From contig OZ237736.1 in NCBI GenBank assembly GCA_965178125.1, positions 868,001 through 932,000 on the forward strand: a stretch of 64,000 nucleotides of DNA, written 5' to 3'. The notes under the pieces were generated by a model. It worked only from the letters and a program-made list of their open reading frames with translations, was not told the DNA's origin and searched no databases. This stretch comes from Bilabrum cf. latius. Its lineage: Eukaryota. This document shows, one piece after another, positions 1 to 64,000 of the stretch. How positions within the stretch are numbered: position 1 is the stretch's first letter; each line of letters begins with the position of its first letter. The translations under genes were made by a program, and so were the position numbers.

Positions 1-12
1 CGGGCCTTGGTA

Positions 13-586
13 TTATTTGCAGCAGCCCCATCGTCGCGCCCCCCCCTACTGCTGGGCAAAGACCTCAATGACACTCCCTTCCTCCATCTGCGAGACGCTA
101 AAATTCGACAGCCACGCGCGAAGACGATTCACTGCAGCCATTTCGATCAGGACTGCGAATACTTGTTTGAATCTTACCCCGTAATGCTTGATTTGCTTGT
201 CTGGATCGTCGAGCTGCGATGAAGTCGGGCTTTCTCCAAATAAGCTATTTCATAAAACATGAATGAAATGCAAGCAATCAAAGAACATTGCTTACGGTGT
301 TTCCATCAAAGCTAAATCGGACCGCATCGGATGACAATCCATTCTGCTTGCAATACGCATCCATGATCTTGCGCGCAGGCGTCTTCTTCTTAACCTGCAA
401 AATCAAATGACAACAAGTGGGGGCTGCCGTGTGACATGTGAATGCATCAGGACACAAGGCCCATGCCAACTAACACCTGCAATTCGAACCGTCGTCGTAT
501 CTCACCTTAAACGTTATCTGCTCGCCATCAGAGGCCTTGACGACAATTGATATTTTGGAGCTACCGCTGTCGTCTGCTGCTGCCAT
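13..586 (-). CDS. SMT3: SUMO (small ubiquitin-like modifier) precursor, 4 exons, 1 in-frame TAG
   Basis: Exons 586-506, 394-296, 213-178, 87-13 (GT-AG, all phase 0) give MAAADDSGSSKISIVVKASDGEQITFK/VKKKTPARKIMDAYCKQNGLSSDAVRFSFDGNT/LDDPDKQIKHYG/MEEGSVIEVFAQQ*GGARRWGCCK-TAA. This has SUMO-type FKVK, RFxFDG and QxGG motifs. TAG at 46-48 precedes the GG. Confidence 0.92.
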
Positions 587-764
587 TATACACTCGGAAC
601 AATCGGGAGTACCTGGTCGACGTTGAGCTATCATTGGTTCCGCTACAATGGTTCCGCAAGCGCCGCGGCAGCGATACTGCGCGGCGCCTCCTGCACTTCG
701 TCTTCAGGCCATTTGCAGGCTTGAACGCGCTCGAAAGATGCACCACGTTTGGTTTGCTCATCAA

Positions 765-2198
765 ATGCGAGAGCTAGGCTCTTGTTTATGCGGTGTCGTT
801 GCATGTCTGTGCTGTCTGGGGCCTGTTTCACTCATTATTGCAATCGTCTTCTTTGTCGGAGCGGCTAGGAACCACAGAGAAGACCTGGTAGAGTCATACA
901 ATGGCGTGGTTGACATATGGAAGCATGGATTAGCGGCACAATTTGGTGCAATCTCGCCATTTTTGGCCCAGGCCACGGACGTCGGCATTAGTCGAAGAGT
1001 TGCTGTAAACTATACGAGCCAGCCTCCTCCGAGAATCGATTCTGGAAGCGACCTGGACAAGTATTCATAGCACCCTATATTCTATGGTGTTGGACGGCTA
1101 TTTAATGATGTGCATGGAGCCTACAACTGGCCCATCGACGACTCGCACTACGTTCCATCAGCGATTTAGATCCCGTCGTTCCGGGTCTTTTAGTAGAACT
1201 CTCAGTCCACCGTGCTGCCATACACTGGCGAGCACCCATCAGGCGGTGCTCCTGTGGTCTTCATGGCAAAGGAGTTTGGAGCATCGCAGTCGAGCTGCAT
1301 GTCAAGGCGGGGCATCTTTGTGGGCTCCCCTTCCTACATGGACGACGACGATTTCTCCACGCGAGACGATGATTACCACCGCTACGACGACGATGATGAT
1401 TTCAACCACCATCACCACCACCACAAGACTGTGAAAGGGGTGTGCATCACTTTCTGGGCCCTGCGGAGCGTGTGCGTCACTGTCACCGTCCCGTCAACGA
1501 CGACGCATAGGATGCCGCTGGCAGTGCGAAACGGAACCGGGGCCGCAGCTGTAGACCGCAGCTGGCACAACGAGGCCGGTTGCGAGGGAATCCCACAGGC
1601 GCTACGAGCAGCGACGGTCCCATCCGAGCTGAGGTTCGGATCGGCGGCGCCGTTCGGCGTCTCCTCCTTCGGGTACGAGCAGGTGCCCGCCTAGGGGAGA
1701 AGGGGACCGTCTGTGGTGAGCCTCAGCAGCACCCGCGTGACGGTCCGGTCGGGAGGGGACCCGTACGTGGAGGCGGTGCGCCTGACGAACGGGAAGCCCA
1801 CGTCGTTCGGTTTGACCAGGGCGACCCAGTTCGCAATCGCGGTGGCTTTCTTTGTGATCGGGGGGATTGGCTGTGCCATCCCCATTGGAATTCTCTGCTG
1901 GGTGCGGGCCTGCGTGGGCGGGGGCAGCAGCAGCAGCAGCAGCAGCGGTGGCTCGGCAGGAGGGCCGTGGGAGGGGCAGCAACCGCAGGGAGGGGGTGCG
2001 ACGGCGCCTCTAGTGCAGGGAGGAGGAGGAAGAGACGCCGGCGGCTGGTAGCCGTAGGATCCCTGGCAGCCGCCCGCCTCCGCGCCACCGCCAGAGGCAG
2101 TGTACGGTGGACCTCCCCAGGGTCCGGTGCAGCCGTACCCGGGGCAGGCGTATCCGAACCAGCCCTAGATGCAGCGTCCGGGGTTTATAGTTCAGTGA
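765..2198 (+). CDS. Uncharacterised membrane protein (N- and C-terminal hydrophobic segments, Asp/His-rich tract, Pro/Gln-rich tail)
   Basis: ORF-track pieces 648..1070, 1212..1694 and 1713..2051 share one frame, broken only by TAG, and end at TGA 2196-2198. TM-like segments LIIAIVFFVG and FAIAVAFFVIGGIGCAIPIGILCW. Start codon uncertain (648/738/765). Confidence 0.7.
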
Positions 2199-2858
2199 AT
2201 TCTGTTGGACGAACATACTTTATTCGGCTCGCTCGTAGATGACCGTTGCAGTCTGTGCGTGCCAGAGTGGGAGGGATGACTCGCAGGTGCTCACCCCAGC
2301 ATGTTGCAGAAATGTGCGCAGCATCAATGCGATCATATGTAAACCGGTGAACGTGTTTTCGCCAAGCTTACGTGCCAAGGACCTCCAGGAGCGGAGGTAG
2401 GCCGACGCAGGCTATTTCTTGTGCGAGCTCTCGTCTGCCTGTCCCTCCGGAGCTAGATCAAAGTCTCTCTGGGATACGTGGCCGTTCCTGCAGTAAAATA
2501 TATTTGAGGTATCGCGAGGTGATCTCAACTAGCCCTGGAACGGAGGCTACCAGGCAACATCGCTACAAGTAGTTCGACTTGCTTGATTTGTCCCAATTTG
2601 CCGATCATCAATTGAGACACTGCAACTCGCACAATCGCACCACCCAACGCGAGTGACTCCGCCGTGGCGATGCAACAAAACGATGGTCGATCGTATGAAC
2701 AGAAATCCCATTCAGTTGCTTCATCAAATAGAAAGTCTGGGGAGTTGCACACATCGCGACGTGTTGATGGACCCTAGGCCGCTGCTTCACGTCGCGGTTT
2801 GACCAACCCATCAATTCACGTCGGCATCTAGGGATCGAAAGACAAAGCGCTTGCGAAA

Positions 2859-5800
2859 ATGGGCAGACTTGGGGGCTCAATGCGCAGCATCCCCCAGAAA
2901 GAACAGGAAATTCTGCTCGGTGGTTCCAAGAGAAGTCGACATGCAATGCTGTACCGGACAACTTCGCAGGGCCAAGCGCAGGCTTCTACTGGACTGGGCC
3001 ATTTTCCATTGCTGCAGCATGTTTCACGCGGCTTTGGCGTGGAAGCCTCCCGAACCAACTCTGGACGATCTGTTGGGGTGCAGTCTGCACCGGGGCACTC
3101 TCTCGCCGGGCCAGGCGGCCTTGGGATCCAAGTTTCAGGCCAGGATGAGTTTCCATCAGATTTTAAAAGTAGGATTGATATTCCTGTGCTCAATGGCGGT
3201 AGTGGAGCCTCTAGCAGTGGCGACCTCGGGGTCCAAGCCGGAGCTGGAGCGACGCAGCTCAGCGATGCCCAACAATCTCCTCCTGGTAACTTGAAGGTTC
3301 AATCGGTTTTGAATCCCAAAATCACTCGCGGAAATGGTGGACTTCCGTTGCAGCACGCTGCCGGGCTCCCGCGAGGTCAAGATACGGCCAGCGAGGCCAG
3401 AGACGAAAGCCGACATGTCTCGGGTGTGCATGAGGTAAGATGTGACAATACGAGCTGCCTCAGATTTTGGTGCATTCGTGTACAAAATTGGCTGCCTGTC
3501 AGAGCAAGGGCTCTCGCCGCAGCCAGTCGCCGTTCTAATCGCCTTCTGCCACGCATAGTGGCCCGATTGACTTGCCCCTTCGTGGTCGCGCTTTGTCGGA
3601 CCATTCAGCAAAAGTATGTAGCATCTTGCATGTTCTCGCAGGGAGGAAATTCGACTGGAGCACCTCGAATCCAGGAGCCTCGTGCGGTCTCAGCTCCCCG
3701 TCCGCCCACTGCTGCCGTGCCCAGCGGTACAGGGGGGGCAGGACTTCATGCAAGTCTAGGAAACAGGCCCGGTGTGGCATCGACTCTACCAGCACCGCCA
3801 AATGCGGATGTACTTGGTGGCTCCTCCACTCCGATGCGAGGTGAGCTACCTTCGCCTGCCAGTGGCGGGCGCTCGGCTCGAATCGGCTCGAGCCAGTCCG
3901 TCTTGACCTCGGCTATGTCTGTCCAGCACGGGGGCAAGGGCGACCAGGCTGCTGTGGCAGCAACTCTGCAAGGCATCAGTCGCAACCACGGGCACTCACA
4001 GGAGGTATGGGACCCTCGCCGGCTGCCAAAGCCGACCGTGGAGGACTTTTCCAGCTTCGAGGAGATGATGGCACAGCTGCCGTCGAGCTTCGGCATATTG
4101 GAAGTCATGGGCAGGGACGGAACCGCCGCATACCACGTGAATGTGGTCAGCATCACAAAGATGCAGAAACGAACGTACACCCTGCGGACCGCAATGCAGG
4201 CGTACTTTGTGCTGCTGAGATACTCCTACAAGAAGTGGATGCACCTCATGCGCGCCGCCCCGCAGCAGGCTGCCAAGGCACACGCTCCAGCTAGTGCCGC
4301 TGTCCCCTCTGCGCCCGCCTCTGCGAGATCGTCTGTGGCTTCGCTCAGTGCTGGTCGTGGCGAATTTGCACTCGCTGGCGCTTCTGCAGCTGCGAAGTCT
4401 GCACCATCGAGACCCCAGTAGATGCAGGCCATTCCATCGGTGATGTCGCCTGGCCGCCATCTGGGGGACTAGTCCGTCAGCACCGGCTCCAGCCAAGAAA
4501 GTTCGGCAAGCAGCGGTGGTGCTGCCGTTTCTGAAGGCCAGCAATCCCGCGTGCACTCGTCCTTGTCTTCGGAGAGGGGTCCCGGCGGTGAGATTGGTTT
4601 TCCAGTGGACATTTTATCTCATCGTGGGCTACCCCATGCCTCGGGAGGGTTGATTCTGCCTGAATCTCAACAGGCGTCACAGGCAGGGAGCAGCGAGAGC
4701 CTCGAGTCTAGACCACGGCGAGCGAGGCAGCACTCTCTGAAAGACTTGGACCTGCTGGAGAGGCCAGCCAGCCGGGAGCATCGCATGCTGAGCACATCTT
4801 CCGACGGCAGCCTGGGGCCAGCGGGTGTGTCTCCAACCGCCTCCACTTCGGGTGCAGGCGCGTTGTCAGATGCCGCAAAACACTGGGAAGCCCGCGATGC
4901 GACCTCCTCATCCTCGTCGTCATCTTCCGCCTTGATGCAACCTCATCCAGATAAGCAAGACCACCCAGACGATGTGTCAGACGGCAGTAGCATTGCACGC
5001 AAGTTCACTGGGATCGATTCCGAGCTGCACCAGCCCGCTTTTTCAGGCATACGGTCTCAAGATGACAATGGGTCGCTGATTTCGTACGGTGGAGGAGGTG
5101 GCCCAGCACCACCACCGAGCCGAGTCATCGATGCGAGCGAGTCTGCAGCGATCCGTTCACACCTTCCGCCTACCGCTGCAGAGTTGGAAGCGAAGCGGTC
5201 GTAGGGGCAGGGAGATGTGTTCGTCCCAGGCCGCGGTTCGGTTGAAAACGATAGTGTGGCGGCTAGGGAATTATCGGGCCTTTCAACGATAGGCAGGCGA
5301 GAGCACTCCAGCGCAAGCCAGAGCTCGATGCTGCTGCCTGTGGGGCATGCTAGGCAAAGCTCGTTCCCAAGCAGCCCGATGCTGCCGTCACCGGTTTCGG
5401 CAGGTCAGGCGCAAGCACAGTCGGTGACCATGTCGTCAGGGGCCTAGTTCCCTGCCACCACGGCCGCACCTGGGGGCCCAGTAGCGGTGCAGCAGCCGCA
5501 TATGGTGCAGCCGATGCAAGGCCGATTCCTGGTAGCAACTAGAGCACCCGATGGCAGCACCTAGTACGTATTGCAGGGGGGGTAGGGTGCCATGCCGGTC
5601 AGGCTCATGCAGCAGGGACAGCAGCCGGGCGGGCAGGGTATCCTGCCGCAGGGCCATCTGCCGAGGCCGTACAGGTACACATATGCCTTGCAGCAACAGC
5701 CCGGGAAGATGCAGCAGTATCGCATGGTCGTCATGCCGAGCAACCAGATGGCGAGGCCTCCAGTATTGCCCCAGACCGGTTCCATGGTGATGCGTACAAT

Positions 5801-7274
5801 GCAGTCTGCGCAGGGCCCAGCAATGCGGCAGATGGTGCCGGCACATTCGCCGCCGCAAGCATCTACGCCCATCGGCAGCAAGCGGCCAGCCAATGCAGCC
5901 TCTCGCTAGCAGCCGCTCGTCTCGCCCACGCAAGCCTCATCGGGTGCAGCGATCCCACCCTCGGACGAAAAGTAGCCTGCAGCGAAGCGAGCGAGGGTAG
6001 ATGGCTCCCAGCAGGAGAGCGGAGAGACGTCCAGCACGACTGCCTCTGCCTCTGCAACAGCAAGTGCCCGCAACACGGCGTCTTCAGAGACGCAAACCCA
6101 GACGCAGATACCTGAGCTGTCGCATGGCACCACCGTGCCTGGTCGCACGTCTCGGCGGCGGCGATCCTCAGCCAAGGCCCGGTAGATGGACTAGCTGGCG
6201 TCCTCTCCGCAGTCTCCTCCTTCACAAAAGGACAAGGATCCCCGGCAGGCAGCACTGGAGCGTATTGCAGCAGCCGAAGAACGCGTTGCCAAACAGAAAC
6301 GCAGGGCCGCCGCAGCTTCCGCGGCGGCAGCAACCCGAGCGAAAAGCAGCCGCAAACGAGGATCGCCTGCTCTGAGCTCATCCGAGGCAGCAGCAGCAGC
6401 AGCAGCAGCAGTTGCAGCAGACTCGGACGATGATGAGCAGGATGGCATGAAGGATGGGCCCTCGGTGCAGCTGGATCCTCCCGAGGCGCCTGACGTCGCC
6501 CCTCCCGCCTCCCTTGCTCAGTCGGTGATGGCAAGCGCTGCTCTGGCCTCTCTCCCTGTGGTGGGGAAGCAAGCCATGAATCACCCTGCGCCGAAAAGCC
6601 AGAAGAGAAAAACAGATAGCTCCGATTCGCACAGCATGGCCTCTGACTCAATCGATGTCGTGTTCGAGATCATGTTTCCTGGGCGAGAGACCACACTCTA
6701 CTTCAACAAGCCCATGGGATACGAAGAGCGCTTCAACAGAAGAAAATTCAAGCCCGGGCGGCCAGCAGTCGGCCTATCTGACGACCAGGTGCGCGTGCTG
6801 AAGCGATGGATGGGTCGCGTGGAGAACTGGAGTGCCCCGTTTCCCCCCGACTCGGCAAAGGCTCGCATCGCTGAGAAGGCGTGCCTCACTGTTGGGCAGG
6901 TGGGTACGTGGCTAAAGAACGAACGAAAGCGTGTTTGGAATCGCAGGCGAGAGCATGCGGCCATCAAGTGGAACTCGATGTCGAAGCAGTAGCGGCTGCA
7001 CATGAACCGAGTGTACGAGCCGCATAGGCGAGAGATCCTGAAGCGACGGATCGCTGCCCTCGGTCAGGATGAGCTGCCTCAGTCGGCCCTGCAATCCGAG
7101 GAGGCAACGGCTCAGGTATTGGAGCGCCTGCTGCAGTACGACCCAGCCGAGGATATCTTCAAGGAGCAACCAAAACGGTACAACTTGTCGATCTGTCGCG
7201 TTGCAGTACCCATGGGGCAGGCAGTGGGAGGGGCAAGCGACGAAGGCGGGCAGGCGAAGGGAGGTGGTAAGTGA
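2859..7274 (+). CDS. Large low-complexity protein with C-terminal TALE-type homeodomain
   Basis: Six ORF pieces in one frame joined across about 11 TAGs; ends TGA. Probable in-frame intron 3435-3641 (GTAAGA...CGCAG). Homeodomain LSDDQVRVLKRWMGRVENWSAPFPPDSAKARIAEKACLTVGQVGTWLKNERKRVW at about 6775-6940. Confidence 0.8.
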
Positions 7275-7504
7275 GGCACCTACCAGAGGTGTGCCGGGTT
7301 GGAGGTACGCCGGCGCTGCTTCCAACGCGGATTCATTGGCATGTCATCGAATGAACGAACAGGTGTGATCTCTGTGTCCATTCACAGCAGTTGTGACCAT
7401 AATCAGCCATTTGAAGTGCAATCCCAGGCCAACTCGATGTCCCACCAGTCCACCACACAAACCTCGCCGCACGAGCACAACTTCCTGCAGCACGATGTCC
7501 GAGA

Positions 7505-9859
7505 TCAACCAGCGCAAGCGACCTGCAGGGCCCTCTCGCCAGCGTTCGTCTGCGTGTTAATGCAAGATGGGTGCCCAGGCACGAGCGTGTGTGCACCAGG
7601 CAGGAAGTCATCTGCTCCACCGACTGTGGCCGTGCATCCGCCCTCCGTGCTCCCAAGGGTGATGCAAGACTCTGACTCGTTGAACGACAGGCTGAACCGC
7701 AGCCCACGGAAAACAAACCCACGAATCGTCATTCGAGTTGTGCCGGGTGGCAGAAGAGGTCTCCGTAGGAGCACCTGTCCGTCTCCAGCCTCGCCAGTCG
7801 AAGGAGCGAGCCGCATGCCAGCGTACCCGAGAACAAGGTTCTGCATGTAGCCACCAGCACCGGTCAGGAAATTGAGATTTCCGCCAACTTGTGCGCGCTC
7901 CATCCAAGTATTGAAGTGGCCGAGGTCCTGGTGCGCGAAAGCCAGCTGAAACTGTGAGTCCGCGGCCGTTCTATTGCCGAGCAGGAGCCACGCGACCGAG
8001 TACGACGAGTCTCCCGTAAACATGCCCTGAAACGGGGTGCGCGCAGTGTAATACTCGAGATCGGCCCTCTTCACCTGGTCGTCTAGCGGCCAGTACAGCG
8101 GATGCTGCAGCAGTGCAACGTCCGCTTGGTTGATCTCCTGGCCGTGGTACCCCTGGAACTCGGGGTGCACTCTGTGCCCAGGCCACAACGAATCGGATAT
8201 GGGAATGTAGGGGCGAGCGGACACCTCCCTCCACATGCGTGGGACACTCTTGCCAAGTCGCCCGGCCAGGAAGGCACAGAAATCCAGTGAAGCCGCTGCT
8301 GCCGCGTTCGTGTACACGCTCGAGTTCACGACTCCAGCCCGCTCGTCCGGAGGCTGCACCCCCAAGATCGTGTAGTTCACGGGACGCGCAGGGCCAAGCC
8401 CCTCCCGACTGAAGGACTTGCTACCGCAGTGGATGCCACGCTGCTGTCCAAGCTCATCTTCACCAGGCCCTGCATGGCTCAATAACTCCCCGGTCGCCGG
8501 GTCCACTGCACTGAACCTGCAGTACAAGAACGCGCACGTCGCGTTCGCCATGGGCCATGCGACCTGCTCTGCGTACGAAGGGTCAGACTTTCCGCGCACG
8601 CCCACTGCCCACAGGTAGTTCCGTAGCATGAGCACCAGGTCGGCAGACACGTGCTACTCGTACATGCCCTCGATGTTGGGTGCCTGCACCGTGTCCAGAC
8701 CAGAAAAGGCGCTTTCCCACGGCCAGTCGGCTCCCTCGAAGCCGTAGTCCAGCACCCTGGCCTCTGCTGCAGCCAGCCGCGCCCTCCTGTACTCGATCAT
8801 CGAGTGGCGGACCAGGTCAGGCCGCAGCAGGACAAGTGCCCCTTGGTCCCATGTCAGGCTGTCCCAGAATCTGTGCTGGTGGTAGCAGTTGCTCCCGGGC
8901 CCGCAAGGAGACACGCTCCACGGCTCTTCTGGGTGCATGCTCGTCATCAGGTAGTACAGGCTCGAGTTTGCAGAGGCTGCCACCGTCAAGTTTCCCTCAA
9001 TCTCCACCCCTGTTTCCCACCAGCTCGCCCACTGCTGCTCGTGGGACTGTCGGAGGGCCTCTGCGCCCTGGGCCATGGCGCGGTCGAAGAGCTGCAGTGC
9101 GTCGGCGACTGGGTTGCTCGAGCTGTCGTTTGACACGATGGCCACTGGGAAAAGCATTGGCTAGCCTGGAGCCAGCTATACCTGCACGGTCCCTCCAGTT
9201 GTGGAGGCCAGCGGGAGCACCATGGCGACGAGGTGAGCGGGCCCGCCCACTGTCTCTGCCTGCCTTGTGGTGCCCTACCACAAAACTGCATCCGATCCCG
9301 CGGGCGTCTTCACTGCTGACGAAGTCTGCTCGAAATCATTCACTGATTGGTTGCCGGCCAAAAAAGGCCACTGCAACACGACATCGAGCGTGGCAGTCTA
9401 CTAATCCGACTGCAACAACTCGATTTCTAGCAGCAGCAGCTCTCTTTGTTGGGCATGGGCATACCACCGAGTTTCAACTGTTGCGTTGGAGCGCTCAAAT
9501 AGAGTCAAATTCCGATACATGCTCCTTCTTAGATCCATTGCGCCGCCAATCGGTTTGACATCGTCACCAAGATTGTCATTCGCATCAAAGTGAGCGAGCC
9601 AAGGCGAAGGGATAGCAGCCGCGTCGCTCGGCGTTACGTTAAGATAGCCGTTGTACACACCAGTCATGTACGCCATGCCCTCATTGCCATAGTTCAGACC
9701 CTGGAACAACTCAATGCCAATCCTTCCATTCGAGATCCGAGGCATGTACCCTGGTTTAGGAAGATCAGCAGCAAAAAGCATATCCCCGGCACGTATTTCC
9801 TACTTCCATCTTTCGGGAAGAGCATACGACAATGCAGCCAAGGCTGCGAGACCAGCCAT
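7505..9859 (-). CDS. Glycoside hydrolase family 65, PGGHG/ATHL1-like, probably secreted
   Basis: Motifs YHQHRFWD, WPWESA, E*HVSAD, VQPPDE...VNSSVYTN, NFLTGAGGYMQ. Single frame through TAGs; ends TGA. Hydrophobic N-terminus MAGLAALAALSYA. Confidence 0.85.
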
Positions 9860-10021
9860 ACTGCCAAGAGTAGAATAATTGCTTTGTTCATATGGCTCCG
9901 GATTATTATTATTAGTAGTAACGTTATTATTTCTCAATACTGTGATTTTCAATTCGCTGGCTCCAGCACGTTGTGAGGTGAATCTCCCATCCATGCCGGC
10001 ATAATTGCTATTCACGAAGGC

Positions 10022-11849
10022 ATGTCCGTTACATTACATGTTTGGCTAGCTGTATGTGCAGTAGCTATTCAAAGTATAAGCAATGCATACGGAATTCGCG
10101 TGGCTGCGACGAGGTCCCAGGCGGACGACATCGCCCGCGTGCGAAAAGAGCTTTGGACCACAGGTAAGCAGCTGAAACTCTGTCAATTGATGAATTCGGT
10201 ACGATTTTTCAGCAACGGTACTCCAAAACCTGCACGTTTTCCTACGCAGGAAAGCGCCAAGCTGCTAAGCAAGAGCAAGCTGCGCTCCAAAGCCACCTTG
10301 CCGCTGAAATGGATAAGTTAGGCGTACCACCCGATTATTTGGACCCGCGAATTCCTGTTGAGGCTTTCAAGGCCGAAATGGTTCCTCGCCATGTCATGTT
10401 TGCCCCGCCTCCCGAGCTTCAACATCTTGGGATTGGTGGGCCGAACGGGGCCGGATTGCAATCAATTCACCCGTTCACAACGTAAGACCACTTCCGAAAA
10501 GTCATGGTTGCATGCCGTGTGCATGGTACTCTTGTCCTATCGCGCCTCCGAACAGCCCGTTTCGCAGATTGCCAACAAAGTCGGACCTGGTAGCCGGCCA
10601 GGGCCGCAGAGACGCCCTGGCTCACTTGCCCGCGCTGAGACACCTGCTAGCCATGTACCCATAGTACCGCCACTTGGCTCCCATGTATGGGGCGGGGTGG
10701 TGGGGCATGGATCCCACGCTGAACCCGGATGTAAGGCTGCCTCCTCCGCACGACCCCGCTGCAGTGGGAGGAACCGGGGATGGTGTGGGAGATCCGGAAG
10801 TGCAGGCCGCGATAGCACGGGCAGACCAGCTCGCCTCCAAGGCGGGCCAGCTCGCCCGCTAGGCACCGGGGAGTGAAGAGGCAGTGGAGGCAGCCAGGCG
10901 AGCCGACAGAGCCATCGCGCTGCTGCCACCCGCCGCAGCGTCGGCTCTCCTGTTCCGTCGATTCGCGGGATCTCGGGCGGGCACTCCGGCGCATGGCCTC
11001 CCTGGCGGTATCCCTACGGAACAGGGGCCTTGGGACGTGGACCCGCTGGACCGCAGGTATGGCTGGGGGGATGGAGGTGCCATGGAGTCTGGTTGGTCCG
11101 GGACACTGGCTGATGCTGGCCTGCAGGGGCACACAGACGCAGGTGCGGCCACTGCTCAAGGAGGTGCGCTGCGCGCCGCGATCGGTAGGAACAGCAGAGG
11201 CGCCCCAGCTGTAGAAGCTGGCAGCCAGCCGGGCGCAAGTCCACCATCTGGCGATGTCTTGCAGAGCGAGGAGCCCAGGACCACTGACTGGGCCAAGGCA
11301 GGGCACGAGGACGCTGAGAGGTTCAGGAGCAAGCTGCAGCAACGCTTGCAGCAAGACAAGAACCGCGAGGGTGGATCGTGGCTGGACGGCACTGCGGATC
11401 CCGCCTCGGACTGGCGGGCTGCACGAAGAGCAGCGGGCTTGCCAGTGACCGAGGGCAGCTCGTTTCACACGGGATCAACTAGGCACACTGCCTTGCACCC
11501 GCTCGAGCCAGCCCCCTCCACGGAGTGGGTGCGTATGCCCAGGGGCTGGCAGCCAGGGCAGTCTGCGTACTCGTTGGCGGCGAGAAGGGGGGTGGAGAAA
11601 GCACGATCGCGGACCCGCTCGCTGTCCGCTGCAAGCTTGCTCCAGGCAGGTGCCACCGAGAGCTCGTCCTCGTCATCATTGCACAACAGGCCTCCTTCCT
11701 ACAAGCCCCAGGGCGCCTCTGACACGGTACACATGCAGTACAGGAACGCCCCGCTGCTGCCCCCAGGCAGTTCAGCTGCGACGATGCGTGCAGTACTGCA
11801 CCCGCGCGGGCCTTCCATGCAGCCAGAGGCAGAGGTGGGCGGTAAGGAA

Positions 11850-11881
<32 letters not shown>

Positions 11882-14800
11882 CTCCCCCGGCACTTCCGAT
11901 GACCCGAGCTCGATGCGGTTTGCCGCCAGCACTGCCACATCTGGCTCGCAATCGTAGTCGTCCTCCACTGCGGGCTCCAAATCTTCTGCAGAAGCTGAGA
12001 CTAGTAGCCTATCGAAGTCACAGTAGGGCATGCAAGCTGGCACTGGTTCACATGCCAGCGCGAGCTCGCAGGCTTCCGCGTTGTCTGGTGAATCTGCCAC
12101 GCAGCGAGCAGGTGCTCAGTCGACGCAGTAGCATCGCGCGAATTCCGGGTGGTCTGACGGGTTCGGTCGTGGGTTTGGTGGGCCCATTGGCTCCCTGGGT
12201 CATGCGGCCTACCAGCCAGGCGTGCTGCCGTCCGGGCAGCCAGGATTCATGCGCCCAAGCGGACAAATCCTTGCGCCGTACGTGTTCAATCCTGCGGCCC
12301 CTGGGGGCTACCCAGTGGACCCGATTGCCCTGCACAACTCGAACGCGTTCTGGAACAGGCTGTCAGGCCCCCCCATGTCACCCACGTACAGTGGCATGTC
12401 GGCATCAGGCGGCTTCTTGCCGGGAATGACGCCACCTGGCTGGCAGTAGCAGTACCGCGGTGCCACGATGTATGCCCCGCCAGGCTAGGGCGTGATGCCG
12501 GGTGCATTCGCCGCGGGAGCAGCGTAGGCAGGTAGCACGTTCCAAGGCCCAGTGGCGCCTGGCTGGTCCACCGTCATCGGTGGCCTGCCTGCGTACCTTC
12601 GACTGAGGGCCGGCCCTGACGGCGAGCCATCAATCGTAGCCCAACGGATGGGCATCAATGGCATGCCGATCGAGGTGGGCAGCTGGACGCTGAGGGACGG
12701 CCAGGTCATGCCTATTGGCGGGTCCGATAACAGTCAGCTGCCTGTCGGTGCGGTTGGCCCCGGACCAGTAGGTACGGCAGTTTCGAGCGGTGGTGCCATG
12801 GGGACGGGGCCTGCCGTCGTGAACGGACAGATCGGCGACGGGTACACTGCGCTTGGCACTGTCAAGGCCTCCAATGTACCACTGGCGTGGCCCGCTGCGC
12901 CTATCCTGACGGCACCAGCACTCAAGCCTAATGCCGTGGCGCCCCCAGTCCCAATTCATCGCACGATTCGCGGGGGTAGCGTGAGCGGGGACACCGGAGA
13001 ATAGAGAGCGGATGGCGTGTTCCAGCCAAGGTCGATGCAGGACTAGTCCAAGCTGGAGTCTCTGCTTTCTCAGCTCATCGTGCATCTTGCGGGATAGGGC
13101 GGCAGTGGCAACAACCAAGGCCAGCAGCAGCCGCAGCAGCAAGCCCAGCAGCCCACCATTGTGGTTGTTGGGGGTCAGGGTACGTCAGCTTCTGGCAGTG
13201 GTTCCGATTCCAATAAGATCTGGGAAGATATCCGGCGCACTATGTAGCAGCAGAAGGAGGAGCAGGAGAAGCGACAGGCGGAAATCCTCCAGCAGCTGAA
13301 TGAGGTTAAGAATGGAGGGCAGCAGTCGCGAGGCTCTTCGAACAAGCTAGACGAGAGCGGGTCGAAGTCGAGCAAGTCGACCGAAGGGAGCGACTCCGAT
13401 TCTTTTAATAGCCAGGTCTCCAATAACTAGAAATTGGGTGGCGGCAGCGTGGATGAGTCTAAGCAGGGAGGCAAAGACGAAGAAGGAGAGGAAGAAAGAG
13501 AAGAAGACGTGAAGGGCGGTGCCAGCGATGGCCCTGGCAGCTCGGTGAAGACCATGATGCCGAATGACAAGCCAGGTAGCCAGAGTGTCCCTGTGGACGC
13601 CATTCCATCCGACACGGTCGTCATGGGGCAGGTCACCGACGGCGTCAAGACGGACCCGCAGGGCCCTTCCAAGGCCAAGCCGAGCCAGGACGCAGGGGGC
13701 GGAGGCATGAAGTTCAGGTCTGAGAGGGGCGGGCCTGGGCCGGGTGGATTGCACCTGGGGCATACGCTTCCTCCCGAATTGGCCGATTTGCCGGACAGCC
13801 CATTCTCATCCAAGCTTGGAACTCGTGGCAGCAGTTTCCGCAGGATGCCAGCATTCAGCATGCTACAGCTGGACGAAGACTCTTAGAAGGGAACAACCCG
13901 GCACGAGGGTGTGCATGGTGAGGGGCCCAGCAGCAGCAGCGATGCAGTGGGCCAGTGGGAAACCACGCATGCCAGCAGCGACGGTCTCTTGCAGAGCCAG
14001 GCAGGCACTGGCAGGCAGAGATTCCGTTCCATCCGAGGCAGGGCAAGCACTCGTGCCTCGGTGCGGTCTGGGGCACAAGCCGGCTCGCGGACTGCCAGCG
14101 CAAGGGCGGGGGCACGCGCAGACTTGGGTGCGGGGGCAGTGGCAGGGACCGGTTCAGTTGCATCGGCGGAGGGAGCACACTCACACACCAAGTTTATTGG
14201 GGGGCTCGTGAATTAGGGACTCGAGGTTGCGAAGGGCGTGGCCGCGCACGTGATTTCTCATGTTGCCTCGCATTTGGCATCCGAGTCGGCTGCTCAGTTC
14301 CTCAACAGCCCGATTTAGGGAGCCACCACGGAGCCTTCAGAGAGGCCTCCCCCCATGCCTCGCGCCCTGATGCCGCAGGAGATTGCCGCTCTACAGGGCC
14401 AGAGCGGGACTATTGACAAGATGACGCGGCTGCTCGCGTCTGAAGGCGGGGATTCTGGCGCTGGTGACGCTGGTGGTGGCGATGCCGAGGAAGCCCAGCG
14501 CAGCAAGACGAATTTGAGGCACGAAGCATTTCGAGTCTTCGGGGACCTCGATGCCCCGGCGGCAGACACAGAGATGTCGCCGCCCATGCCTGTGAAGCCT
14601 GCTCCAGCGGCAGGGGAGGGCGCAGGTGCCGGTGCTGGCAAGCCCCCCATGCCAGTCATGCCGATCGCGGTGCCTGCAGATGCAGGGAAGGAGGGCCGGC
14701 CTGCCGTTGCGGAGGCATTGGGGCACTTGAACCAGGGGCGGGCGACAGGAGAGTATGCGAACATGCGATTCAGTGCAAGGGACATGGCCGGTGGGCCCTT

Positions 14801-14936
14801 CGCGTCGCTGGGGGATCGCGAGTACAGGTATGTGCGCGAGGACGAGAAGGGCGTGTTCCAGCAGCAGCTGGATGAGAACAACAGGCTGATGTTTCCGGGT
14901 GGAGATTCCACTCAAGGCTCAAGTGGGGCTGAATGA
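10022..14936 (+). CDS. Large (~1,580 aa) secreted low-complexity Gly/Ser/Pro/Gln-rich protein of unknown function
   Basis: Signal-peptide-like start MSVTLHVWLAVCAVAIQSISNA. Introns 10164-10249 and 10482-10567 join into the frame shared by seven downstream ORF pieces separated only by TAG; ends TGA. Confidence 0.7.
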
Positions 14937-15209
14937 AAATGCAATTCTCTATATCTCAGCATTATTTTGTTGTAGCGGGAACTGATGGCGCGATGCCACT
15001 GTGATGACGATGTCGAGCCGCTGTTCGTGCATTTTGTGTTCGCTGATCCAAAGCTGTATTGCACGACTCAAAACAGATAGTTGCACATCGGCAATATGCT
15101 TGAGGCAGTGTCAGAATGAGAGAGTGTGCTGCGTTCTATAGAGCCTTTCAGTAAAGGTGCTAGGCGTGTCTGTTGCACATCATCGCCGCGTACTGGACCT
15201 GGTCGCTGC

Positions 15210-18200
15210 ATGGTGGCATCAGAAGCGAATGACCCGCTTAGCAAGAATCCAAGTATTGATTTACAGGACATGTGCCTGTACTGTAGGCCAGATTGCCTGC
15301 TGTGGGGAAGAGGTGCCGGGCAGAGACACATCTCCTCAGAGATCCAAGAAGTAAGATCCGAAGAGATTGTGAGAGCTGCATCCGAGTATCAGGACCACGA
15401 GCACTCCTTTTCTCGTAAATCTCCGCTTTGCGCAGATTTTGCCGGGCTTGCGGGCGAATGGATTGAAATGCCACTCTGAATCTTGGACGGCAGTGACGGT
15501 CGATTTATTGTCGTGTTCCTTGTTCGAAAGCTAGAATGACCCGATAATAAACTTGTAGCTATCATTTGAATTGTGGTCTTGCGTCCGATTGTCTTGGCTT
15601 GGCTTGGATACTTGTCGGCAGCTGCTGGCAACGCTGCAGCAACTGCAACCCGGCGAGCTTCGCAAGTATGAGTCGATTCGGCTTATTTAGCAGCTAGGTG
15701 GTGATAAGTCTTAGTCGGAGCTAGTGATATAGAAATCGCACGAGTGGATTGCAGCTTTTGCGGAGCGTCTCGACAGTGCGATTCAGACGTGCTCAGCGCG
15801 GGCGACTGCAAGCTGTGAGCTGCAGGCCCGTGGTGTCATCTGCGGCGGATCTTCTGCAGACTGGGCCAATGCAGCTGCAGTATGGCATCTAGGGCCCAAG
15901 TCGGACACCACGCAGCAGCCACGTCCTGGATTCCGGTCAGCAATCGGTGTCTCCGACAGGCCTCTGCCTCCTGTTGTGCCGGGCTTGCACCACGTTCTTC
16001 AAGATATCTTGCTTGCAGACGATGGCCAAACCGTCTCGGTTCGTGATCCATCACCTGCCTATGGTAGCGGATCTAGCCGTGCTGCAGCATCTGCAGGTCA
16101 CCCAGGTCAATCGCTGCCAAAGGATCGAAGGCACCGTGTGCAAGTCAGCGAGGGTCTTGTTGAGGTCATTCGGATTGCTGCCCAGGAGCCTCCCAGGGAT
16201 GGGTTTGCATTCACTGGAGACGGCGTGGGAGGTAGAGACTGCGCTGCTGCTGGCAGGCTATTTGCGATCTGGGTTGCGCCCTCTGGGCCGACTGGATCGA
16301 ACGCACCGTTTGCAGCCTTAGGCAGTGGAGGACAGCACCTAGGCGGCGGCGGGTCGATCCGAAGCAGCGAGACGCGAGGCAAGCAGGGCTCACCTGCAGC
16401 TCGCGAGCCGTTCAAACCCCCCGATGGTGTGCTTCCGCGTCGCTATAGGGAATTCCTGGTGCGATGGGGCAAGGCGTGGCGAGCTATCGCGAAGGGGCCA
16501 GGCCAGCGCGTGGGGGCTGGTCCAGGCCGGACAGACAAGCCAGACCTGCCGTGGGTATACAACGGTGCACAATGCCTGGCTGCAGCGGTGCAGGCATCGG
16601 CCCACCCCCAGCTAGGGTCACTTCTGTCGACCTACAAACAGGTGGCCTCCGGGCCAGCACTCCCTCGTGAACCCAGCCGGTCCGATGCTACTGTCAATCC
16701 TGCGGGGTATGGCGGTATGAGAGCAACCCGCGTTTCGACAGCATACGGCGGCATCAAGGATGCAACCACGTCGTCTATCCCCAGTGTCCGCGCCGGGGAG
16801 CACGCCAGCTGGGTTCGATGCGTGGACATTGCGAGAGTATGCATCCTGTGGCTCTGTGGAGGTGTGTACGTAGACACAGATGCAGAGCCTGGGCCAGATG
16901 CAGCCCGGATACCCCATTGGTTGATCGAGCCCATGGATGCATGCACCGAAGAATCTGCTGTCGCGCGGGGCCATTCTGTCGATAGTGAGCAGCCTGATGC
17001 CCAAGTCTAGCCTGGTATAGGCCGCGCAGGTATGCCAGAGCGGCCTGGTTGTCGAGCTTCACGATCGTTTGACCAGCTTCATCCCATTGCAGTGCTACCT
17101 GCTGATCCAGAAGGAATCGTTCACAACTGTTGGATGGCGGCGGGGACGCCGGGCCTGCCCATACTCGGGGCAATCTTGAGATCCACGTCGTGGACAGCCG
17201 CTGCCGAAGGCTCCCCAATGGAAGCCACTGGCCCGGTGCTTCTATCCGCCGTGATGAATATGGTGCATAGCTAGTCTATGGACCTACCAAATGTATTGCC
17301 TGTCCGGTCGGGCTAGCCGGCAGGTGGCGCACCTAGTGCTAGTATGCTTCCTGAAGGTGCAGGTAGCCAAAGTCTGAAAGGGACGGCGGCAGGTACACTG
17401 CCACTGCCGCCCGTGCACAGTTACATGGTTGCCTAGAGCTTGGGTGTGGGCGGCTATTCAGTACCTGGAGTGTTTAGCGAGCCTCTTGAAGCGCACAACG
17501 ACGGCACGTTCCGCTTGCTGCAGCCAGCAGTTGCAACAATGTTGAACAATGTGTGGCGAAGATGCGAGCAGGTTGGATCATCTAGGCAAAGGCTTTTAGC
17601 AGAGATGAAGCGGGGATACCTTGGTACGAGAAACACCATTCCAGAGCCATTCTGGAGCTTGCTCGCGGTCTCAGGCGGACAAGAGGGTGGCGTTAGCGGG
17701 ATTCCCGAAAGGGAACGGCTGCAGACTGGACCCATGTCCGAGCTTGTAGGTCCTTACGGCCTCGCCCCAGCTGATCGTGGCAAGCTACCATTCGGCCACA
17801 CCGTATTTGTGCTGCCGGGTCAATGCATATTTGGCAATCATTGGCGCGAGACTCGCCCGTTCGATGCCAGGGAGGATGCTTCCAATAGCCCCAAGCACCG
17901 CTCAGCAGCGCCGTCGGACAGTAGGCCGAGCCAGGCGCACGGTCACTCGGGCACAGCATCGGTGGCAAGCATCGCGTTACACCAGTGGGACCAGACGTGG
18001 GTCACGAGGGGCGGAGATGGCTCGTTTGATGGAGCCTAGGCGGCAATCGACCAGCTGGCAGCCGCGCTGGATGCAGCCTTAGCTGTCAACTCAGCTGCAC
18101 CTCGTATTCAAACTGCAGCCACCAGGAGATCGACAGGATCAGTAGCTAGTTTTCCATCCGAACGGCTCCATCTGGCGCTGTTGGGAGTCTCTCAGCCAAG

Positions 18201-20484
18201 CTGTGACCTCGTGGAGCAGCATGAACTTGCCATCAGCAATGCTATGACTCAGCTGGTCGGCAAGTCGAAGTTCATGAAATCACGACGGACGCAACATCAG
18301 AGACACATGCTGCCCGGTGCAGCAGGCTCTGATCGCGCGGCGGTGGATCTGCCTTCCATTGCGCCGTTCTTGCCTCCCGTACACAGAAGCCCAACGCTCT
18401 CTCCAAAACGATCGGAGCTGCCTGACACGGACCAGGATCTAGCTACAGCTGTCTGGTCCGCAAAATCGGGGGGTGTAGAGAGCGGCGAAAGGACCGATTC
18501 GGAGGGCCCTAGGCCGGTGCAGGACAGCAATAGTCCTTTCAATTGCAATATAGGAATGCAATTACCTCCTGCACATCAAGAAATGGACGCCCAGCAATTT
18601 TATGACCAGGAGGTGGCATGGGATAGCGATGCTTCTTTCGGCGTGCAAAATGCAGTACTTGAAGCCATCGGCAAGTCAGCAAAGTCGAGTACAAGTCGCG
18701 CACACCGGCGCTGGGCCGTGCGGAATCTGCTGCACAAGCATGACCTGAAGCATATCGAGGCCTAGTCCAGGCCGAAAGCTGCCGATGCCGACTTCACAGT
18801 CCTGTCGCTTGCGAGCAGGATTTAGCAGATGGCTAAAGCGCAGGCATTGAGCTACGGATCGTACGACTGGGGTGTGATCGGCATACCACGAGGATCTAGG
18901 CTTGGATACAAGTCGCACCGCCCGCTTAGGACGCGCGCCAGAAGCAGCACTGCAATCCCACTCTCTCAACAGGGACGTCTTTAGCAAAAGGTTCCGGTCA
19001 AGCCGAGCTCCGCTGATTGTCTCCTACAGACAAAAAGTGGGACAGCCGGCTGTTCGGGCGAGAACGAACATATCTCGAAAGCTCCGCGCACAGTTGCGTC
19101 CAGCAGTCTAGCCACCAGCAACAGAGCACTATCAGCGCATCCGCGCCGTGGCCAGGACGCAAGACGGACGCCCTTGTCTTCTGGATAGCCTGTTGGCTCC
19201 GCAGATGCAAGGTCAACTCCAGCTGCAGCACCCGAGGAGACCAACTCATCGTCTGTCGTTGCTGTGCCGATGGTTCCTGGCTTACGTCCTCGGAAGAGTC
19301 CAGGTCGACGGACACTGCTGCGTGGCGTTGGCCGCACTGCCACAGGCCGTGCTGTTCACGGGTCGACGGTCGGACCGAGCCCACGAGCATCACGCAGTAA
19401 AGCTGCGGTGCTGCGCGCTTCAATTGCAATGGAAAACGATAGTGATGATCGAGGAGGCGCCGTGGCTGATTCGTATGCTTCGCGGGGGGACCTGTATATG
19501 CATGAAGTGATCGATTCCATGCGTAATGAGCCACAGAGAAGAGGAGTCTCTGTGAACGTACCGTCAGGTATGATGGAGACCATGCGTGGCAGACTGGAGG
19601 AGGTGAAAAACTCGCCTCCTAACGATGGAGGCGTGCTGGCTTGGAACCGCAGCAAGCGCATGCTAGCAGCCATAGACTCTGCCGTCGACAGGCACAGCGA
19701 ATGGGTGCACTTTGAGTCCATTGAAGACGCCGATGCGATGTGCAGGCTGCTCGGCCTGCATGAGGAAGGGGAGACACCGGAAGCATCGCACAAAAGGCAG
19801 CGACCACGATCCGAAGATGAGAGATATCATCGTATCGACTCTGCGCTATCAGCGGTCACAGGTGTGGGCTGGACTGGACGAGATTCGTGGAGTGCTCCCG
19901 GTGATGGCCAAGTTGTAGGTGCAGCTGGTTACGGCGGAGCTTTGAGACTTGCTTATGATGGCTATGGAGGAACCATTAACGTTGGGGTCGGCACTTCGGA
20001 TGTTGCAGCCCTACACAGAGCCGTGTCAGTCGTGCAGTCCCCGCAATCTAGCGCGAACGCTGCATTCGCAGGGCAAAACGACGGCTTCTCGCCTGGGTTC
20101 GAGGTCATCCAACAGCAGGGCAGTGAGATCATGCTACAAGAGATTCCTGCAGCGGGTAACGGGTCCCGCCCCTCTGGCAAGCCGGAGGCGCTCGCTACGA
20201 AGGGGCCTCCGCGTGGCATGACCAGGCTTGAGCAAGCCGCCAGGCAACGAATCGAGCAGAGCGAGCATGTTGGCAGTGGTGCAGTGGGTACGCTGCTACG
20301 CCGAGCCGCGAGAGCGTTGCTTGCAATGCACAGGGCTGGTACCACTGGGAGCCCTGTAGCGGCTCGTTTAGCCGTTTCCAGTGCGAGGGTATTGCAAGTC
20401 ATGTCGAATTCGGCAGCCCCGATGGCCGTGAGGGTCAGGGTATTGCTACAGAAGCTGCGGGCTCACGCACTAGTCGCGGACTAA
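15210..20484 (+). CDS. Large protein with glycosyltransferase family 32 (DxD, Och1/Gb3-like) domain
   Basis: Motifs VDIARVCILWLCGGVYVDTD, HNCWMAAGTPGLPIL, ATGPVLL, LHQWDQTW. Frame free of TAA/TGA from 15373 to TAA 20482-20484. Proposed intron 15351-15435 (GTAAGA...CGCAG) supplies ATG 15210; 5' model uncertain. Confidence 0.7.
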
Positions 20485-20612
20485 GATGCTGAAGGTGATG
20501 GGTGGGGGCCAAGCTGAGGGTATTGAGTGCCTGAGTGAACAATACTTCGCTAAAACACGAATTGGTACAGTGTCACTGTTCATCGCCTCCTACGGGGTAT
20601 TGCAAAACCCGT

Positions 20613-23600
20613 TCATTCCTCAAAAACCTTCTCGGCGATCCACTCGCCGGAGGCAGCCTCGATCCCCTCACGGCGCAGCAGATCACTCGACGACACCACC
20701 CCTTCCCTGGCGTTGCCCGCCTGCATGGCACTGTCGATCGCGTCAGCCAGCTGTTTCATGTCCGTCATGCTGGCAGAGAGCACCTCATCCCGCTGCTGCT
20801 GCACCATCTCCTGCGTGGTGCCAGTCATCCATCGGCGCAGCGCCCTCGATCCCTTGCTGGCGGGTGAGGACGGCGAGTCCAGCGAACCAACCACTGAGAT
20901 GATGGCTTTGTCCACGTCATCCTGGCTCACACCACGCAGGTAGTCGGTAGACTTGCTGAAGGCATCGAACGTGGACTTGATGTTGGGGTCTCTGTACGAG
21001 GAGAAGCCGATCATCCCCTTGAACTGGTCAAAGCCCATTCCCGCACCGTACGCGTTGCCAAGCACTCGCACCTGGTCCCAGATCCAGTTGGAACTTGCCA
21101 AAGAGCAGCCTACCATAGCTGCACCCATGCGCAGGTCCTTGACGCCACCGCTCCCATCCAAAGGCAGCGGTACCTGCCGGACGGCGTAGTTCACCTAGGT
21201 GGGAACGAGCACAGCTGCTTTGGAGCCCTGCGCAACAGCAGCGGAGGTCCCATTGAGCAGACTTGCCCCAATCACCTCCAGCCGATCGCTCGCCACTACA
21301 CCACCACTCCGGACAACCGACCCGAACGCACCCGCAACGACAGCTCCATCTCCCGAAGCAGCGTGCTCAGGCGAGACCGGCAGTGCTTCAAGCACCCCTC
21401 GCATGGCACCTGCAGCAGCATCGATGCCCTCCTTCTCGGACGTAACAAGAGCGCACGTTCCCTGTCTGGTCAAAATCAGAGAGCGCAGCGACTGGAGGTC
21501 AGCGAGCAGCGCGGCCCACGCTTGCTCTTTGTCTGTTCCTCGCAATCCAGCGAGCTGCTTCCGAAGCCAGCGCAGGTATGGCAGGCCACCCGACGCGATA
21601 CCGAACGCGCCCTCAGCGCTCAGACCACCAGCAACGTAAGACTGTGCCAACGCTGCGGACCCAGCTGCGCCTGACGCTCTGGCGCTCTCGCTCTGGGCGA
21701 GGATTTCTCGCACCCGCGTCTGCTGGTCCAGGTTGGGGTCCAGCAGCAACTCGGTGAGGATCTCGCGGAGGGCTGGCAGCTGGTCGTGCAGGGCTGAGCC
21801 AGAGACCGTCAGCTTGGCATGGATCTGCCCACGGGAGCCGGGCACCGCCGAGGCCGACGCGCTGGCCGACACACCACCAGTTTCGGCCCCAATGCGGTGC
21901 TGCATCTCGATCTCGTTCATCTTCGAGGTACCGAGGCTGGTGATGCAACGCGAGAGCACTCGAAGGGCGGGGAGCTGCGACACGGGGATGTGACCCAGGT
22001 CAAAGACAAGCCCCGCATAGCTGATCCCGTTCGTGGGCTGCTCCACAGCAACCATGTGCTCGGCGTCAATAGCCAAGCCATCTTCCTGGCTGCCACTTGC
22101 ACCAAGGGCGGTGGTAGTCCATGGAGTGAACTTGGCGGTCTTCTCCATGTCCTTGACCTCGAGCCGAGGAATCGTCGCTAGGTCCTCAGGGCTGTCGGGC
22201 TCGAGCTGCCTGGCCCGCAGCGCTTCAGCTTGCGCCGCGAGGCTGGCGCGTTCATCTTCGGGCAGTGCGGCGGTTGCCTTAGCCACATTCTTGCCCTCAA
22301 GCTTGGCAAGCTCCGATGCCATTGCGGGGTCAGGTGACATGCGGACAGTGCACCGGTGCTTGTTGTCCAGCAGGTGCTTTCGGATGAGAGATTGGAAGAA
22401 ATCGGGCTCGTTCTCCACCCTGCGAACAGTAGAAGGACAGCAGTCGATAGAATCACACATCAATGGATGTCTTCTTTGACCGGCGGAAGAATATAACTCC
22501 GATCAGTGTGTGATAAACGATGCATTCCCTCACTTTGTGGTCAGCTCAGCCACCACGTCCTCGTACCGCATCTCATCTACGGGGTCCCGCCCGTATAGCC
22601 AGCTCCCAGCCATGCCGAGGAACAGAGTCAAGCCCCTGCGAAAAAGGAAGAAAAGGGAAGGTCAGAGGATCGTACAGTGCGGGTATCAAGTTTGTTCGCA
22701 CGATCCCCGGCTGTTCATGCAAAGGGAGGGTGGAGCACGGGGTCGCGCTGCAAGCAGACGGGACGGACTCCACTGGTCTCTCACTTGGGATTGCCACCCG
22801 CACCGAATTCGCGCAAGTTGAAGTTGAGGGTGTTCATCTCCGCCTTGAGGTGATTCTCATCGAACCCAGTCTCAGCGATGCGAGCTAGTGTATCCATCAC
22901 GATGCTTCGCACCTTGGCGGCATCGTCTGCGGTGCGCAGGCCTTTGAGACCAGCACCGAACATGCTCTGTCTCGAGTAGCTGCTTAGGCCCCCACCGGTG
23001 ACAGACGTCCCCAGCCCGCTATCAACGAGCGCCTTGAACAAAGGTGACGTCTGCCTGCCCATCAGCAGGCTAGAGAGCAGCATCAGCCCCACCCGCTCCA
23101 CTGGGGCAAGGTAGGTCGAAGGAGACTCTGCAGGGTCCGTGCCTCCGTCCTGGAGCGCCCAGCACACCGTTGAGTACAGGCCGTGCCCCCCCGGCAGAGC
23201 GCCCTCGCCTTCGTCACCCGCCCCCTCGATCGCTTCCACCTCGCTGGGCTCGCAGGGATATGTCGTGAAGTACTCCTTCTCTCCATCCCCGGCCTCGGCC
23301 AGCAGGGGCCCAGCAAACTGTTCCCAGTCCTTTGCGGTGTACTCCGTGGTGCGACCGTCCTCCGGCACAGGCACAGGCTCCATGGCTCGCAGGGCTGGGG
23401 TCAGATCGACTAGCTTCTCGCCAGCGGAAGCGGCCGTGTTTCCAGAGGCAGGTGACTGAGGGAACGGACTGCCCACCACGCCCTGAGGATACACCGCGGG
23501 CCCGATGTGCTTCCCGTGGCTGGCTGCCTCCTGCCTCGACCTCGCCTCCTCGTCCTCCGCCCACCTGCACTGCTGTGCCTCCGTGAGGTACCTGTGCGCC

Positions 23601-24610
23601 AGCTTCAATCGATCTTCAGGGTTGTCGTCACCCCAGAAGAAGAGCCTCGCGTTCGAGGGGCGGTACCAGCGGCGGTGGAACGCGGAGAACTTTTCAAAGT
23701 CGAGCGTGGGGATGGCCAGGGGGTCCCCGCCGCTGGACACGCCGTACGTGTGGCCCGCAAAAAGCGACTCGGAGCAAGCGTATCCGTGGAGGCTGTCGGG
23801 ACTCGAGTAGACTCCCTTCATCTCGTTGAAGACCACGCCAGAGTAGTGGAGCTGGCTGCTGCTGCTGTCGCTGCCTGGGCCTGCAGCCTCAGCTGCGATG
23901 GGGGCACCCGTCTCTGCGCCATTGCTTGCAGAGCTCTCAAACCTCCAGCCCTCTTGTTGCAGCACGTGCGGCCCCAGCCGAGGGAAGAAGACAGCGTCGA
24001 GGTACACGCCCACGAGGTTGTAGAAGTCTCGCGTGTTCATGGACGCGACAGGGTATACCGTTCGATCAGGATACGTCATGGCGTTCAAAAATGTCTGCAA
24101 CGAGCCGCGGAGAAGCTCAGCAAAGGGCTCCTTAATCGGATAGTTCCTGCTGCCGCACAGGACGCTGTGCTCAAGCACGTGCGCGATCCCTGACGAGTCC
24201 TCCGGCGGGGTAGCGAACGCAACTCCAAACACCTTTTCGTCGCCACCAGCTTCAGATGGAACCTGTACGGACATAATCTCGGCCCCAGTAGATTTGTGCT
24301 TCAAAAGGACCGTGTGGGCTTTGTGCTCGCGAACAGTAGTATTCTGCATGATCTCGAACTCTTCCATCACAACAGGATCCACACCGTCAAATGCACTGGC
24401 TGATACGGAATGCTGATCCTATTTTGGCGCTGCAGACGACATGAAACCTCTCTCTAGGCTTCCAGGAGCACTTCGTGACGTCGGTGGCCCACCACGCCGA
24501 AACAACCCTCTGGTACTGCATACTTGCAGCTTCCTCAAACTCCGTTTGGCAGAGCGCCCAAATGCTCCATGCAAGGAACGCTACAGCCGGCAAATGCTGC
24601 GGGCACTCAT
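20613..24610 (-). CDS. PITRM1: Mitochondrial presequence protease PreP/Cym1 (peptidase M16C)
   Basis: GIAHVLEHSVLCGS (inverted HxxEH), FLNAMTYPDRT, GVVFNEMKG, IWDQVRVLGNAYG, SYRDPN. Arg/Ser-rich presequence MSARSICRL*RSLH. Introns 22636-22784 and 22420-22533. TAG in PT*VNY at 21195-21197; ends TGA. Confidence 0.95.
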
Positions 24611-24684
24611 GATTGGGGGCAAAGTAGTGCAGTTGACGTGGATGTGCAGTAAACAACTTTTCCTTCTGAAAATGCACGCAATAA

Positions 24685-24778
24685 GCCCGAAACGCGCGGC
24701 GACGAAAAGGTTCCGCATCAGCTGTCTGGCCACCACTTCAAGGAATCATGCCTAGAGCAAGACGCGTTTTTTTCCTGC
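24685..24778 (+). repeat. Copy A of a ~95 bp imperfect direct repeat (degenerate duplicate of the ETHE1 upstream region and first codons; lies upstream of PreP)
   Basis: First 40 nt (GCCCGAAACGCGCGGCGACGAAAAGGTTCCGCATCAGCTG) identical to 30168-30207. Continues ...CATGCCTAGAGCAAGACGCGTTTTTTTCC versus CATGCTCAGAGCAAGACGCGTTTTTTCCC. Confidence 0.9.
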
Positions 24779-24907
24779 CTGTCTCTCTACTAGGCCTGCT
24801 CTCTACGCTCACTTCTCTACTAGTATTCCAAACGTGGCCGCGTCCCAAGGCAGAGGTTAAGTGGTACGCCACCTGGATCTAGCCGCGCGATCCTCAAGCT
24901 CACATGA

Positions 24908-27654
24908 TCAACCAATACGGTACAGCTCTCGCCCCAGGCCAAAACTTGCCATGAAGTATACGCGACCGTCAAATTCTACTATGCCAGAGTTGCGACGGAT
25001 GACCGGAGGCGTATTTAGCTCGCTCGGGCCACCCGCGTAGCCGGTCACCCCGTCAGTGAGCGAGCGGCAGTTGTCCTGTAGGTCGCACGACCATACGTGT
25101 GACACATAGGCGCCATCCACGGCGTGAAAGTAGTACCGGTTCAGGTTGGGGATATAAATCGGTCGGCTAGGATTCGACATAGACTGCTAGGAGTTACCGG
25201 GCAGCGCATCAACCACCATGGCACAGTTGTTTGAGGTGTCGCAGCTCCACAACTCTTTGCCATAGGTTGAATTGTAGGCGCGGAAGTACAGCCTGTTGTT
25301 GAAAACCGTCATCCTCTCGGGTTGGCTGCTGCCGGTGCCCTCCTCAATATCAACAACCAGAGCACAGTTGTTGTGATTCTCATCACAATTCCACAGCTCG
25401 CGTCCGGTTGCAGGATCGTAAGGCGAAAAGTACAGCCTCCCGTCGAATATCGCCCACTCTGCAACTGAAGTGCCGGGAACCCCAGCCACGCGGTTGAACA
25501 CGGTGCATTCATCGTCCGTGGTGCACCTGTACATCTATTTGCTGTTGGTCGCCTCCATTGCAGACACGTACATCGTGTCGTTGTAGACTGTCAGAGCTGA
25601 TGGCCCGTCAGTCCAGCCCAGGTTCGAGTTACTGACAAGAGCGCAGGTGTTTGTCGCATCGCAGGAGTAAAGCTGTCGCTTATTCGCCCCGACCTCCGCA
25701 GTAAAGTACAATTTGTCGCCAAAGAGAACCAGATCCTGTGGGGTGGAGTCGGCGGCACCTGGGTCGAGATCGGTAACTGTACAAGTGTCACTGGAATCAC
25801 ACCTCCACAGCTCTACCCCTTCGTCGGGGCTATCCGCTTGGAACCACACATGGCTGTTAAACTCGGTGAAGTACTTGGCCTTTGTGGCAAATTGGGAAGA
25901 CGATACCGAGGGGGTAATGTCTTCAACGACGGTGCACATGCCCGCGGATGTGCACTTGTGCACTTCGCGGCCTACCGTTGCGTCCCTCGCAAGCACGTAT
26001 AGGTGCCCCAGCGCCGCTCCCATTCCCTGGGGCAGCCCGTCCCCGTCAGTCGCGGGGATGAAGTCCTTGAACAGACCAATCGTGGGCTCGGCGGATGACG
26101 AAGGGCTGGGGCTGGCGGTGATCGACGGTGTGGGTGAGTTGCTAGGGCTGCTGGACACGCTCGGTGTGGGTGAGTTGCTGGGGCTGCTGGACACGCTCGG
26201 TGTGGGTGAGTTGCTAGGGCTGCTGGACACGCTCGGTGTGGGTGAGTTGCTGGGGCTGCTGGACACGCTCGGTGTGGGTGAGTTGCTGGGGCTGCTGGAC
26301 ACGCTCGGTGTGGGTGAGTTGCTGGGGCTGCTGGACACGCTCGGTGTGGGTGAGTTGCTGGGGCTGCTGGACACGCTCGGTGTGGGTGAGTTGCTGGGGC
26401 TGCTGGACACGCTCGGTGTGGGTGAGTTGCTGGGGCTGCTGGACACGCTCGGCGTGGGGCTGACGCTGGCCGTGCTGGTGGTGCTGGGGGTGGGGCTGAC
26501 GCTGGCCGTGCTGGTGCTAGACGGCGTCTGCGGTGCTAAGTGGCATCTCGGGCGTGGTCAGGGGTCAGGGCTGTAAGGAGGACTGTGGGGCTTGATAGGG
26601 TCAGCGTGAACACATGCATCTGCTCACCGGCGACACCGTGGCCGTGCTGGTGGTGCTGGTGGTGGGACTGGCCGTGGCCGTGCTGGTGCTGGGCGGCGTC
26701 GAAGTAGGTGAGACTGCACTGCCTGAAGTAGGGCTCTGCGCACATTGAGGAGAAGGATAGTAGCGTGGCTAGGATGGAATGACTGCACCCCCCGGCCCCC
26801 CGTTCCCTTCCGAATGACTGGACACAAGGGCAATGTTATCATGGACCAAGGCAGCACCTCACCGGTGAAGCCGTGCCATCGGTAAGCGCCAGAATACGAC
26901 CCACTGTGACCGCCCCTGGCTCATAGGGGGTAACTGATGCACCCGCACCGGAAAGTTCCTGTGCAATGCTGGCGATAAGTGTGCCTCGTTCACCTGCCTC
27001 CTCGATTGCCCGCATCCCAGACTACGCATCGCCAACGTTTGCGAAGCCAACCGTCACCACAACGAGAGTCGCGTTGCCCTCGCCGGCGATTTGGACGATC
27101 GTGTCACTCGTAGTAGCGCTAGCAGTCCTTGCAACTATCTCAGTGATGTTTACAACGTCGCTGCACTGTATGAGGCTTGTATCACCTTCCAGTGCCAGTT
27201 CCAGTTCTAGCCGCGCAAAGGCAGCGTGCTCGCGGTTGAAGTCCCTAGCGAACTAAGCTGTCTGCGCACCAGTGTCAGACAGATGGGCAGGCACGGGGCA
27301 AATATTGCCCTGAATGCCGGCAGATTCTATGGAATCGGGCGATGTGGACGCGCTGTCGTCATTATTGGCAACGAGCACGGCGGCTGCCACCGCTCCCCCG
27401 ACAGCAATTGCGGCTACCAGGGCCACCATGCAGCAGCTTAAACGTCCCATGCCGCAGACAAACGTATTTTTGGTGGTATTTCCGCAGTCTTGCTCGTGCT
27501 ACTGAAGCTCTGCCTTGGATGTGAACGTCCTCCCGCACTTGTGCCTGCACCCGAGGCCTTCTTCTTTGGCCTGTTTCTGATGCGACCCGAGGTTTACCTT
27601 ACTTGGCATGGGGTTGACGCCAGCAAACGATGAATTGTCAGGCGCTGCCGCCAT
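24908..27654 (-). CDS. Type II surface protein: C2HC zinc finger, TM anchor, Ser/Thr/Pro mucin-like stalk, ELWxxD(GT)-like beta-propeller repeats
   Basis: Exons 27654-26863, 26735-26628, 26527-24908 (GT-AG, phase 0). CRHKCGRTFTSKAELQ*HEQDC, TM ALVAAIAVGGAVAAAVLVA, repeats GVELWRCD, GRELWNCD, GKELWSCD, GRELYRI. Ends TGA. Confidence 0.8.
26127..26450. repeat. Coding tandem repeat, 36 bp x 9, encoding SVSSSPSNSPTP on the minus strand
   Basis: Unit GGTGTGGGTGAGTTGCTGGGGCTGCTGGACACGCTC, near-perfect copies (one G/A variant). Confidence 0.97.
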
Positions 27655-27832
27655 ATTGAACGGATTGAAGTGGTTTCGTGACTCCCGGTGGGAAACATCT
27701 GCTTTACTCACAAAGTAACGCGCGGTTTCCAGAACGTTCGACGTTGACGAACCTCTGAGCAGAACACGCCCCGCGCCGTAGTAGGCCCCATACTACTAGT
27801 AAAAACGGACACTCGGGGCTACTGGGGCGGGC

Positions 27833-27849
27833 GGGGGGGGGGGGGGGGG
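27833..27849. repeat. Poly-G tract (17 G)
   Basis: Directly visible homopolymer in non-coding sequence of the inserted block. Confidence 0.9.
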
Positions 27850-28498
27850 TGAAGGGTTGGCAGCAGAACCAAGGTGGCTATGCAGGCGGACGCGGTCAAG
27901 AGGCGGTCGTGGCCACTCCAACGGCTACAGCGGCCCCCCGTCTATGACATGGTACGGTCATTGATACCCTAAGTGTGTCAAACCGGCTCCACAGAGCCCC
28001 GTCATTGCTTGGCTCACATCATTTCAGTGTCTCTAATGCGAGTACCCTGTCCATTCCTAAAACACCACCTCCACCCCACCCGTCTCCCACAACGGGAACG
28101 TATCCGCTGGCCTTCCGAGTCGTGCAACCACTTCTAAAGTACAACTTGTAAGAAAAATTCCTGCCCCCGGCCCCCCTGACCCACTGGGCTTCACCCCGAA
28201 CGACTGGTTCTCCACCAGCCCACCTGAATCTGATGCGGTATTGCTCTGACACCACGAATATACACGCCACTTTCCCAATGCACACGACTAGCCTCGTCGC
28301 TATGTGGCCTCCTGTTCCTGTTCCCCGCCCTAGGGGCCGTGTGCTTTGCTCCCTGCATCGCCACCTTGGCGCTACCCTCTCAGCTTGCACGTGCCGGTCC
28401 TGGCCGACCTGCCGTGCACCCCGTCTACCCACCCACCCGGCGGAGTGCTTTGCCAAACAGAACGCAACCTTCGATTCTGATATACAGGCTACCCATGC

Positions 28499-30060
28499 TC
28501 AACTTTGGCGGGGGTACCGGATGGCTTCTGGTCGTGCCCCTCGGGGCAGGAAGCCTGCCCACTCACGTCTGCCTCGCCCATATCCGGGGGCCTCGCCGCA
28601 CTCGCGGAACCACTCATCATCGTAGTCCTCGTACAAACTGGGGGCGACGGCGGGCTGGGGGGCGCCGGCCTTGGGAGCTGGCGCCGCTGCCGCTGCAGCC
28701 GAGGTACCACCACACGGAGCAGTGCGAGCTGTCGTCCGTGCCAACGCTCTTGTCGGTTGCAAACACCGAGTCCCTCCAGCCGTTCCTGGCACCCCCGCGC
28801 TCGGCGAATGGCAGGGGCGGGTAGAAGGGGTTCTCCTCGGTCACCACTAGGGGGGGCATTCTGTGCCCGGCGGCGTCGGTGGGAACTGGGGCCCCCGCCA
28901 GGTCCAGGACGGTGGGCATGATGTCGATGTTGGACACCATGGCCTCCTGATCCCGGGGCCCGCGACGGCGCCTGGATTGGGCAGCGTGTAGTCATGGGGC
29001 TCCTGCTTGGTGCAGGGCATGTTGAAGGCGCCCAGCAAGTATCCTTGGTCCGACTGGTAGATGACTGTGGCGGTAGTGCGAGGCAAGGGGATATTGGGAA
29101 ATGGGGTGGAGCGGTCGGTGTGGGATGCGTGGCGGGGGTGGGCGGTGACCTGAGGTGGGGCCGGGAGCGAAGTGGGCCTTGGTGGCGACGCCCACGCAGA
29201 ACCCGTGTACAAACAAGAGCCATCCACCAGGCTAGACCGCGCATGCGACAGGATCGACTCACTGTACGTCTCCTCCATGGCGCCGAGCTCCTGCAGCTTG
29301 CCGGATACGCCCTTGATCACGTGATCCCCAGGCACCAGGGACCGCAGCCGGTCCCGCATGTGCTGCCCGATGGCAGCCTGCCCGCCCCCGTCAATGTGCG
29401 GGTTGGTGTGCAGGTAGCTGTGGTGCAGGGGCCCGGTGTAGTTCCAGTTGGGGATGATGGGCTCGATCACGTCGTTGAAGTCGTCAGCCGAATCCACCGA
29501 CGGAGTTGCGGGGTAGATACAGGAGCCACGGCTGGCGGAGCTCTCCATGAGGGAGGTCCACGTCGTCGGCGGAGTTCTGCGCACCGACCACGCCTGGGCC
29601 CGGTCTTTACTCGCACATGTAGTCCAGGAAGGCTAACGAGTGGTTGCCGATCTTCCAGGTCTGGTAGGAGGCCAGGTCCTTTCAGTCGATCTTTGTCCGC
29701 TGGGGTAGCCCACCAGATAGGAGCTGCCGTAGTAGCAGTTGTATTCCACGGATAACTTGACCCACGTCATGCCGTCTCGGCGCTTCTGGCTGCGGATGGA
29801 TGCCGGCGGTGAATCGAGGGCGGGAAGGGGGCAAACCGGATGAGGAGAGGCGTGATACAGTGGTCATCAGAGTGGCAGGGCGGGGGCAAGTCCTCCCGCG
29901 GGCACACCCCGAGTGGTCTCACGCGAAGTACTTGGACTTATCGTTGGTGACCTTGACGAAGATGCCCGTGACGTAGTCCGCCTGCTCCATCAGCGAGAAC
30001 AGGCTGCGGCTCGCGTCAAACACGTTGGCCTCGGCGTTCACGTGCATGCACGTCCCTGTG
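28499..30060 (-). pseudogene. Degraded N-acetylglucosamine-6-sulfatase-like sulfatase, 5'-truncated
   Basis: Fragments DYVTGIFVKVTND, YQTWKIGNHSLAFL, QPWLLYL, RDRLRSL, VIYQSDQGYLLG..KQEP, GPGI, SNIDIMPTVLDLAG, WRDS lie in shifting frames not explained by introns. Altered conserved residues (GK>VK, SDHG>SDQG); no CxPxR motif found. Confidence 0.75.
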
Positions 30061-30167
30061 GGGGCAAGAGAGAGGAGGCGGGCATTGAGACTAGAAAAGG
30101 GTCGTGCAGGCGGGGAGGGATTGGGAACGAACGGGTGCGGCAAGTTGTAGGCTACAACGCAGGCGGG

Positions 30168-30270
30168 GCCCGAAACGCGCGGCGACGAAAAGGTTCCGCA
30201 TCAGCTGACTGGCCATCATCAGAGCCCATTCCAAGGAAGCATGCTCAGAGCAAGACGCGTTTTTTCCCGC
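30168..30270 (+). repeat. Copy B of the ~95-100 bp direct repeat (ETHE1 proximal upstream region plus first ~10 codons)
   Basis: Matches 24685-24778 and contains the ETHE1 ATG at 30241. Confidence 0.9.
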
Positions 30271-31630
30271 TTTGGAGCCGTGACAAGACTACAGCACACG
30301 TTGAAGGCCGGGAGGCTGGCGTCACGAAGCCTATCGACGGAACTTGGGAAGGGTGAGTCTCAAGATAGGCAACTGATTGACGATCGAATCTGCTGAGCCG
30401 GTCTGGGGTAAGCTTTATCGTGATTCGGGGACCTGAATTGTCTACTCTATATATTTGCAGTGTACTAGGCTGATGATGTAGATGCCGGCAATACCGTGGT
30501 AGTCGAGATGAACGGACCAGACGAGCGTAGCTGCACCAAAACGTATCTTATCGCCGACAAGTAGAGCAAATAGGCAATTATTTTGGATCCAGTCAAAGAA
30601 CAAATCAACAGGTACTTAGCTACGCTTGGATACTACGGCTGCAAGCTCGCGTTCTCCATTGACAGTGAGGCTGGAATGCATTCACATTCGAGATTTGGTT
30701 GCGATACCGGCCGCCATTGTCGGTACGACGCCGCTCTTTTACCAGAATACCGCAGCTCATACGCATGCTGATCACGTTACGGCCGCGACACAGCTGCGCC
30801 AGCTGACAGGAGCCAAGGTCGTAATGCACTCGAAAGCTCCGATGCCGTCAGCCGACTGCTACGTCCACGACGGCGACAAGGTCCAGGTGGGAGGCACGAG
30901 CCTTGAGATGCTGTACACGCCTGGGCACACGCCTGACCACCTTGCAATGTACGACGGAGAGCGAGTGTACACCGGTGACCTGCTCCTAATCGGGGGCACC
31001 GGGCGCACAGACTTCGCCGGCGGCGACGCGGGCCAGAGCTACGACTCGATTACCGAGAAGATCTTCACTCTTCCAGAGAACACTGTAGTGCTACCAGGGC
31101 ACGATTACCGAGGGAACACGGCCTCTACCGTGGCGGACGAAAAGAAGAGCAACCCGAGGCTGGCGGGCAAGTCGAGGGACGAGTACGTCCACATCATGAA
31201 CAACCTCGGCCTCCCCCTCCCCGAGCAGATCATGGAGGCCATACAGATCAACTCGGCTGCCTTCGACGACCAGGCCGAGGACATGCCAACGTACTCTCAG
31301 CTGGCCGCCGTCAAGCAGATGGACCCGTCGGGGCTGGCGGGCATCCTGAGCTCGCCATCGGAGCGGTCCAAGGTCGTGCTGCTGGACGTGAGGACTCCGG
31401 AAGAGTTCACGGGGGAGCTGGGACACATCGAGGGGGCCATGCTCATGCCCGTGACAGACGTAGCTGCGAGGGCATCGGAGCTAGAGCCAGTGAAGAACAA
31501 GACGATCGTCACGGTGTGCAGGTCTGGGGTCAGGTCAACGTCGGCAGCTGCCGTGCTTGCCGGGCTGGGCTTCCCTAACACGGCCAACCTCAAGGGTGGC
31601 ATGGTGGCTTGGAGAGAAGCCAACCTGTGA
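30241..31630 (+). CDS. ETHE1: Mitochondrial persulfide dioxygenase (ETHE1-like MBL fold) fused to a rhodanese domain
   Basis: Exons 30241-30352, 30461-30664, 30756-31630. Presequence MLRARRVFSRFGAVTRL; TYLIADK*SK*AIILDPV, DTHTHADH, TPGHT, GDLLLIGGTGRTDF, PGHDY, NPRL. Rhodanese DVRTPEEF..GHIEGA..CRSGVRS. Ends TGA. Confidence 0.92.
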
Positions 31631-31835
31631 GAGAACAACTGATTAAGTTCTCGGTCGGGAGTGAAATGTTGAAATGCCTTCATGGCAGTCTGTTCTGTCT
31701 TTGCTTGTGTTGCCGTGCGTTGGTTGTGTGTTCGCGGCCCGCAGAAGTTCGAGCATCCTATTGCACCCTGTAGCGACACCAAATTTTGCATCGACTGCAA
31801 TTCACTCATCATCAACGAGTCAACGGCTCGTTTCA

Positions 31836-33333
31836 TCACGATGACTCCTCCACCTTGGCCTTCTTGGCCGCGGGCTCCTCCCCAGAGACAGCGTCCCCTC
31901 CGCCGCGCTCGCCAGCGCCGGATGCCGCGCCCGAAGAAGACCCGGCCCCGCCAGAGGGACGGGGTGACTTCTGCTGCCCGCGGCCCCGCTTGCGGTTGTT
32001 CCTCTGCGCCTGCTGCCTGATGCGCTCCTTCTGCGCCACGAAGACCTTCTCCCAGTAGGCGTCCTCCTCCTCCCCCGCGAGCACCTCTGCCTCCGGGGCG
32101 GCCCCGCCGAAGCCGGCCAGCAGCTCCATCTGCACCTCAGAGAGGCCCTCACCCTCGCCCTCCTTCTTCTCCTCGCCATCCTTGGCCTCGTCTGCCTTGC
32201 CCTTGGCCTCCTTGAGCGTCTGGAGGGCCTTGAGAAGAGCCTGCGCATCGTCGGACGACGACAGCCGCATGAAGGCAGCCGTGGTGTCGTCCTCGGACAG
32301 CTCAGTGAAGCGAACCTTCACGACCCGGGACGCGGCCTGCTGCATGTCGGGCCACTGCACGTGGCTCGGGAGTCCCTTGATCCTGATGATGGAGCCGGGG
32401 ACCTTCTTCTGCTGGAAGTCCTTGAAGAGCTCGGCGTCCAGCTCGGCCTGCTCCTTGGCGATGCGAGACTCCCGGTCGCTCCTCTTCTTGGCAAAGTAGT
32501 CGCCCCGCATGAGCACATCGGTGATCTTGCTGTCGTCATCATAGGCGAGCGGCTCCTTCTCAGAGGCAGCCACGAAGGCCTTGGCGTCCTCCACGGAGCC
32601 GAACTCGGCAAACACGGAACCCTTGAACGACCGGGACTTGTCGCCGGTACGCCGCATAAGGACGCGCTCAGTCTTGCCATTGGAGACCTTCTCAAACCAA
32701 GCGAGCAGCTGGTCAAGCGTAGCCGTGGTAGGGAACCCCTTCTGCGCAGTGCGACTTGTGAGCGAGCCAACTATTCGTTGCTGTGTATGCGGTGCCAGCC
32801 CTCGACAAGTGGAGCGTGCTTCCAAAATTTAACTCACAAGGTATACCGTCCTTTCATTTGAATCATCGCGCGCCGGCAGCGGCTTGCTGCGGCGAAGGGC
32901 TTTCTGGTCTTCCGAGATCTGGACGGAGGTCGATTCCAGCATCGCTCTGGCAACCTCCGACTCATCCGTGGTCATAGCCTTCAGGCGGTTGAACCGCAAC
33001 AAAGTCGCAATCGGCACAACTGCGGTGGATTAGAGCGAAACTCAGGGATGTACAGCCTGTGGTACGAAACAGCCTCGGGAACACGCGCACCAGGTCTATC
33101 GACCAACTGCCCGTATCGCAAACGAGCAGGCCGCCAGTCTCACAGCCCTGGGGATCCTTAGCAGCTTCATCTCTGAGGAACCGATCGCGCCGGAAGTTGG
33201 CGTCGCTGAAGTAGAACTCGACCTGCTTCCGGATCGTGGCAGACTTTCCGGTGGCAGCGCCACTTGCGGGCGCGGGAGCCGCTGCGGCAGGAGCCGAGGC
33301 GCTAGCAGAAGACGAAGATGCGGATTCCGACAT
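31836..33333 (-). CDS. SSB: La protein (La motif + RRMs)
   Basis: IRKQVEFYFSDANFRRDRFL, VPIATLLRFNRLK, RTVYL/KGFP, FKGSVFAEF, second RRM with EEEDAYW. Introns 33020-33143 and 32742-32837. Ends TGA; no TAG. Confidence 0.93.
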
Positions 33334-33523
33334 GCTTGGGCCTACGTACAAATGTTGTGTGCTAAGATGGGCCTTCCCGTGCAGATCTTTTCTCGCTCCG
33401 GGCCTTGCGGAACCAACTCGAGATCATCATCACGCTCAGCCGCAGCTAATACTGAGCGTTTCCAACCCCAATAGAAATATGCGGACGCACATACTGTTTA
33501 AAATCGGTGGGGGTCGTGCCGCT

Positions 33524-35944
33524 ATGAATTATGAGCTATTGGCAGGGCGAGCGCTTGCTTCAATCAAAACCGGAGTATGTGTCCGCGGTTTACGACTGGA
33601 TGGGCACAGGAATAGCATTAGCACAACAGCGGTAGGATCTAAAAGGCGCTCTAAACGCCAGTAGCAAGCACCCGGGTCTGCGCCACTCGGAGATTTGGAC
33701 GCTCTTCGGCTTGCAGGCATAGTGCGGGGCCCGAGCGGCAGTGCGTGGGAAGTATGCGTCGGCCTGGAGGTTCACGTTCAAGTTCTTAGTGCATACAAGC
33801 TGTTTTCTGGTGGTCCAGCTGCTGGGAGGGCGGGTGTAGTCTCGAGACTACTGCAGGGCGTGAGTGAGGGGGCCAGGGCGGACCCCAGAGAAATAGATAC
33901 CCCATCGTGGTTTGTGTCAGACGATGGTGCGCTTCCCAATAGCCGAGTTGCAGCATTCGATGCTGCGTTGCCCGGGACTTTGCCCACACCCTCCGCTGAG
34001 TCAGTTGTGCAAGCGATCAGGTGCGCCCTGCTGCTGGGCAGTGAGGTGCAGCCAGTCAGCCGGTGGGAGCGCAAGCACTACTTCTACGCGGACCTGCCGC
34101 ACGGATATCAGATCACGCAGCAGGATGAGCCCATCGCTCGCGGTGGTAGCCTTCCCATCCACGTCCCGGTCCGGGACTTTGCCAGGGGCTCGAGGAGACG
34201 GCTCCGGAGGGGGCTGCAGCGAGCAGTGGGGATCGATAGGCTGCAGCTTGAGATGGACTCTGGCAAGGCACAGCACACCGCGCACCCGACAGAGTCGCTC
34301 TTTGACCTGGGACGCGCCGGTAGCGCCCTTATCGAGGTGGTGACCCGCCCCACCATGCGCTCGGCAGACGAGGCTGGGGCCTTCCTGCAGGCGCTGCAAG
34401 CCGAGGCGGTGAGGGCAGGCATCAGCGACGGAAGGATGGAGGCAGGCAGCCTCAGGTGCGATGTAAACGTGAGCGTGCGGCCCGCCAGGAAGCAGGCGCT
34501 CGGCAACTCGCTTTGGAATGACGCCGCGCTGCAACAGAGCCTGCCCTAGGAGCTGCAGGGACTGGTGCCCAACGAGCTGCCGTGGGGCAGACCTGTGGAC
34601 GCTGTTGCAGGCAATGATCTTGCATGCGACTCTGAAGCGGAAGCAGAGAACGAACTGCCGTGGGGCAACCGAGTCGAGATGAAGAACCTAGCGAGCGTGC
34701 GGGCCGTCATCCGCGCCGTCGAGCACGAGTCGGCGAGGCAGGCGGCCATGCTAGAGGAGGCCGCGGCTTCGGCTGGGCTTCCGCTTGAGATGGGCACAGG
34801 CGACCACGAGATTGGAAGCAGCAATCCCGACGAGGATAAGTCCTTCCTCATGAAAGTTGTGGAACAGGAAACCAGGGCCTTTGACGCTCTGAAAGGGACC
34901 TCGCGTCGGCTCAGGACGAAGGAGGACGCGCCCGACTACCGCTTCATGCCGTGCCCCGACCTGCAGCCTCTGGTTCTACCCCCTGAGCTTCCAGAGCTGC
35001 TCTTGCCCACCATGCCATACACGCTGCAGGAAACACGCGATATATTGCAGCGACCCAGGGGTGATGGGGGCCTGGGTGTGTCTGAGGAGGACGCCGCCAC
35101 GCTGGTGGGCGTCCCGGGTGCCATCGAGTTCTGCAGGGCGGCTGCAGAGCACGCTTGCAGCCTCAGAGGGACCGATAGCAGATCGATGGATGGCTCGGGA
35201 TCTGGCGCCGGGGCCAATGCACTGCAGGATGCACTCACAGATCGGGTGGTAAAGTGGGTGCTGAATGAATCGCTAGGCTCGTGGGAAGAGCTTGAAATTG
35301 ATGTGGCGGAGGGCATGTCTGACCGCCATGCCTACGGAGGGAGTTTGTCAGTTTCCAACAAATCGATGCTGCCACCTCTGCCGGCTTCAACCAGTCAGAT
35401 TGGCGAGCTGGCTTGGCTGGTGGAGAGCGGCTACTGCAGCGGCAAGGTTGCAAAGGACGTGCATGGTATCTGGGTGCGTGCCTGGTTGGACCTGCGGGCG
35501 CAATTGGGGTTGCACGAGGCTGGTGGCGAGCACATGAAATAGCTGCCAAAGCTGCTAGCTGCCCATCGACAGGCTGCAAGTTCTACAAGTGGCACCGATG
35601 CAAGCCACCCACCGAGTGACGAGGAGCTTTGGCTGCGACTGGGCGCGAAGGACGTCGTGGATGCAATCGGCGGCGCGCAGCTCTCGGATCCAGCGGCCAT
35701 CGAAGCCATCGTTCTCGAGTCGTTGGACGCCCTCGGTTCGAAAGGCGTTGAGACGGCTCGCAAGTATCTGGCCAGCGGTAACGAGCGGATGCTTGGTTTC
35801 TTCGTTGGAGCCGTTCTCAAGGCCTCCAAGGGGTCGGCCAACCCTGAGATGACCAGGGCTTCGATCAAGGCGGTGCTGCCCTCTTGGTTGGAGAGACAAG
35901 AAGGTGGAGCTGGCAAGGAGGGTTAGGAAGGTGGCAGGCAGTAA
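33524..35944 (+). CDS. GATB: Mitochondrial Glu-tRNA(Gln) amidotransferase subunit B
   Basis: VGLEVHVQ, KLFS, LPGTLP, RKHYFYADLPHGYQITQ, QLEMDSGK, LRCDVNVS, RVEMKNL, QETR, KEDAPDYRFMP, GFFVGAVLKASKG. One frame through TAGs; first non-TAG stop is TAA 35942-35944. Confidence 0.93.
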
Positions 35945-36445
35945 GATGGGGTGTGGAGCTGGCAAGGAGGGTTAGGAAGGTGGCAGGCAGTAAGATGGGG
36001 TGTGGAGCTGGCAAGGAGGGTTAGGAAGGTGGCAGGCAGTAAGATGGGGTGTGGAGCTGGCAAGGAGGGTTAGGAAGGTGGCAGGCAGTAAGATGGGGTG
36101 TGGAGCTGGCAAGGAGGGTTAGGAAGGTGGCAGGCAGTAAGATGGGGTGTGGAGCTGGCAAGGAGGGTTAGGAAGGTGGCAGGCAGTAAGATGGGGTGTG
36201 GAGCTGGCAAGGAGGGTTAGGAAGGTGGCAGGCAGTAAGATGGGGTGTGGAGCTGGCAAGGAGGGTTAGGAAGGTGGCAGGCAGTAAGATGGGGTGTGGA
36301 GCTGGCAAGGAGGGTTAGGAAGGTGGCAGGCAGTAAGATGGGGTGTGGAGCTGGCAAGGAGGGTTAGGAAGGTGGCAGGCAGTAAGATGGGGTGTGGAGC
36401 TGGCAAGGAGGGTTAGGAAGGTGGCAGGCAGTAAGATGGGGTGTG
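35904..36445. repeat. G-rich minisatellite, 49 bp x 11, overlapping the GatB 3' end
   Basis: Unit GTGGAGCTGGCAAGGAGGGTTAGGAAGGTGGCAGGCAGTAAGATGGGGT repeated essentially perfectly. Confidence 0.97.
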
Positions 36446-36669
36446 CACGGGGAAGTTCCGTTGGTATCGCGTGCGTGCGTGAATGAAAAGCAGAGTTCGC
36501 ATGCCTTGCAACAACCGAACGAGGGTATCAGCGAATCAGTTCCATTGGGGTCTATCGTCAGGATGCCGCCCACCGCCACGCAAGGGGCTCGAGTCAGCTT
36601 ACGTCGCACTTGCGACTGAAGTGCCTGCTGCCCTGCTGCCTGGCTTGAGGCGCACGGTCAAGTGAAATT

Positions 36670-38628
36670 TCACGATGCTTCCGTTGCATCGTCACCGTTG
36701 CTAGTCGGCGGCACCGCAGCCACGGGCTCCTTCGAGGTAGTGCCAGCCATCTCCACCTGGATGTGCTCGCCGCCACCGGCAGCAGGCTTGTCGCCGCTAG
36801 CACCGTGGTGACCCCCGTGCCCGGCCTGGGCGGGCGGCGGCCCCGCTGCGATCATGCCCAGCGCCAGCATTGCCTCGAGCACGGCGACTGCAAGCACCAC
36901 CACCGCCAGCCAGACGTACCACGAGATCCAGAGGGGCCTCCGGAGCAGGCCCATGAACACTCCCAGGCTGATGTTGATGTATCCAAGGACCAAAGCCAAG
37001 CGACCGCTGTTCTTGTGGAGGAGCTCCCACGCCGGTCGGAAGCTCTTGAACGAATCCTCTCCTGTGCAGAAGCAGCAGCACCATCTCCACCCGCAGAACA
37101 GCCACATGCGCTCGCTGTACTGCTCCAGTGTCTCCCCAGGGTGCGGGCGGATCATTGCGTTGACCACCTGCAGCCACCCGAGGATCATCGTGATGAATCC
37201 GATGGCGCTGTGCGCAAAAATAAACGGGACCCCGCCGACGGACTAGATTCCGTACGCCATCCCGACGGTCGCCACGAGCAGGCCCACGCACTGGATGCCG
37301 CGGTGCAGCTGGAACCACAGGGGAGGGTGCCACGGCTTCAGGTACCTAGCGATGCCGGCCCCCAGGGGAAGCAGCACGCCCCACCCGATCACCATGAGGA
37401 TCCCATGCGGCTCCCACCTGTACCGAGTGGGGTTGCCTGCGCCCGACAGGGCGGGCGTGTCAGCCACAGAGCCGGAGAGCCTGAAGACAGCCCCCGAGGA
37501 AGGCACCACGGCGAACACTGACCCGTTGGACCCCGCACCGGCCGCGAGCTGCACGAAGCGAGACGGCGGTCCTCCGGGCACAGCGTGCCTGGACCACGCC
37601 CCTGTTTTCGCATTGAGCACGTTCAGAACTTCCAGGTCAGAGACGTCGTGGCTGGACACCTGCGGGCTCGTCTCGCTGCCACCCCACACGATCACGGAGC
37701 GCTGGCCGGGGATCGGCGCCATGCGGTGCTGCCACCTGGCCTCCGTGATGTGCTCCGTGCCCGTCTCTCCCTCATCCAGGCGCTCCCACTGCGCGTCCCC
37801 GTCCTCCAGCCCGCCCTCCCAGTCCATCCTCCACGTGTCGAAGGACGGGCACGGACCCGCCGCGAAGCCGCCGTTGAGGCAGCCACCGTGGAAGAGCAGC
37901 TCGCGCTTCAGCGTGCCCCCCAGGCCACGGCCAGATGTACCAGGCATATCTCTCGAACGCTGGATCTCGGTCGCGGCTGCGGCTTCCCCGTTGGTGTCGG
38001 CGAGCGGGAGGACAGCCCCGGCAGCCAGGCACCTCGAGTGTGGCTGGCGGGGGTTGTACGGAGGCGTCTGCCGACGAACGCGTCGCCATCGGGCCGGAGA
38101 TTCATTGAGATCCAGTGTGAATGAATCTGACCAGCGCTTCGTGTCGCTAAATCCATGCGTGAGCAGCAGCACGCTGTCGCCGTCGGCGATTCCACCATTG
38201 CTGCCGTACCTCTCGATGGGAGCGTCGCCTTCTGCTGCAACTTCGGTCCACTACTGCGGTGACGGCTGTGAAATATTAAGCATCCACACGTCATTGCGGT
38301 TTACTGGTCCATTTCTCCCTGTGGAAATGACGAAGTGCCTGGAACCATCCTAGAGCGTTGCAACTCCGTGCACGGCATCTGTGCGGGGTGGGGGCACCTG
38401 GGACAGTGCCAGCTACCTCCAAGATCTTGTGCTTAACGAAAATTCCCACGTGCTAGAATCACTTGCTAGCCGAAGCAGACGTTGATGGTCTCCGTCCCAA
38501 ACAAGCGCGGGCCGGCCGTTTCCAATCCAAACACCATCTCCCCCAACCAACTCCCATTGCAGCAGAGCTCCGAAAGACTGGGCGAGAGAAACAGCAATGC
38601 AACAAATCTACAAGAGCACGCTAGTCAT
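36670..38628 (-). CDS. Signal peptide + Kelch-like beta-propeller + cytochrome b561 membrane domain
   Basis: Kelch-like units (PPPRTDAVHG..NDVWML, PIERYGSNGG..THGF, LFHGG..DTWR, VWGG). b561 His motifs HGILMVIGWG, WFQLHRGIQ, AHSAIG..LQ..RP, WELLHKNSGR. One frame through TAGs; ends TGA. Confidence 0.85.
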
Positions 38629-39111
38629 CCCTAGCCGCAATTGGCCGCAAAACTTGACTAATCTTCAGTTCTGCTTGGGCCCCGTCACTGGATTGACCCG
38701 ACCACTTTCCATCTTCGTCTTCAGTATCGGAACACGTCACATCAGGTTGCAACCGGGTCTGCACGACAGTAGACTGGCCAGAATGCAAGGTTAAAGCAAT
38801 TACTAGGCAACTGCACGAGCACGACTGGGAAAAGTTCTTGATGGTACGTATGGCGCCATCTCTACCATTTCATTCGCCATGTGACGACTTTGGCAAGTCA
38901 CTTTGCAACACATTCCACACCATTGGACTCGAAGATATGCTTGCAAGTTATTGAGTTATAGTATTTTTGCATTAATGTCGTACAGCAGTGTATTGTTCGC
39001 TAGCTCTCGATCTTGTTCTCGTATATCAGATTTATTCATAACCTTATAAAATGGTGATCGGATCGAGCTGCCACCAACTCGATTCTAGTATTTTCTGCCT
39101 GTTATCGAAGT

Positions 39112-39635
39112 ATGGGCGCCGCCCAGATCAAGTCAAAGGATGCCAAGGCCAAGGCAGCTGCTGCCGGTGGCAAGGGCAAGCGCAAGGTGAGTAGGCAGTC
39201 TTCGAATCGAATAGACCATCTCGTTGCTGTTTAGCACATTCTGCAACTGCAAGTTCTACGTGAAATGCTCGATCATGTTTGCGCAGAAGTGGTCCAAGGG
39301 AAAGGCTAGGGACAAGTTGAACAACCTTGTGCTGTTCGATGCCAAGACCTTGAAGGATTTCAACTCCCAGGTGCCTAAGGTTAGCTGACTGAGTGTTTGT
39401 GCCGCCTTGAGTCGAATTCGTCCTCGTTTGTCTACTTCCATCCCATGCTTGCACACGTGATTTTGCTCTCATTATGCAGATGAAGCTGATCACCACCTCC
39501 ACGGTGTCTGAGCGCTTCAAGGTGACTGGCACTCTTGCTCGCGCCGCACTGCTTGGCCTCGAGAAGGAGGGCAAGATCCGTGCCGTCACCAAGCACAGCA
39601 GCCAGGTGATCTTCACCCGTGCTACCAAGGCCTGA
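39112..39635 (+). CDS. RPS25: 40S ribosomal protein S25 (eS25)
   Basis: Exons 39112-39186, 39287-39379, 39480-39635: ...[25 protein letters not shown]...[27 protein letters not shown]...[16 protein letters not shown]. Confidence 0.97.
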
Positions 39636-39809
39636 AGTTAATATGAGGGGTTGGGCTGCCACGACCCGTCTATCTGGGTGTCGTAGTTGGCTAGTTAGGC
39701 ATCGATGTGGGAGTAGATGCCTGTCGTAGGGAGAACCTTGCGTCAGATGCAATCGAAGAATGCTTTCGCATCGTAATCACATTCAGTCAGATCTTCCACA
39801 CAGTTACGA

Positions 39810-42800
39810 TCAGTTACCGCGCATGAATTGGGTCATGGAGGCTTGGCGAGTTGCCAGAGCTGTTCTGGCAGTTCCAGCCGCAGGTCCTGATCTGGGCTGC
39901 TCAGGCGCACCTGCCTTGGCATCAGCAGCTCCTATCCTTGCAGCACGCGCTGCAGATGCTGACAAAGGACTGGAAATGTGCCCGCCGCCGAGCACGCCCC
40001 TGGCACCGCCAGCTGCCTTCTTCAGCCCTGTGCGGGCTATCCTTGCAGCCTTCTGCTGGCCCCAGCCCATCCTAGGCGCAGCGATACCCTGCTTCCTGGT
40101 CGCTCCCCATAGGTTAATTTCACGAATCTTGCCTGCGCGTGCCTCGATTCGGCCGCTCGGCCTATCCGGAGGGTCCTGAGAATCGGCAACCTAATCGATC
40201 TGCACCCTCTGGGCCGCCGATGGATGCCCGGGCTCGGCGCGGCGGCGCTTCTTGCGGGGACCACCTGAAGCAGCTGCTCGGCCCGTTGCCCGGGAGACTG
40301 TCTTCTGTCTCTCCCTCGACCGCCGTGCGGCCGCCTCTGCGCCCTGGTCCATGGCGCGGAGCACGTCGTCTTCGAACGTGACGGCGGGCTTGCTCTTCTT
40401 GCGTAATGTCCGCGCCATCGACCGTGCTGCTGAGGAGCCCCTGTCCCGAGCGATGGAATCTACTGGCAGCTAGTCCCGCCGCCGCTTGCCTCCGACCTCG
40501 CCCCGGCTGATACCCTCATCCCCGCCTCGGCGCCGTGCCCGCTGCTACCACTGTGCGTCACTGCCGCCGATTGCAACCGCCCGACCACTGTTCGACTCCG
40601 AGTCGGTGTCCTCTCTGATCCCCACTCCCAGGATGGAGGTCAGGTGCGCCACAAGGTCCTCGTCCTCGTCTTCATCCTTGCCCTGGCCCACAACCATGCC
40701 AGGACCAGATACCTATCCAGTATGCGTGGCAACCGCGCCCCCAGCAGCAGCAGCAGTATCCATTACGCGCCCCCGCAGCCCCCCCGGGTCAGAGACTAGC
40801 CTGCCCTTAGAATCTACTCTCCTAGCGCCACTATTTGGCACCACCTAGCTGATGATTCGCTCGACTGGGACCTGCAGACGAGAGCCCGATGCTACTCGAA
40901 CCCCTCTCCTCCTGTGTGCGACTGCCGCGGCCATCCGCACTGCAGCTGAGGCAGACACTGAGTCGCTCGGGTCGGTGGGCGGGGGCCTTGCGAGCGCACC
41001 CGACACCTTGGTGCCAGTGGGTGGGGGCATCAGCGTGGCACCCAAGGACGACTCTATCCTGGCGCCGCCCTGGGAGTTGGTGGCGCCTCGGGACACATCG
41101 TCTCGTTGGCTACATGCACCGTGGGGCGACCCCTCTACCGTCGCGGCGCCGGTGGGCACGTTGGCACCGTTGGGACTCGACCGCCCTTGGCTCCCCACTG
41201 GCAGCTGGTGCTACTCCTGGGAGGGACGGAGGCGTTGGGGTGAGGCAAGGCCATCGTGGAGCGGGTCATCATCGAGCCCGGCCCCGAAAAGCATGTCGTC
41301 GTTGCTGGAATCGCTGGCTTCTCCAGCATCAGCGTCATCAGCCACGGGTGAAAACGAGTGTGAGAGAGGCTCTGGTTCCAGCTGGGGCTTGTTTGAGAGT
41401 GTGGGTCGTGGGGGATCGCCTGTCTGGTCGCTGCGTCTGCGCCGCTGTGATTGAACCTTGCTGCCACCGCCTGCATCAGTTTCCACATCAGTGTCTGCAT
41501 CAGTTTCCACATCAGTGTCTGCATCTGTGTCGCTGTCACTGGAATAATCAGATCTCTTGCTTGCCTCGGCACCAGAATGCCGGGCACCAACAGAAGCACC
41601 GTTTCTGCCGGTGGCGCCGAGCAGCGCCGAGCTCTGGCTCGTCCGCTAGACCATCTCTGCCGTTCCGAGCCCTAGCCCCAAATGGTCCGGCGCTTCCTCA
41701 TCGGCTGAACCTGCGCCAGAGGAGCGACCAATTTGGGGTGCGTGGGCACTCTGCATCGCAGATGAAGCTGCAGCCTGCGGAGCTCGGATACTCTGTGGTA
41801 CCGGCTGCTCTGCAGCAGCGCTTACGACAGCAGCACTGGGTTGCCACCCCACCCCTGCTCTCGTCGCTGGATCCTCCGAGGAGATCTGCAGCACGTCCGG
41901 GTCATCTTCATCCGCGAGCGTGAGGTCAAACCCGGTTGCTTGGACGGCAGCAGTGAATGCATCTACCTCGGGGTGCGCGTGCTGGTGGTGCATCTGCGAC
42001 CCAGCTGCGAGCTGCGAGTCGCCATGCACGAGATGCAGCAGCCCGGCGGCCTGTTGCATCCCCCTCTTCAGCTGGGTTGGACCAGGACGGACCGGAACCA
42101 TCGTGGGGGGCAGCGTTAGCGGGATTTCGCGCTCCGCGACGTTGGTGCGCCCTTCGTTCGCACCTGACTGGAGCTCACCCACGGCGGGCCCAGGCTCCCC
42201 GCCTCCGTGATGCCTCATAAATGACATTGCCGCTCGCTGTGACAGCCGCGTTGATAGAAGCTTGGGCCTGGATGCAGCTGGTGGGTTCTAGATGCTGGTC
42301 GCGCTGGGTTTCGACCTCACCGAGGAGGCCACCGCTGGAGCAGACGGTCGAAACCGCCTGCCGTTCCGAGTTGATTTGCCGCGGGACCTAGCATGCTATG
42401 AGAAGCCGTCCGTCTCCCCATCGCTGCGTCCGCTGCTATCGGCACCTTGATTGTCACCACGACTCGAATAGCTGTCGCTGCTCCCTGATAGCACGTCAAC
42501 GACCTCGTCTTCCTCCTCCTCCTCCTCCTCCTCCTCCTCGATGCTGCTGCCCAAATCATCTGCCCCCCGCCTCTACTTCTGCCTTCTATCAATGGATGCT
42601 CGCTGGGAGCTCCCGGGCTGCCGACGCGATCGCCCACCCACCCCACCCCCACGTTGTCCACTGCACCCGACGGTGCCATCATCGTTCCGGTCCGCGCCTC
42701 CGTCTTCGTCGTTGGCCAGACTGGGCAAAACTCCGCCGCGCTCCAGTAGGCACTGTCCGTATGCATGAGCCCTATGCTCCGATCGATTGAGCGCATGCCT

Positions 42801-44552
42801 CACTTTCCGAAGGAGGAGCTTGTGCCCCTTCAGATCACCTTTGACGAGGCTCAGCTCGCGCTGCACCGACACCGTCCTTGCTCGCTCCTGAGCAGCTGTT
42901 TCTTCCCAGTTGGTCGCAAGCCTCGCCCTTGACCTCGTCAGCAGGCAGCAGTTGTGCAGGTGCTAAAGAGCCGCCCTGCATTCCCGCAGCGCTTTCTGCG
43001 CCACACGATCCGCTTTCGAGGAGGAGACCGAGGACGACGACGAAGATGAAAATGACGACGCGGTGGCGGCGCCCGGCCGACCGGCAGCGTGCACGGAAGC
43101 TGCCGTTGCGCTCCTTGGGTTTACGAACGCAGCGCGGGTCACCACCCCGCCTCGCCCGTTGGCAGCCGCTGCCACCGCACCCCTCGACCCCCCCTGCACC
43201 CCGTCCTACACCCCACTGACTGCTGCAGCAGACCATCCGGCCCCCCGGCTCCTGCCGGCAGCTGCCTCCGCCACGTCACTCGGCAGCCTCCTGTTCCCTG
43301 GCCCGCCCCCCTGGAGACCACCGCGCTGCCTGCGGAGAGCGCGGCGGGCTGCCCCTAGTTCTGCGGATGTTTCGGCTTCAACAAGCCCCTTGAGCGCTTT
43401 GGCTGTCTTCTGGAGTGCGCGCACGGTGACGTTTGCGTCGCCCCTGTCCATGCCCATGCGGGCCGACTTGGAGACGATCTCCTGGCCGTGAGACAGGCCG
43501 AGAGACGCAGATATGTCCCCGGAAGCTCGATCCAATAGGTTTGGTCTAGAAAGCCCCGCAGACTGCTGCGCATACGCAGTAGGGTGCAGCGCACCGGCCG
43601 TGGCGCCGGTTGCCTCCTGCTCTGCAGCAAGCACCCAGGCAGGGAGCGGCCCCCCGCTGTAGATGTGCTTGAACATCGCGACATACTCCTGCTTGTCGAA
43701 GCAAGATAAACTACGAGAGGCATTGAGAGGCGGGGAAAGGGCATTGGGGGGATCTTGGTTGGTCCAGAGAGAGAGGGAGGCGGGCTGGAGGGCTGGAGGC
43801 AACCTGAACAAGTCGCACAGGGCGAGTGGCTAGGCTGAAAGACCCGGCAAAATATTGGGCGCAGTCTCAAAAGGCAACAAAAAGTGATCAACTCACTACC
43901 GCAAAGACGCCAGGATGGTTTTGTTGCGCTTGGTAGAAGACTCCAAAGCCTCGATCCTCTGCTGCTGCTAGGTCGACTTGTCTCTAAGCTTTGCGTGAGA
44001 CTCCGTGAGCTCAACCAGTCTGCGGTTCTGCTTGGACAGCAATTCATTCGATTCGTGCATCGATTCTAAGGCTTGCTCAGATACCTCTTGCTTCTCTCTG
44101 GCGGTCTGTTTGAGCTGCTCCATGCGAGACAGCAACTGCTCATGTACTGCCCTCTGCCCGTCCATAATACGAGATTGTCGTTCCAACTCTGCATCCTTTG
44201 CCTATAACTCTTCCCTTAGTTGAACGTTGGTTCGGATTTTGTCATATGCGGTCTGTGAAATGTCCTCAGCCTCTTCGTCGCCGCCGCGTTCGAACTAGCT
44301 ATCGTCTGCAGCCGTCCTTAGGTCTGGCCGAACGACATGCACACTAACGCTTGACGCCTTGCAAATTGGACATTTGAGGGGGCTGCTAGTTTGCTTCCAG
44401 CGCTCGATGCAACCCCGATGGAACGTATGGCCGCACTCAGATGGGTTAGTGTGGTGTCCCAGAATTGCCAAAGACTCCTCTTCTGGGCAATCGTCTGAAA
44501 TCCGGATATAATCACAACAAATCGGGCACATCATGACCTGAGTGCTCGTCAT
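39810..44552 (-). CDS. RING-H2 E3 ligase with coiled coil, long disordered tail and terminal PIP-box-like motif (TRAIP-like)
   Basis: CPICCD...ECGHTFHRGCIERW..CPICK followed by a coiled coil. ORF pieces share one frame through TAGs; in-frame intron 43711-43896. C-terminus QASMTQFMRGN-TGA. Confidence 0.75.
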
Positions 44553-44698
44553 GGCGGCCCCGGGTTCTCCGGAAGCCGCCTAGCCAGTCAGGCAGGGATA
44601 TTTGGCGAAAACGGGCTGGAGCGTCGCGGCAAACCGGAAGCAGGCCATCACGAAGGCGGCGAGCTGCTCGAGCATCCGTACCGGCAGCAGCAAGCGTC

Positions 44699-45489
44699 TC
44701 AGAAATCCAGGTCGTCTTCCTCTTCATCGTCATCCTCATTAGCTTCCTCGTCTGCAGCCTTCCTTGCGTCTGCATCAGCCTCTCCAGCCTCGCCGCTATC
44801 GCCTTCGGTGAGCCCAAGGTCCTGTCCCATCCCCATCGCCATGCCGCCCAAATCCACGAGCCCATCGGTTCGCTTCGAGCTCGAATCATCCGCCCCGGCC
44901 CCGGAGGCTGCTGGGCTATCGCCTGGCATTGCCTTGCCAGAATAAGCGTCCCCTGCAGTCGGTGGTCCTGCTGCGTCACCTGTTCCGCGGAACTCTGTCT
45001 CGAATGCATCTGGCCACGTCCCGGCTCGAACCAACTCTTTCACGTGCTCCCTTAGGATGGGCCTCTCGATCATATATGTTACAGATCCTTTCGTGCCTGC
45101 AGCAGTCGATACATCGCCATCCGATTTCGATACTAGCACATACTCGCCTTTCCGAACCCAGACTAGCTTCCTAAACTTGGTTGGAAGCATGCACAGGCCT
45201 GCGTTTCCATGCTGATCTTCGACCTGCGGGAGAATAGCAATGCGTGTTGTATTGTTATTGAGACGTACAGCGCGTTGGCTTGTACTTCCTCTTGCGATTC
45301 GAGCGGGGTCTTGTGGCTCACCTCGAAGAGGTTGGTTCCATGGGCTCGAAGGATCCTAGCAACGATAGTTGATTCATTGAGCTCGGGCGCTTCATTCATC
45401 ATATCATGAGTAATATGTTTACGGTAAGGTGTTCTTCTCTTTACTCCCGACATCTCGGTATCGTTTGCAGTTCCCGATTTTGCACTCAT
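44699..45489 (-). CDS. EIF1AD: eIF1A-domain RNA-binding protein EIF1AD
   Basis: IVARILRAHGTNLFE/VEDQHGNAGLCMLPTKFRKLVWVRKGEYVLV...HVKELVRAGTWP. Intron 45224-45321; acidic tail; ends TGA. Start 45489 or 45453. Confidence 0.88.
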
Positions 45490-45693
45490 CACTATTTGTT
45501 TGTAACGTTCGGTTCCAAAAAGTTGGAAATTGTCGTTGATGGGATTCAGCCGGCAGAAAGCGATAATCTGGCTCTATTGCAAGGGAAATAGTAAGGATTC
45601 GCCGTCAATATACGAATTGCAGTGTGATTAGCCACATCATTCGTTGCAACGAGAGCTTCATTCGGATTTCGTGTGCTGATTGAGGCGTGACGC

Positions 45694-47580
45694 ATGGCAG
45701 CGGTTCGAGCATCAGGTCCAGGAAAGGAACTAGGGGAGTCGGACACCGGAGATGATATCTTGTTGTTAAATTTTGTCGGTAGGCCCATTGCATTCAAGGA
45801 CAACTCAGTCCCTGGTACCTGCACGGAGCTCTACACAGGTCGGGCCAGACTGTTCGGTATGACTGTGAAACGTGTCAAGGGGAAGAAACGGAGCGAGTGG
45901 GACATGCTGGGATCTCAGACAGGAAGAGATGTTGTGCGAATTATCCGAGATTCCAGACAAGTTGTGAGCATCACCATGCATGATAGAAAGAAGGGCACCA
46001 TGGTACTGAATGTGCCGCTGCTGCCAAGCACAAACATTGCAGTGGCTGCAGACTTTGCGAAAGCCAAGAGGGAAAACATCCGTGCTTGGGTGTTTGATGC
46101 ATACGACTTTTCAGGTGGAGAACGGCAGATGCGACATTTTGCCCTGCGCTTTACAAGGGATCGGGTGCGAGATCCCAACGACCCGACCGGGAAGAAGGCA
46201 GTCCAGCTCGAAACGTCCAAATACGCGCAGAGATTCGAACAGGCATTCAATGCGCAAAAGCGCCACATGGAAGAGCTTGCCCCTGGCCTCTTGGAACAGG
46301 CGAAGCAGGCAGCGGCGTCTGGCGTGGACGGGGAGACAGGGTTCGCTCTCAACCCAGGGCTGGAGGGAATCATGGAGACGCGAACGCACATCACGGAAGT
46401 ATCGGAAGAAGAGGAAACCGATGCTTACGAGTACGAACGCAGATTGAAGCGAGCACAGCTGCTGCAGGAGGCAACCGCGAGGAGCTCAGCAGCGGCCAGC
46501 CCTGCAAAGGCCTGGGCACAGGCACGATCACAGGCACAGGCAAGCGATGCTGATGCACAAATGAAACTCGAGCAGCAGTAGCTCGCGCAGAACACCCAAC
46601 AAGCAACCAATGGAGTACAGGGAACTCCAGTGCGAGCTGCCGCGGGCCCTGGCGCCACAGCAGGCAGCCACCCCGGGCCCGGGCGCATGGCAGACTCGCC
46701 CGAAGGCTCCATTGCCTTTACTGCCTCTCCAGCTGGTGCGACCAACTTGGACATGGGACTCAAGCTGACTCCCGTGCAGTCGCCGGCATACAGCACCAGA
46801 TCAGGCGCAGCCAATCGCAGCGCACTCCGCAGGGAGCGATAGGTCCAGCAGTAGGACCAGGACGATGGCGATGGAGATCAGGAGCCAGCAGGACGCAGCC
46901 CCGCCGGAGCACCAGTCGCTTCCGGGGCCCGTTCCGATGCTGGCCCCACCGCGGGCAGCAGCCTGCTGGAGCCAGGGAACAAGAAGGGCGCGCAGCAGGG
47001 ACGGAACTCCGAAGGCGGCGGGGGCGTTCCCCGTCGGGATGTACACACACAGCCGCCCGTCAAGGCAGCCTCGGGAAGGCTGCACCTGGCCCCCTCTTCC
47101 CCCTCTGACGCTGCCTCAGCAGGCGACTTGGGGGTCGATGAGGTCGATGAGGAGGTCGGTGAGGACGTGGACGTGGCTGCTCCTCCTTCCTCGCTGCAAG
47201 CTGCCAGCGAGGCCACTGCAGGTGGTAGCGGTGACTCGCCCGACATGCCGCCCTCGGGCTCGGGCTCAGTGGCGTCTACCTCTGTTGCTGGCGGCGGGTC
47301 AGAAGCGAGCGCTGCCCGCGGTGAGGGGGTTGCAGCCAGCAAGCAGCCAGTGGCCAAGCCAGAGCCGATGGCAAGCACCTCCAAGCCGAGCGAGGTGGAG
47401 GCTGGGATGAGCGGAGCCGCCAATGCTGGCATCGCGCTGTCGGTGGTGGCTGTGGCCGCCCTGGCGGGCGCTGCGGCGGTGGTGATGGCTCACAAGAAGG
47501 ACGCTAAGGGCAGGGATAGGTCCTGGGGGGAGGCCGCGAGCGCGGCGAGGCAGGCCGTGGCCAAGTTCTTCGGATACTGA
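45694..47580 (+). CDS. RanBP1-like (RanBD/PH-fold) domain protein with C-terminal transmembrane anchor
   Basis: LYTGRARLF..EW..G..RAWVFDAYDFSGGE..FALRF..A.RFEQAF resembles the Ran-binding domain. One frame through TAGs to TM GIALSVVAVAALAGAAAVVMA; ends TGA. Confidence 0.7.
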
Positions 47581-47773
47581 AAAGTTTTGGCCCTGCCCCA
47601 TGTTGTATATACATAGATCTAGTCTATCCTATCGATTTCGAGTTTCGAGGGTCCGCCCGGGGATCACTGCCAGACTGATCTGATGCACAGTGATCGACGC
47701 ATGTCGTTCGCAGAGAAGACAAAAAAAAAAACACTCGATTAATCGCATGCTTGTCACCCAAAACCAAGATAGA

Positions 47774-49114
47774 TCATCCCCGAGTCATCCACTCGGGCTC
47801 CTGGCCCGCGTCCCTGGCGTCATCCAGCTCGTTCATGGCCTGCCTGAATTCCTCCACAGACACCTTGCCCTTCTCGCTCAAATCGTAGTGATCCTTGGCA
47901 CGCTGGTACACGGCCGCAAACTCGCCGTCCGTGAAGCGTCTCCCGATCCTCTCGAAGATGTCTCGGATCGTCCTCGAGTCCCTCGTCTCGACAAAGTCCG
48001 AGTGGTCCACCGAGCGGCTCATGAATCGGCTGGGAGTCACCAGATACTTGACGTCCACGTCCTGGCCGAAATTTTCCTTGCTGGCCAGGGACTGCTGCTT
48101 CCTCGGGGGCACGTCGGTCCGGAGGCTGGGCACGCCGTACACGCGGGAGGGGTCGTGTGGGATGTTGCGGTAGCCCGCCCTGGTTGCCTTGCCCACCGTG
48201 TCGTCGGGGCGACGGTCTGCCTCGTCGTAGTCTCCACGGATGCAATCTGCGGCGGTGGTCCTGTCGGCTGCGCGCTTCACGAGGCCAAACCGCTCCGGGG
48301 GCGGCTGGTCGTAGGCGGCCTGGCCCCTGTTCTTGGTTCGTCCAAGGTGGTCGTGCTGGAACTCGCGCTGCGCAGCGACCTGGATGGGAATCAGCCTCGT
48401 GATGATGGCTTCTTCGTCCTCGCTGGGATCCAAGCATTTGCCCACGCCATTCTTTTCTGGTTTTCGCGCAACTACTCCGAACCGTGACTTGATGGGGTCT
48501 CGCCTGCTGGCCTCCCATGCAACTCCATGCTTGCGCTGCTCGCCGGGCTCGTAAGCGCCGTGAGAGATAACATGCTGGCGCTTAAGTTCGCTATCTGTGT
48601 GAATATCTGTGGAGTCGGCCGGGTAAATGAGGTCTTTGGAGCCTTCGGCTTCCTCGGACGGCTTCCCGCAGACCCTCTGGCCTTCCTTGAAGCCTGGTGG
48701 CAACCTAGCGCCGTGATCGTACCCCTTACCCAACGCTTCGCGCTTTGCAGATTTGTAGATTGCGCCCGCCTTCTCTTCCATCAGCTCCTCCATGGGAGGT
48801 TTTCGCAAGTCCATCACCTCTGAGGCGCCCTCTGCGGCTGGCGCGACTCTGCCGTACACCTTGTCTGTATCAATCGGATCTTTTCTTGCTGGGCCCATTG
48901 CCTTCACTCGGATGCCAGGTTCCTGCACTGGCCGATACTGTCTGATTTTGTCGGGAGTCGGAGGCCGCTTGCCAAACTTGATGCAAGCCTCGGCATCTGC
49001 GTCGTCCCCATAAAACTTCACACCGGCTGCTCGCATCCGGTGCGTAAAGCTAGGGTCATCAGAAGGATTTACATATCCTTTGGGGGGCACATAAACCCGG
49101 GGTGACTCCTCCAT
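47774..49114 (-). CDS. EFHB: EF-hand domain family member B / CFAP21-like ciliary protein
   Basis: IYKSAKREALGKG, SHGAYEPGEQRKH..W, YGVPSLRTD, C-terminal EF-hand-like GKVSVEEFR. Uninterrupted ORF; ends TGA. Confidence 0.75.
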   Translation of the reverse strand: MEESPRVYVPPKGYVNPSDDPSFTHRMRAAGVKFYGDDADAEACIKFGKRPPTPDKIRQYRPVQEPGIRVKAMGPARKDPIDTDKVYGRVAPAAEGASEVMDLRKPPMEELMEEKAGAIYKSAKREALGKGYDHGARLPPGFKEGQRVCGKPSEEAEGSKDLIYPADSTDIHTDSELKRQHVISHGAYEPGEQRKHGVAWEASRRDPIKSRFGVVARKPEKNGVGKCLDPSEDEEAIITRLIPIQVAAQREFQHDHLGRTKNRGQAAYDQPPPERFGLVKRAADRTTAADCIRGDYDEADRRPDDTVGKATRAGYRNIPHDPSRVYGVPSLRTDVPPRKQQSLASKENFGQDVDVKYLVTPSRFMSRSVDHSDFVETRDSRTIRDIFERIGRRFTDGEFAAVYQRAKDHYDLSEKGKVSVEEFRQAMNELDDARDAGQEPEWMTRG

Positions 49115-49294
49115 ACTGAAGACTCTGGGCAACAGTGTTCTGAGATCCGTTTGGGAAGTCGCCGCGCCAAAGGTGCCGGCTGTGGTGGTTCCGCAAGCAA
49201 GGCAGCGCTGGTGGAGGCCGTTGGTGTACCTCTTTGTAAGGCTGTTTCAAAGCACCTTTCTAAAATAACTCTAGAACTCAATGCTTGGACACAA

Positions 49295-52229
49295 TCACGC
49301 AGTCTCGGCCTTCCGCTCTGCCGAGGCACTTGCGCTCGCAGCCCCCGCACCCCCGCCGGTTGGCAGTTCCTGCCCATCGGCCAGCACGGGAGCTGCCGCC
49401 GCCGTACCCCCTACCTCCCCTCGCAGCTTCTTGGAGGTCTCACCCCCTGCTCCCGAATCGGAAGACTCCGAAGAGCTCCTGCGCCCCTCCAGCCGCCTCT
49501 GCGCCGCCCGCAGCCGCGCGCCGGCCTCCTCCATCAGGACAACCTTGACCTTCTGCACAGCCTCCCCGATGTCATCCTCCCTCACTACCAGGCTCAGCAG
49601 CTCGGCGCTCGGGGGCTCCATGGGTCCAGACGGGCCCGCGTCGTCACCGTCGCCGAACGACTCGCTCTGTGCATGGCTGATCGCGTCGCTGTTGGTCCTC
49701 CTGCGGCGGGCTTGCGACGCCTCGTATTCCGTCTCCGTCTCGCCCGACTTAGTCGGCTCCCCGTCGCAGCAGCCCGCGCAAGGGCACTGGTCCAGCGGAT
49801 TGTTCACGCCGCAGGGGTACTTGCAGTTCCACAGCGAAGGTTCGTTGGCCTTCTTTGCCCTGGCCTCGTAGCTGTGTGCGTACCTCTCGTTGTCGGTCAA
49901 CCTATCCCTCACGGGGCCCCTCACGCAGGCAAGGAACAGAGTGGGCACCTTGAGTGGGACCACCTTCAGCAGAGAGAGGCGCGCCTCCGCTGCCTGGCGA
50001 TCTTGGAAGAACAGCGAGTCCGTGTCCGGGTCGTGGATGTCAACCAGCGCCCGCTTCTGGTTTGCCGTGAGCTCCGTCTGCCCCAGCGAGATGGTCAGCT
50101 CTGCCACCTCGGCTTCCAGTCTCTTGGCGGCAGCAGCGCACGTGTGCTGCGAGGCGCGCACAGACAGGGCCCCACCGCCCGCCGAAGCGCTAGCGTGCTT
50201 GTCGTCTGCGATGCTCGCCTCGTGCTCCCCCTCGGCCAAGGAATGCGACCTCGCCGCACCCGCGCTGCCAGACCCTCGCTCCACACCGTGCAGCTGCTGG
50301 TCCTCCCCAGCCGTGTGCCCCTGCCCCGCGTCCATCTGCGCAATCGCAGACCGCAGGACCTGGATTCTCTTGTCCCTTCGCCGCTTCGCGCCCTTCATGA
50401 GCTCCTTGGGCACTGCCTCCAGCCCATGGACGGCAGAGGAATCCAAGGTGGTCATCGCCGAGCAATCCAGCACCACGGCCTCCGGCGCCAGGTGGCCCGC
50501 TGGCGGCTGGGACAGCTTCACGACTAGCTCCTTGAAGAAGACGGCATTGGCGAAGAACATCTGCGCGTCGAAGCGGACGACCACGAGGCCAGCTTCCTCC
50601 TGTGGTGCACCACCGAAGCGGTTCACGTTGCGCCACGTGTCGGTTCCCGGCAGCTTGCCCAGTCTAGCAACGTGCGGCTGGGCCGCCTCCTTTAGGAGCC
50701 TCACGATGGAGATGCCGGCACCCACCAAGATGCCCACCTCGATCCCCAGCACGATGGTGCAGACGAAAGTCACAATATAGACGAAGAAGTCGGACTTGTC
50801 CACCGCCCACAGCATCCGGGGCGTCTCGAAGTCGAAGAGCTTGGTGACGGCGAACAGAATCAGCGTCGCAAGTGTGGCAGACGGCAGGTTGTAGAAGAGG
50901 GGCGTCAGGAACAGCACAGCGATAGTCAGGATGATGGCTGACACTGTTGAGCTGAGGGGCGTCTTGGCGCCCGCGTCCGCGTTCACGGACGTGCGGGAGA
51001 AACCGCCCGTGGTCGGGAATCCGCTGAAGAAGCATCCGAATAGGTTGGCGGCGCCGAGGCCCACGAGCTCCTAGTTCGAATCCACGTCGTTGTTGTACCT
51101 CAGCGCCATGGCCTTCGCAACTGAGATGGACTCCATGTACCCCACAACCGCGATCAGGAACCCGCTGGGCAGGAGCTGCGTGAAGTCAGACCCGAAGTCC
51201 CCATCCAGGATGTTGGTGGCCCCGGGCAGCCCGCTGGGCACGTCGCCCACAACAGAGACGCCCTCGTCCTCGAGGTTGAGCCCTGCCGCGATGGCGATGT
51301 TGACGACCACAACGATGAGGGCGTTGGGGATGGCGTTGAGAATCCGGTCGTAGGTCTTGCTCTCGTCCTATTTGACCACGGGCAGGCTCTTGAGGAACGT
51401 CTTGAGGTACTTGAGGAGGTAGAACATGGCCAGGTTCTCGATCGAGATCACAAAGGTGAGCATGTGCGTGTCGCCCAGGTTGGCCGCCACGTCGTACCAC
51501 GTCTCGTAAACGTACTCGTGCCTCGGAATCTTCAGCCCAAATACCTTGGACAGCTAAGAGCTCCCGATGATGATGGCTGCTGCCACGGTGAAGCCTTTGA
51601 GCACCGGATGGGACAAGAAGTTGACGAGGTACCCGGCGTGCACGAGGCCCATCACTAGCTGCACCAAGCCGACCACGAACGACAGCTTAAACGCCAAGTT
51701 CTGGTATCGCTCTGCATCGTCATCAGGGTCAACTCCCAATGCTGTGATACTCGCTGTCGTCAGGACGCTCATGAGAGCTACAGGGCCTACGGCCAGCTGA
51801 GGGCTGGTGCTGAAGATTGGGTATATGTACAGCGACATGATCGAAGCATACAGCCCTGTAATTGGCGGCATAGATGCTAATGACGCGTATGCCATGCCTT
51901 GTGGAATCAGCATGACTGAGAGGCTAGTTTGGAGCACAACAGCAGAATTGGGAAGTGTCAGCTGGCCAGTGTACTGCGCTCAATCAGTCGTAAACGCCGC
52001 CCTACCCTCGCGAATCGGGACTTCTATAGTAATCAATCTCACCAGCGACAACAAGGCCCGAACTGAGGTCGCCAGACAGGCTCCCAACGAAATCGCTCGC
52101 ATAGGAAGTGCTCAGCCATCGGTGGATCTCGACGCGAGGCACATAGGACCATATGTCAAACGGCTCTACCAAATCATTTCTTGGTATTCTATTTGATCTA
52201 TCCTCGGTATTGACTGTCTGTTGAGACAT
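49295..52229 (-). CDS. SulP/SLC26 sulfate-anion transporter with STAS domain
   Basis: GDLSSGLVVA/VMLIPQGMAYA, GLY, LAVGPVAL, FLSHPVLKGF, SS*L, ESISVAK, DSN*ELVGLGAAN, TGGFSRT.VN..AGAKT, RFDAQMFFAN, LDSSA. Intron 51916-52042; ends TGA. Confidence 0.95.
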
Positions 52230-52574
52230 AGCTTAACTGTGCTGTGACTGTGATTCCCAAGTGAAACTGATGCAGCTGACAAATACAGATTCAGATTTGA
52301 AACCACACGCAACCACTGTCTGAGCGCTTGCTCAGCGCCGGGCGGCCAAAGAGGCTCGCTCAGGACTTGTAACCGCGAACAGCATTATCCAGGTGCACCA
52401 AGCCTGCAGCGCGAATGAAGCACTCTGCTAAATAAGAAGCAGCTTCTGCCTCTACATCTGGTTGGTATGAGCCGTTCAACAAGTTGCAGCTGCCATGACA
52501 GTGATGTCGCACTTTGCAGTCAGCATCGGCCGATGCACCGTGATTCAGGAACCCTCGAGGCTTGATCACTGATG

Positions 52575-55500
52575 TCAAGTGATACGAGAGGTACGCCTAG
52601 CCGCCGACAGAACTGCTGGTGTCTCTGGGGGCGGCGTCCTCCCCAGCCGGATGGCTGCACCCCCAGGGGTGCTCCGGCCTGACTCTGAGCCCAGGAACGG
52701 AGACTCTAGCTCGGAAGCCCGGTGAATAATGGGAGACAAGATCAGCGGCCTCGGACCAGGCACTCTCTCTAGCAGCTTGACAACACCGTCGGCCTCCAGC
52801 AGCCCTGCGGCAAGGATCAACTGCCTAGTTGCGTCGTGTTGCTGCACCACTGCCGATAGCGTCCTGCCCTCGATCGCTCTGAGCTTGAGCTTCCAGGCCC
52901 TCCTCTCGTCCTTGAGTACCTCCAGTTTTTTCTCTATCGAAGTCCTAGCGTTCTATCTCTCGAAACTGCGAGACTGATGGAAGGCGATCTGGCGCTCCAA
53001 TCGCCGCAGCCTTTGAACCAGCTTTTCGTCGATGGGAGGGGCTTCTCCCGGCTCGAGCCGTGCCTCCATCTGCTTCTGCCCCTACAAGTTGGCCTTGAGC
53101 TCCTCCTTGAGGGACCTTAGGGCGCCTTGATCGTTTCCATAGCCAGCGATGGTGTCCACCAGATCGCGACGCTTCTCGTACAACTGCCGAGAGGCGGCAT
53201 CGATCCTGCTCCTAAGCGTGCTGGCCTCCTGCATGGCAGCCCGTAGTTCCTTCAGCATGCGGTTCTCTTCGTGCGATACTTCTGAGGCTGCCTCTGCAAC
53301 CTGTACCCCAAGCCCGTCACTATCGGCATCGCGATTTTCACTGCCTGCCGCACCGTCACTACCGTCACTGGCGGCGTGTTGCTTCCTCTGCACCGCTCTT
53401 AGCTCATTTGTAACGCAAAGTTCCTTGGATACTCGACCAAGCAGGTACTCCAATTCTCTCGCTCGCTCTGCAGCCACCTCAGTCCTTGCTTTCAGCACCT
53501 CTGTATCCTAGTCGTAGCGCCGCCGAAGATGCCGAATGCGACCCCACAGCTCTGCCTTAACGTCACGCATGACCGTCAGGTGCAAGCCCGCGTACTTCAT
53601 CGCCGCCATGAACAGGCGTGCCCGAAGTGCAGTGCCACACTGTCGCACGTGTTTGAGCTCAAGCTTGCAGGCAACGAGCTACCTGTCCAGATCTGCAGCG
53701 TTATCTCTGTGCAGGTCAGCCTCTGTGACAAGGCTGTCACACTGACCACGCAGCACATTCACTTCTACTTCCAGAGACCTCACTCTCTCAGAAGCCTTCA
53801 GCGCCACCACTTTCATCTCTTTCCTCATCTCTTGGGCATGCCTTGCCTTGAGGGCTTCCTTCATCGCCTGCTGCTGCTCCTTGGATGCTTGCTTGAGTCG
53901 TTTGATGGCATCTGCCCTTGACTTTCGCTCCCTCTCCAACATCTTCTCAGTGCTTGCAGTCGTCTTCTCCAGCTGCTCTAGGCGCATTGCCTCGGATACA
54001 CGCATGGTCTCCTGTGTCCCCTGCTCTCGCCCCTCAGCTCTTCCCTGCTCAAGCCCTTCCTGGAACGCATGGTCCGCCTGCATACCAGACCGTGCTTCCG
54101 CAGCAGCATGTGTGGCAGCTTGACGCTCAACAGCCACTCGGTCCTCTTGGGACATGAGTGCCAGCTCTAGAGCGGGAGCGGCGCTGCGAATTGTGGCAGA
54201 AAGAAAGCCTGAGTCGGGCATTCTACTCGTGTGGACCAGGTGAACCTCGCACAAGACGTCTGATGCACCGCGCTCGGCGCCCGATCGATCAGTCTGGGTG
54301 CCGGATGAGATCTACTCGGTTGTCTCTGCCGCAGTTTTCAGTCGCCTCAGCTCGCATTCGAGCGCAAACTGCTCCTTGCTTGCAGCTGTGGCTCTCTCCT
54401 CGAATACCTTGGTCACCTACGTGATCCTGTCTTGGAAGCGTCGACGCGCGTCTTTCATGGCCTGCTGGTGGGACACGGACAGACTGGCCTCGCACTACAA
54501 CTTGGTGGTTTCTGCCACAAGTTCTCGCTCCCGCACCATGTCTACTTGAAGCTGCGCCACCAGGTCCTGCATCCGTTGAGCCATGGCTCCTAGCTCGTCG
54601 CCATGTCTCTTTGCCATGGAGTCCAAGGCAGACTGATGAACCATAGGAGTCCCTTCACGCGCGTCACTTGCAGCTCTGACCGCACTTGCAATGTCTTGCG
54701 CATTGCGCAACTTGTTCATGCATGACCTCAGCTTGCCCTTGGTGCTCCGAAGCTCTGCCTCACACGCGCTGCGGCCCTGCTTTCGAGCATCGCGATCAAT
54801 CCTGTCCAGCCGGGCTTGGACGTGCTGTTTCTCCCTCGCAAGTGCAATGGCATGGTCCGATTCGAGCTCAGCCCTGGCAGTCTCGTATGCGTGCCGCCTC
54901 GCTCGGCCAACGTGCTCCTGGAGCCTGGCTTCAAAGTTCGCCTTCATTTCGGCTGCTTCTCTCGACATCCGTCCGCTCAGCTCTTTTTCGGAAGCTTCGC
55001 GGAGCTGCCATCGGTCCTGCTCCAGCAGAAACTGCGAGGCGCGGACTAGGGCCTGCTGTTGCTTGATGGCTTGGAGCTGCTGCTCAAGCTGACTCGAAGC
55101 TTCTTGCGCTACAGCGCTGACGCTGTGACCTGCAGCTACGTGGCTTACCTAGTCATCGCTGGAGTCCATGCCGGATGCAAGGGATACTCGGCTAGATGTT
55201 CCAGCAATACTGTGGCGGCGTTTCCGCGGGCCTGCATCCAGCGTGGTGCTGCTCGAACTAACGCTGCTTCGATGTCCAGCACTGCCAGCATTCGCGGCAA
55301 CCGAGCGCAGGCACGACAGGGCAACCTTGACGAACATGCCCACCTGTGCGGGCTGCACAGAACATGCCGTTGAATTGAACTCCGTCTTCATAGCCCTCAG
55401 CTCATTGCTGTGCCTCTTGTCCCTTGCTCCTCTGTTGAACGCCCGCCAGCCGGCCTACAGCAGCCTGCCTCGATCGGTTGCTCGCCGGCCTCGCTCGACC

Positions 55501-57629
55501 AGCTGCAGCATGTGAAGAAACCGAAGAGCTACCACCTTCCTATGCTGGGAGCTGGCATGCTCACGGGTGTTGCCTATCGAGACGTCGGACTCATTGCCCC
55601 GGTTCTCGACTTCTGCATCACTGCAGTTGTCATCACGCGGCCGGCTGTCTAACCGGGATAGGGCACCCTCAAGCACATCGATGGCTCGCTACATGTCCTC
55701 ATTCTTAGACATGAGCTCCTCGCATTTGCTCCTCCACGCATCTCTATCTACTGTTAGTGCAGTAAGCCTATCGAGGTGAGTTGCTGATTGCTCTGCAGCG
55801 TCCGCTGCCTCCCTTCGCAGCTTGCTCAGTTCCGCCGTGCGGTCCAGTCGGAGCTTGCCCAGCTGCTACTAGGCCTCTTGCGTCCTCTTCTGCTGCTCGT
55901 GCAGAGAAGCTTGCATATTGCGGCACTTGGTCTGTTCCTCTGCCAGTTTCTTCAGCAGGCTGGTCTCTGTGCTGCGCACGGCCTCGCGTGCCTCCTTCAC
56001 CTCATCCTGCAGTTCCTGCCGCGCAGCGGTGAGCTCCCTGCTGTGCTGCGAGCGCGCATCTATCGCGTGCACCTTGACTTGACTTAGCTGCTCGATCGCG
56101 TTATCCCTCTCCTGCTGGCACTTTTGCAGGACTGCCATCATTTCAGCTAGGGCTGGGTCTGCGACCTGCTGCCCACGACTGGCGGCATCTGAGTCCTCAG
56201 CTGAAGCCTCGACTGCTACAGAATTGGGATCCCCGCTTTTGGACTTAAGCTGGTAAATCTCACTAGTTTTGGTGGCCAGATCCTTAGCTAGACTTTCATG
56301 CTTGTGGCGCATTTCATCGGCTTGGGCCTCAAGCCGGGCTACCTTTGACTCGAGCATGTGCACTTCAGCTGCTTGTGACTCTCGGCTCTGCTCCATCCGC
56401 TCGTGCACTTGAGCTGCCTCCGCATGAATCCTCGCTGCGGTCTCGTGGCTCGTGCGTCTTTCGATATCAGACCGCATGCTTGCTTCCTCAAGCGCAGACA
56501 GAGAATCCTCGTGGAGCATCTTGGCGCGGTCGAGATCCCGCGCTCGTGTAGTTGCCTGGCGCTCTGCCTGCCTCTTTGCATGATCCAGCTCCAATTTCAG
56601 CTATTTTAGCTCCCTTCTAGCATTTTCGAGCTCTACAATTCTGATGCTAGTGTCTGCAGTTGTGCCTCGCGCAGCCTCACCGGACCCGGCAGCTGAACCA
56701 GCACCAGGGCGAGACTTTGTCTTGTTCGGCTGGACCAGTTGATCTCCACGGGCGGCCTGCTCCGCTACTTTGAAAAGTTTTCCTCGCAGCTCCTGGGTTC
56801 GCCTTTCGCTTTCCAAACATCTCTTTTTCCAGGAGCTGAGCTGCTCTTCAGCCTGCGCAAGTCGTCGCTGAAGCCCACTGCGCACCCGCCCAATCGCTTC
56901 CTCCGCTGCTGATCTCTCAGTCGAGATCAATTTATTCAGCTCGTTCATTTGCCTCTTATGCATAGTCCCTTGGTCGTCCAGCCTTTGTTGCATGGAAACC
57001 AGTTCCCGCATAAGTCCAACCGCTGCTGTTGAAGGTTTGGCACTACCCTGCGCCGTCGTACTCCGTGACATTGGTCTGCCGCGAGATCTGCGAGCTCTGC
57101 TACGAGTACTAGCATGAAAATCATATTCCTGGGATGGTTCTGCGGAGATAGCTGGCAGTTCAGCGGCCGAACCACTAGTTGGCAACGAGCCACGGATCCG
57201 CAGGCTCGTCTCCGCTGCCGCAGAATTGCTGATGATGGCAAAGTCCTCCGAAACTTGCGATGCTGTACTGAAACCCTATTGTGGTGATGAGCTAGCTCCT
57301 TGCTGCTCGATGGCCTCAGCGCGTTGGTCGGCAATCGGGTCCTGGTGAGAATGTTCCGGAAGTGCTGGCAGAACACAGGCTTGCTTGGCTTCAGAATCAA
57401 CAGTCACGTCACCTTTGGTGAATTCTGTGGCATGATTTGTACGATCAGGCTTCAGTAAGCCCTGCCGGGTTCGCATTGACCAGGAAGCTGCCCTGCCAAG
57501 CACGTCTGCACCCGCATCGCTTGGCTCGCCGGATCCTTGCTCAGATGGATCCGCACGCCTAGAGCTACGTCCAGCACCCTTCAAACTACGAAGATATGGC
57601 GATGGCAGCATTATTGACTTGGTTGGCAT
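52575..57629 (-). CDS. Very long coiled-coil protein (~1,680 aa), function unknown
   Basis: Nine ORF pieces in one frame separated by TAG; heptad-rich E/R/A/L/Q composition; ends TGA 52575-52577. Confidence 0.75.
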
Positions 57630-57754
57630 GCTTCCAACCGAACAAACAGCGATGATCTGAGCGCGAGCCGTTGGGCCAAATATTTTGATTGTTGCGTGAT
57701 GTTTGGTAGCTCTCCTCGCTTTACGACGATTTGGGCCATTCTTCGTCGACTGTC

Positions 57755-58680
57755 ATGATGAATGTATTTAGATTTGTTGCTGATATGCTTCATTTAGCTA
57801 GTTTTGCCGTGCTATTGCTGTAGATGTTCCAGAATAGCAGTGCAAGAGGTGGGGATAACGACTGCAACACGGCACCTCCTTGGTCCTGTGCGAACCGCCT
57901 AGTTTGTGCTACAAGACCCTTTATTTTTGCCATACGATCGCAGGTCTAAGCAGAAAAACACAAGAGTTGTATCTGATCGTATTCTTGACACGGTACATCG
58001 ACTTGTTCTTCCATTTCGTGTCGCTGTACAATACAGTCATGAAGATGCTGTACATTGGGCTAACTGGATACACAGTGTATTTGATGACCGCCGACAAGAA
58101 ATTCTCTCGCACATATGATAAGGAGCACGATACATTCATGCATTGGAAGCTTGCGGTGCTTCCGTGCTTGGTCCTTGCTGTGGTATGGAATGAGGCTTGG
58201 TGGAACCTGACGGGCGTGTCAGGGCTACGGTGGTTCAAGTGGTGGACTGTTGAGTGGTTGTGGGCATTTAGCATTTTCTTAGAAGCTATTGCTATCTTCC
58301 CGCAGCTTATTGTACTGGAGCGAGGGCAAGACCTTACTAGCATCACTGGCCTGTACGTGCTGTGTCTGGGCAGCTACAGGGCCCTGTACATCGTAAATTG
58401 GATCTGGCGGTACTGGGCCGAAGGATACATCGACTATATTGCAGTGTTTGGCGGGGTGGTGCAGACGCTCTTGTACACCGATTTCTTTTACCGGTACTTC
58501 AAGGCGCTCAACGCCGGCTTGCCGGGAGCCAAGGAGAGGGCGCCGGGACAGGCTGCAAAGTTCGGGCTTAGCGTATTTCAGACGCTTTCTGCACTTGGAC
58601 GGACAGCTGTCAAGCAGGTTACCACTGCAGCAAAGCAGGTGGCGGCCAAGAAAGCGCCAGCTAGGGCGAGGCCAGACTGA
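57755..58680 (+). CDS. ERD2: ER lumen protein retaining receptor (KDEL/HDEL receptor)
   Basis: MMNVFRFVADMLHLASFAVLLL*M..G/LSRKTQELYLIVFLTRYIDLF, TYDKEHDTF, WAFSIFLEAIAIFPQL, LGSYRALYIVNWIWRY, GVVQTLLYTDFFY. Intron 57849-57943; ends TGA. Confidence 0.95.
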
Positions 58681-58827
58681 AGCAGGCAGGGAGCCATGCG
58701 TCTGACGGCCGTATAGCGGGGAGCTTAGAATTGTACCCTGCATCATCATTAGATTGTAGAGATATCATCGAGTCGATTAGACGATTTTTTTATAAAATTG
58801 AAATGATATTCCCATGAGTCTCACGCA

Positions 58828-61800
58828 TCAAAACAGTCCCTCAAGCCTAGCGCAGTCAGACACGCCAAGAGAGTCCACTTTGCCGCCACGTGCACCTAGC
58901 AGCCGCTACATCCCCTCTGCAGTGACCGCGTGCTGATGAGACAGGCGGAGAGTCCTGAGGGGCGCCCCTGCACCGACGATGGCATCGAGGCAGGCGTCGT
59001 TCACAGTATCCCCCTCGGGACTCGACCAAGCCGTTGCGGGCGCCGAATCATGCACACCATCCTTCACAACGAGCACACCCAGCTTGGTGCTCAGTCGCAG
59101 CACGTGCATCAGCTCGTTTGCGTGAATACCGGCGCACATGGCCAGCTGCAACGACTGGAGGTTTGCTGCCCTTGGCCTGATCGCTGCCAGCAGACCGCCA
59201 TGGGGAAGGGGTAGATAGCTCAACTGCAAGTCAAGAAGCGGCGCATGCTGAGAAGAAGGTCCCCCACCATGGCATACCGCGTGGCATTCGCATGCCGGTG
59301 CTTCAGATGCCCCCGCCCCTGACGCGGGGTCTGCGCCTACTTGGCCATCTGCTTGCTCTGTGGCATCAGTTTTGCTTTCTGAATCAGAAGCAGCCATTCC
59401 CAGCGAGCGCTCCAGCTGCACCTGATTGCGTATCTGCCCGCACGAAACCAAGCTGAGCACCCTATCTCTCGCCTGCTCCGTGTCGAACACCTCCTTCCGT
59501 CTCACCTACCCACGCGATGAATTCCAACGGAGCCTCTGGGTTCCTAGCGCCACGCCATTTCCGGTACCTGTCAACTCCACCGAGCCAAGGACAGGACACG
59601 TCTAGACCAGTGCTAGCCTGCAGTCCAGTGCACCGTGTGCCTTGAGGCTCCTCAGCGCTGGGGCACGCACACCTACCACGAGCCGGCGTTCCATCGGGCC
59701 CTCCTGGGACAACTTTTGTCGAGATGATTCCAGGCATCGCTCGGCAAACTGATTGAAAGATTCCGACTCTTGGGTTGGTTTGGACTAACCAGCATAAGCT
59801 GCCAATTCCCCAGACTCTACTGCACCATGCACCGATGCTGCAGTTGCAGCAGCCCCAGAGCTAGTACCAATATTTGCAGCGATGGAGCGCCCAGACTCGT
59901 CCATAGCACAAAGCTGGTCTTTCAATAACACCAACTCTTCTACAGCCTAGTCAGCCCGAACAGCAGCTGCATTGGCTCCGTTGGGGTCGGCACACCGCAA
60001 GGTGAGCTGCTCAAGGCTAGCGCTGTCTATGCAGGCGAAACCATCTGCAGCAGCAACAGCAGGCCTGTCATGAGATGAAGTGGTACTACCGCCATTTTGA
60101 TCAATGATACCCCCAGCTTCGACTAGCAGCCTGTCCATGTCGGCCCGCAGATCCTCCAGAGCCTCCACCAGTGGATCAGTGGTACGATCGACTGCTCCTG
60201 CGCTTGCGCCGCCGAGCCCGCTGTCCGCTGCCTGTGCCACGTCGAACAAACGAGTATCCTTGACCCGTTGCCTCTGTCTAGTATGCGAGTGGTCATGGCC
60301 ACTGCACATGGTGCGGGCCGAGTCCTCGCTTGCATGCACCTCGATGCCCGCATGCATGCGAACCCTGCGTGCCTCCTCGTTCTTGTACGCTGTGATAAGA
60401 TGGATGAGATCGCTCGCTGCACCTAGGAGCCTCTCAGCCGCTAAATGGACGCGATGTGGCGGCTGGATTACTGCAGAAAGCTACTACAAGCAGCGGCAGT
60501 GCTTGCTGATGGCAGCAAGCGTGTCTGCGTCTATGGACTGCTGCACATCCAGAACGAGTGCGCGCATGCTAGCCGGGGGATGCACAATGGCAATACCAGA
60601 GCGTCCGAAACACCCACAATACCCCAAGCACTGTGCTACTTCCTTCGGTTTCATGCGGTTGGGACCAATGCCGGCAATGACAGGGTCATGTGCCTGGCTT
60701 CCTGCGCCTGCTACGCCCGCAGCTGCATCATCGACCTCACCGCTCTCAAGAGTGTCCTCATAGTTGCTAAGCCGAAGCACCTGGGGGACAAAACGTGGGC
60801 TTGCAGTGCCGTGGTCTACCAAGCTCTCGCTAGATTGCCTGTCCAGTCGCTGTAGCTGGGCGTTGATTGGCTCGAACTCCCTGCTTCCCACCGGGTCCAT
60901 CCAACGAATGCCTCGCAGACCTACGCCGGACACTTCCACGGAATCACACCCATTCGGCAAGCACAGCCACAGCAAGCATTTTCTCTCCAAAACGTCGCAT
61001 ATCTTCTTGATACCTCTTGCAAAGCCACCGGGTGCACTCTTGCCCCCCAATGAGATACCCAAGGCTGCAGCAGTGCCGCCGTCACCCTCATCGTCTGCAG
61101 ACGTGTGCCGTGCCACGAAAGCTGCCAGGCCTTGCGACGCAAACTCGCTGGGGTCTGTGGATCGAATTATGCCTGCTACTTGGCCCAAATTCGTCTGCAG
61201 CTGCGGCCAAGCAAGATGAGCCTGCTTTAGGACCGGGCACGCCCTTAGGTCAACCACGAGGAGAGGGTCACTGGAGCTGTGCGCGTCAGTGTGGGCCGCC
61301 GTGGCAGCTGTGGACGGCATCCACAGTGAGCATGGGATGGAGCAGCAGCTCAGGTGCAGCACGTGCAAGTACTGCAGCGCAAGCCTGCCGACAGGCAGAT
61401 CAGTCGGCACATGGGCTAGCTGCTAGGCGAGCACTCCACTGCTCTATCGGGACGGCGCAGCAGCTCGCTCAACAATCTGCCTTGCGTTCGTCGGAACTTG
61501 CAAGCTCAAGCGCTCTAGGCATGGAAACGACATCAGAAGATCTGAAATAGCGGGCGGTGGATGGTGCTCGAGATCCTCCTCAGATGCCTCAGCAGGCGAG
61601 GCAGCGTCCTTCGGCTGGAGCAGGTAATACAAAGCTGACTGGCTAATGTTGAAGTCGAGCCTGCGAATTGCGTTACGACTCATTTTTGCAACGGATACGA
61701 GCTGCATGGCGTGCATAGCTGCTTCTAAGACCTGTCCATCCCGCCAACCGAGCCCGGCATCACACAAAATGGACTGGAGGGAAGCCTACCTGCTTGCGTC

Positions 61801-62043
61801 GTGCAGCGCATCAAATCGATTGTCTGCCCGAATTCCTAGGAACTCAATCACTTCTCTAGGTGTTGATCGCTTCCAAGGACTTTGCCTGGACAAATCTAGG
61901 CAGCCACACAAGGAAATTAGAAGCTGCCTTTGTGCTTCCGTAGCAAGGCTTTTGCTCAAGGTTCGAATCATTAGTTGCTCTCGCAAGCACAAGAATCGCT
62001 AAAAAAGGAACATCAAACCCAAATCTGCAAGCTTTTCTAGCAT
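58828..62043 (-). CDS. F-box-like / leucine-rich-repeat (FBXL-like) protein
   Basis: N-terminal MLEKLADLGLMFLF*RFLCLREQLMIRTLSKSL (F-box-like) and LRR-like units (FPCLERLSL, LQYLHVLHLSCC, LQSLQLAMC, LRTLRLSH). One frame through TAGs; ends TGA. Confidence 0.6.
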
Positions 62044-62137
62044 AGTGTCCTGTTAAGTGCGTCAAGCCAAAGCATCCTTTATCCAATCCGGAGCTGGAGA
62101 TATGGATGAACATTCTACGATATGATCGCATTTAGTC

Positions 62138-64000
62138 ATGGATTTCGAAGATGATGACTGGGACAATGCAAATGAAGCTTCCTTTGAAGAGAGTCTCGAG
62201 TCGAACAATGGTGGCATCCCTTCTACAGCGGCAGCGCAGTCTTCGGCAAGTGCGTCATCAATTTTCCCGGGTGCTGCAGCGCTTTACCAAGCCAAACTGC
62301 CAGACCTGCAGGGGGCTTCTGGCGAGCAGACTCCATCCAAAATTGAGCCTGTTGCAGGCGCTGCGGGCTAGCGGCTGCTTTCGAGTGCAGATGCCAGCAA
62401 CGCGAGTGGTGCCTCAAGCGATGGCGTGTTTCTAGATCTCTCCAGTCGACGCGATCAAAACTTACCATCCCAGCCAGAAGGTGATGCATCTAGAACAGCT
62501 GAATTCATGAGAAGGGTCAATCCTTCCCATAATCGCCCCAACCCGAGGTTCGAAAAGTATAAGGAGCAGCTACTCCAGTCATGTCGACGCGACCTGGCAC
62601 GATAGACCATTCTTTCAAAGCTGTCTGCAGCATAGGCTCTGCACCGGTCGCATCTGACCATGATGCTCGCATCGTTGGTCCAACGGTCTTCGGCCTCTTG
62701 CAATCCTGCCCTGCAGTCCATCCTTCTTTCGTCTATGCCTGCTCGATTGCTCGCTGCAAGCCACAGGCGTCCCGTGCCCGGTGTGAGCCGAGGATTGACA
62801 GTAAGTACGCTTCAAACACTATCACTGAATCACATTGGTACATTGACGCGGTGGTTTGGCTCTCAATTCGAGGCGGTCGGGCGTGGGAGCGGTCCTGCCA
62901 CTCCACCTGCCCAGCACGTCGCCACCTCTGAATGGCTGCTCGGGCTTGCCATGCAGCCGCTGCCGCAGCTATCCATCGAAGAGCAGCGGGCTATGTAGAG
63001 CGGAATGGCAGTGCGTAGACAAAAGCCCGCTGCACCGGCAGATTTCGTGCAGCTGTTCGCCGCTAGCATAAGAGCAATGGGCGTACCCTGCAGGCTAGCA
63101 CTCATGGGCGATCCGTTCGATGTCGCTGGCTTCATGCAGGGCAAGGTGGCACAAGCTCGACAAGAAGCCGCAGAGGCAACAAAGCGTGCAAAAATCGAAA
63201 GGAATAAGAGCACGAGAGAAATCGAGATAGATTTGCTCGGGGAAGAAGGAGAGGAAGGTGCAGCTGCTGCAGCAAGCTCGAGTGGCTCCAGTGGCGCGCC
63301 GGACTCCTCAAAGTCATCTGCGAGGCCAGGGACAAAGCGAGGCAGGCCTAGCACAGATAGTAGCCAGGGAACACAAAAATCAAAGCGCAGACGGTCCACG
63401 CAGCAGCAGTCAAAACCAGCCGACTAGACAAGGCTGTGCGGCTCGCTAGCACTAGGGTCTAGAACGAGGTAGGCAGAGCAGGTGGCCATGGCAGACTTCT
63501 AGGCAGCTTCCAGGAGAGCGAGTGGCCGCTGCGCGAGTAAGGCGAGCGAACTCAGGGATAAGCATACGGGCATTTCGGGGGGTTCCCGTTCGGGCGCAAA
63601 AGGGGGCAGCAGGAAGAGCAGCAAGCTTGCGCCTAGTTCCATGCCGGCTTGGAGGAGGCTGCTGCCCAATCCGAACCGGCCCCAATTTATGCAGGAGCTT
63701 GCAAGCGCTGGTGTTGTTCGATGGTGGGTCGAAGTTCTCACGCACGGGCCAAGTGAGGAAGAGGAGGAACCGGGTGGGCAGCAGGCTGCCGCTGCAGCTG
63801 CTGGATTGCCACCTCGTGCAGGTTCAGCGTCCTCTGGCGGCAATGCGCAGGCAAGTGGAGGTGCTTCCAAGCCTCGGTGGGTATTCGTGGATCCGATCAG
63901 GCAGCTTGTTGATACTCCTTTGGTACCTGCTGCTCTAAGGGCAAAATCAGATCCAGTTCAGTACGTACTGGCTGCCTCCGGGTCTGGGCGACTGACCGAC
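62138..64000 (+). CDS. XPC: DNA repair protein XPC/Rad4 (5' part; runs off the window)
   Basis: HLTMMLASLVQRSSASCNPALQSILLSSMP, FVQLFAASIRAMGVPCRL, WWVEV...RWVFVDPI..VD...YVLAA..GRLTD (Rad4 transglutaminase-like domain). One frame through TAGs. Confidence 0.85.

Follow-up and report, generated by a model that had tools for sequence, protein, structure and literature searches.

Sixteen of the 19 open reading frame (ORF) segments that we chose in a 64-kb stretch of DNA (hereafter the window) carry at least one in-frame TAG. This raises the question whether UAG is read as an amino acid in these genes and, if so, as which one, and which codons end translation instead. A first-pass annotation had read UAG as glutamine (Gln), with UAA still a stop. 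This core reading held in every test run, based on RNA, alignment columns, likelihoods and terminators, and we conclude that UAG is very probably a sense codon for Gln in the nuclear genes, with UAA and UGA kept as stops. Reassignment of UAG alone to Gln is a rare change of the genetic code, of a kind already known from Iotanema and some ciliates.

Gene content and origin of the window

The features of the window are listed in Table 1. Its GC content is 55-64%, and the DNA contig that carries it is at least 27.5 kb long. Pfam identifies the mitochondrial proteins GatB and PreP among the products of the window. Its SulP protein groups with that of Cafeteria roenbergensis, which is the closest named relative on the basis of this one gene. 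Judged from sequence, the source is nuclear DNA of a eukaryotic GC-rich flagellate, whose closest named relative, in this one-gene placement, is probably the marine stramenopile Cafeteria.

The first-pass annotation had suggested an independent and undescribed reassignment, in an organism that is neither Iotanema nor a phyllopharyngean ciliate. The latter part stands, because SulP groups with C. roenbergensis, GatB and PreP are mitochondrial and the contig has 55-64% GC. The 'undescribed' status rests only on the one-gene placement and on negative literature results, as no stramenopile with a UAG-only Gln code was found in the literature searched, which had incomplete coverage.

Table 1. Features of the 64-kb window, with TAG codons counted in frame.
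Feature	Position	Strand	Details
TALE/KN homeobox ORF, 1,552 codons	2616..7271	+	13 TAGs; Pfam Homeobox_KN E 1.3e-06
GH65-family glycosidase	7508..10033	-	7 TAGs; Pfam Glyco_hydro_65m; PDB PGGHG E 8e-55
Low-complexity ORF, 1,524 codons	10362..14933	+	16 TAGs, one directly ahead of CAG CAG run at ~13245
ORF, 1,703 codons	15373..20481	+	14 TAGs, TAA end; no Pfam family matched in Pfam search
PreP (M16C), C-terminal half	20616..22502	-	one TAG, TGA end; Pfam M16C_assoc E 4.9e-50, PreP_C E 1.4e-29
PreP, N-terminal half	22784..24745	-	2 TAGs in poorly conserved N-terminal region; Pfam Peptidase_M16, Peptidase_M16_C
ELW-type repeat protein	24911..26557	-	2 TAGs (25535-25537, 25187-25189)
GatB amidotransferase, mitochondrial-type	32993..35941	+	5 TAGs, TAA end; Pfam GatB_N E 1.7e-80, GatB_Yqey
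Kelch-repeat membrane protein	36673..38664	-	5 TAGs; Pfam Kelch domains
Low-complexity ORF, 1,360 codons	39813..43892	-	13 TAGs
Spliceosomal intron, 98 nt	45222..45319	-	joint in X5, X6, X7; absent from X1
ORF, 629 codons	45691..47577	+	3 TAGs, TGA end
EFHB (ciliary EF-hand protein)	47777..49246	-	no TAG, TGA stop; Pfam EF-hand_EFHB_C E 3.4e-19
SulP/SLC26 sulfate permease, main exon	49298..51979	-	3 TAGs; Pfam Sulfate_transp E 1.5e-97, STAS
SulP in-frame TAGs	51554-51556, 51368-51370, 51071-51073	-	terminator TGA 49295-49297
SulP intron, 127 nt, GT..AG	51916..52042	-	joint 51915 to 52043, one contig each in X5, X6, X7; not in DNA run X1
Coiled-coil protein, 1,725 codons	52578..57752	-	14 TAGs, TGA end
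Intron of gene 57859-58677, 95 nt, GT..AG	57847..57941	+	joint in X5, X6, X7; absent from X1
ORF of unknown family, 1,074 codons	58831..62052	-	11 TAGs, TGA end
ORF past window end	62126..64000	+	7 TAGs; X5 contig 62140-64000
TAGs cited in first-pass annotation	PreP 21195-21197; SulP 51071-51073, 51554-51556; GH65 8654-8656; ELW protein 25535-25537	-	in frame

In-frame TAG codons

The dozens of in-frame TAGs noticed earlier on both strands amount to 117 (59 on the plus and 58 on the minus strand). Neither TAA nor TGA occurs in frame in the 16,872 codons of the 19 ORF segments. In the two other frames of the same segments, TAG was counted 139 and 140 times, TAA 45 and 67 times, and TGA 277 and 337 times. 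Calculated from off-frame rates, the chance of a 1,687-codon frame without TAA or TGA is about e^-36. All five TAG codons singled out by the first-pass annotation are present in frame on the minus strand, and the TAG-CAG runs that it mentioned lie within a few bases of 43968 (minus) and 13245 (plus).

With the standard code, no frame stays open for more than 591 codons. If TAG is read through, six frames reach at least 1,000 codons (1725, 1703, 1552, 1524, 1360 and 1074). ORF length alone is no proof that TAG is a sense codon, and we therefore used tests that are independent of it. Long open frames enclose TGA about as often as TAG (0.157 vs 0.159), owing to the rarity of TAA and TAG at 60% GC.

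The spans in which homology fixes the reading frame comprise 2,804 codons, with 10 TAG, no TAA and no TGA, while the off-frame rates were 8.3, 4.3 and 16.9 per 1000, respectively. A frame caller that is blind to stop triplets was trained on the homology spans and scored outside them. Its 8,397 coding-frame codons contained 7.5 TAG, 0.48 TAA and 2.6 TGA per 1000. Furthermore, Pfam domains were matched end to end across TAGs (Sulfate_transp at 12-380 of 380, M16C_assoc at 1-250 of 252).

Transcripts and introns

Runs X5, X6 and X7 come from two studies, neither of which produced the DNA run X1. Their contigs are transcript-sized, show three GT..AG joints as well as loose ends of poly(A) type, and have no other letters. 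We took these runs as RNA from the spliced joints and the poly(A)-type ends; the automatic labels are guesses, and call X5 'probably DNA'. The spliced joints of 98, 127 and 95 nt, all with GT..AG ends, bear out the introns of about 100 nt that had been predicted.

The four runs, from three studies, matched the window over 20 kb without indels and with no base difference listed. All 38 in-frame TAGs within 44001-64000 were covered by X5, and 22 of these by at least two runs. Persistence of TAG in mRNA, which the first-pass annotation had proposed as a check, was thus observed: the TAGs are unchanged in spliced, polyadenylated transcript contigs, with the proviso that contigs lose rare variants, so that minority editing would escape view. 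The 100% identity among runs suggests that they probably represent one strain, and rules out technical error rather than strain-specific biology.

Dense in-frame stops are typical of pseudogenes and bad sequence, and on this a priori ground alone one might suppose that the TAGs are untranslated, i.e., assembly or C-to-T artefacts, edited or spliced-out sites, or parts of pseudogenes. We consider this extremely unlikely in view of the agreement of four runs from three studies, the retention of all 38 TAGs in spliced contigs, the fact that the only joints are three canonical introns with none of these TAGs in them, the full-length domain matches, and the lack of TAA, TGA and frameshifts in the genes.

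We calculated the share of each transcript that is covered by its longest ORF under the standard code and with TAG, TAA or TGA as sense, respectively. The shares were 62, 98, 62 and 63% for SulP, 14, 94, 14 and 30% for the 1,725-codon coiled-coil gene (T4), 30, 100, 30 and 31% for T6, and 30, 100, 30 and 57% for T7. Hence, a single ORF over 94-100% of the four longest transcripts was obtained only with TAG as sense. SulP is covered by transcript contigs with no differences. The coiled-coil gene is covered over 52271-57629 by one X5 contig, again with no differences, and over the same span by two X6 contigs. X5 contigs match ORF 58831..62052 over 58879-62041 with no differences, and its TAG-sense ORF accounts for 100% vs 30% under the standard code; the same percentages apply to the covered part of ORF 62126..64000. 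ORF 45691..47577 is matched over 45566-47623 by X5, X6 and X7 contigs with no differences. Here, coverage was 92% with TAG as sense and 90% with TGA as sense in another frame, such that ORF length does not separate the two.

If UGA (e.g., to Trp) rather than UAG were reassigned, 23 frames of at least 500 codons would open, vs 19 with TAG as sense. TGA also lies within open frames as frequently as TAG does, and on transcript T1 the two readings cover 90% and 92%, respectively. However, what reading through TGA opens is for the most part the antisense strand of GC-rich genes or another of their frames, TGA is absent from the homology-fixed codons despite its high off-frame rate, and TGA as sense covers only 30-63% of the four longest transcripts. 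Moreover, TGA closes 15 of the 17 ORFs, at points that coincide with the end of homology or of the transcript. A reassignment of UGA in place of UAG is therefore vanishingly improbable.

Identity of the amino acid

About 4 of the 117 TAGs only are located at clearly conserved columns. In SulP, all 119 homologues have Q at the column of TAG142, and at that of TAG303 Q is present in 117 of 120 and R in the other three. PDB alignments of SulP gave Q in three of three at TAG142, and Q in two and S in one of three at TAG303; the relative P0002, with 97% identity, also has Q at TAG303. PreP TAG436 (21195-21197) is aligned with the Q of the motif PT-Q-VNY in the Arabidopsis PreP structure 2fge (one homologue). 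The GH65 TAG at 8654-8656 lies within the catalytic-domain motif E-x-H. At this column (TAG460), 141 homologues have Q 62 times, I 34, H 11, V 10, N 8 and L 7 times as the six commonest residues, which do not include Glu. The earlier claim of a conserved Gln column is thus correct in that Q is commonest, but Q is not constant in the family (62/141).

Summed HMMER-weighted emissions over nine profile-aligned TAG columns were highest for Q (+9.43), followed by K (+2.44), N (+1.96) and E (+1.07), and Q ranked top both on the three conserved and on the six variable columns. A homology-free test on the profile of 694 flanking residues also favoured Q, with log-likelihoods below that of Q for R (-3.5), H (-5.2), K (-5.5) and E (-12.2). 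Near TAG, Q was enriched 1.49-fold, which equals the self-clustering of Gln (1.45), and E occurred at 0.76-fold. The alignments, in which another favoured residue would have spoken against the first-pass reading, hence have Gln at conserved columns and top in likelihood. Standard-code gene calls of relatives with 79% and 65-68% identity end exactly at the Q450 and Q632 of the window.

Several sites face Glu. SulP TAG204, in a variable insert, is opposite E in P0002 and D in P0001, and Kelch TAG474 (37243-37245) is opposite E in P0121, the sole relative found (70% identity). The gene call of P0242, a relative with 94% identity, ends at the E180 of the window. The ELW repeat position facing the TAG at 25535-25537 has E in four other units, Q in one and H in one. 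The parallel that had been drawn between this TAG and the protein's own Gln repeat consequently applies to one unit and fails for the four with E. Together with documented codes in which UAG or UAR specifies Glu (PMC10553269, PMC12153298, PMC11687900), these sites would be consistent with UAG as sense for Glu, or as ambiguous between Gln and Glu, as in some ciliates and Blastocrithidia.

Such a code would, however, replace Gln at the near-invariant SulP columns and in PT-Q-VNY of PreP, would put at the GH65 column a residue outside the six commonest, and conflicts with the lead of Q over E by 8.4 ln units in the profile likelihood and by 12.2 in the neighbour test, as well as with the depletion of E beside TAG. 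Some E partners at variable sites would be expected even if TAG encodes Gln, since Gln is expected to be replaced acceptably by Glu more often than by any other residue, and a single base separates GAG from TAG as well as from CAG. We therefore regard Glu, alone or mixed with Gln, as very unlikely, and Gln as the residue specified by UAG.

Termination codons

The ORFs terminate at TGA in 15 of 17 cases and at TAA in two. The C-terminal end of SulP, set by its TGA, is the same residue as in P0002. EFHB has a poly(A) site near 47720, about 54 nt downstream of its TGA; in X5 and X6, the loose ends of T8 to T10 fall there, on 47720 and 47721. PDB alignments of GatB extend as far as the bacterial C-terminus, near residue 968 of 983, and the TAA follows 15 codons past the end of this alignment. 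Our reading of UAA as a stop is based on the two terminal TAAs and the absence of TAA in frame.

The commonest variant nuclear code by far has both UAG and UAA as Gln (UAR, NCBI table 6; PMC11687900), and TAA might merely be rare in these GC-rich genes, as it is the rarest stop triplet in all frames (414 vs 1,023 TAG). Yet CAA makes up 24% of CAG plus CAA (189 vs 589), from which about 37 TAAs would be expected beside the 117 TAGs, and none was observed in the ORF segments or in the homology-defined codons. No ORF, in the DNA or on a transcript, grows longer when TAA is read through, 83 TAGs but no TAA have a frame open over 200 codons to either side, and TAA ends two ORFs, including GatB just beyond the end of homology. 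It is highly improbable that UAA, too, encodes Gln.

UAG might also be dual and context-dependent, i.e., sense internally and a true terminator near some 3' ends, as in Condylostoma and karyorelict ciliates (10.1101/2022.04.12.488043); this overlaps with our preferred explanation. The final TAG of GatB (35924-35926) would fit such a role, as it lies only six codons ahead of the TAA and just past the end of bacterial GatB homology. However, TAGs do not pile up at ORF ends, with the last TAG 26 to 592 codons upstream of TGA or TAA in 13 of 14 TAG-bearing ORFs checked. The TGA-defined SulP C-terminus agrees with that of the 97% relative, and the 3' UTRs observed after TGA are short (about 42 and 54 nt). 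We consider dual use unlikely, although the last TAG of GatB may serve as a terminator.

Proposed decoding mechanism

In the mechanism that we propose, cytosolic translation would read UAG as Gln, with UGA as the main and UAA as a further terminator. By analogy with known codes (PMC5304391), decoding is predicted to involve a tRNA-Gln with anticodon CUA, an eRF1 with weakened UAG recognition and a glutaminyl-tRNA synthetase tolerant of the CUA anticodon. This anticodon pairs with UAG and not with UAA, and differs by one base from the standard tRNA-Gln(CUG) (PMC5304391). ARAGORN and Rfam detected no tRNA genes of any kind within the 64-kb window. Once the codon was free, TAG codons would arise mainly from CAG by C-to-T changes. 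The share of TAG among putative Gln codons (about 13% overall, 8.7% in conserved spans) and the exchange of TAG with Gln codons in close relatives fit this origin.

Comparison with known codes

The first-pass annotation had named Iotanema and phyllopharyngean ciliates as cases of UAG alone for Gln, in agreement with PMC11687900, which adds Protocruzia tuzeti. In the fornicate Iotanema spirale, UAG encodes Gln, UAA is the main stop and UGA is a stop as well (Panek et al. 2017, PMC5304391). Like the organism of the window, Iotanema is a flagellate in which UAG alone has changed to Gln while UAA and UGA stay stops, and the two would share the mechanism inferred for Iotanema, with tRNA-Gln(CUA) and an altered eRF1, both predicted for the window. 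In contrast, Iotanema is an anaerobic metamonad, whereas the window has mitochondrial GatB and PreP and a SulP near that of the stramenopile Cafeteria, and the main terminator is UAA in Iotanema but TGA in the window (15/17). The data analysed for Iotanema were from its transcriptome only, and the eRF1 change T32G was observed there (PMC5304391).

UAG as Gln with UAA as stop is also used by two phyllopharyngean ciliate lineages and by Protocruzia tuzeti (NCBI table 15; McGowan et al. 2024, PMC11687900). These ciliates share with the window the codon, the amino acid and the widespread use of sense UAG. They have 27-54% GC and end 87-98% of their genes in UAA (PMC11687900), whereas the window has 55-64% GC, introns of 95-127 nt and mostly TGA ends, and is unrelated to them by its SulP affinities.

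UAR encodes Gln (table 6) in Tetrahymena and other ciliates, hexamitid diplomonads, Streblomastix, some ulvophyte green algae and the aphelid Amoeboaphelidium (PMC11687900, PMC5304391). The change of UAG to Gln is shared with the window, and several of these lineages are known to have tRNA-Gln(CUA). However, UAA is Gln as well in table 6 codes, whereas TAA is absent in frame from the window and ends 2 of 17 ORFs.

UAG has been uncoupled from UAA, as in the window, in the rhizarian exLh and a ciliate lineage (UAG as Leu), in Scotinosphaera (UAG as Ser) and in an uncultured ciliate (UAG as Glu, UAA as Lys) (PMC5304391, PMC11687900, PMC10553269). These codes assign another amino acid, and in the window L, S and E score far below Q. 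Finally, crAss-like and other phages with genetic code 15 make the same codon-to-residue change, TAG to Gln (PMC9523058). Theirs are bacteriophage genomes with suppressor tRNAs acting late in infection (PMC9523058), whereas the DNA of the window is eukaryotic and nuclear, and its genes have spliceosomal introns and polyadenylated mRNAs.

Gene content of the window

The window has a GC content of 55–64% and contains densely packed eukaryotic nuclear genes on both strands. The genes encode a TALE homeobox protein, a GH65 glycosidase, the presequence protease PreP (in two ORF pieces), an ELW-repeat protein, an ETHE1/rhodanese fusion, a La-like RRM protein, a mitochondrial-type GatB, a Kelch membrane protein, the ciliary protein EFHB and a SulP/SLC26 permease. 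Family membership of EFHB was confirmed in the protein atlas, which offered little guidance on taxonomy. Several other long proteins, of low complexity or coiled-coil type, match no Pfam family. No tRNA or other RNA genes were found in the 64-kb window with ARAGORN and with Rfam at gathering thresholds, and the eRF1 gene is absent from the same 64 kb.

The GatB ORF (see the table of coordinates) is about twice as long as bacterial GatB (~480 residues). Large insertions separate its conserved blocks, and its N-terminus is considerably extended; four of its five TAGs are located in these extra parts. The translation of the N-terminal part of the ELW-repeat protein shows a Ser/Pro/Thr-rich unit of 12 residues in ~9 tandem copies before the ELW repeats, which resembles a mucin-type or cell-surface stalk. 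The two PreP pieces are ~280 nt apart, and the gap is predicted to contain an intron, or an intron and a short exon. Genes are tightly packed and their 3′ UTRs are very short. The 3′ ends of two convergent genes are ~100 nt apart.

Coordinates of features within the window
Feature	Position (nt)	Strand
Gap between the two PreP pieces	22503-22783	-
ELW-repeat protein, N-terminal part with tandem unit	~26000-26557	-
GatB, 983-codon ORF	32993-35941	+
GatB, last in-frame TAG	35924-35926	+
Convergent pair, first gene	45691-47577	+
Convergent pair, contig end	47623	
Convergent pair, poly(A) site	47720	
T-run loose ends of transcript contigs	47720 and 47721	
Convergent pair, second gene	47777-49246	-
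Tight packing with short 3′ UTRs (EFHB, SulP)	47577-47777, 49127-49298	
SulP, with C-terminal extension	49298-51979	-

In-frame TAG in genomic DNA

The first-pass annotation had proposed that UAG is read as glutamine in these genes, and all TAG coordinates that it cited were correct upon re-checking. With the standard code, no stop-free frame exceeds 591 codons, while reading through TAG yields six frames of 1,074–1,725 codons. In total, 117 in-frame TAGs (plus strand, 59; minus strand, 58) were found in the 16,872 codons of 19 ORF segments, with at least one TAG in 16 of these segments. ORF length was nevertheless dropped as proof of reassignment. It is insufficient in this genome because read-through of TGA opens as many or more long frames, and open frames enclose TGA just as frequently as TAG. 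We replaced it by tests that are independent of ORF length, based on homology-defined spans, a stop-blind frame caller and RNA-defined transcripts.

The homology-defined spans comprised 2,804 codons of SulP, PreP, GH65, GatB, EFHB and ETHE1, and were fixed by homologue alignment alone. They contained 10 TAGs but neither TAA nor TGA, against off-frame rates of 8.3 (TAG), 4.3 (TAA) and 16.9 (TGA) per 1000. Pfam domains matched end to end across the TAGs. The frame caller was based on codon usage, blind to stop triplets, trained on the homology spans and applied outside them. Across 8,397 coding-frame codons, it found TAG at 7.5 per 1000, approximately the off-frame rate, compared to 2.6 per 1000 for TGA and 0.48 per 1000 for TAA. 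At its strictest threshold, seven TAGs, one TGA and no TAA were present in 2,363 codons.

TAG accounted for 10 of the 115 putative Gln codons (8.7%) in the homology spans versus 117 of 895 (13.1%) over all ORF segments. It was also rarer in the most codon-biased frames, with 2.96 per 1000 at the strictest threshold of the frame caller. TAG thus resembles a Gln codon that is disfavoured or was acquired recently, and that builds up at sites of low constraint.

UAG in spliced transcripts

Seven public runs contain at least half of the sampled words of 45691–55600. Four runs were aligned to 44001–64000, namely the DNA run X1, runs X5 and X6 of one other study, and run X7 of a third study. In X1, all of 44001–64000 was contained in one 27.5-kb contig piece without differences or joints, as expected of DNA; this run may be the window's own source. 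Runs X5, X6 and X7 yielded transcript-sized contigs that lack stretches of 98, 127 and 95 nt bounded by GT..AG, and T-run loose ends were located behind the minus-strand EFHB gene. From these joints and poly(A)-type ends we infer that X5–X7, whose run records carry no RNA label, represent mRNA, and we treat them as such because their splice joints are absent from X1.

The contigs of X5, X6 and X7 showed no base difference and no indel relative to the window. All 38 in-frame TAGs of 44001–64000 were located within X5 contigs, and 22 of these 38 within contigs of at least two runs, while none was located in an intron. Hence, TAG persists in spliced, poly(A)-ended mRNA, as the proposed reassignment predicted. 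The identical sequences imply that the runs probably stem from one strain, such that they are independent as experiments but not as organisms.

The share of each transcript covered by its longest ORF was calculated with each of the stop triplets read as sense in turn. In the four longest transcripts this share rose to 94–100% with TAG as sense, and TAA as sense had no effect. Transcript T1 failed to separate TAG from TGA, and three short transcripts were uninformative.

Longest ORF as share of transcript length in the four longest transcripts
Transcript	Standard code	TAG sense	TAA sense	TGA sense
T3 (SulP)	62%	98%	62%	63%
T4 (1,725-codon coiled-coil ORF)	14%	94%	14%	30%
T6 (1,074-codon ORF)	30%	100%	30%	31%
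T7 (ORF running off the window end)	30%	100%	30%	57%

Together, the RNA contigs and the transcript ORFs rule out assembly error, a C-to-T artefact, splicing-out of the TAGs, pseudogenes, and RNA editing at the majority level (contigs would miss minority editing). The outcomes that could have overturned the first-pass annotation, with TAGs edited, spliced out or produced by sequencing artefacts, are therefore contradicted at this level by the contigs of X5–X7.

The amino acid encoded by UAG

Conserved positions point to glutamine. The alignment column of SulP residue TAG142 contained Q in all 119 homologues, and that of TAG303 contained Q in 117 of 120 homologues and R in the other three. In three solved structures, the residue was Q in 3/3 at TAG142, and Q in 2/3 and S in 1/3 at TAG303. 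PreP TAG436 aligned with a Q of Arabidopsis PreP, the single homologue available for this column. The column of GH65 TAG460 was more variable, with Q in 62 of 141 homologues, followed by I (34), H (11), V (10), N (8) and L (7); human PGGHG has V at this position.

For residue scoring, profiles were built from the homologues alone, which gave nine profile-aligned TAG columns, three of them conserved, in this single 64-kb window. The log-odds summed over the nine columns were +9.43 for Q, compared to +2.44 for K, +1.96 for N, +1.37 for H, +1.19 for S and +1.07 for E. Q ranked first on the three conserved columns and on the six variable columns alike. A homology-free neighbour test compared how well the neighbour profile of each residue predicts the 694 residues that lie up to three positions from a TAG. 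Again Q performed best, followed by R (-3.5 ln units), H (-5.2), K (-5.5) and E (-12.2). Q was also the residue most enriched near TAG (1.49-fold, compared to a self-clustering of Gln of 1.45-fold), whereas E was depleted (0.76-fold). Conserved columns, profile sum and neighbour test thus all put Q first, in support of the proposed glutamine assignment. Recoding of the pyrrolysine or selenocysteine type was rejected, because Gln is preferred at the TAG columns and nearly every gene uses TAG, at a frequency of ~7 per 1000 codons.

Some observations in close relatives and in internal repeats do point to UAG as glutamate, or to mixed decoding. The SulP relative P0002 (97% identity) carries E opposite TAG204, in a variable insert where the SulP relative P0001 (73%) has D, but the same P0002 carries Q opposite TAG303. 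Similarly, the gene call of the GH65 relative P0242 (94%) ends at residue E180 of the window's protein, whereas the gene calls of the 79% and 65–68% relatives end exactly at Q450 and Q632. Kelch TAG474 is opposite E in P0121 (70%), the sole match in the Kelch homologue search, and the repeat position facing TAG341 of the ELW protein is E in four other units, Q in one and H in one. Glutamate is the commonest accepted replacement of glutamine, and a single base change turns either CAG or TAG into GAG. The glutamine reading therefore predicts E partners at unconstrained sites, while a glutamate reading would need Glu at near-invariant Gln positions. We consider glutamate or mixed decoding very improbable.

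UAA and UGA as stop codons

The 17 ORFs checked ended in TGA (15) or TAA (2). The C-terminal residue of SulP is the same as in P0002, and its transcript contig ends ~42 nt past the TGA. In EFHB, a poly(A) site is located ~54 nt beyond the TGA. Several genes have a second in-frame TGA within 12 codons of the first. UGA is still a stop codon, with zero in-frame TGAs in the homology spans versus 16.9 per 1000 off-frame. UAA is still a stop codon as well, although the sample of TAA terminators is small (two of 17 ORFs, one of them at the end of GatB homology, 15 codons beyond the point where the bacterial GatB alignment stops). CAA constitutes 24% of CAG + CAA, and hence by simple arithmetic a reassigned TAA would be expected ~37 times beside the 117 TAGs, while none was seen. 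Moreover, TAA read as sense lengthened no ORF or transcript ORF.

Of the 14 TAG-bearing ORFs checked, 13 had their last TAG 26–592 codons upstream of the terminator. The exception is GatB, where a TAG occurs six codons before the closing TAA, just past the bacterial GatB homology. This is the sole site in the window where TAG could be a real terminator, and the code may be context-dependent, as in Condylostoma or karyorelicts, with UAG occasionally terminating genes too; each of the 17 predicted reading frames runs to a TGA or TAA. Overall, it is highly probable that UAG encodes glutamine while UAA and UGA serve as stop codons.

Phylogenetic placement and relatives

The best named match of the SulP protein was from Cafeteria roenbergensis (58% identity), and all closer relatives were environmental sequences. 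In a quick maximum likelihood tree of this one gene, the window's SulP grouped with P0002 and P0001 (support 100), as sister (84) to a Cafeteria clade (98) and apart from Bacteroidota; the window contains no rRNA or standard phylogenomic marker. From EFHB a cilium can be deduced, and from GatB and PreP a mitochondrion that carries out translation. The organism is probably a heterotrophic, bicosoecid-related stramenopile flagellate, with SulP as the one gene behind this placement.

Among 5.8 billion proteins, the nearest to the SulP proteins of this organism and the Cafeteria group are those of Bacteroidota (43–48% identity), which lack the C-terminal extension of ~350 residues. The likeness could mean that this eukaryotic clade obtained the gene from bacteria long ago, or could be a product of sampling bias.

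Standard-code gene calls of relatives with 65–97% identity (P0242, P0157, P0196 and P0002) start just downstream of the window's TAGs. Those of the relatives with 65–94% identity begin right after TAGs 78, 291 and 460, and end at E180, Q450 and Q632. In contrast, P0001 runs without a break over 561 residues. Probably the relatives of the first group have in-frame TAGs of their own, some of them at other sites than in the window, with a fast turnover between TAG and CAG, and their gene-call boundaries suggest that the code is common to a clade. Two scans of metagenome contigs did not find the DNA of the 70–73% relatives.

Proposed mechanism and implications

By analogy with cases treated in sections of PMC5304391, three changes may underlie the reassignment. 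A tRNA-Gln with anticodon CUA, one mutation away from tRNA-Gln(CUG), would decode UAG but not UAA. The N-domain of eRF1, in which these sections link the GTS, NIKS and YxCxxxF motifs to UAG recognition, would be altered such that it no longer competes at UAG. Finally, glutaminyl-tRNA synthetase would tolerate the changed anticodon.

Codes that split UAG from UAA are rare, and serve to test why the coupling of the two codons is so seldom broken. Another independent case would extend the comparison to a different stop-codon economy, combining a GC-rich genome and ordinary introns with TGA as main stop. Such a GC-rich, TGA-dominated case bears on codon-capture and ambiguous-intermediate models, and on the loss of UAG recognition by eRF1. 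The organism evidently grows well enough for three studies to have obtained a genome and RNA data from it. If this genome or its environmental relatives are annotated under the standard code, most proteins will be cut to fragments; the gene calls of the relatives are already fragmentary, and metagenomic gene catalogues will therefore misrepresent the clade.

Comparison with known genetic codes

Searches of main texts, in a body of literature with few subscription journals, returned no variant nuclear code in stramenopiles, bicosoecids, Opalozoa or Placidozoa. The data date from 2025, and a description may already exist or be imminent. The main text of a 2024 overview of stramenopiles (PMC11412368) contains neither 'UAG' nor 'stop codon', and the one place where it mentions 'genetic code' or 'codon reassignment' cites a paper on mitochondrial codes. 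A match to 'TAG to glutamine' in a passage of the Carbon-A preprint concerns Tetrahymena rather than stramenopiles.

UAG and UAA have different meanings in one fornicate, one rhizarian, one green alga and a few ciliate lineages, according to the relevant passages of PMC11687900 and PMC5304391. Passages of the former list changes of UAG only to Gln in Iotanema spirale, Protocruzia tuzeti and two phyllopharyngean lineages, and changes of UAG only to Leu, Ser or Glu in a few other lineages. The first-pass annotation had named the Iotanema and phyllopharyngean cases, in agreement with this list, which adds Protocruzia tuzeti. Its suggestion that the reassignment may be independent and undescribed fits our searches, which revealed no stramenopile with a variant nuclear code. 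A code in which only UAG changes from stop to Gln is already known elsewhere.

Taken together, we see about an even chance that the full picture holds, i.e., an independent and unreported origin of a UAG-only stop-to-Gln code in a free-living, GC-rich, bicosoecid-related stramenopile, which would be the first variant nuclear code of stramenopiles, common to uncultured relatives down to ~65–79% protein identity, and arisen where UGA, not UAA, dominates termination.

The organism differs from Iotanema in that it is not a fornicate. In phyllopharyngean ciliates, GC content is 27–54% and 87–98% of the genes end in UAA, as given in part of PMC11687900, whereas the window has a GC content of 55–64% and 15 of 17 ORFs end in TGA. 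Compared to the known cases, its distinctive features are a GC-rich genome, TGA as main terminator, and an apparently cultivable organism with genome and RNA data.

Follow-up and report, generated by a model that had tools for sequence, protein, structure and literature searches.

A probable UAG-only glutamine code, with UAA kept as a minor stop, in nuclear DNA of a probable relative of the stramenopile Cafeteria

UAG-only codes in other eukaryotes

In code 6, UAA and UAG both encode glutamine; this code is found in many ciliates, hexamitin diplomonads, some ulvophytes, Streblomastix, and Amoeboaphelidium. To our knowledge, no nuclear code with differing meanings of UAG and UAA was known before 2017, and few lineages, mostly A+T-rich ciliates, are known to have one today. 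According to a transcriptome-based study, nuclear UAG encodes glutamine in Iotanema spirale (Fornicata), with UAA and UGA as stops; Panek et al. inferred that this requires a tRNA-Gln(CUA) together with weakened recognition of UAG by eRF1, and the GTS motif of the Iotanema eRF1 has the substitution T32G (PMC5304391). A second study gives UAG as glutamine, with UAA still a stop and indeed the preferred one, for the phyllopharyngean ciliates Hartmannula sinica and Trochilia petrani and for Protocruzia tuzeti (PMC11687900). Other nuclear UAG-only codes described in these two sources assign the codon to leucine, as in the rhizarian exLh and phyllopharyngean MAGs, or to serine, as in Scotinosphaera (PMC5304391; PMC11687900). 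Giant-virus MAGs with alternative codes have been reported as well (PMC13524828). The first-pass annotation of the DNA described here held that UAA and UAG usually change together; this omits the decoupled UAG-only codes described since 2017 (PMC5304391; PMC11687900).

The stretch of DNA analyzed here, 64 kb in length (the window), most probably (probability about 0.85) represents part of the nuclear genome of a heterotrophic stramenopile akin to Cafeteria yet distinct from it, whose cytoplasmic translation takes UAG as glutamine, with UGA serving as the main stop and UAA as a minor one. The codon table of Iotanema is identical to that of the window (the pattern of NCBI table 15), and the same need for a tRNA-Gln(CUA) and for an eRF1 with weakened UAG recognition would apply. 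The two organisms belong to unrelated supergroups, Metamonada in the case of Iotanema, and differ in the predominant stop, which is UAA in Iotanema and UGA in the window (21 of 24 genes, against 3 with UAA). Hartmannula, Trochilia, and Protocruzia likewise reassign only UAG to glutamine and keep UAA as a stop. They are ciliates that prefer UAA, whereas the nearest named relative of the window is Cafeteria, and the window differs from them in its spliceosomal introns of ∼90 to 150 nt, its G+C content of 60%, and its long ORFs. The codes of exLh, the phyllopharyngean MAGs, and Scotinosphaera share the decoupling of UAG from UAA and the UAA stop with the window but assign UAG to another amino acid. 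In code 6 lineages, UAG likewise means glutamine, but UAA is a sense codon too, in contrast to 0 TAA among 16,477 codons and three TAA gene ends in the window. The giant viruses and phages with TAG as glutamine ("code 15") have the same table but are viral, whereas the window belongs to a cellular nuclear genome. Glutamine UAG with UAA as a stop is therefore already known from Iotanema and some ciliates; it is rare and not unprecedented.

Genes and lineage of the window

The window is gene-dense, its G+C content is about 60%, and its introns are short and of the GT..AG type. Contigs from three sequencing runs (X6 to X8), used for gene models only, span these introns without containing them. 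From these joined contigs, the DNA of the window is nuclear and expressed. Two genes with introns are as follows.

20613..24616, minus strand: presequence protease PreP, TGA end, identified with Pfam; contigs of three runs join over both introns
22419-22532 and 22635-22783, minus strand: introns of the PreP gene
31836..33400, minus strand: La protein gene, TGA TGA end, 0 TAG
32742-32837 and 33020-33143, minus strand: introns of the La gene

Several long ORFs gave no match in Pfam. The 64-kb window contains no eRF1 gene and no tRNA gene, and tRNA genes are likewise absent from the metagenome contig L001 and the Cafeteria-like contig L002, with no Rfam match in any of the three.

The best named match is Cafeteria roenbergensis for both GatB (40% identity) and the sulfate permease SulP (59% identity). 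In the SulP tree, the window groups with L001, with a database sequence of 97% identity, and with a relative of 73% identity, and the resulting clade stands beside a Cafeteria-like one. Cafeteria is missing from the EFHB matches, among which the best named one is a record labelled Symbiodinium sp. KB8 (45%), and a protein atlas gave only family-level look-alikes of EFHB from mixed taxa. The probable placement near Cafeteria is therefore based on GatB, SulP, and a single gene tree in which one taxon is named. Cafeteria, a stramenopile, uses the standard code. The contig L002 shows no in-frame TAG.

Stop codons at gene ends

The set of 24 modelled gene 3' ends spans positions 13..58830 from first to last and comprises 21 TGA, 3 TAA, and 0 TAG ends. 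An earlier count of 21 models, with 18 TGA ends, 3 TAA ends, and no TAG end, is borne out by this re-modelling. UGA is a terminator and not a sense codon, found at 21 of 24 ends and never in frame. The three TAA codons are located on the genes and at the positions given to them in the first-pass annotation.

13-15, minus strand: TAA ending the SUMO gene (last exon), 8 codons past the Gly-Gly processing site
46..48, minus strand: in-frame TAG of SUMO, immediately 5' of Gly-Gly
15439..20484, plus strand: GT32-like ORF of 1681 codons with 14 TAG; TAA end at 20482-20484
20515-20517, plus strand: next in-frame TGA after the GT32-like TAA, 11 codons on
33524..35944, plus strand: GatB gene with 4 TAG (Pfam GatB_N, 1.7e-80); TAA end at 35942-35944
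35904..36445, no strand: perfect tandem repeat, 49 nt x 11.1 copies, containing the GatB stop

The last exon of SUMO aligns weakly with the C-terminal "...QQTGG" of SUMO2 and of Smt3 in the PDB (E values of 0.18 and 1.5). Its TAG must be read through because the Gly-Gly end of the protein comes after it; the column itself is not conserved and holds threonine, not glutamine, in the two PDB SUMOs. The SUMO TAA is situated 12 bases from the edge of the window, and the next in-frame stop falls outside the window. The GT32-like ORF shows a weak DXD-motif match below the Pfam threshold (19.8 bits versus 23) and a codon-usage score that is positive through codon 1702 of 1704. A scan of JGI metagenomes gave no relative of this protein. 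A search run exhaustively with the C-terminal 431 residues gave two proteins, one a fragment of 93 residues and the other matched weakly through a repeat; neither extends to the C-terminus, and the TAA end at 20482 is therefore without comparative support. The GatB TAA is located 20 residues beyond the last conserved helix, and homologues terminate about 0 to 35 residues past the same helix (among the 40 listed of 60 aligned). The GatB contig of run X6 ends at 35933, within the tandem repeat. In both long TAA-ended genes, GT32-like and GatB, the codon-usage signal continues to the TAA. The caveat attached to the three ends in the first annotation, that none is placed at a tightly conserved C-terminus, remains in force, with the GatB stop inside the 49-nt repeat; termination of genes by UAA is moderately supported with this limit on the ends.

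Further stops and the codons next to them are as follows.

26836..26841, minus strand: TGA stop with an in-frame TAA immediately after it (tandem stop)
39804..39812, minus strand: TGA stop of a 1356-codon gene, in-frame TAA two codons on
39474..39635, plus strand: last exon of ribosomal protein eS25; TGA at 39633-35, 3 residues past the end of the Pfam model
39639-41, plus strand: in-frame TAA 2 codons after the eS25 stop
43893..43898, minus strand: RING-finger gene, TAG codon adjoining the TGA stop on its 5' side

In 3 of the 24 genes, a back-up TAA follows in frame within two codons of the primary stop. The first two in-frame codons past the 24 stops include 3 TAA, 2 TGA, and 0 TAG among 48 codons, compared to 0 TAA at 96 off-frame positions and a window-wide TAA rate of 0.32% per position. 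This enrichment, with a Poisson P of about 5e-4 to 2e-3 from 3 events, is the pattern expected from selection for a back-up stop. TAA as a working stop is well supported, though from few cases: the three gene ends and the back-up position at 3 of 24 stops.

Alternatively, TAA could be unassigned or avoided, with UGA as the sole efficient stop and the three TAA ends either mis-modelled or followed by the real stop at the next TGA. The closure of 21 of 24 genes by TGA, the lack of a tightly conserved C-terminus among the TAA ends, and the TGA just 11 codons downstream of the GT32-like TAA are in accordance with this proposal. A codon without assignment would, however, stall translation inside the ORF and therefore cannot precede the real stop. 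In GatB, read-through to the next in-frame TGA (36617-36619) would add 225 codons of out-of-phase repeat, whose 49-nt unit contains TAG and TAA and no TGA, together with three further TAA. The enrichment of in-frame TAA directly past TGA stops (3/48 versus 0/96 off-frame) also speaks against an unassigned codon, and we know of no eukaryotic eRF1 that misses UAA while recognizing UGA, save in codes with sense UAA. An unassigned TAA is thus considered very improbable.

A second proposal, that TAG is context dependent, sense within genes and a stop near the 3' end, has a model in the dual-meaning codes of Blastocrithidia (UAA) and Condylostoma (all stops). In 4 genes of the window, a TAG stands no more than 12 codons from the annotated stop, and the TAG of the RING-finger gene directly precedes its TGA. 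These 4 genes are no excess over the 2.2 expected (Poisson probability of at least 4, about 0.17), and every gene has a TGA or TAA near its expected end. The SUMO TAG precedes the essential Gly-Gly and requires read-through, and TAG is found at 0 of 115 positions in the first 5 in-frame codons past the stops. Frequent genuine TAG termination had been named in the first annotation as a finding that would count against its own reading; no gene in the window needs a TAG stop. A dual meaning of TAG is accordingly very improbable.

Absence of TAA from reading frames

The terminal coding segments of the 24 genes comprise 16,477 codons with 0 TAA and 0 TGA in frame. The earlier observation that in-frame TAA is missing although CAA is common is confirmed by 176 CAA in the same set. 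In a training subset of 13,103 codons, the in-frame count of TAA is 0, compared to 29 in one off-frame and 45 in the other. The absence is not circular, because ORFs delimited by TGA only show the same: where these contain real genes, TAA is confined to the stretch before the start, to an intron, or to the three named ends, and four of these ORFs contain 0 TAA each.

2616-7274: TGA-only ORF, 0 TAA
10362-14936: TGA-only ORF, 0 TAA
39810-43892: TGA-only ORF, 0 TAA
52575-57752: TGA-only ORF, 0 TAA

TAA is therefore not a sense codon in the 64 kb. Ordinary code 6, with UAA and UAG both as glutamine and TAA just rare through high G+C, would agree with the rank of TAA as the rarest stop triplet of the window (0.32% per position, compared to 0.80% for TAG). 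A-ending codons are nevertheless frequent in frame (CAA 176 versus CAG 581; GAA 207 versus GAG 583), and off-frame TAA is common in the training subset. If TAA:TAG followed the CAA:CAG ratio, the 124 in-frame TAG would predict roughly 30 to 40 TAA, and TAG at every one of the 124 TAR codons would have a probability of 5.6e-15. Together with the termination of three ORFs by TAA, this makes code 6 scarcely credible. The decoupling of a sense UAG from a stop UAA, the central claim of the first-pass annotation, is supported by the 0 in-frame TAA, the lack of any gene that needs a TAG stop, the three TAA ends, and the enrichment of back-up TAA; it withstood each refuting check possible within the window.

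A sample of 64 kb could miss rare use of TAA as a sense codon, or of TAG as a stop, in the rest of the genome.

TAG as a probable glutamine codon

In the same 16,477 codons, 124 in-frame TAG stand beside 176 CAA and 581 CAG, so that TAG makes up ∼14% of the glutamine codons of the window genes. At least one TAG is found in 17 of the 24 gene segments, and the 124 codons are distributed evenly across gene deciles. With TAG as sense, the window contains 6 ORFs of at least 1000 codons, compared to 0 under the standard code. Avoidance of TAG in high-GC3 genes is not significant (Fisher P of 0.27, Spearman P of 0.067). A TAG in PreP presumably lies within a conserved "PTQVNY" context and is given no weight here. 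For the identity of the amino acid, the TAG codons of SulP are as follows.

49295..51979, minus strand: SulP sulfate permease, TGA end, identified with Pfam and a homologue alignment
51554-56 and 51071-73, minus strand: SulP TAG codons on invariant glutamine columns
51368-70, minus strand: SulP TAG codon on a variable column

In an alignment of 120 homologues, two TAG columns of SulP hold glutamine in 119/119 and 117/120 sequences, the remaining 3 having arginine, and the third TAG column is variable. PDB alignments show glutamine at the two positions in 3/3 and 2/3 chains. The contig L001 shows 79% amino-acid identity with the window across 789 codons, and its reading frame has 5 TAG, 0 TAA, and 0 TGA in 794 codons. 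At the 7 sites with TAG in either species, the pairs are TAG/TAG (1), TAG/CAG (4), TAG/GCC (1), and TAG/TTG (1). From these alignments, UAG is read as glutamine in the window genes, and at least one related species, that behind L001, shares this reading of TAG. Assignment to another amino acid, namely, leucine, glutamate, tyrosine, or serine as in other UAG-only codes, or to a mixture, can be given almost no weight: relatives carry D, E, A, L, T, and V at non-conserved TAG columns, and the PDB relative of the GH65-like protein has valine at a TAG column that is not conserved and gives no added support for glutamine, but both conserved-column TAGs fall on near-invariant glutamine, a small sample of 2 columns, and TAG and CAG are exchanged at 4 of 7 sites between the two related species.

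Proposed mechanism

The reading of UAG as glutamine with UAA as a minor stop would require a tRNA-Gln with the anticodon CUA, which would pair with UAG and not with UAA, in a cell without a tRNA bearing the anticodon UUA. A single eRF1 is predicted to have lost efficient recognition of UAG and to have kept that of UAA and UGA, with changes expected at the N-domain sites for the third base (GTS, NIKS, YxCxxxF). The code would have changed after the split from the standard-code Cafeteria-like lineage.

Implications

The literature searched, which covered few subscription journals, contained no report of a UAG code in stramenopile or bicosoecid nuclei. An independent and unreported origin of UAG as glutamine with UAA as a stop, in a clade of Cafeteria-related heterotrophic stramenopiles with at least two species, that of the window and that behind L001, is offered tentatively, at somewhat less than an even chance. 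If true, stramenopiles would thereby gain their first case of nuclear stop-codon reassignment, and the code would be the first of this type in a G+C-rich genome with UGA, not UAA, as the main stop.

Standard gene callers stop prematurely, at a TAG, in 17 of the 24 gene segments, and the database protein from the 97%-identical sequence begins just past the first conserved TAG site of SulP. The organism is G+C-rich, intron-bearing, and seemingly cultured, with several public runs containing DNA and spliced RNA-type contigs, and with Cafeteria a close standard-code relative is on hand for comparison. A further unrelated case would provide an independent replicate on how one eRF1 drops UAG yet keeps UAA. 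The code of the window is a cellular counterpart of the code of the giant viruses that read TAG as glutamine; if the proposed origin is true, such flagellates would be concrete candidates for the missing hosts of these viruses.

Codon usage and gene ends

The first-pass annotation had proposed that UAG is a sense codon in this genome and that UAA, decoupled from it, still terminates translation. Gene models for 24 3' ends show TGA at 21, TAA at three and TAG at none; the three TAA ends, those of the SUMO (13-15), GT32-like (20482-20484) and GatB (35942-35944) genes, were all recovered independently at exactly the coordinates originally assigned. The terminal coding segments, comprising 16,477 in-frame codons, contain 124 TAG, 176 CAA and 581 CAG codons, with neither TAA nor TGA in frame, as had been claimed for TAA in intact coding sequences. 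If TAA and TAG both encoded Gln at the A/G ratio of CAA and CAG, the probability of finding no TAA would be 5.6e-15. The off-frames of the same genes are rich in TAA, with 29 and 45 occurrences (13,103 codons). When ORFs are bounded by TGA alone, any TAA in a real gene lies 5' of the start or within an intron, or is one of the three named ends, which shows that the test for TAA is not circular. TAG is evenly distributed across gene deciles with no concentration near stops, and 4 genes carry it within 12 codons of the stop, compared to 2.2 expected.

The pattern of a sense TAG, TAA absent from reading frames and stops of TGA or TAA is thereby confirmed, and the contrast of 124 TAG with no TAA in frame, together with TAA at 3 of 24 gene ends, supports the decoupling of UAG and UAA with a probability of about 0.85.

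Meaning of TAG

The SulP permease gene (49295-51979, minus strand) contains three in-frame TAG codons. Two lie on conserved columns, where 119 of 119 homologues have Gln in one case and 117 of 120 in the other, and PDB alignments are consistent with Gln there; the third lies on a variable column. The JGI metagenome contig L001 (positions 1-3267) carries the SulP orthologue of a related species (79% identity over 789 codons), whose 794 codons include five TAG in frame, no TAA and no TGA. Seven sites are TAG in at least one of the two genes: both genes have TAG at one of these, and TAG stands opposite CAG at four, opposite GCC at one and opposite TTG at one, the last two within variable stretches. 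The TAG/CAG exchanges are the pattern expected from synonymous change among Gln codons. Nonconserved TAG sites are uninformative: a human GH65 relative has Val at one of them, and two SUMO structures have Thr at another. The SUMO gene has a TAG directly 5' of the Gly-Gly that every SUMO needs, so this TAG must be read through.

The coiled-coil gene of the window (1684 codons) has an orthologue on L001, whose first 200 bases encode its C terminus; this gene, too, ends in TGA. Judged from this stretch, the placement of the coiled-coil gene beside SulP is common to the contig and the window. In the RING finger gene (43893-43898, minus strand), a TAG immediately precedes the TGA stop; this TAG may once have been the stop, with translation now continuing to the next codon, or its position may be due to chance.

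Evidence for TAA as a stop codon

The absence of TAA from reading frames indicates only that TAA is not sense, and its role in termination rests on other lines of evidence. The codon usage signal of the GT32-like gene extends to codon 1702 of 1704, and the next TGA lies 11 codons further on. No homologue of its C terminus was found among the JGI metagenome contigs or in an exhaustive protein search with the last 431 residues. The GatB stop lies 20 residues past the last conserved helix, within the range of homologue tails after that helix (~0 to 35 residues for 40 of the 60 aligned homologues). If translation ran on past this TAA, it would pass for 225 codons through a perfect 49-nt repeat, out of phase with the frame, and meet three more TAA. 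The SUMO stop is located 8 residues beyond Gly-Gly, and short C-terminal tails are usual in SUMO precursors. As the first-pass annotation had cautioned, none of the three TAA ends lies at a tightly conserved C terminus; one is in a repeat and one at the window edge.

Further evidence comes from tandem stops, which are frequent:

26836-26841, TGA-TAA
39633-39641, TGA-x-TAA, at the end of eS25
39804-39812, TGA-x-TAA
28614-28619, TGA-TGA
31833-31838, TGA-TGA

Of the 48 in-frame codons that occupy the two positions next to the 24 stops on the 3' side, three are TAA, two are TGA and none is TAG, and TAG is absent in frame from the first five codons after stops. The off-frame positions of these stretches hold no TAA (0 of 96), and the window-wide rate of TAA is 0.32% per position. 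The Poisson probability of the in-frame TAA is roughly 5e-4 to 2e-3, based on three events only. In eS25, the sole ribosomal protein in the window, the TGA end lies three residues past the end of the Pfam model, with the in-frame TAA two codons on. An alternative in which TAA is a very rare sense codon would be odd, as all its in-frame occurrences sit at ORF ends. Termination at UAA is supported by the three ORF ends and the in-frame tandem TAA, although the cases are few.

The GatB stop is supplied by the following element:

35904-36445, perfect 49-nt tandem repeat (100% matches), 11.1 copies, beginning within the last GatB codons

Each unit contains one TAG, one TAA and no TGA. An RNA-type contig of the public run X6 ends at 35933, within the repeat. 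SUMO exons 2 ("...FDGNT") and 3 ("LFGESPTSSQL..."; 160-310, minus strand) are in frame only with 52 nt removed, and the canonical GT..AG intron at this junction is 51 nt. Either the assembly is wrong by 1 nt here, or splicing uses a noncanonical site, CG-AG or GT-GC.

Nature and gene content of the window

Contigs from three public sequencing runs are identical to the window and are spliced over GT..AG introns, 91 to 149 nt long, of the PreP, metallo-beta-lactamase (MBL)-rhodanese and La protein genes. The window therefore represents expressed nuclear DNA with spliceosomal introns, rather than viral or organellar DNA. Its G+C content is ~60%. No ORF reaches 1000 codons under the standard code, compared to six with TAG as sense; reading TAA as sense in addition barely alters the yield of long ORFs. 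Pfam analysis of translations with TAG as X recovers ordinary eukaryotic gene types: a TALE homeobox protein, a GH65-type glucosidase, PreP, an MBL/rhodanese fusion, GatB, a Kelch protein, a RING finger protein, EFHB, the SulP permease, a KDEL receptor, eS25, an eIF1A-like protein and a SUMO exon. Neither tRNA genes nor Rfam matches were found in the 64-kb window.

Other features of the window are as follows:

26126-26458, 36-nt repeat, 9.2 copies, encoding a 12-residue unit rich in Ser and Pro; the protein carries it in its N-terminal part and, in its C-terminal part, has repeated "...ELW.CD...C..V.D" modules without a Pfam match
27700-28700, where contigs in all four runs sum to a very high depth, with many variant letters and loose ends; the region adjoins a C-terminal ORF of sulfatase-like type (28617-28991, minus strand) and looks multicopy or common to other organisms
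33144-33530, starts of the divergent genes La (minus strand) and GatB (plus strand), separated by only ~100 to 300 nt
32993-33478, long TAG-open ORF 5' of the GatB start, overlapping the La 5' exons on the opposite strand; probably not coding

Affiliation of the organism and age of the change

The best named match of both GatB (40% identity) and SulP (59%) is Cafeteria roenbergensis. In the SulP tree, the window forms a clade with the database protein P0122 (97% identical), L001 and the protein P0121 (73%), beside a Cafeteria-like clade that includes the metagenome contig L002, which lacks in-frame TAG. The 561 residues of P0121 include no TAG. EFHB is discordant, with a record labelled Symbiodinium sp. 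KB8 as the best named match (45%), besides an 85% relative. The GatB and SulP comparisons suggest, with moderate confidence, a bicosoecid-related stramenopile, and the code change appears to postdate the split from the Cafeteria-like line. EFHB and SulP are neighbors (47774-51979), and their Cafeteria-like homologues P0243 and P0125 each have a record on a 16,834-nt contig drawn from the same sources, suggesting possible conserved synteny.

Comparison with known codes and proposed mechanism

As a rule UAA and UAG change together, and at least 13 such cases have arisen independently (PMC5304391). Decoupled codes are also described, with UAG as Gln in Iotanema and some ciliates, as Leu in phyllopharyngean MAGs and a rhizarian and as Ser in Scotinosphaera (PMC5304391; PMC11687900). 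The codon table of the window is identical to that of Iotanema, but the lineage is different, and the predominant stop of Iotanema is UAA, in contrast to UGA at 21 of 24 gene ends here (PMC5304391). UAA is likewise the preferred stop in the phyllopharyngeans (PMC11687900). A search of the literature, of incomplete coverage, recovered no publication that describes a nuclear code of this kind for either stramenopiles or bicosoecids. The window thus seems to present the known Iotanema-type code in a further lineage, seemingly unreported there.

By the argument made for Iotanema, UAG would be read by a tRNA whose anticodon is CUA; since only UAG is sense, a UUA anticodon would not suffice, as it would read UAA too. 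Eukaryotes have one eRF1, so this single factor would have to lose recognition of UAG yet retain that of UAA and UGA. Panek et al. make the same tRNA and eRF1 argument, noting T32G in the GTS motif of the Iotanema eRF1 (PMC5304391). The window contains neither a gene for such a tRNA nor one for eRF1.

Possible implications for giant virus hosts

All giant virus isolates to date come from standard-code hosts, according to a giant virus catalogue (PMC13524828).

Cafeteria is a known giant virus host genus. A Cafeteria-related flagellate with TAG as Gln would be a natural candidate host type for giant viruses that use TAG as Gln.
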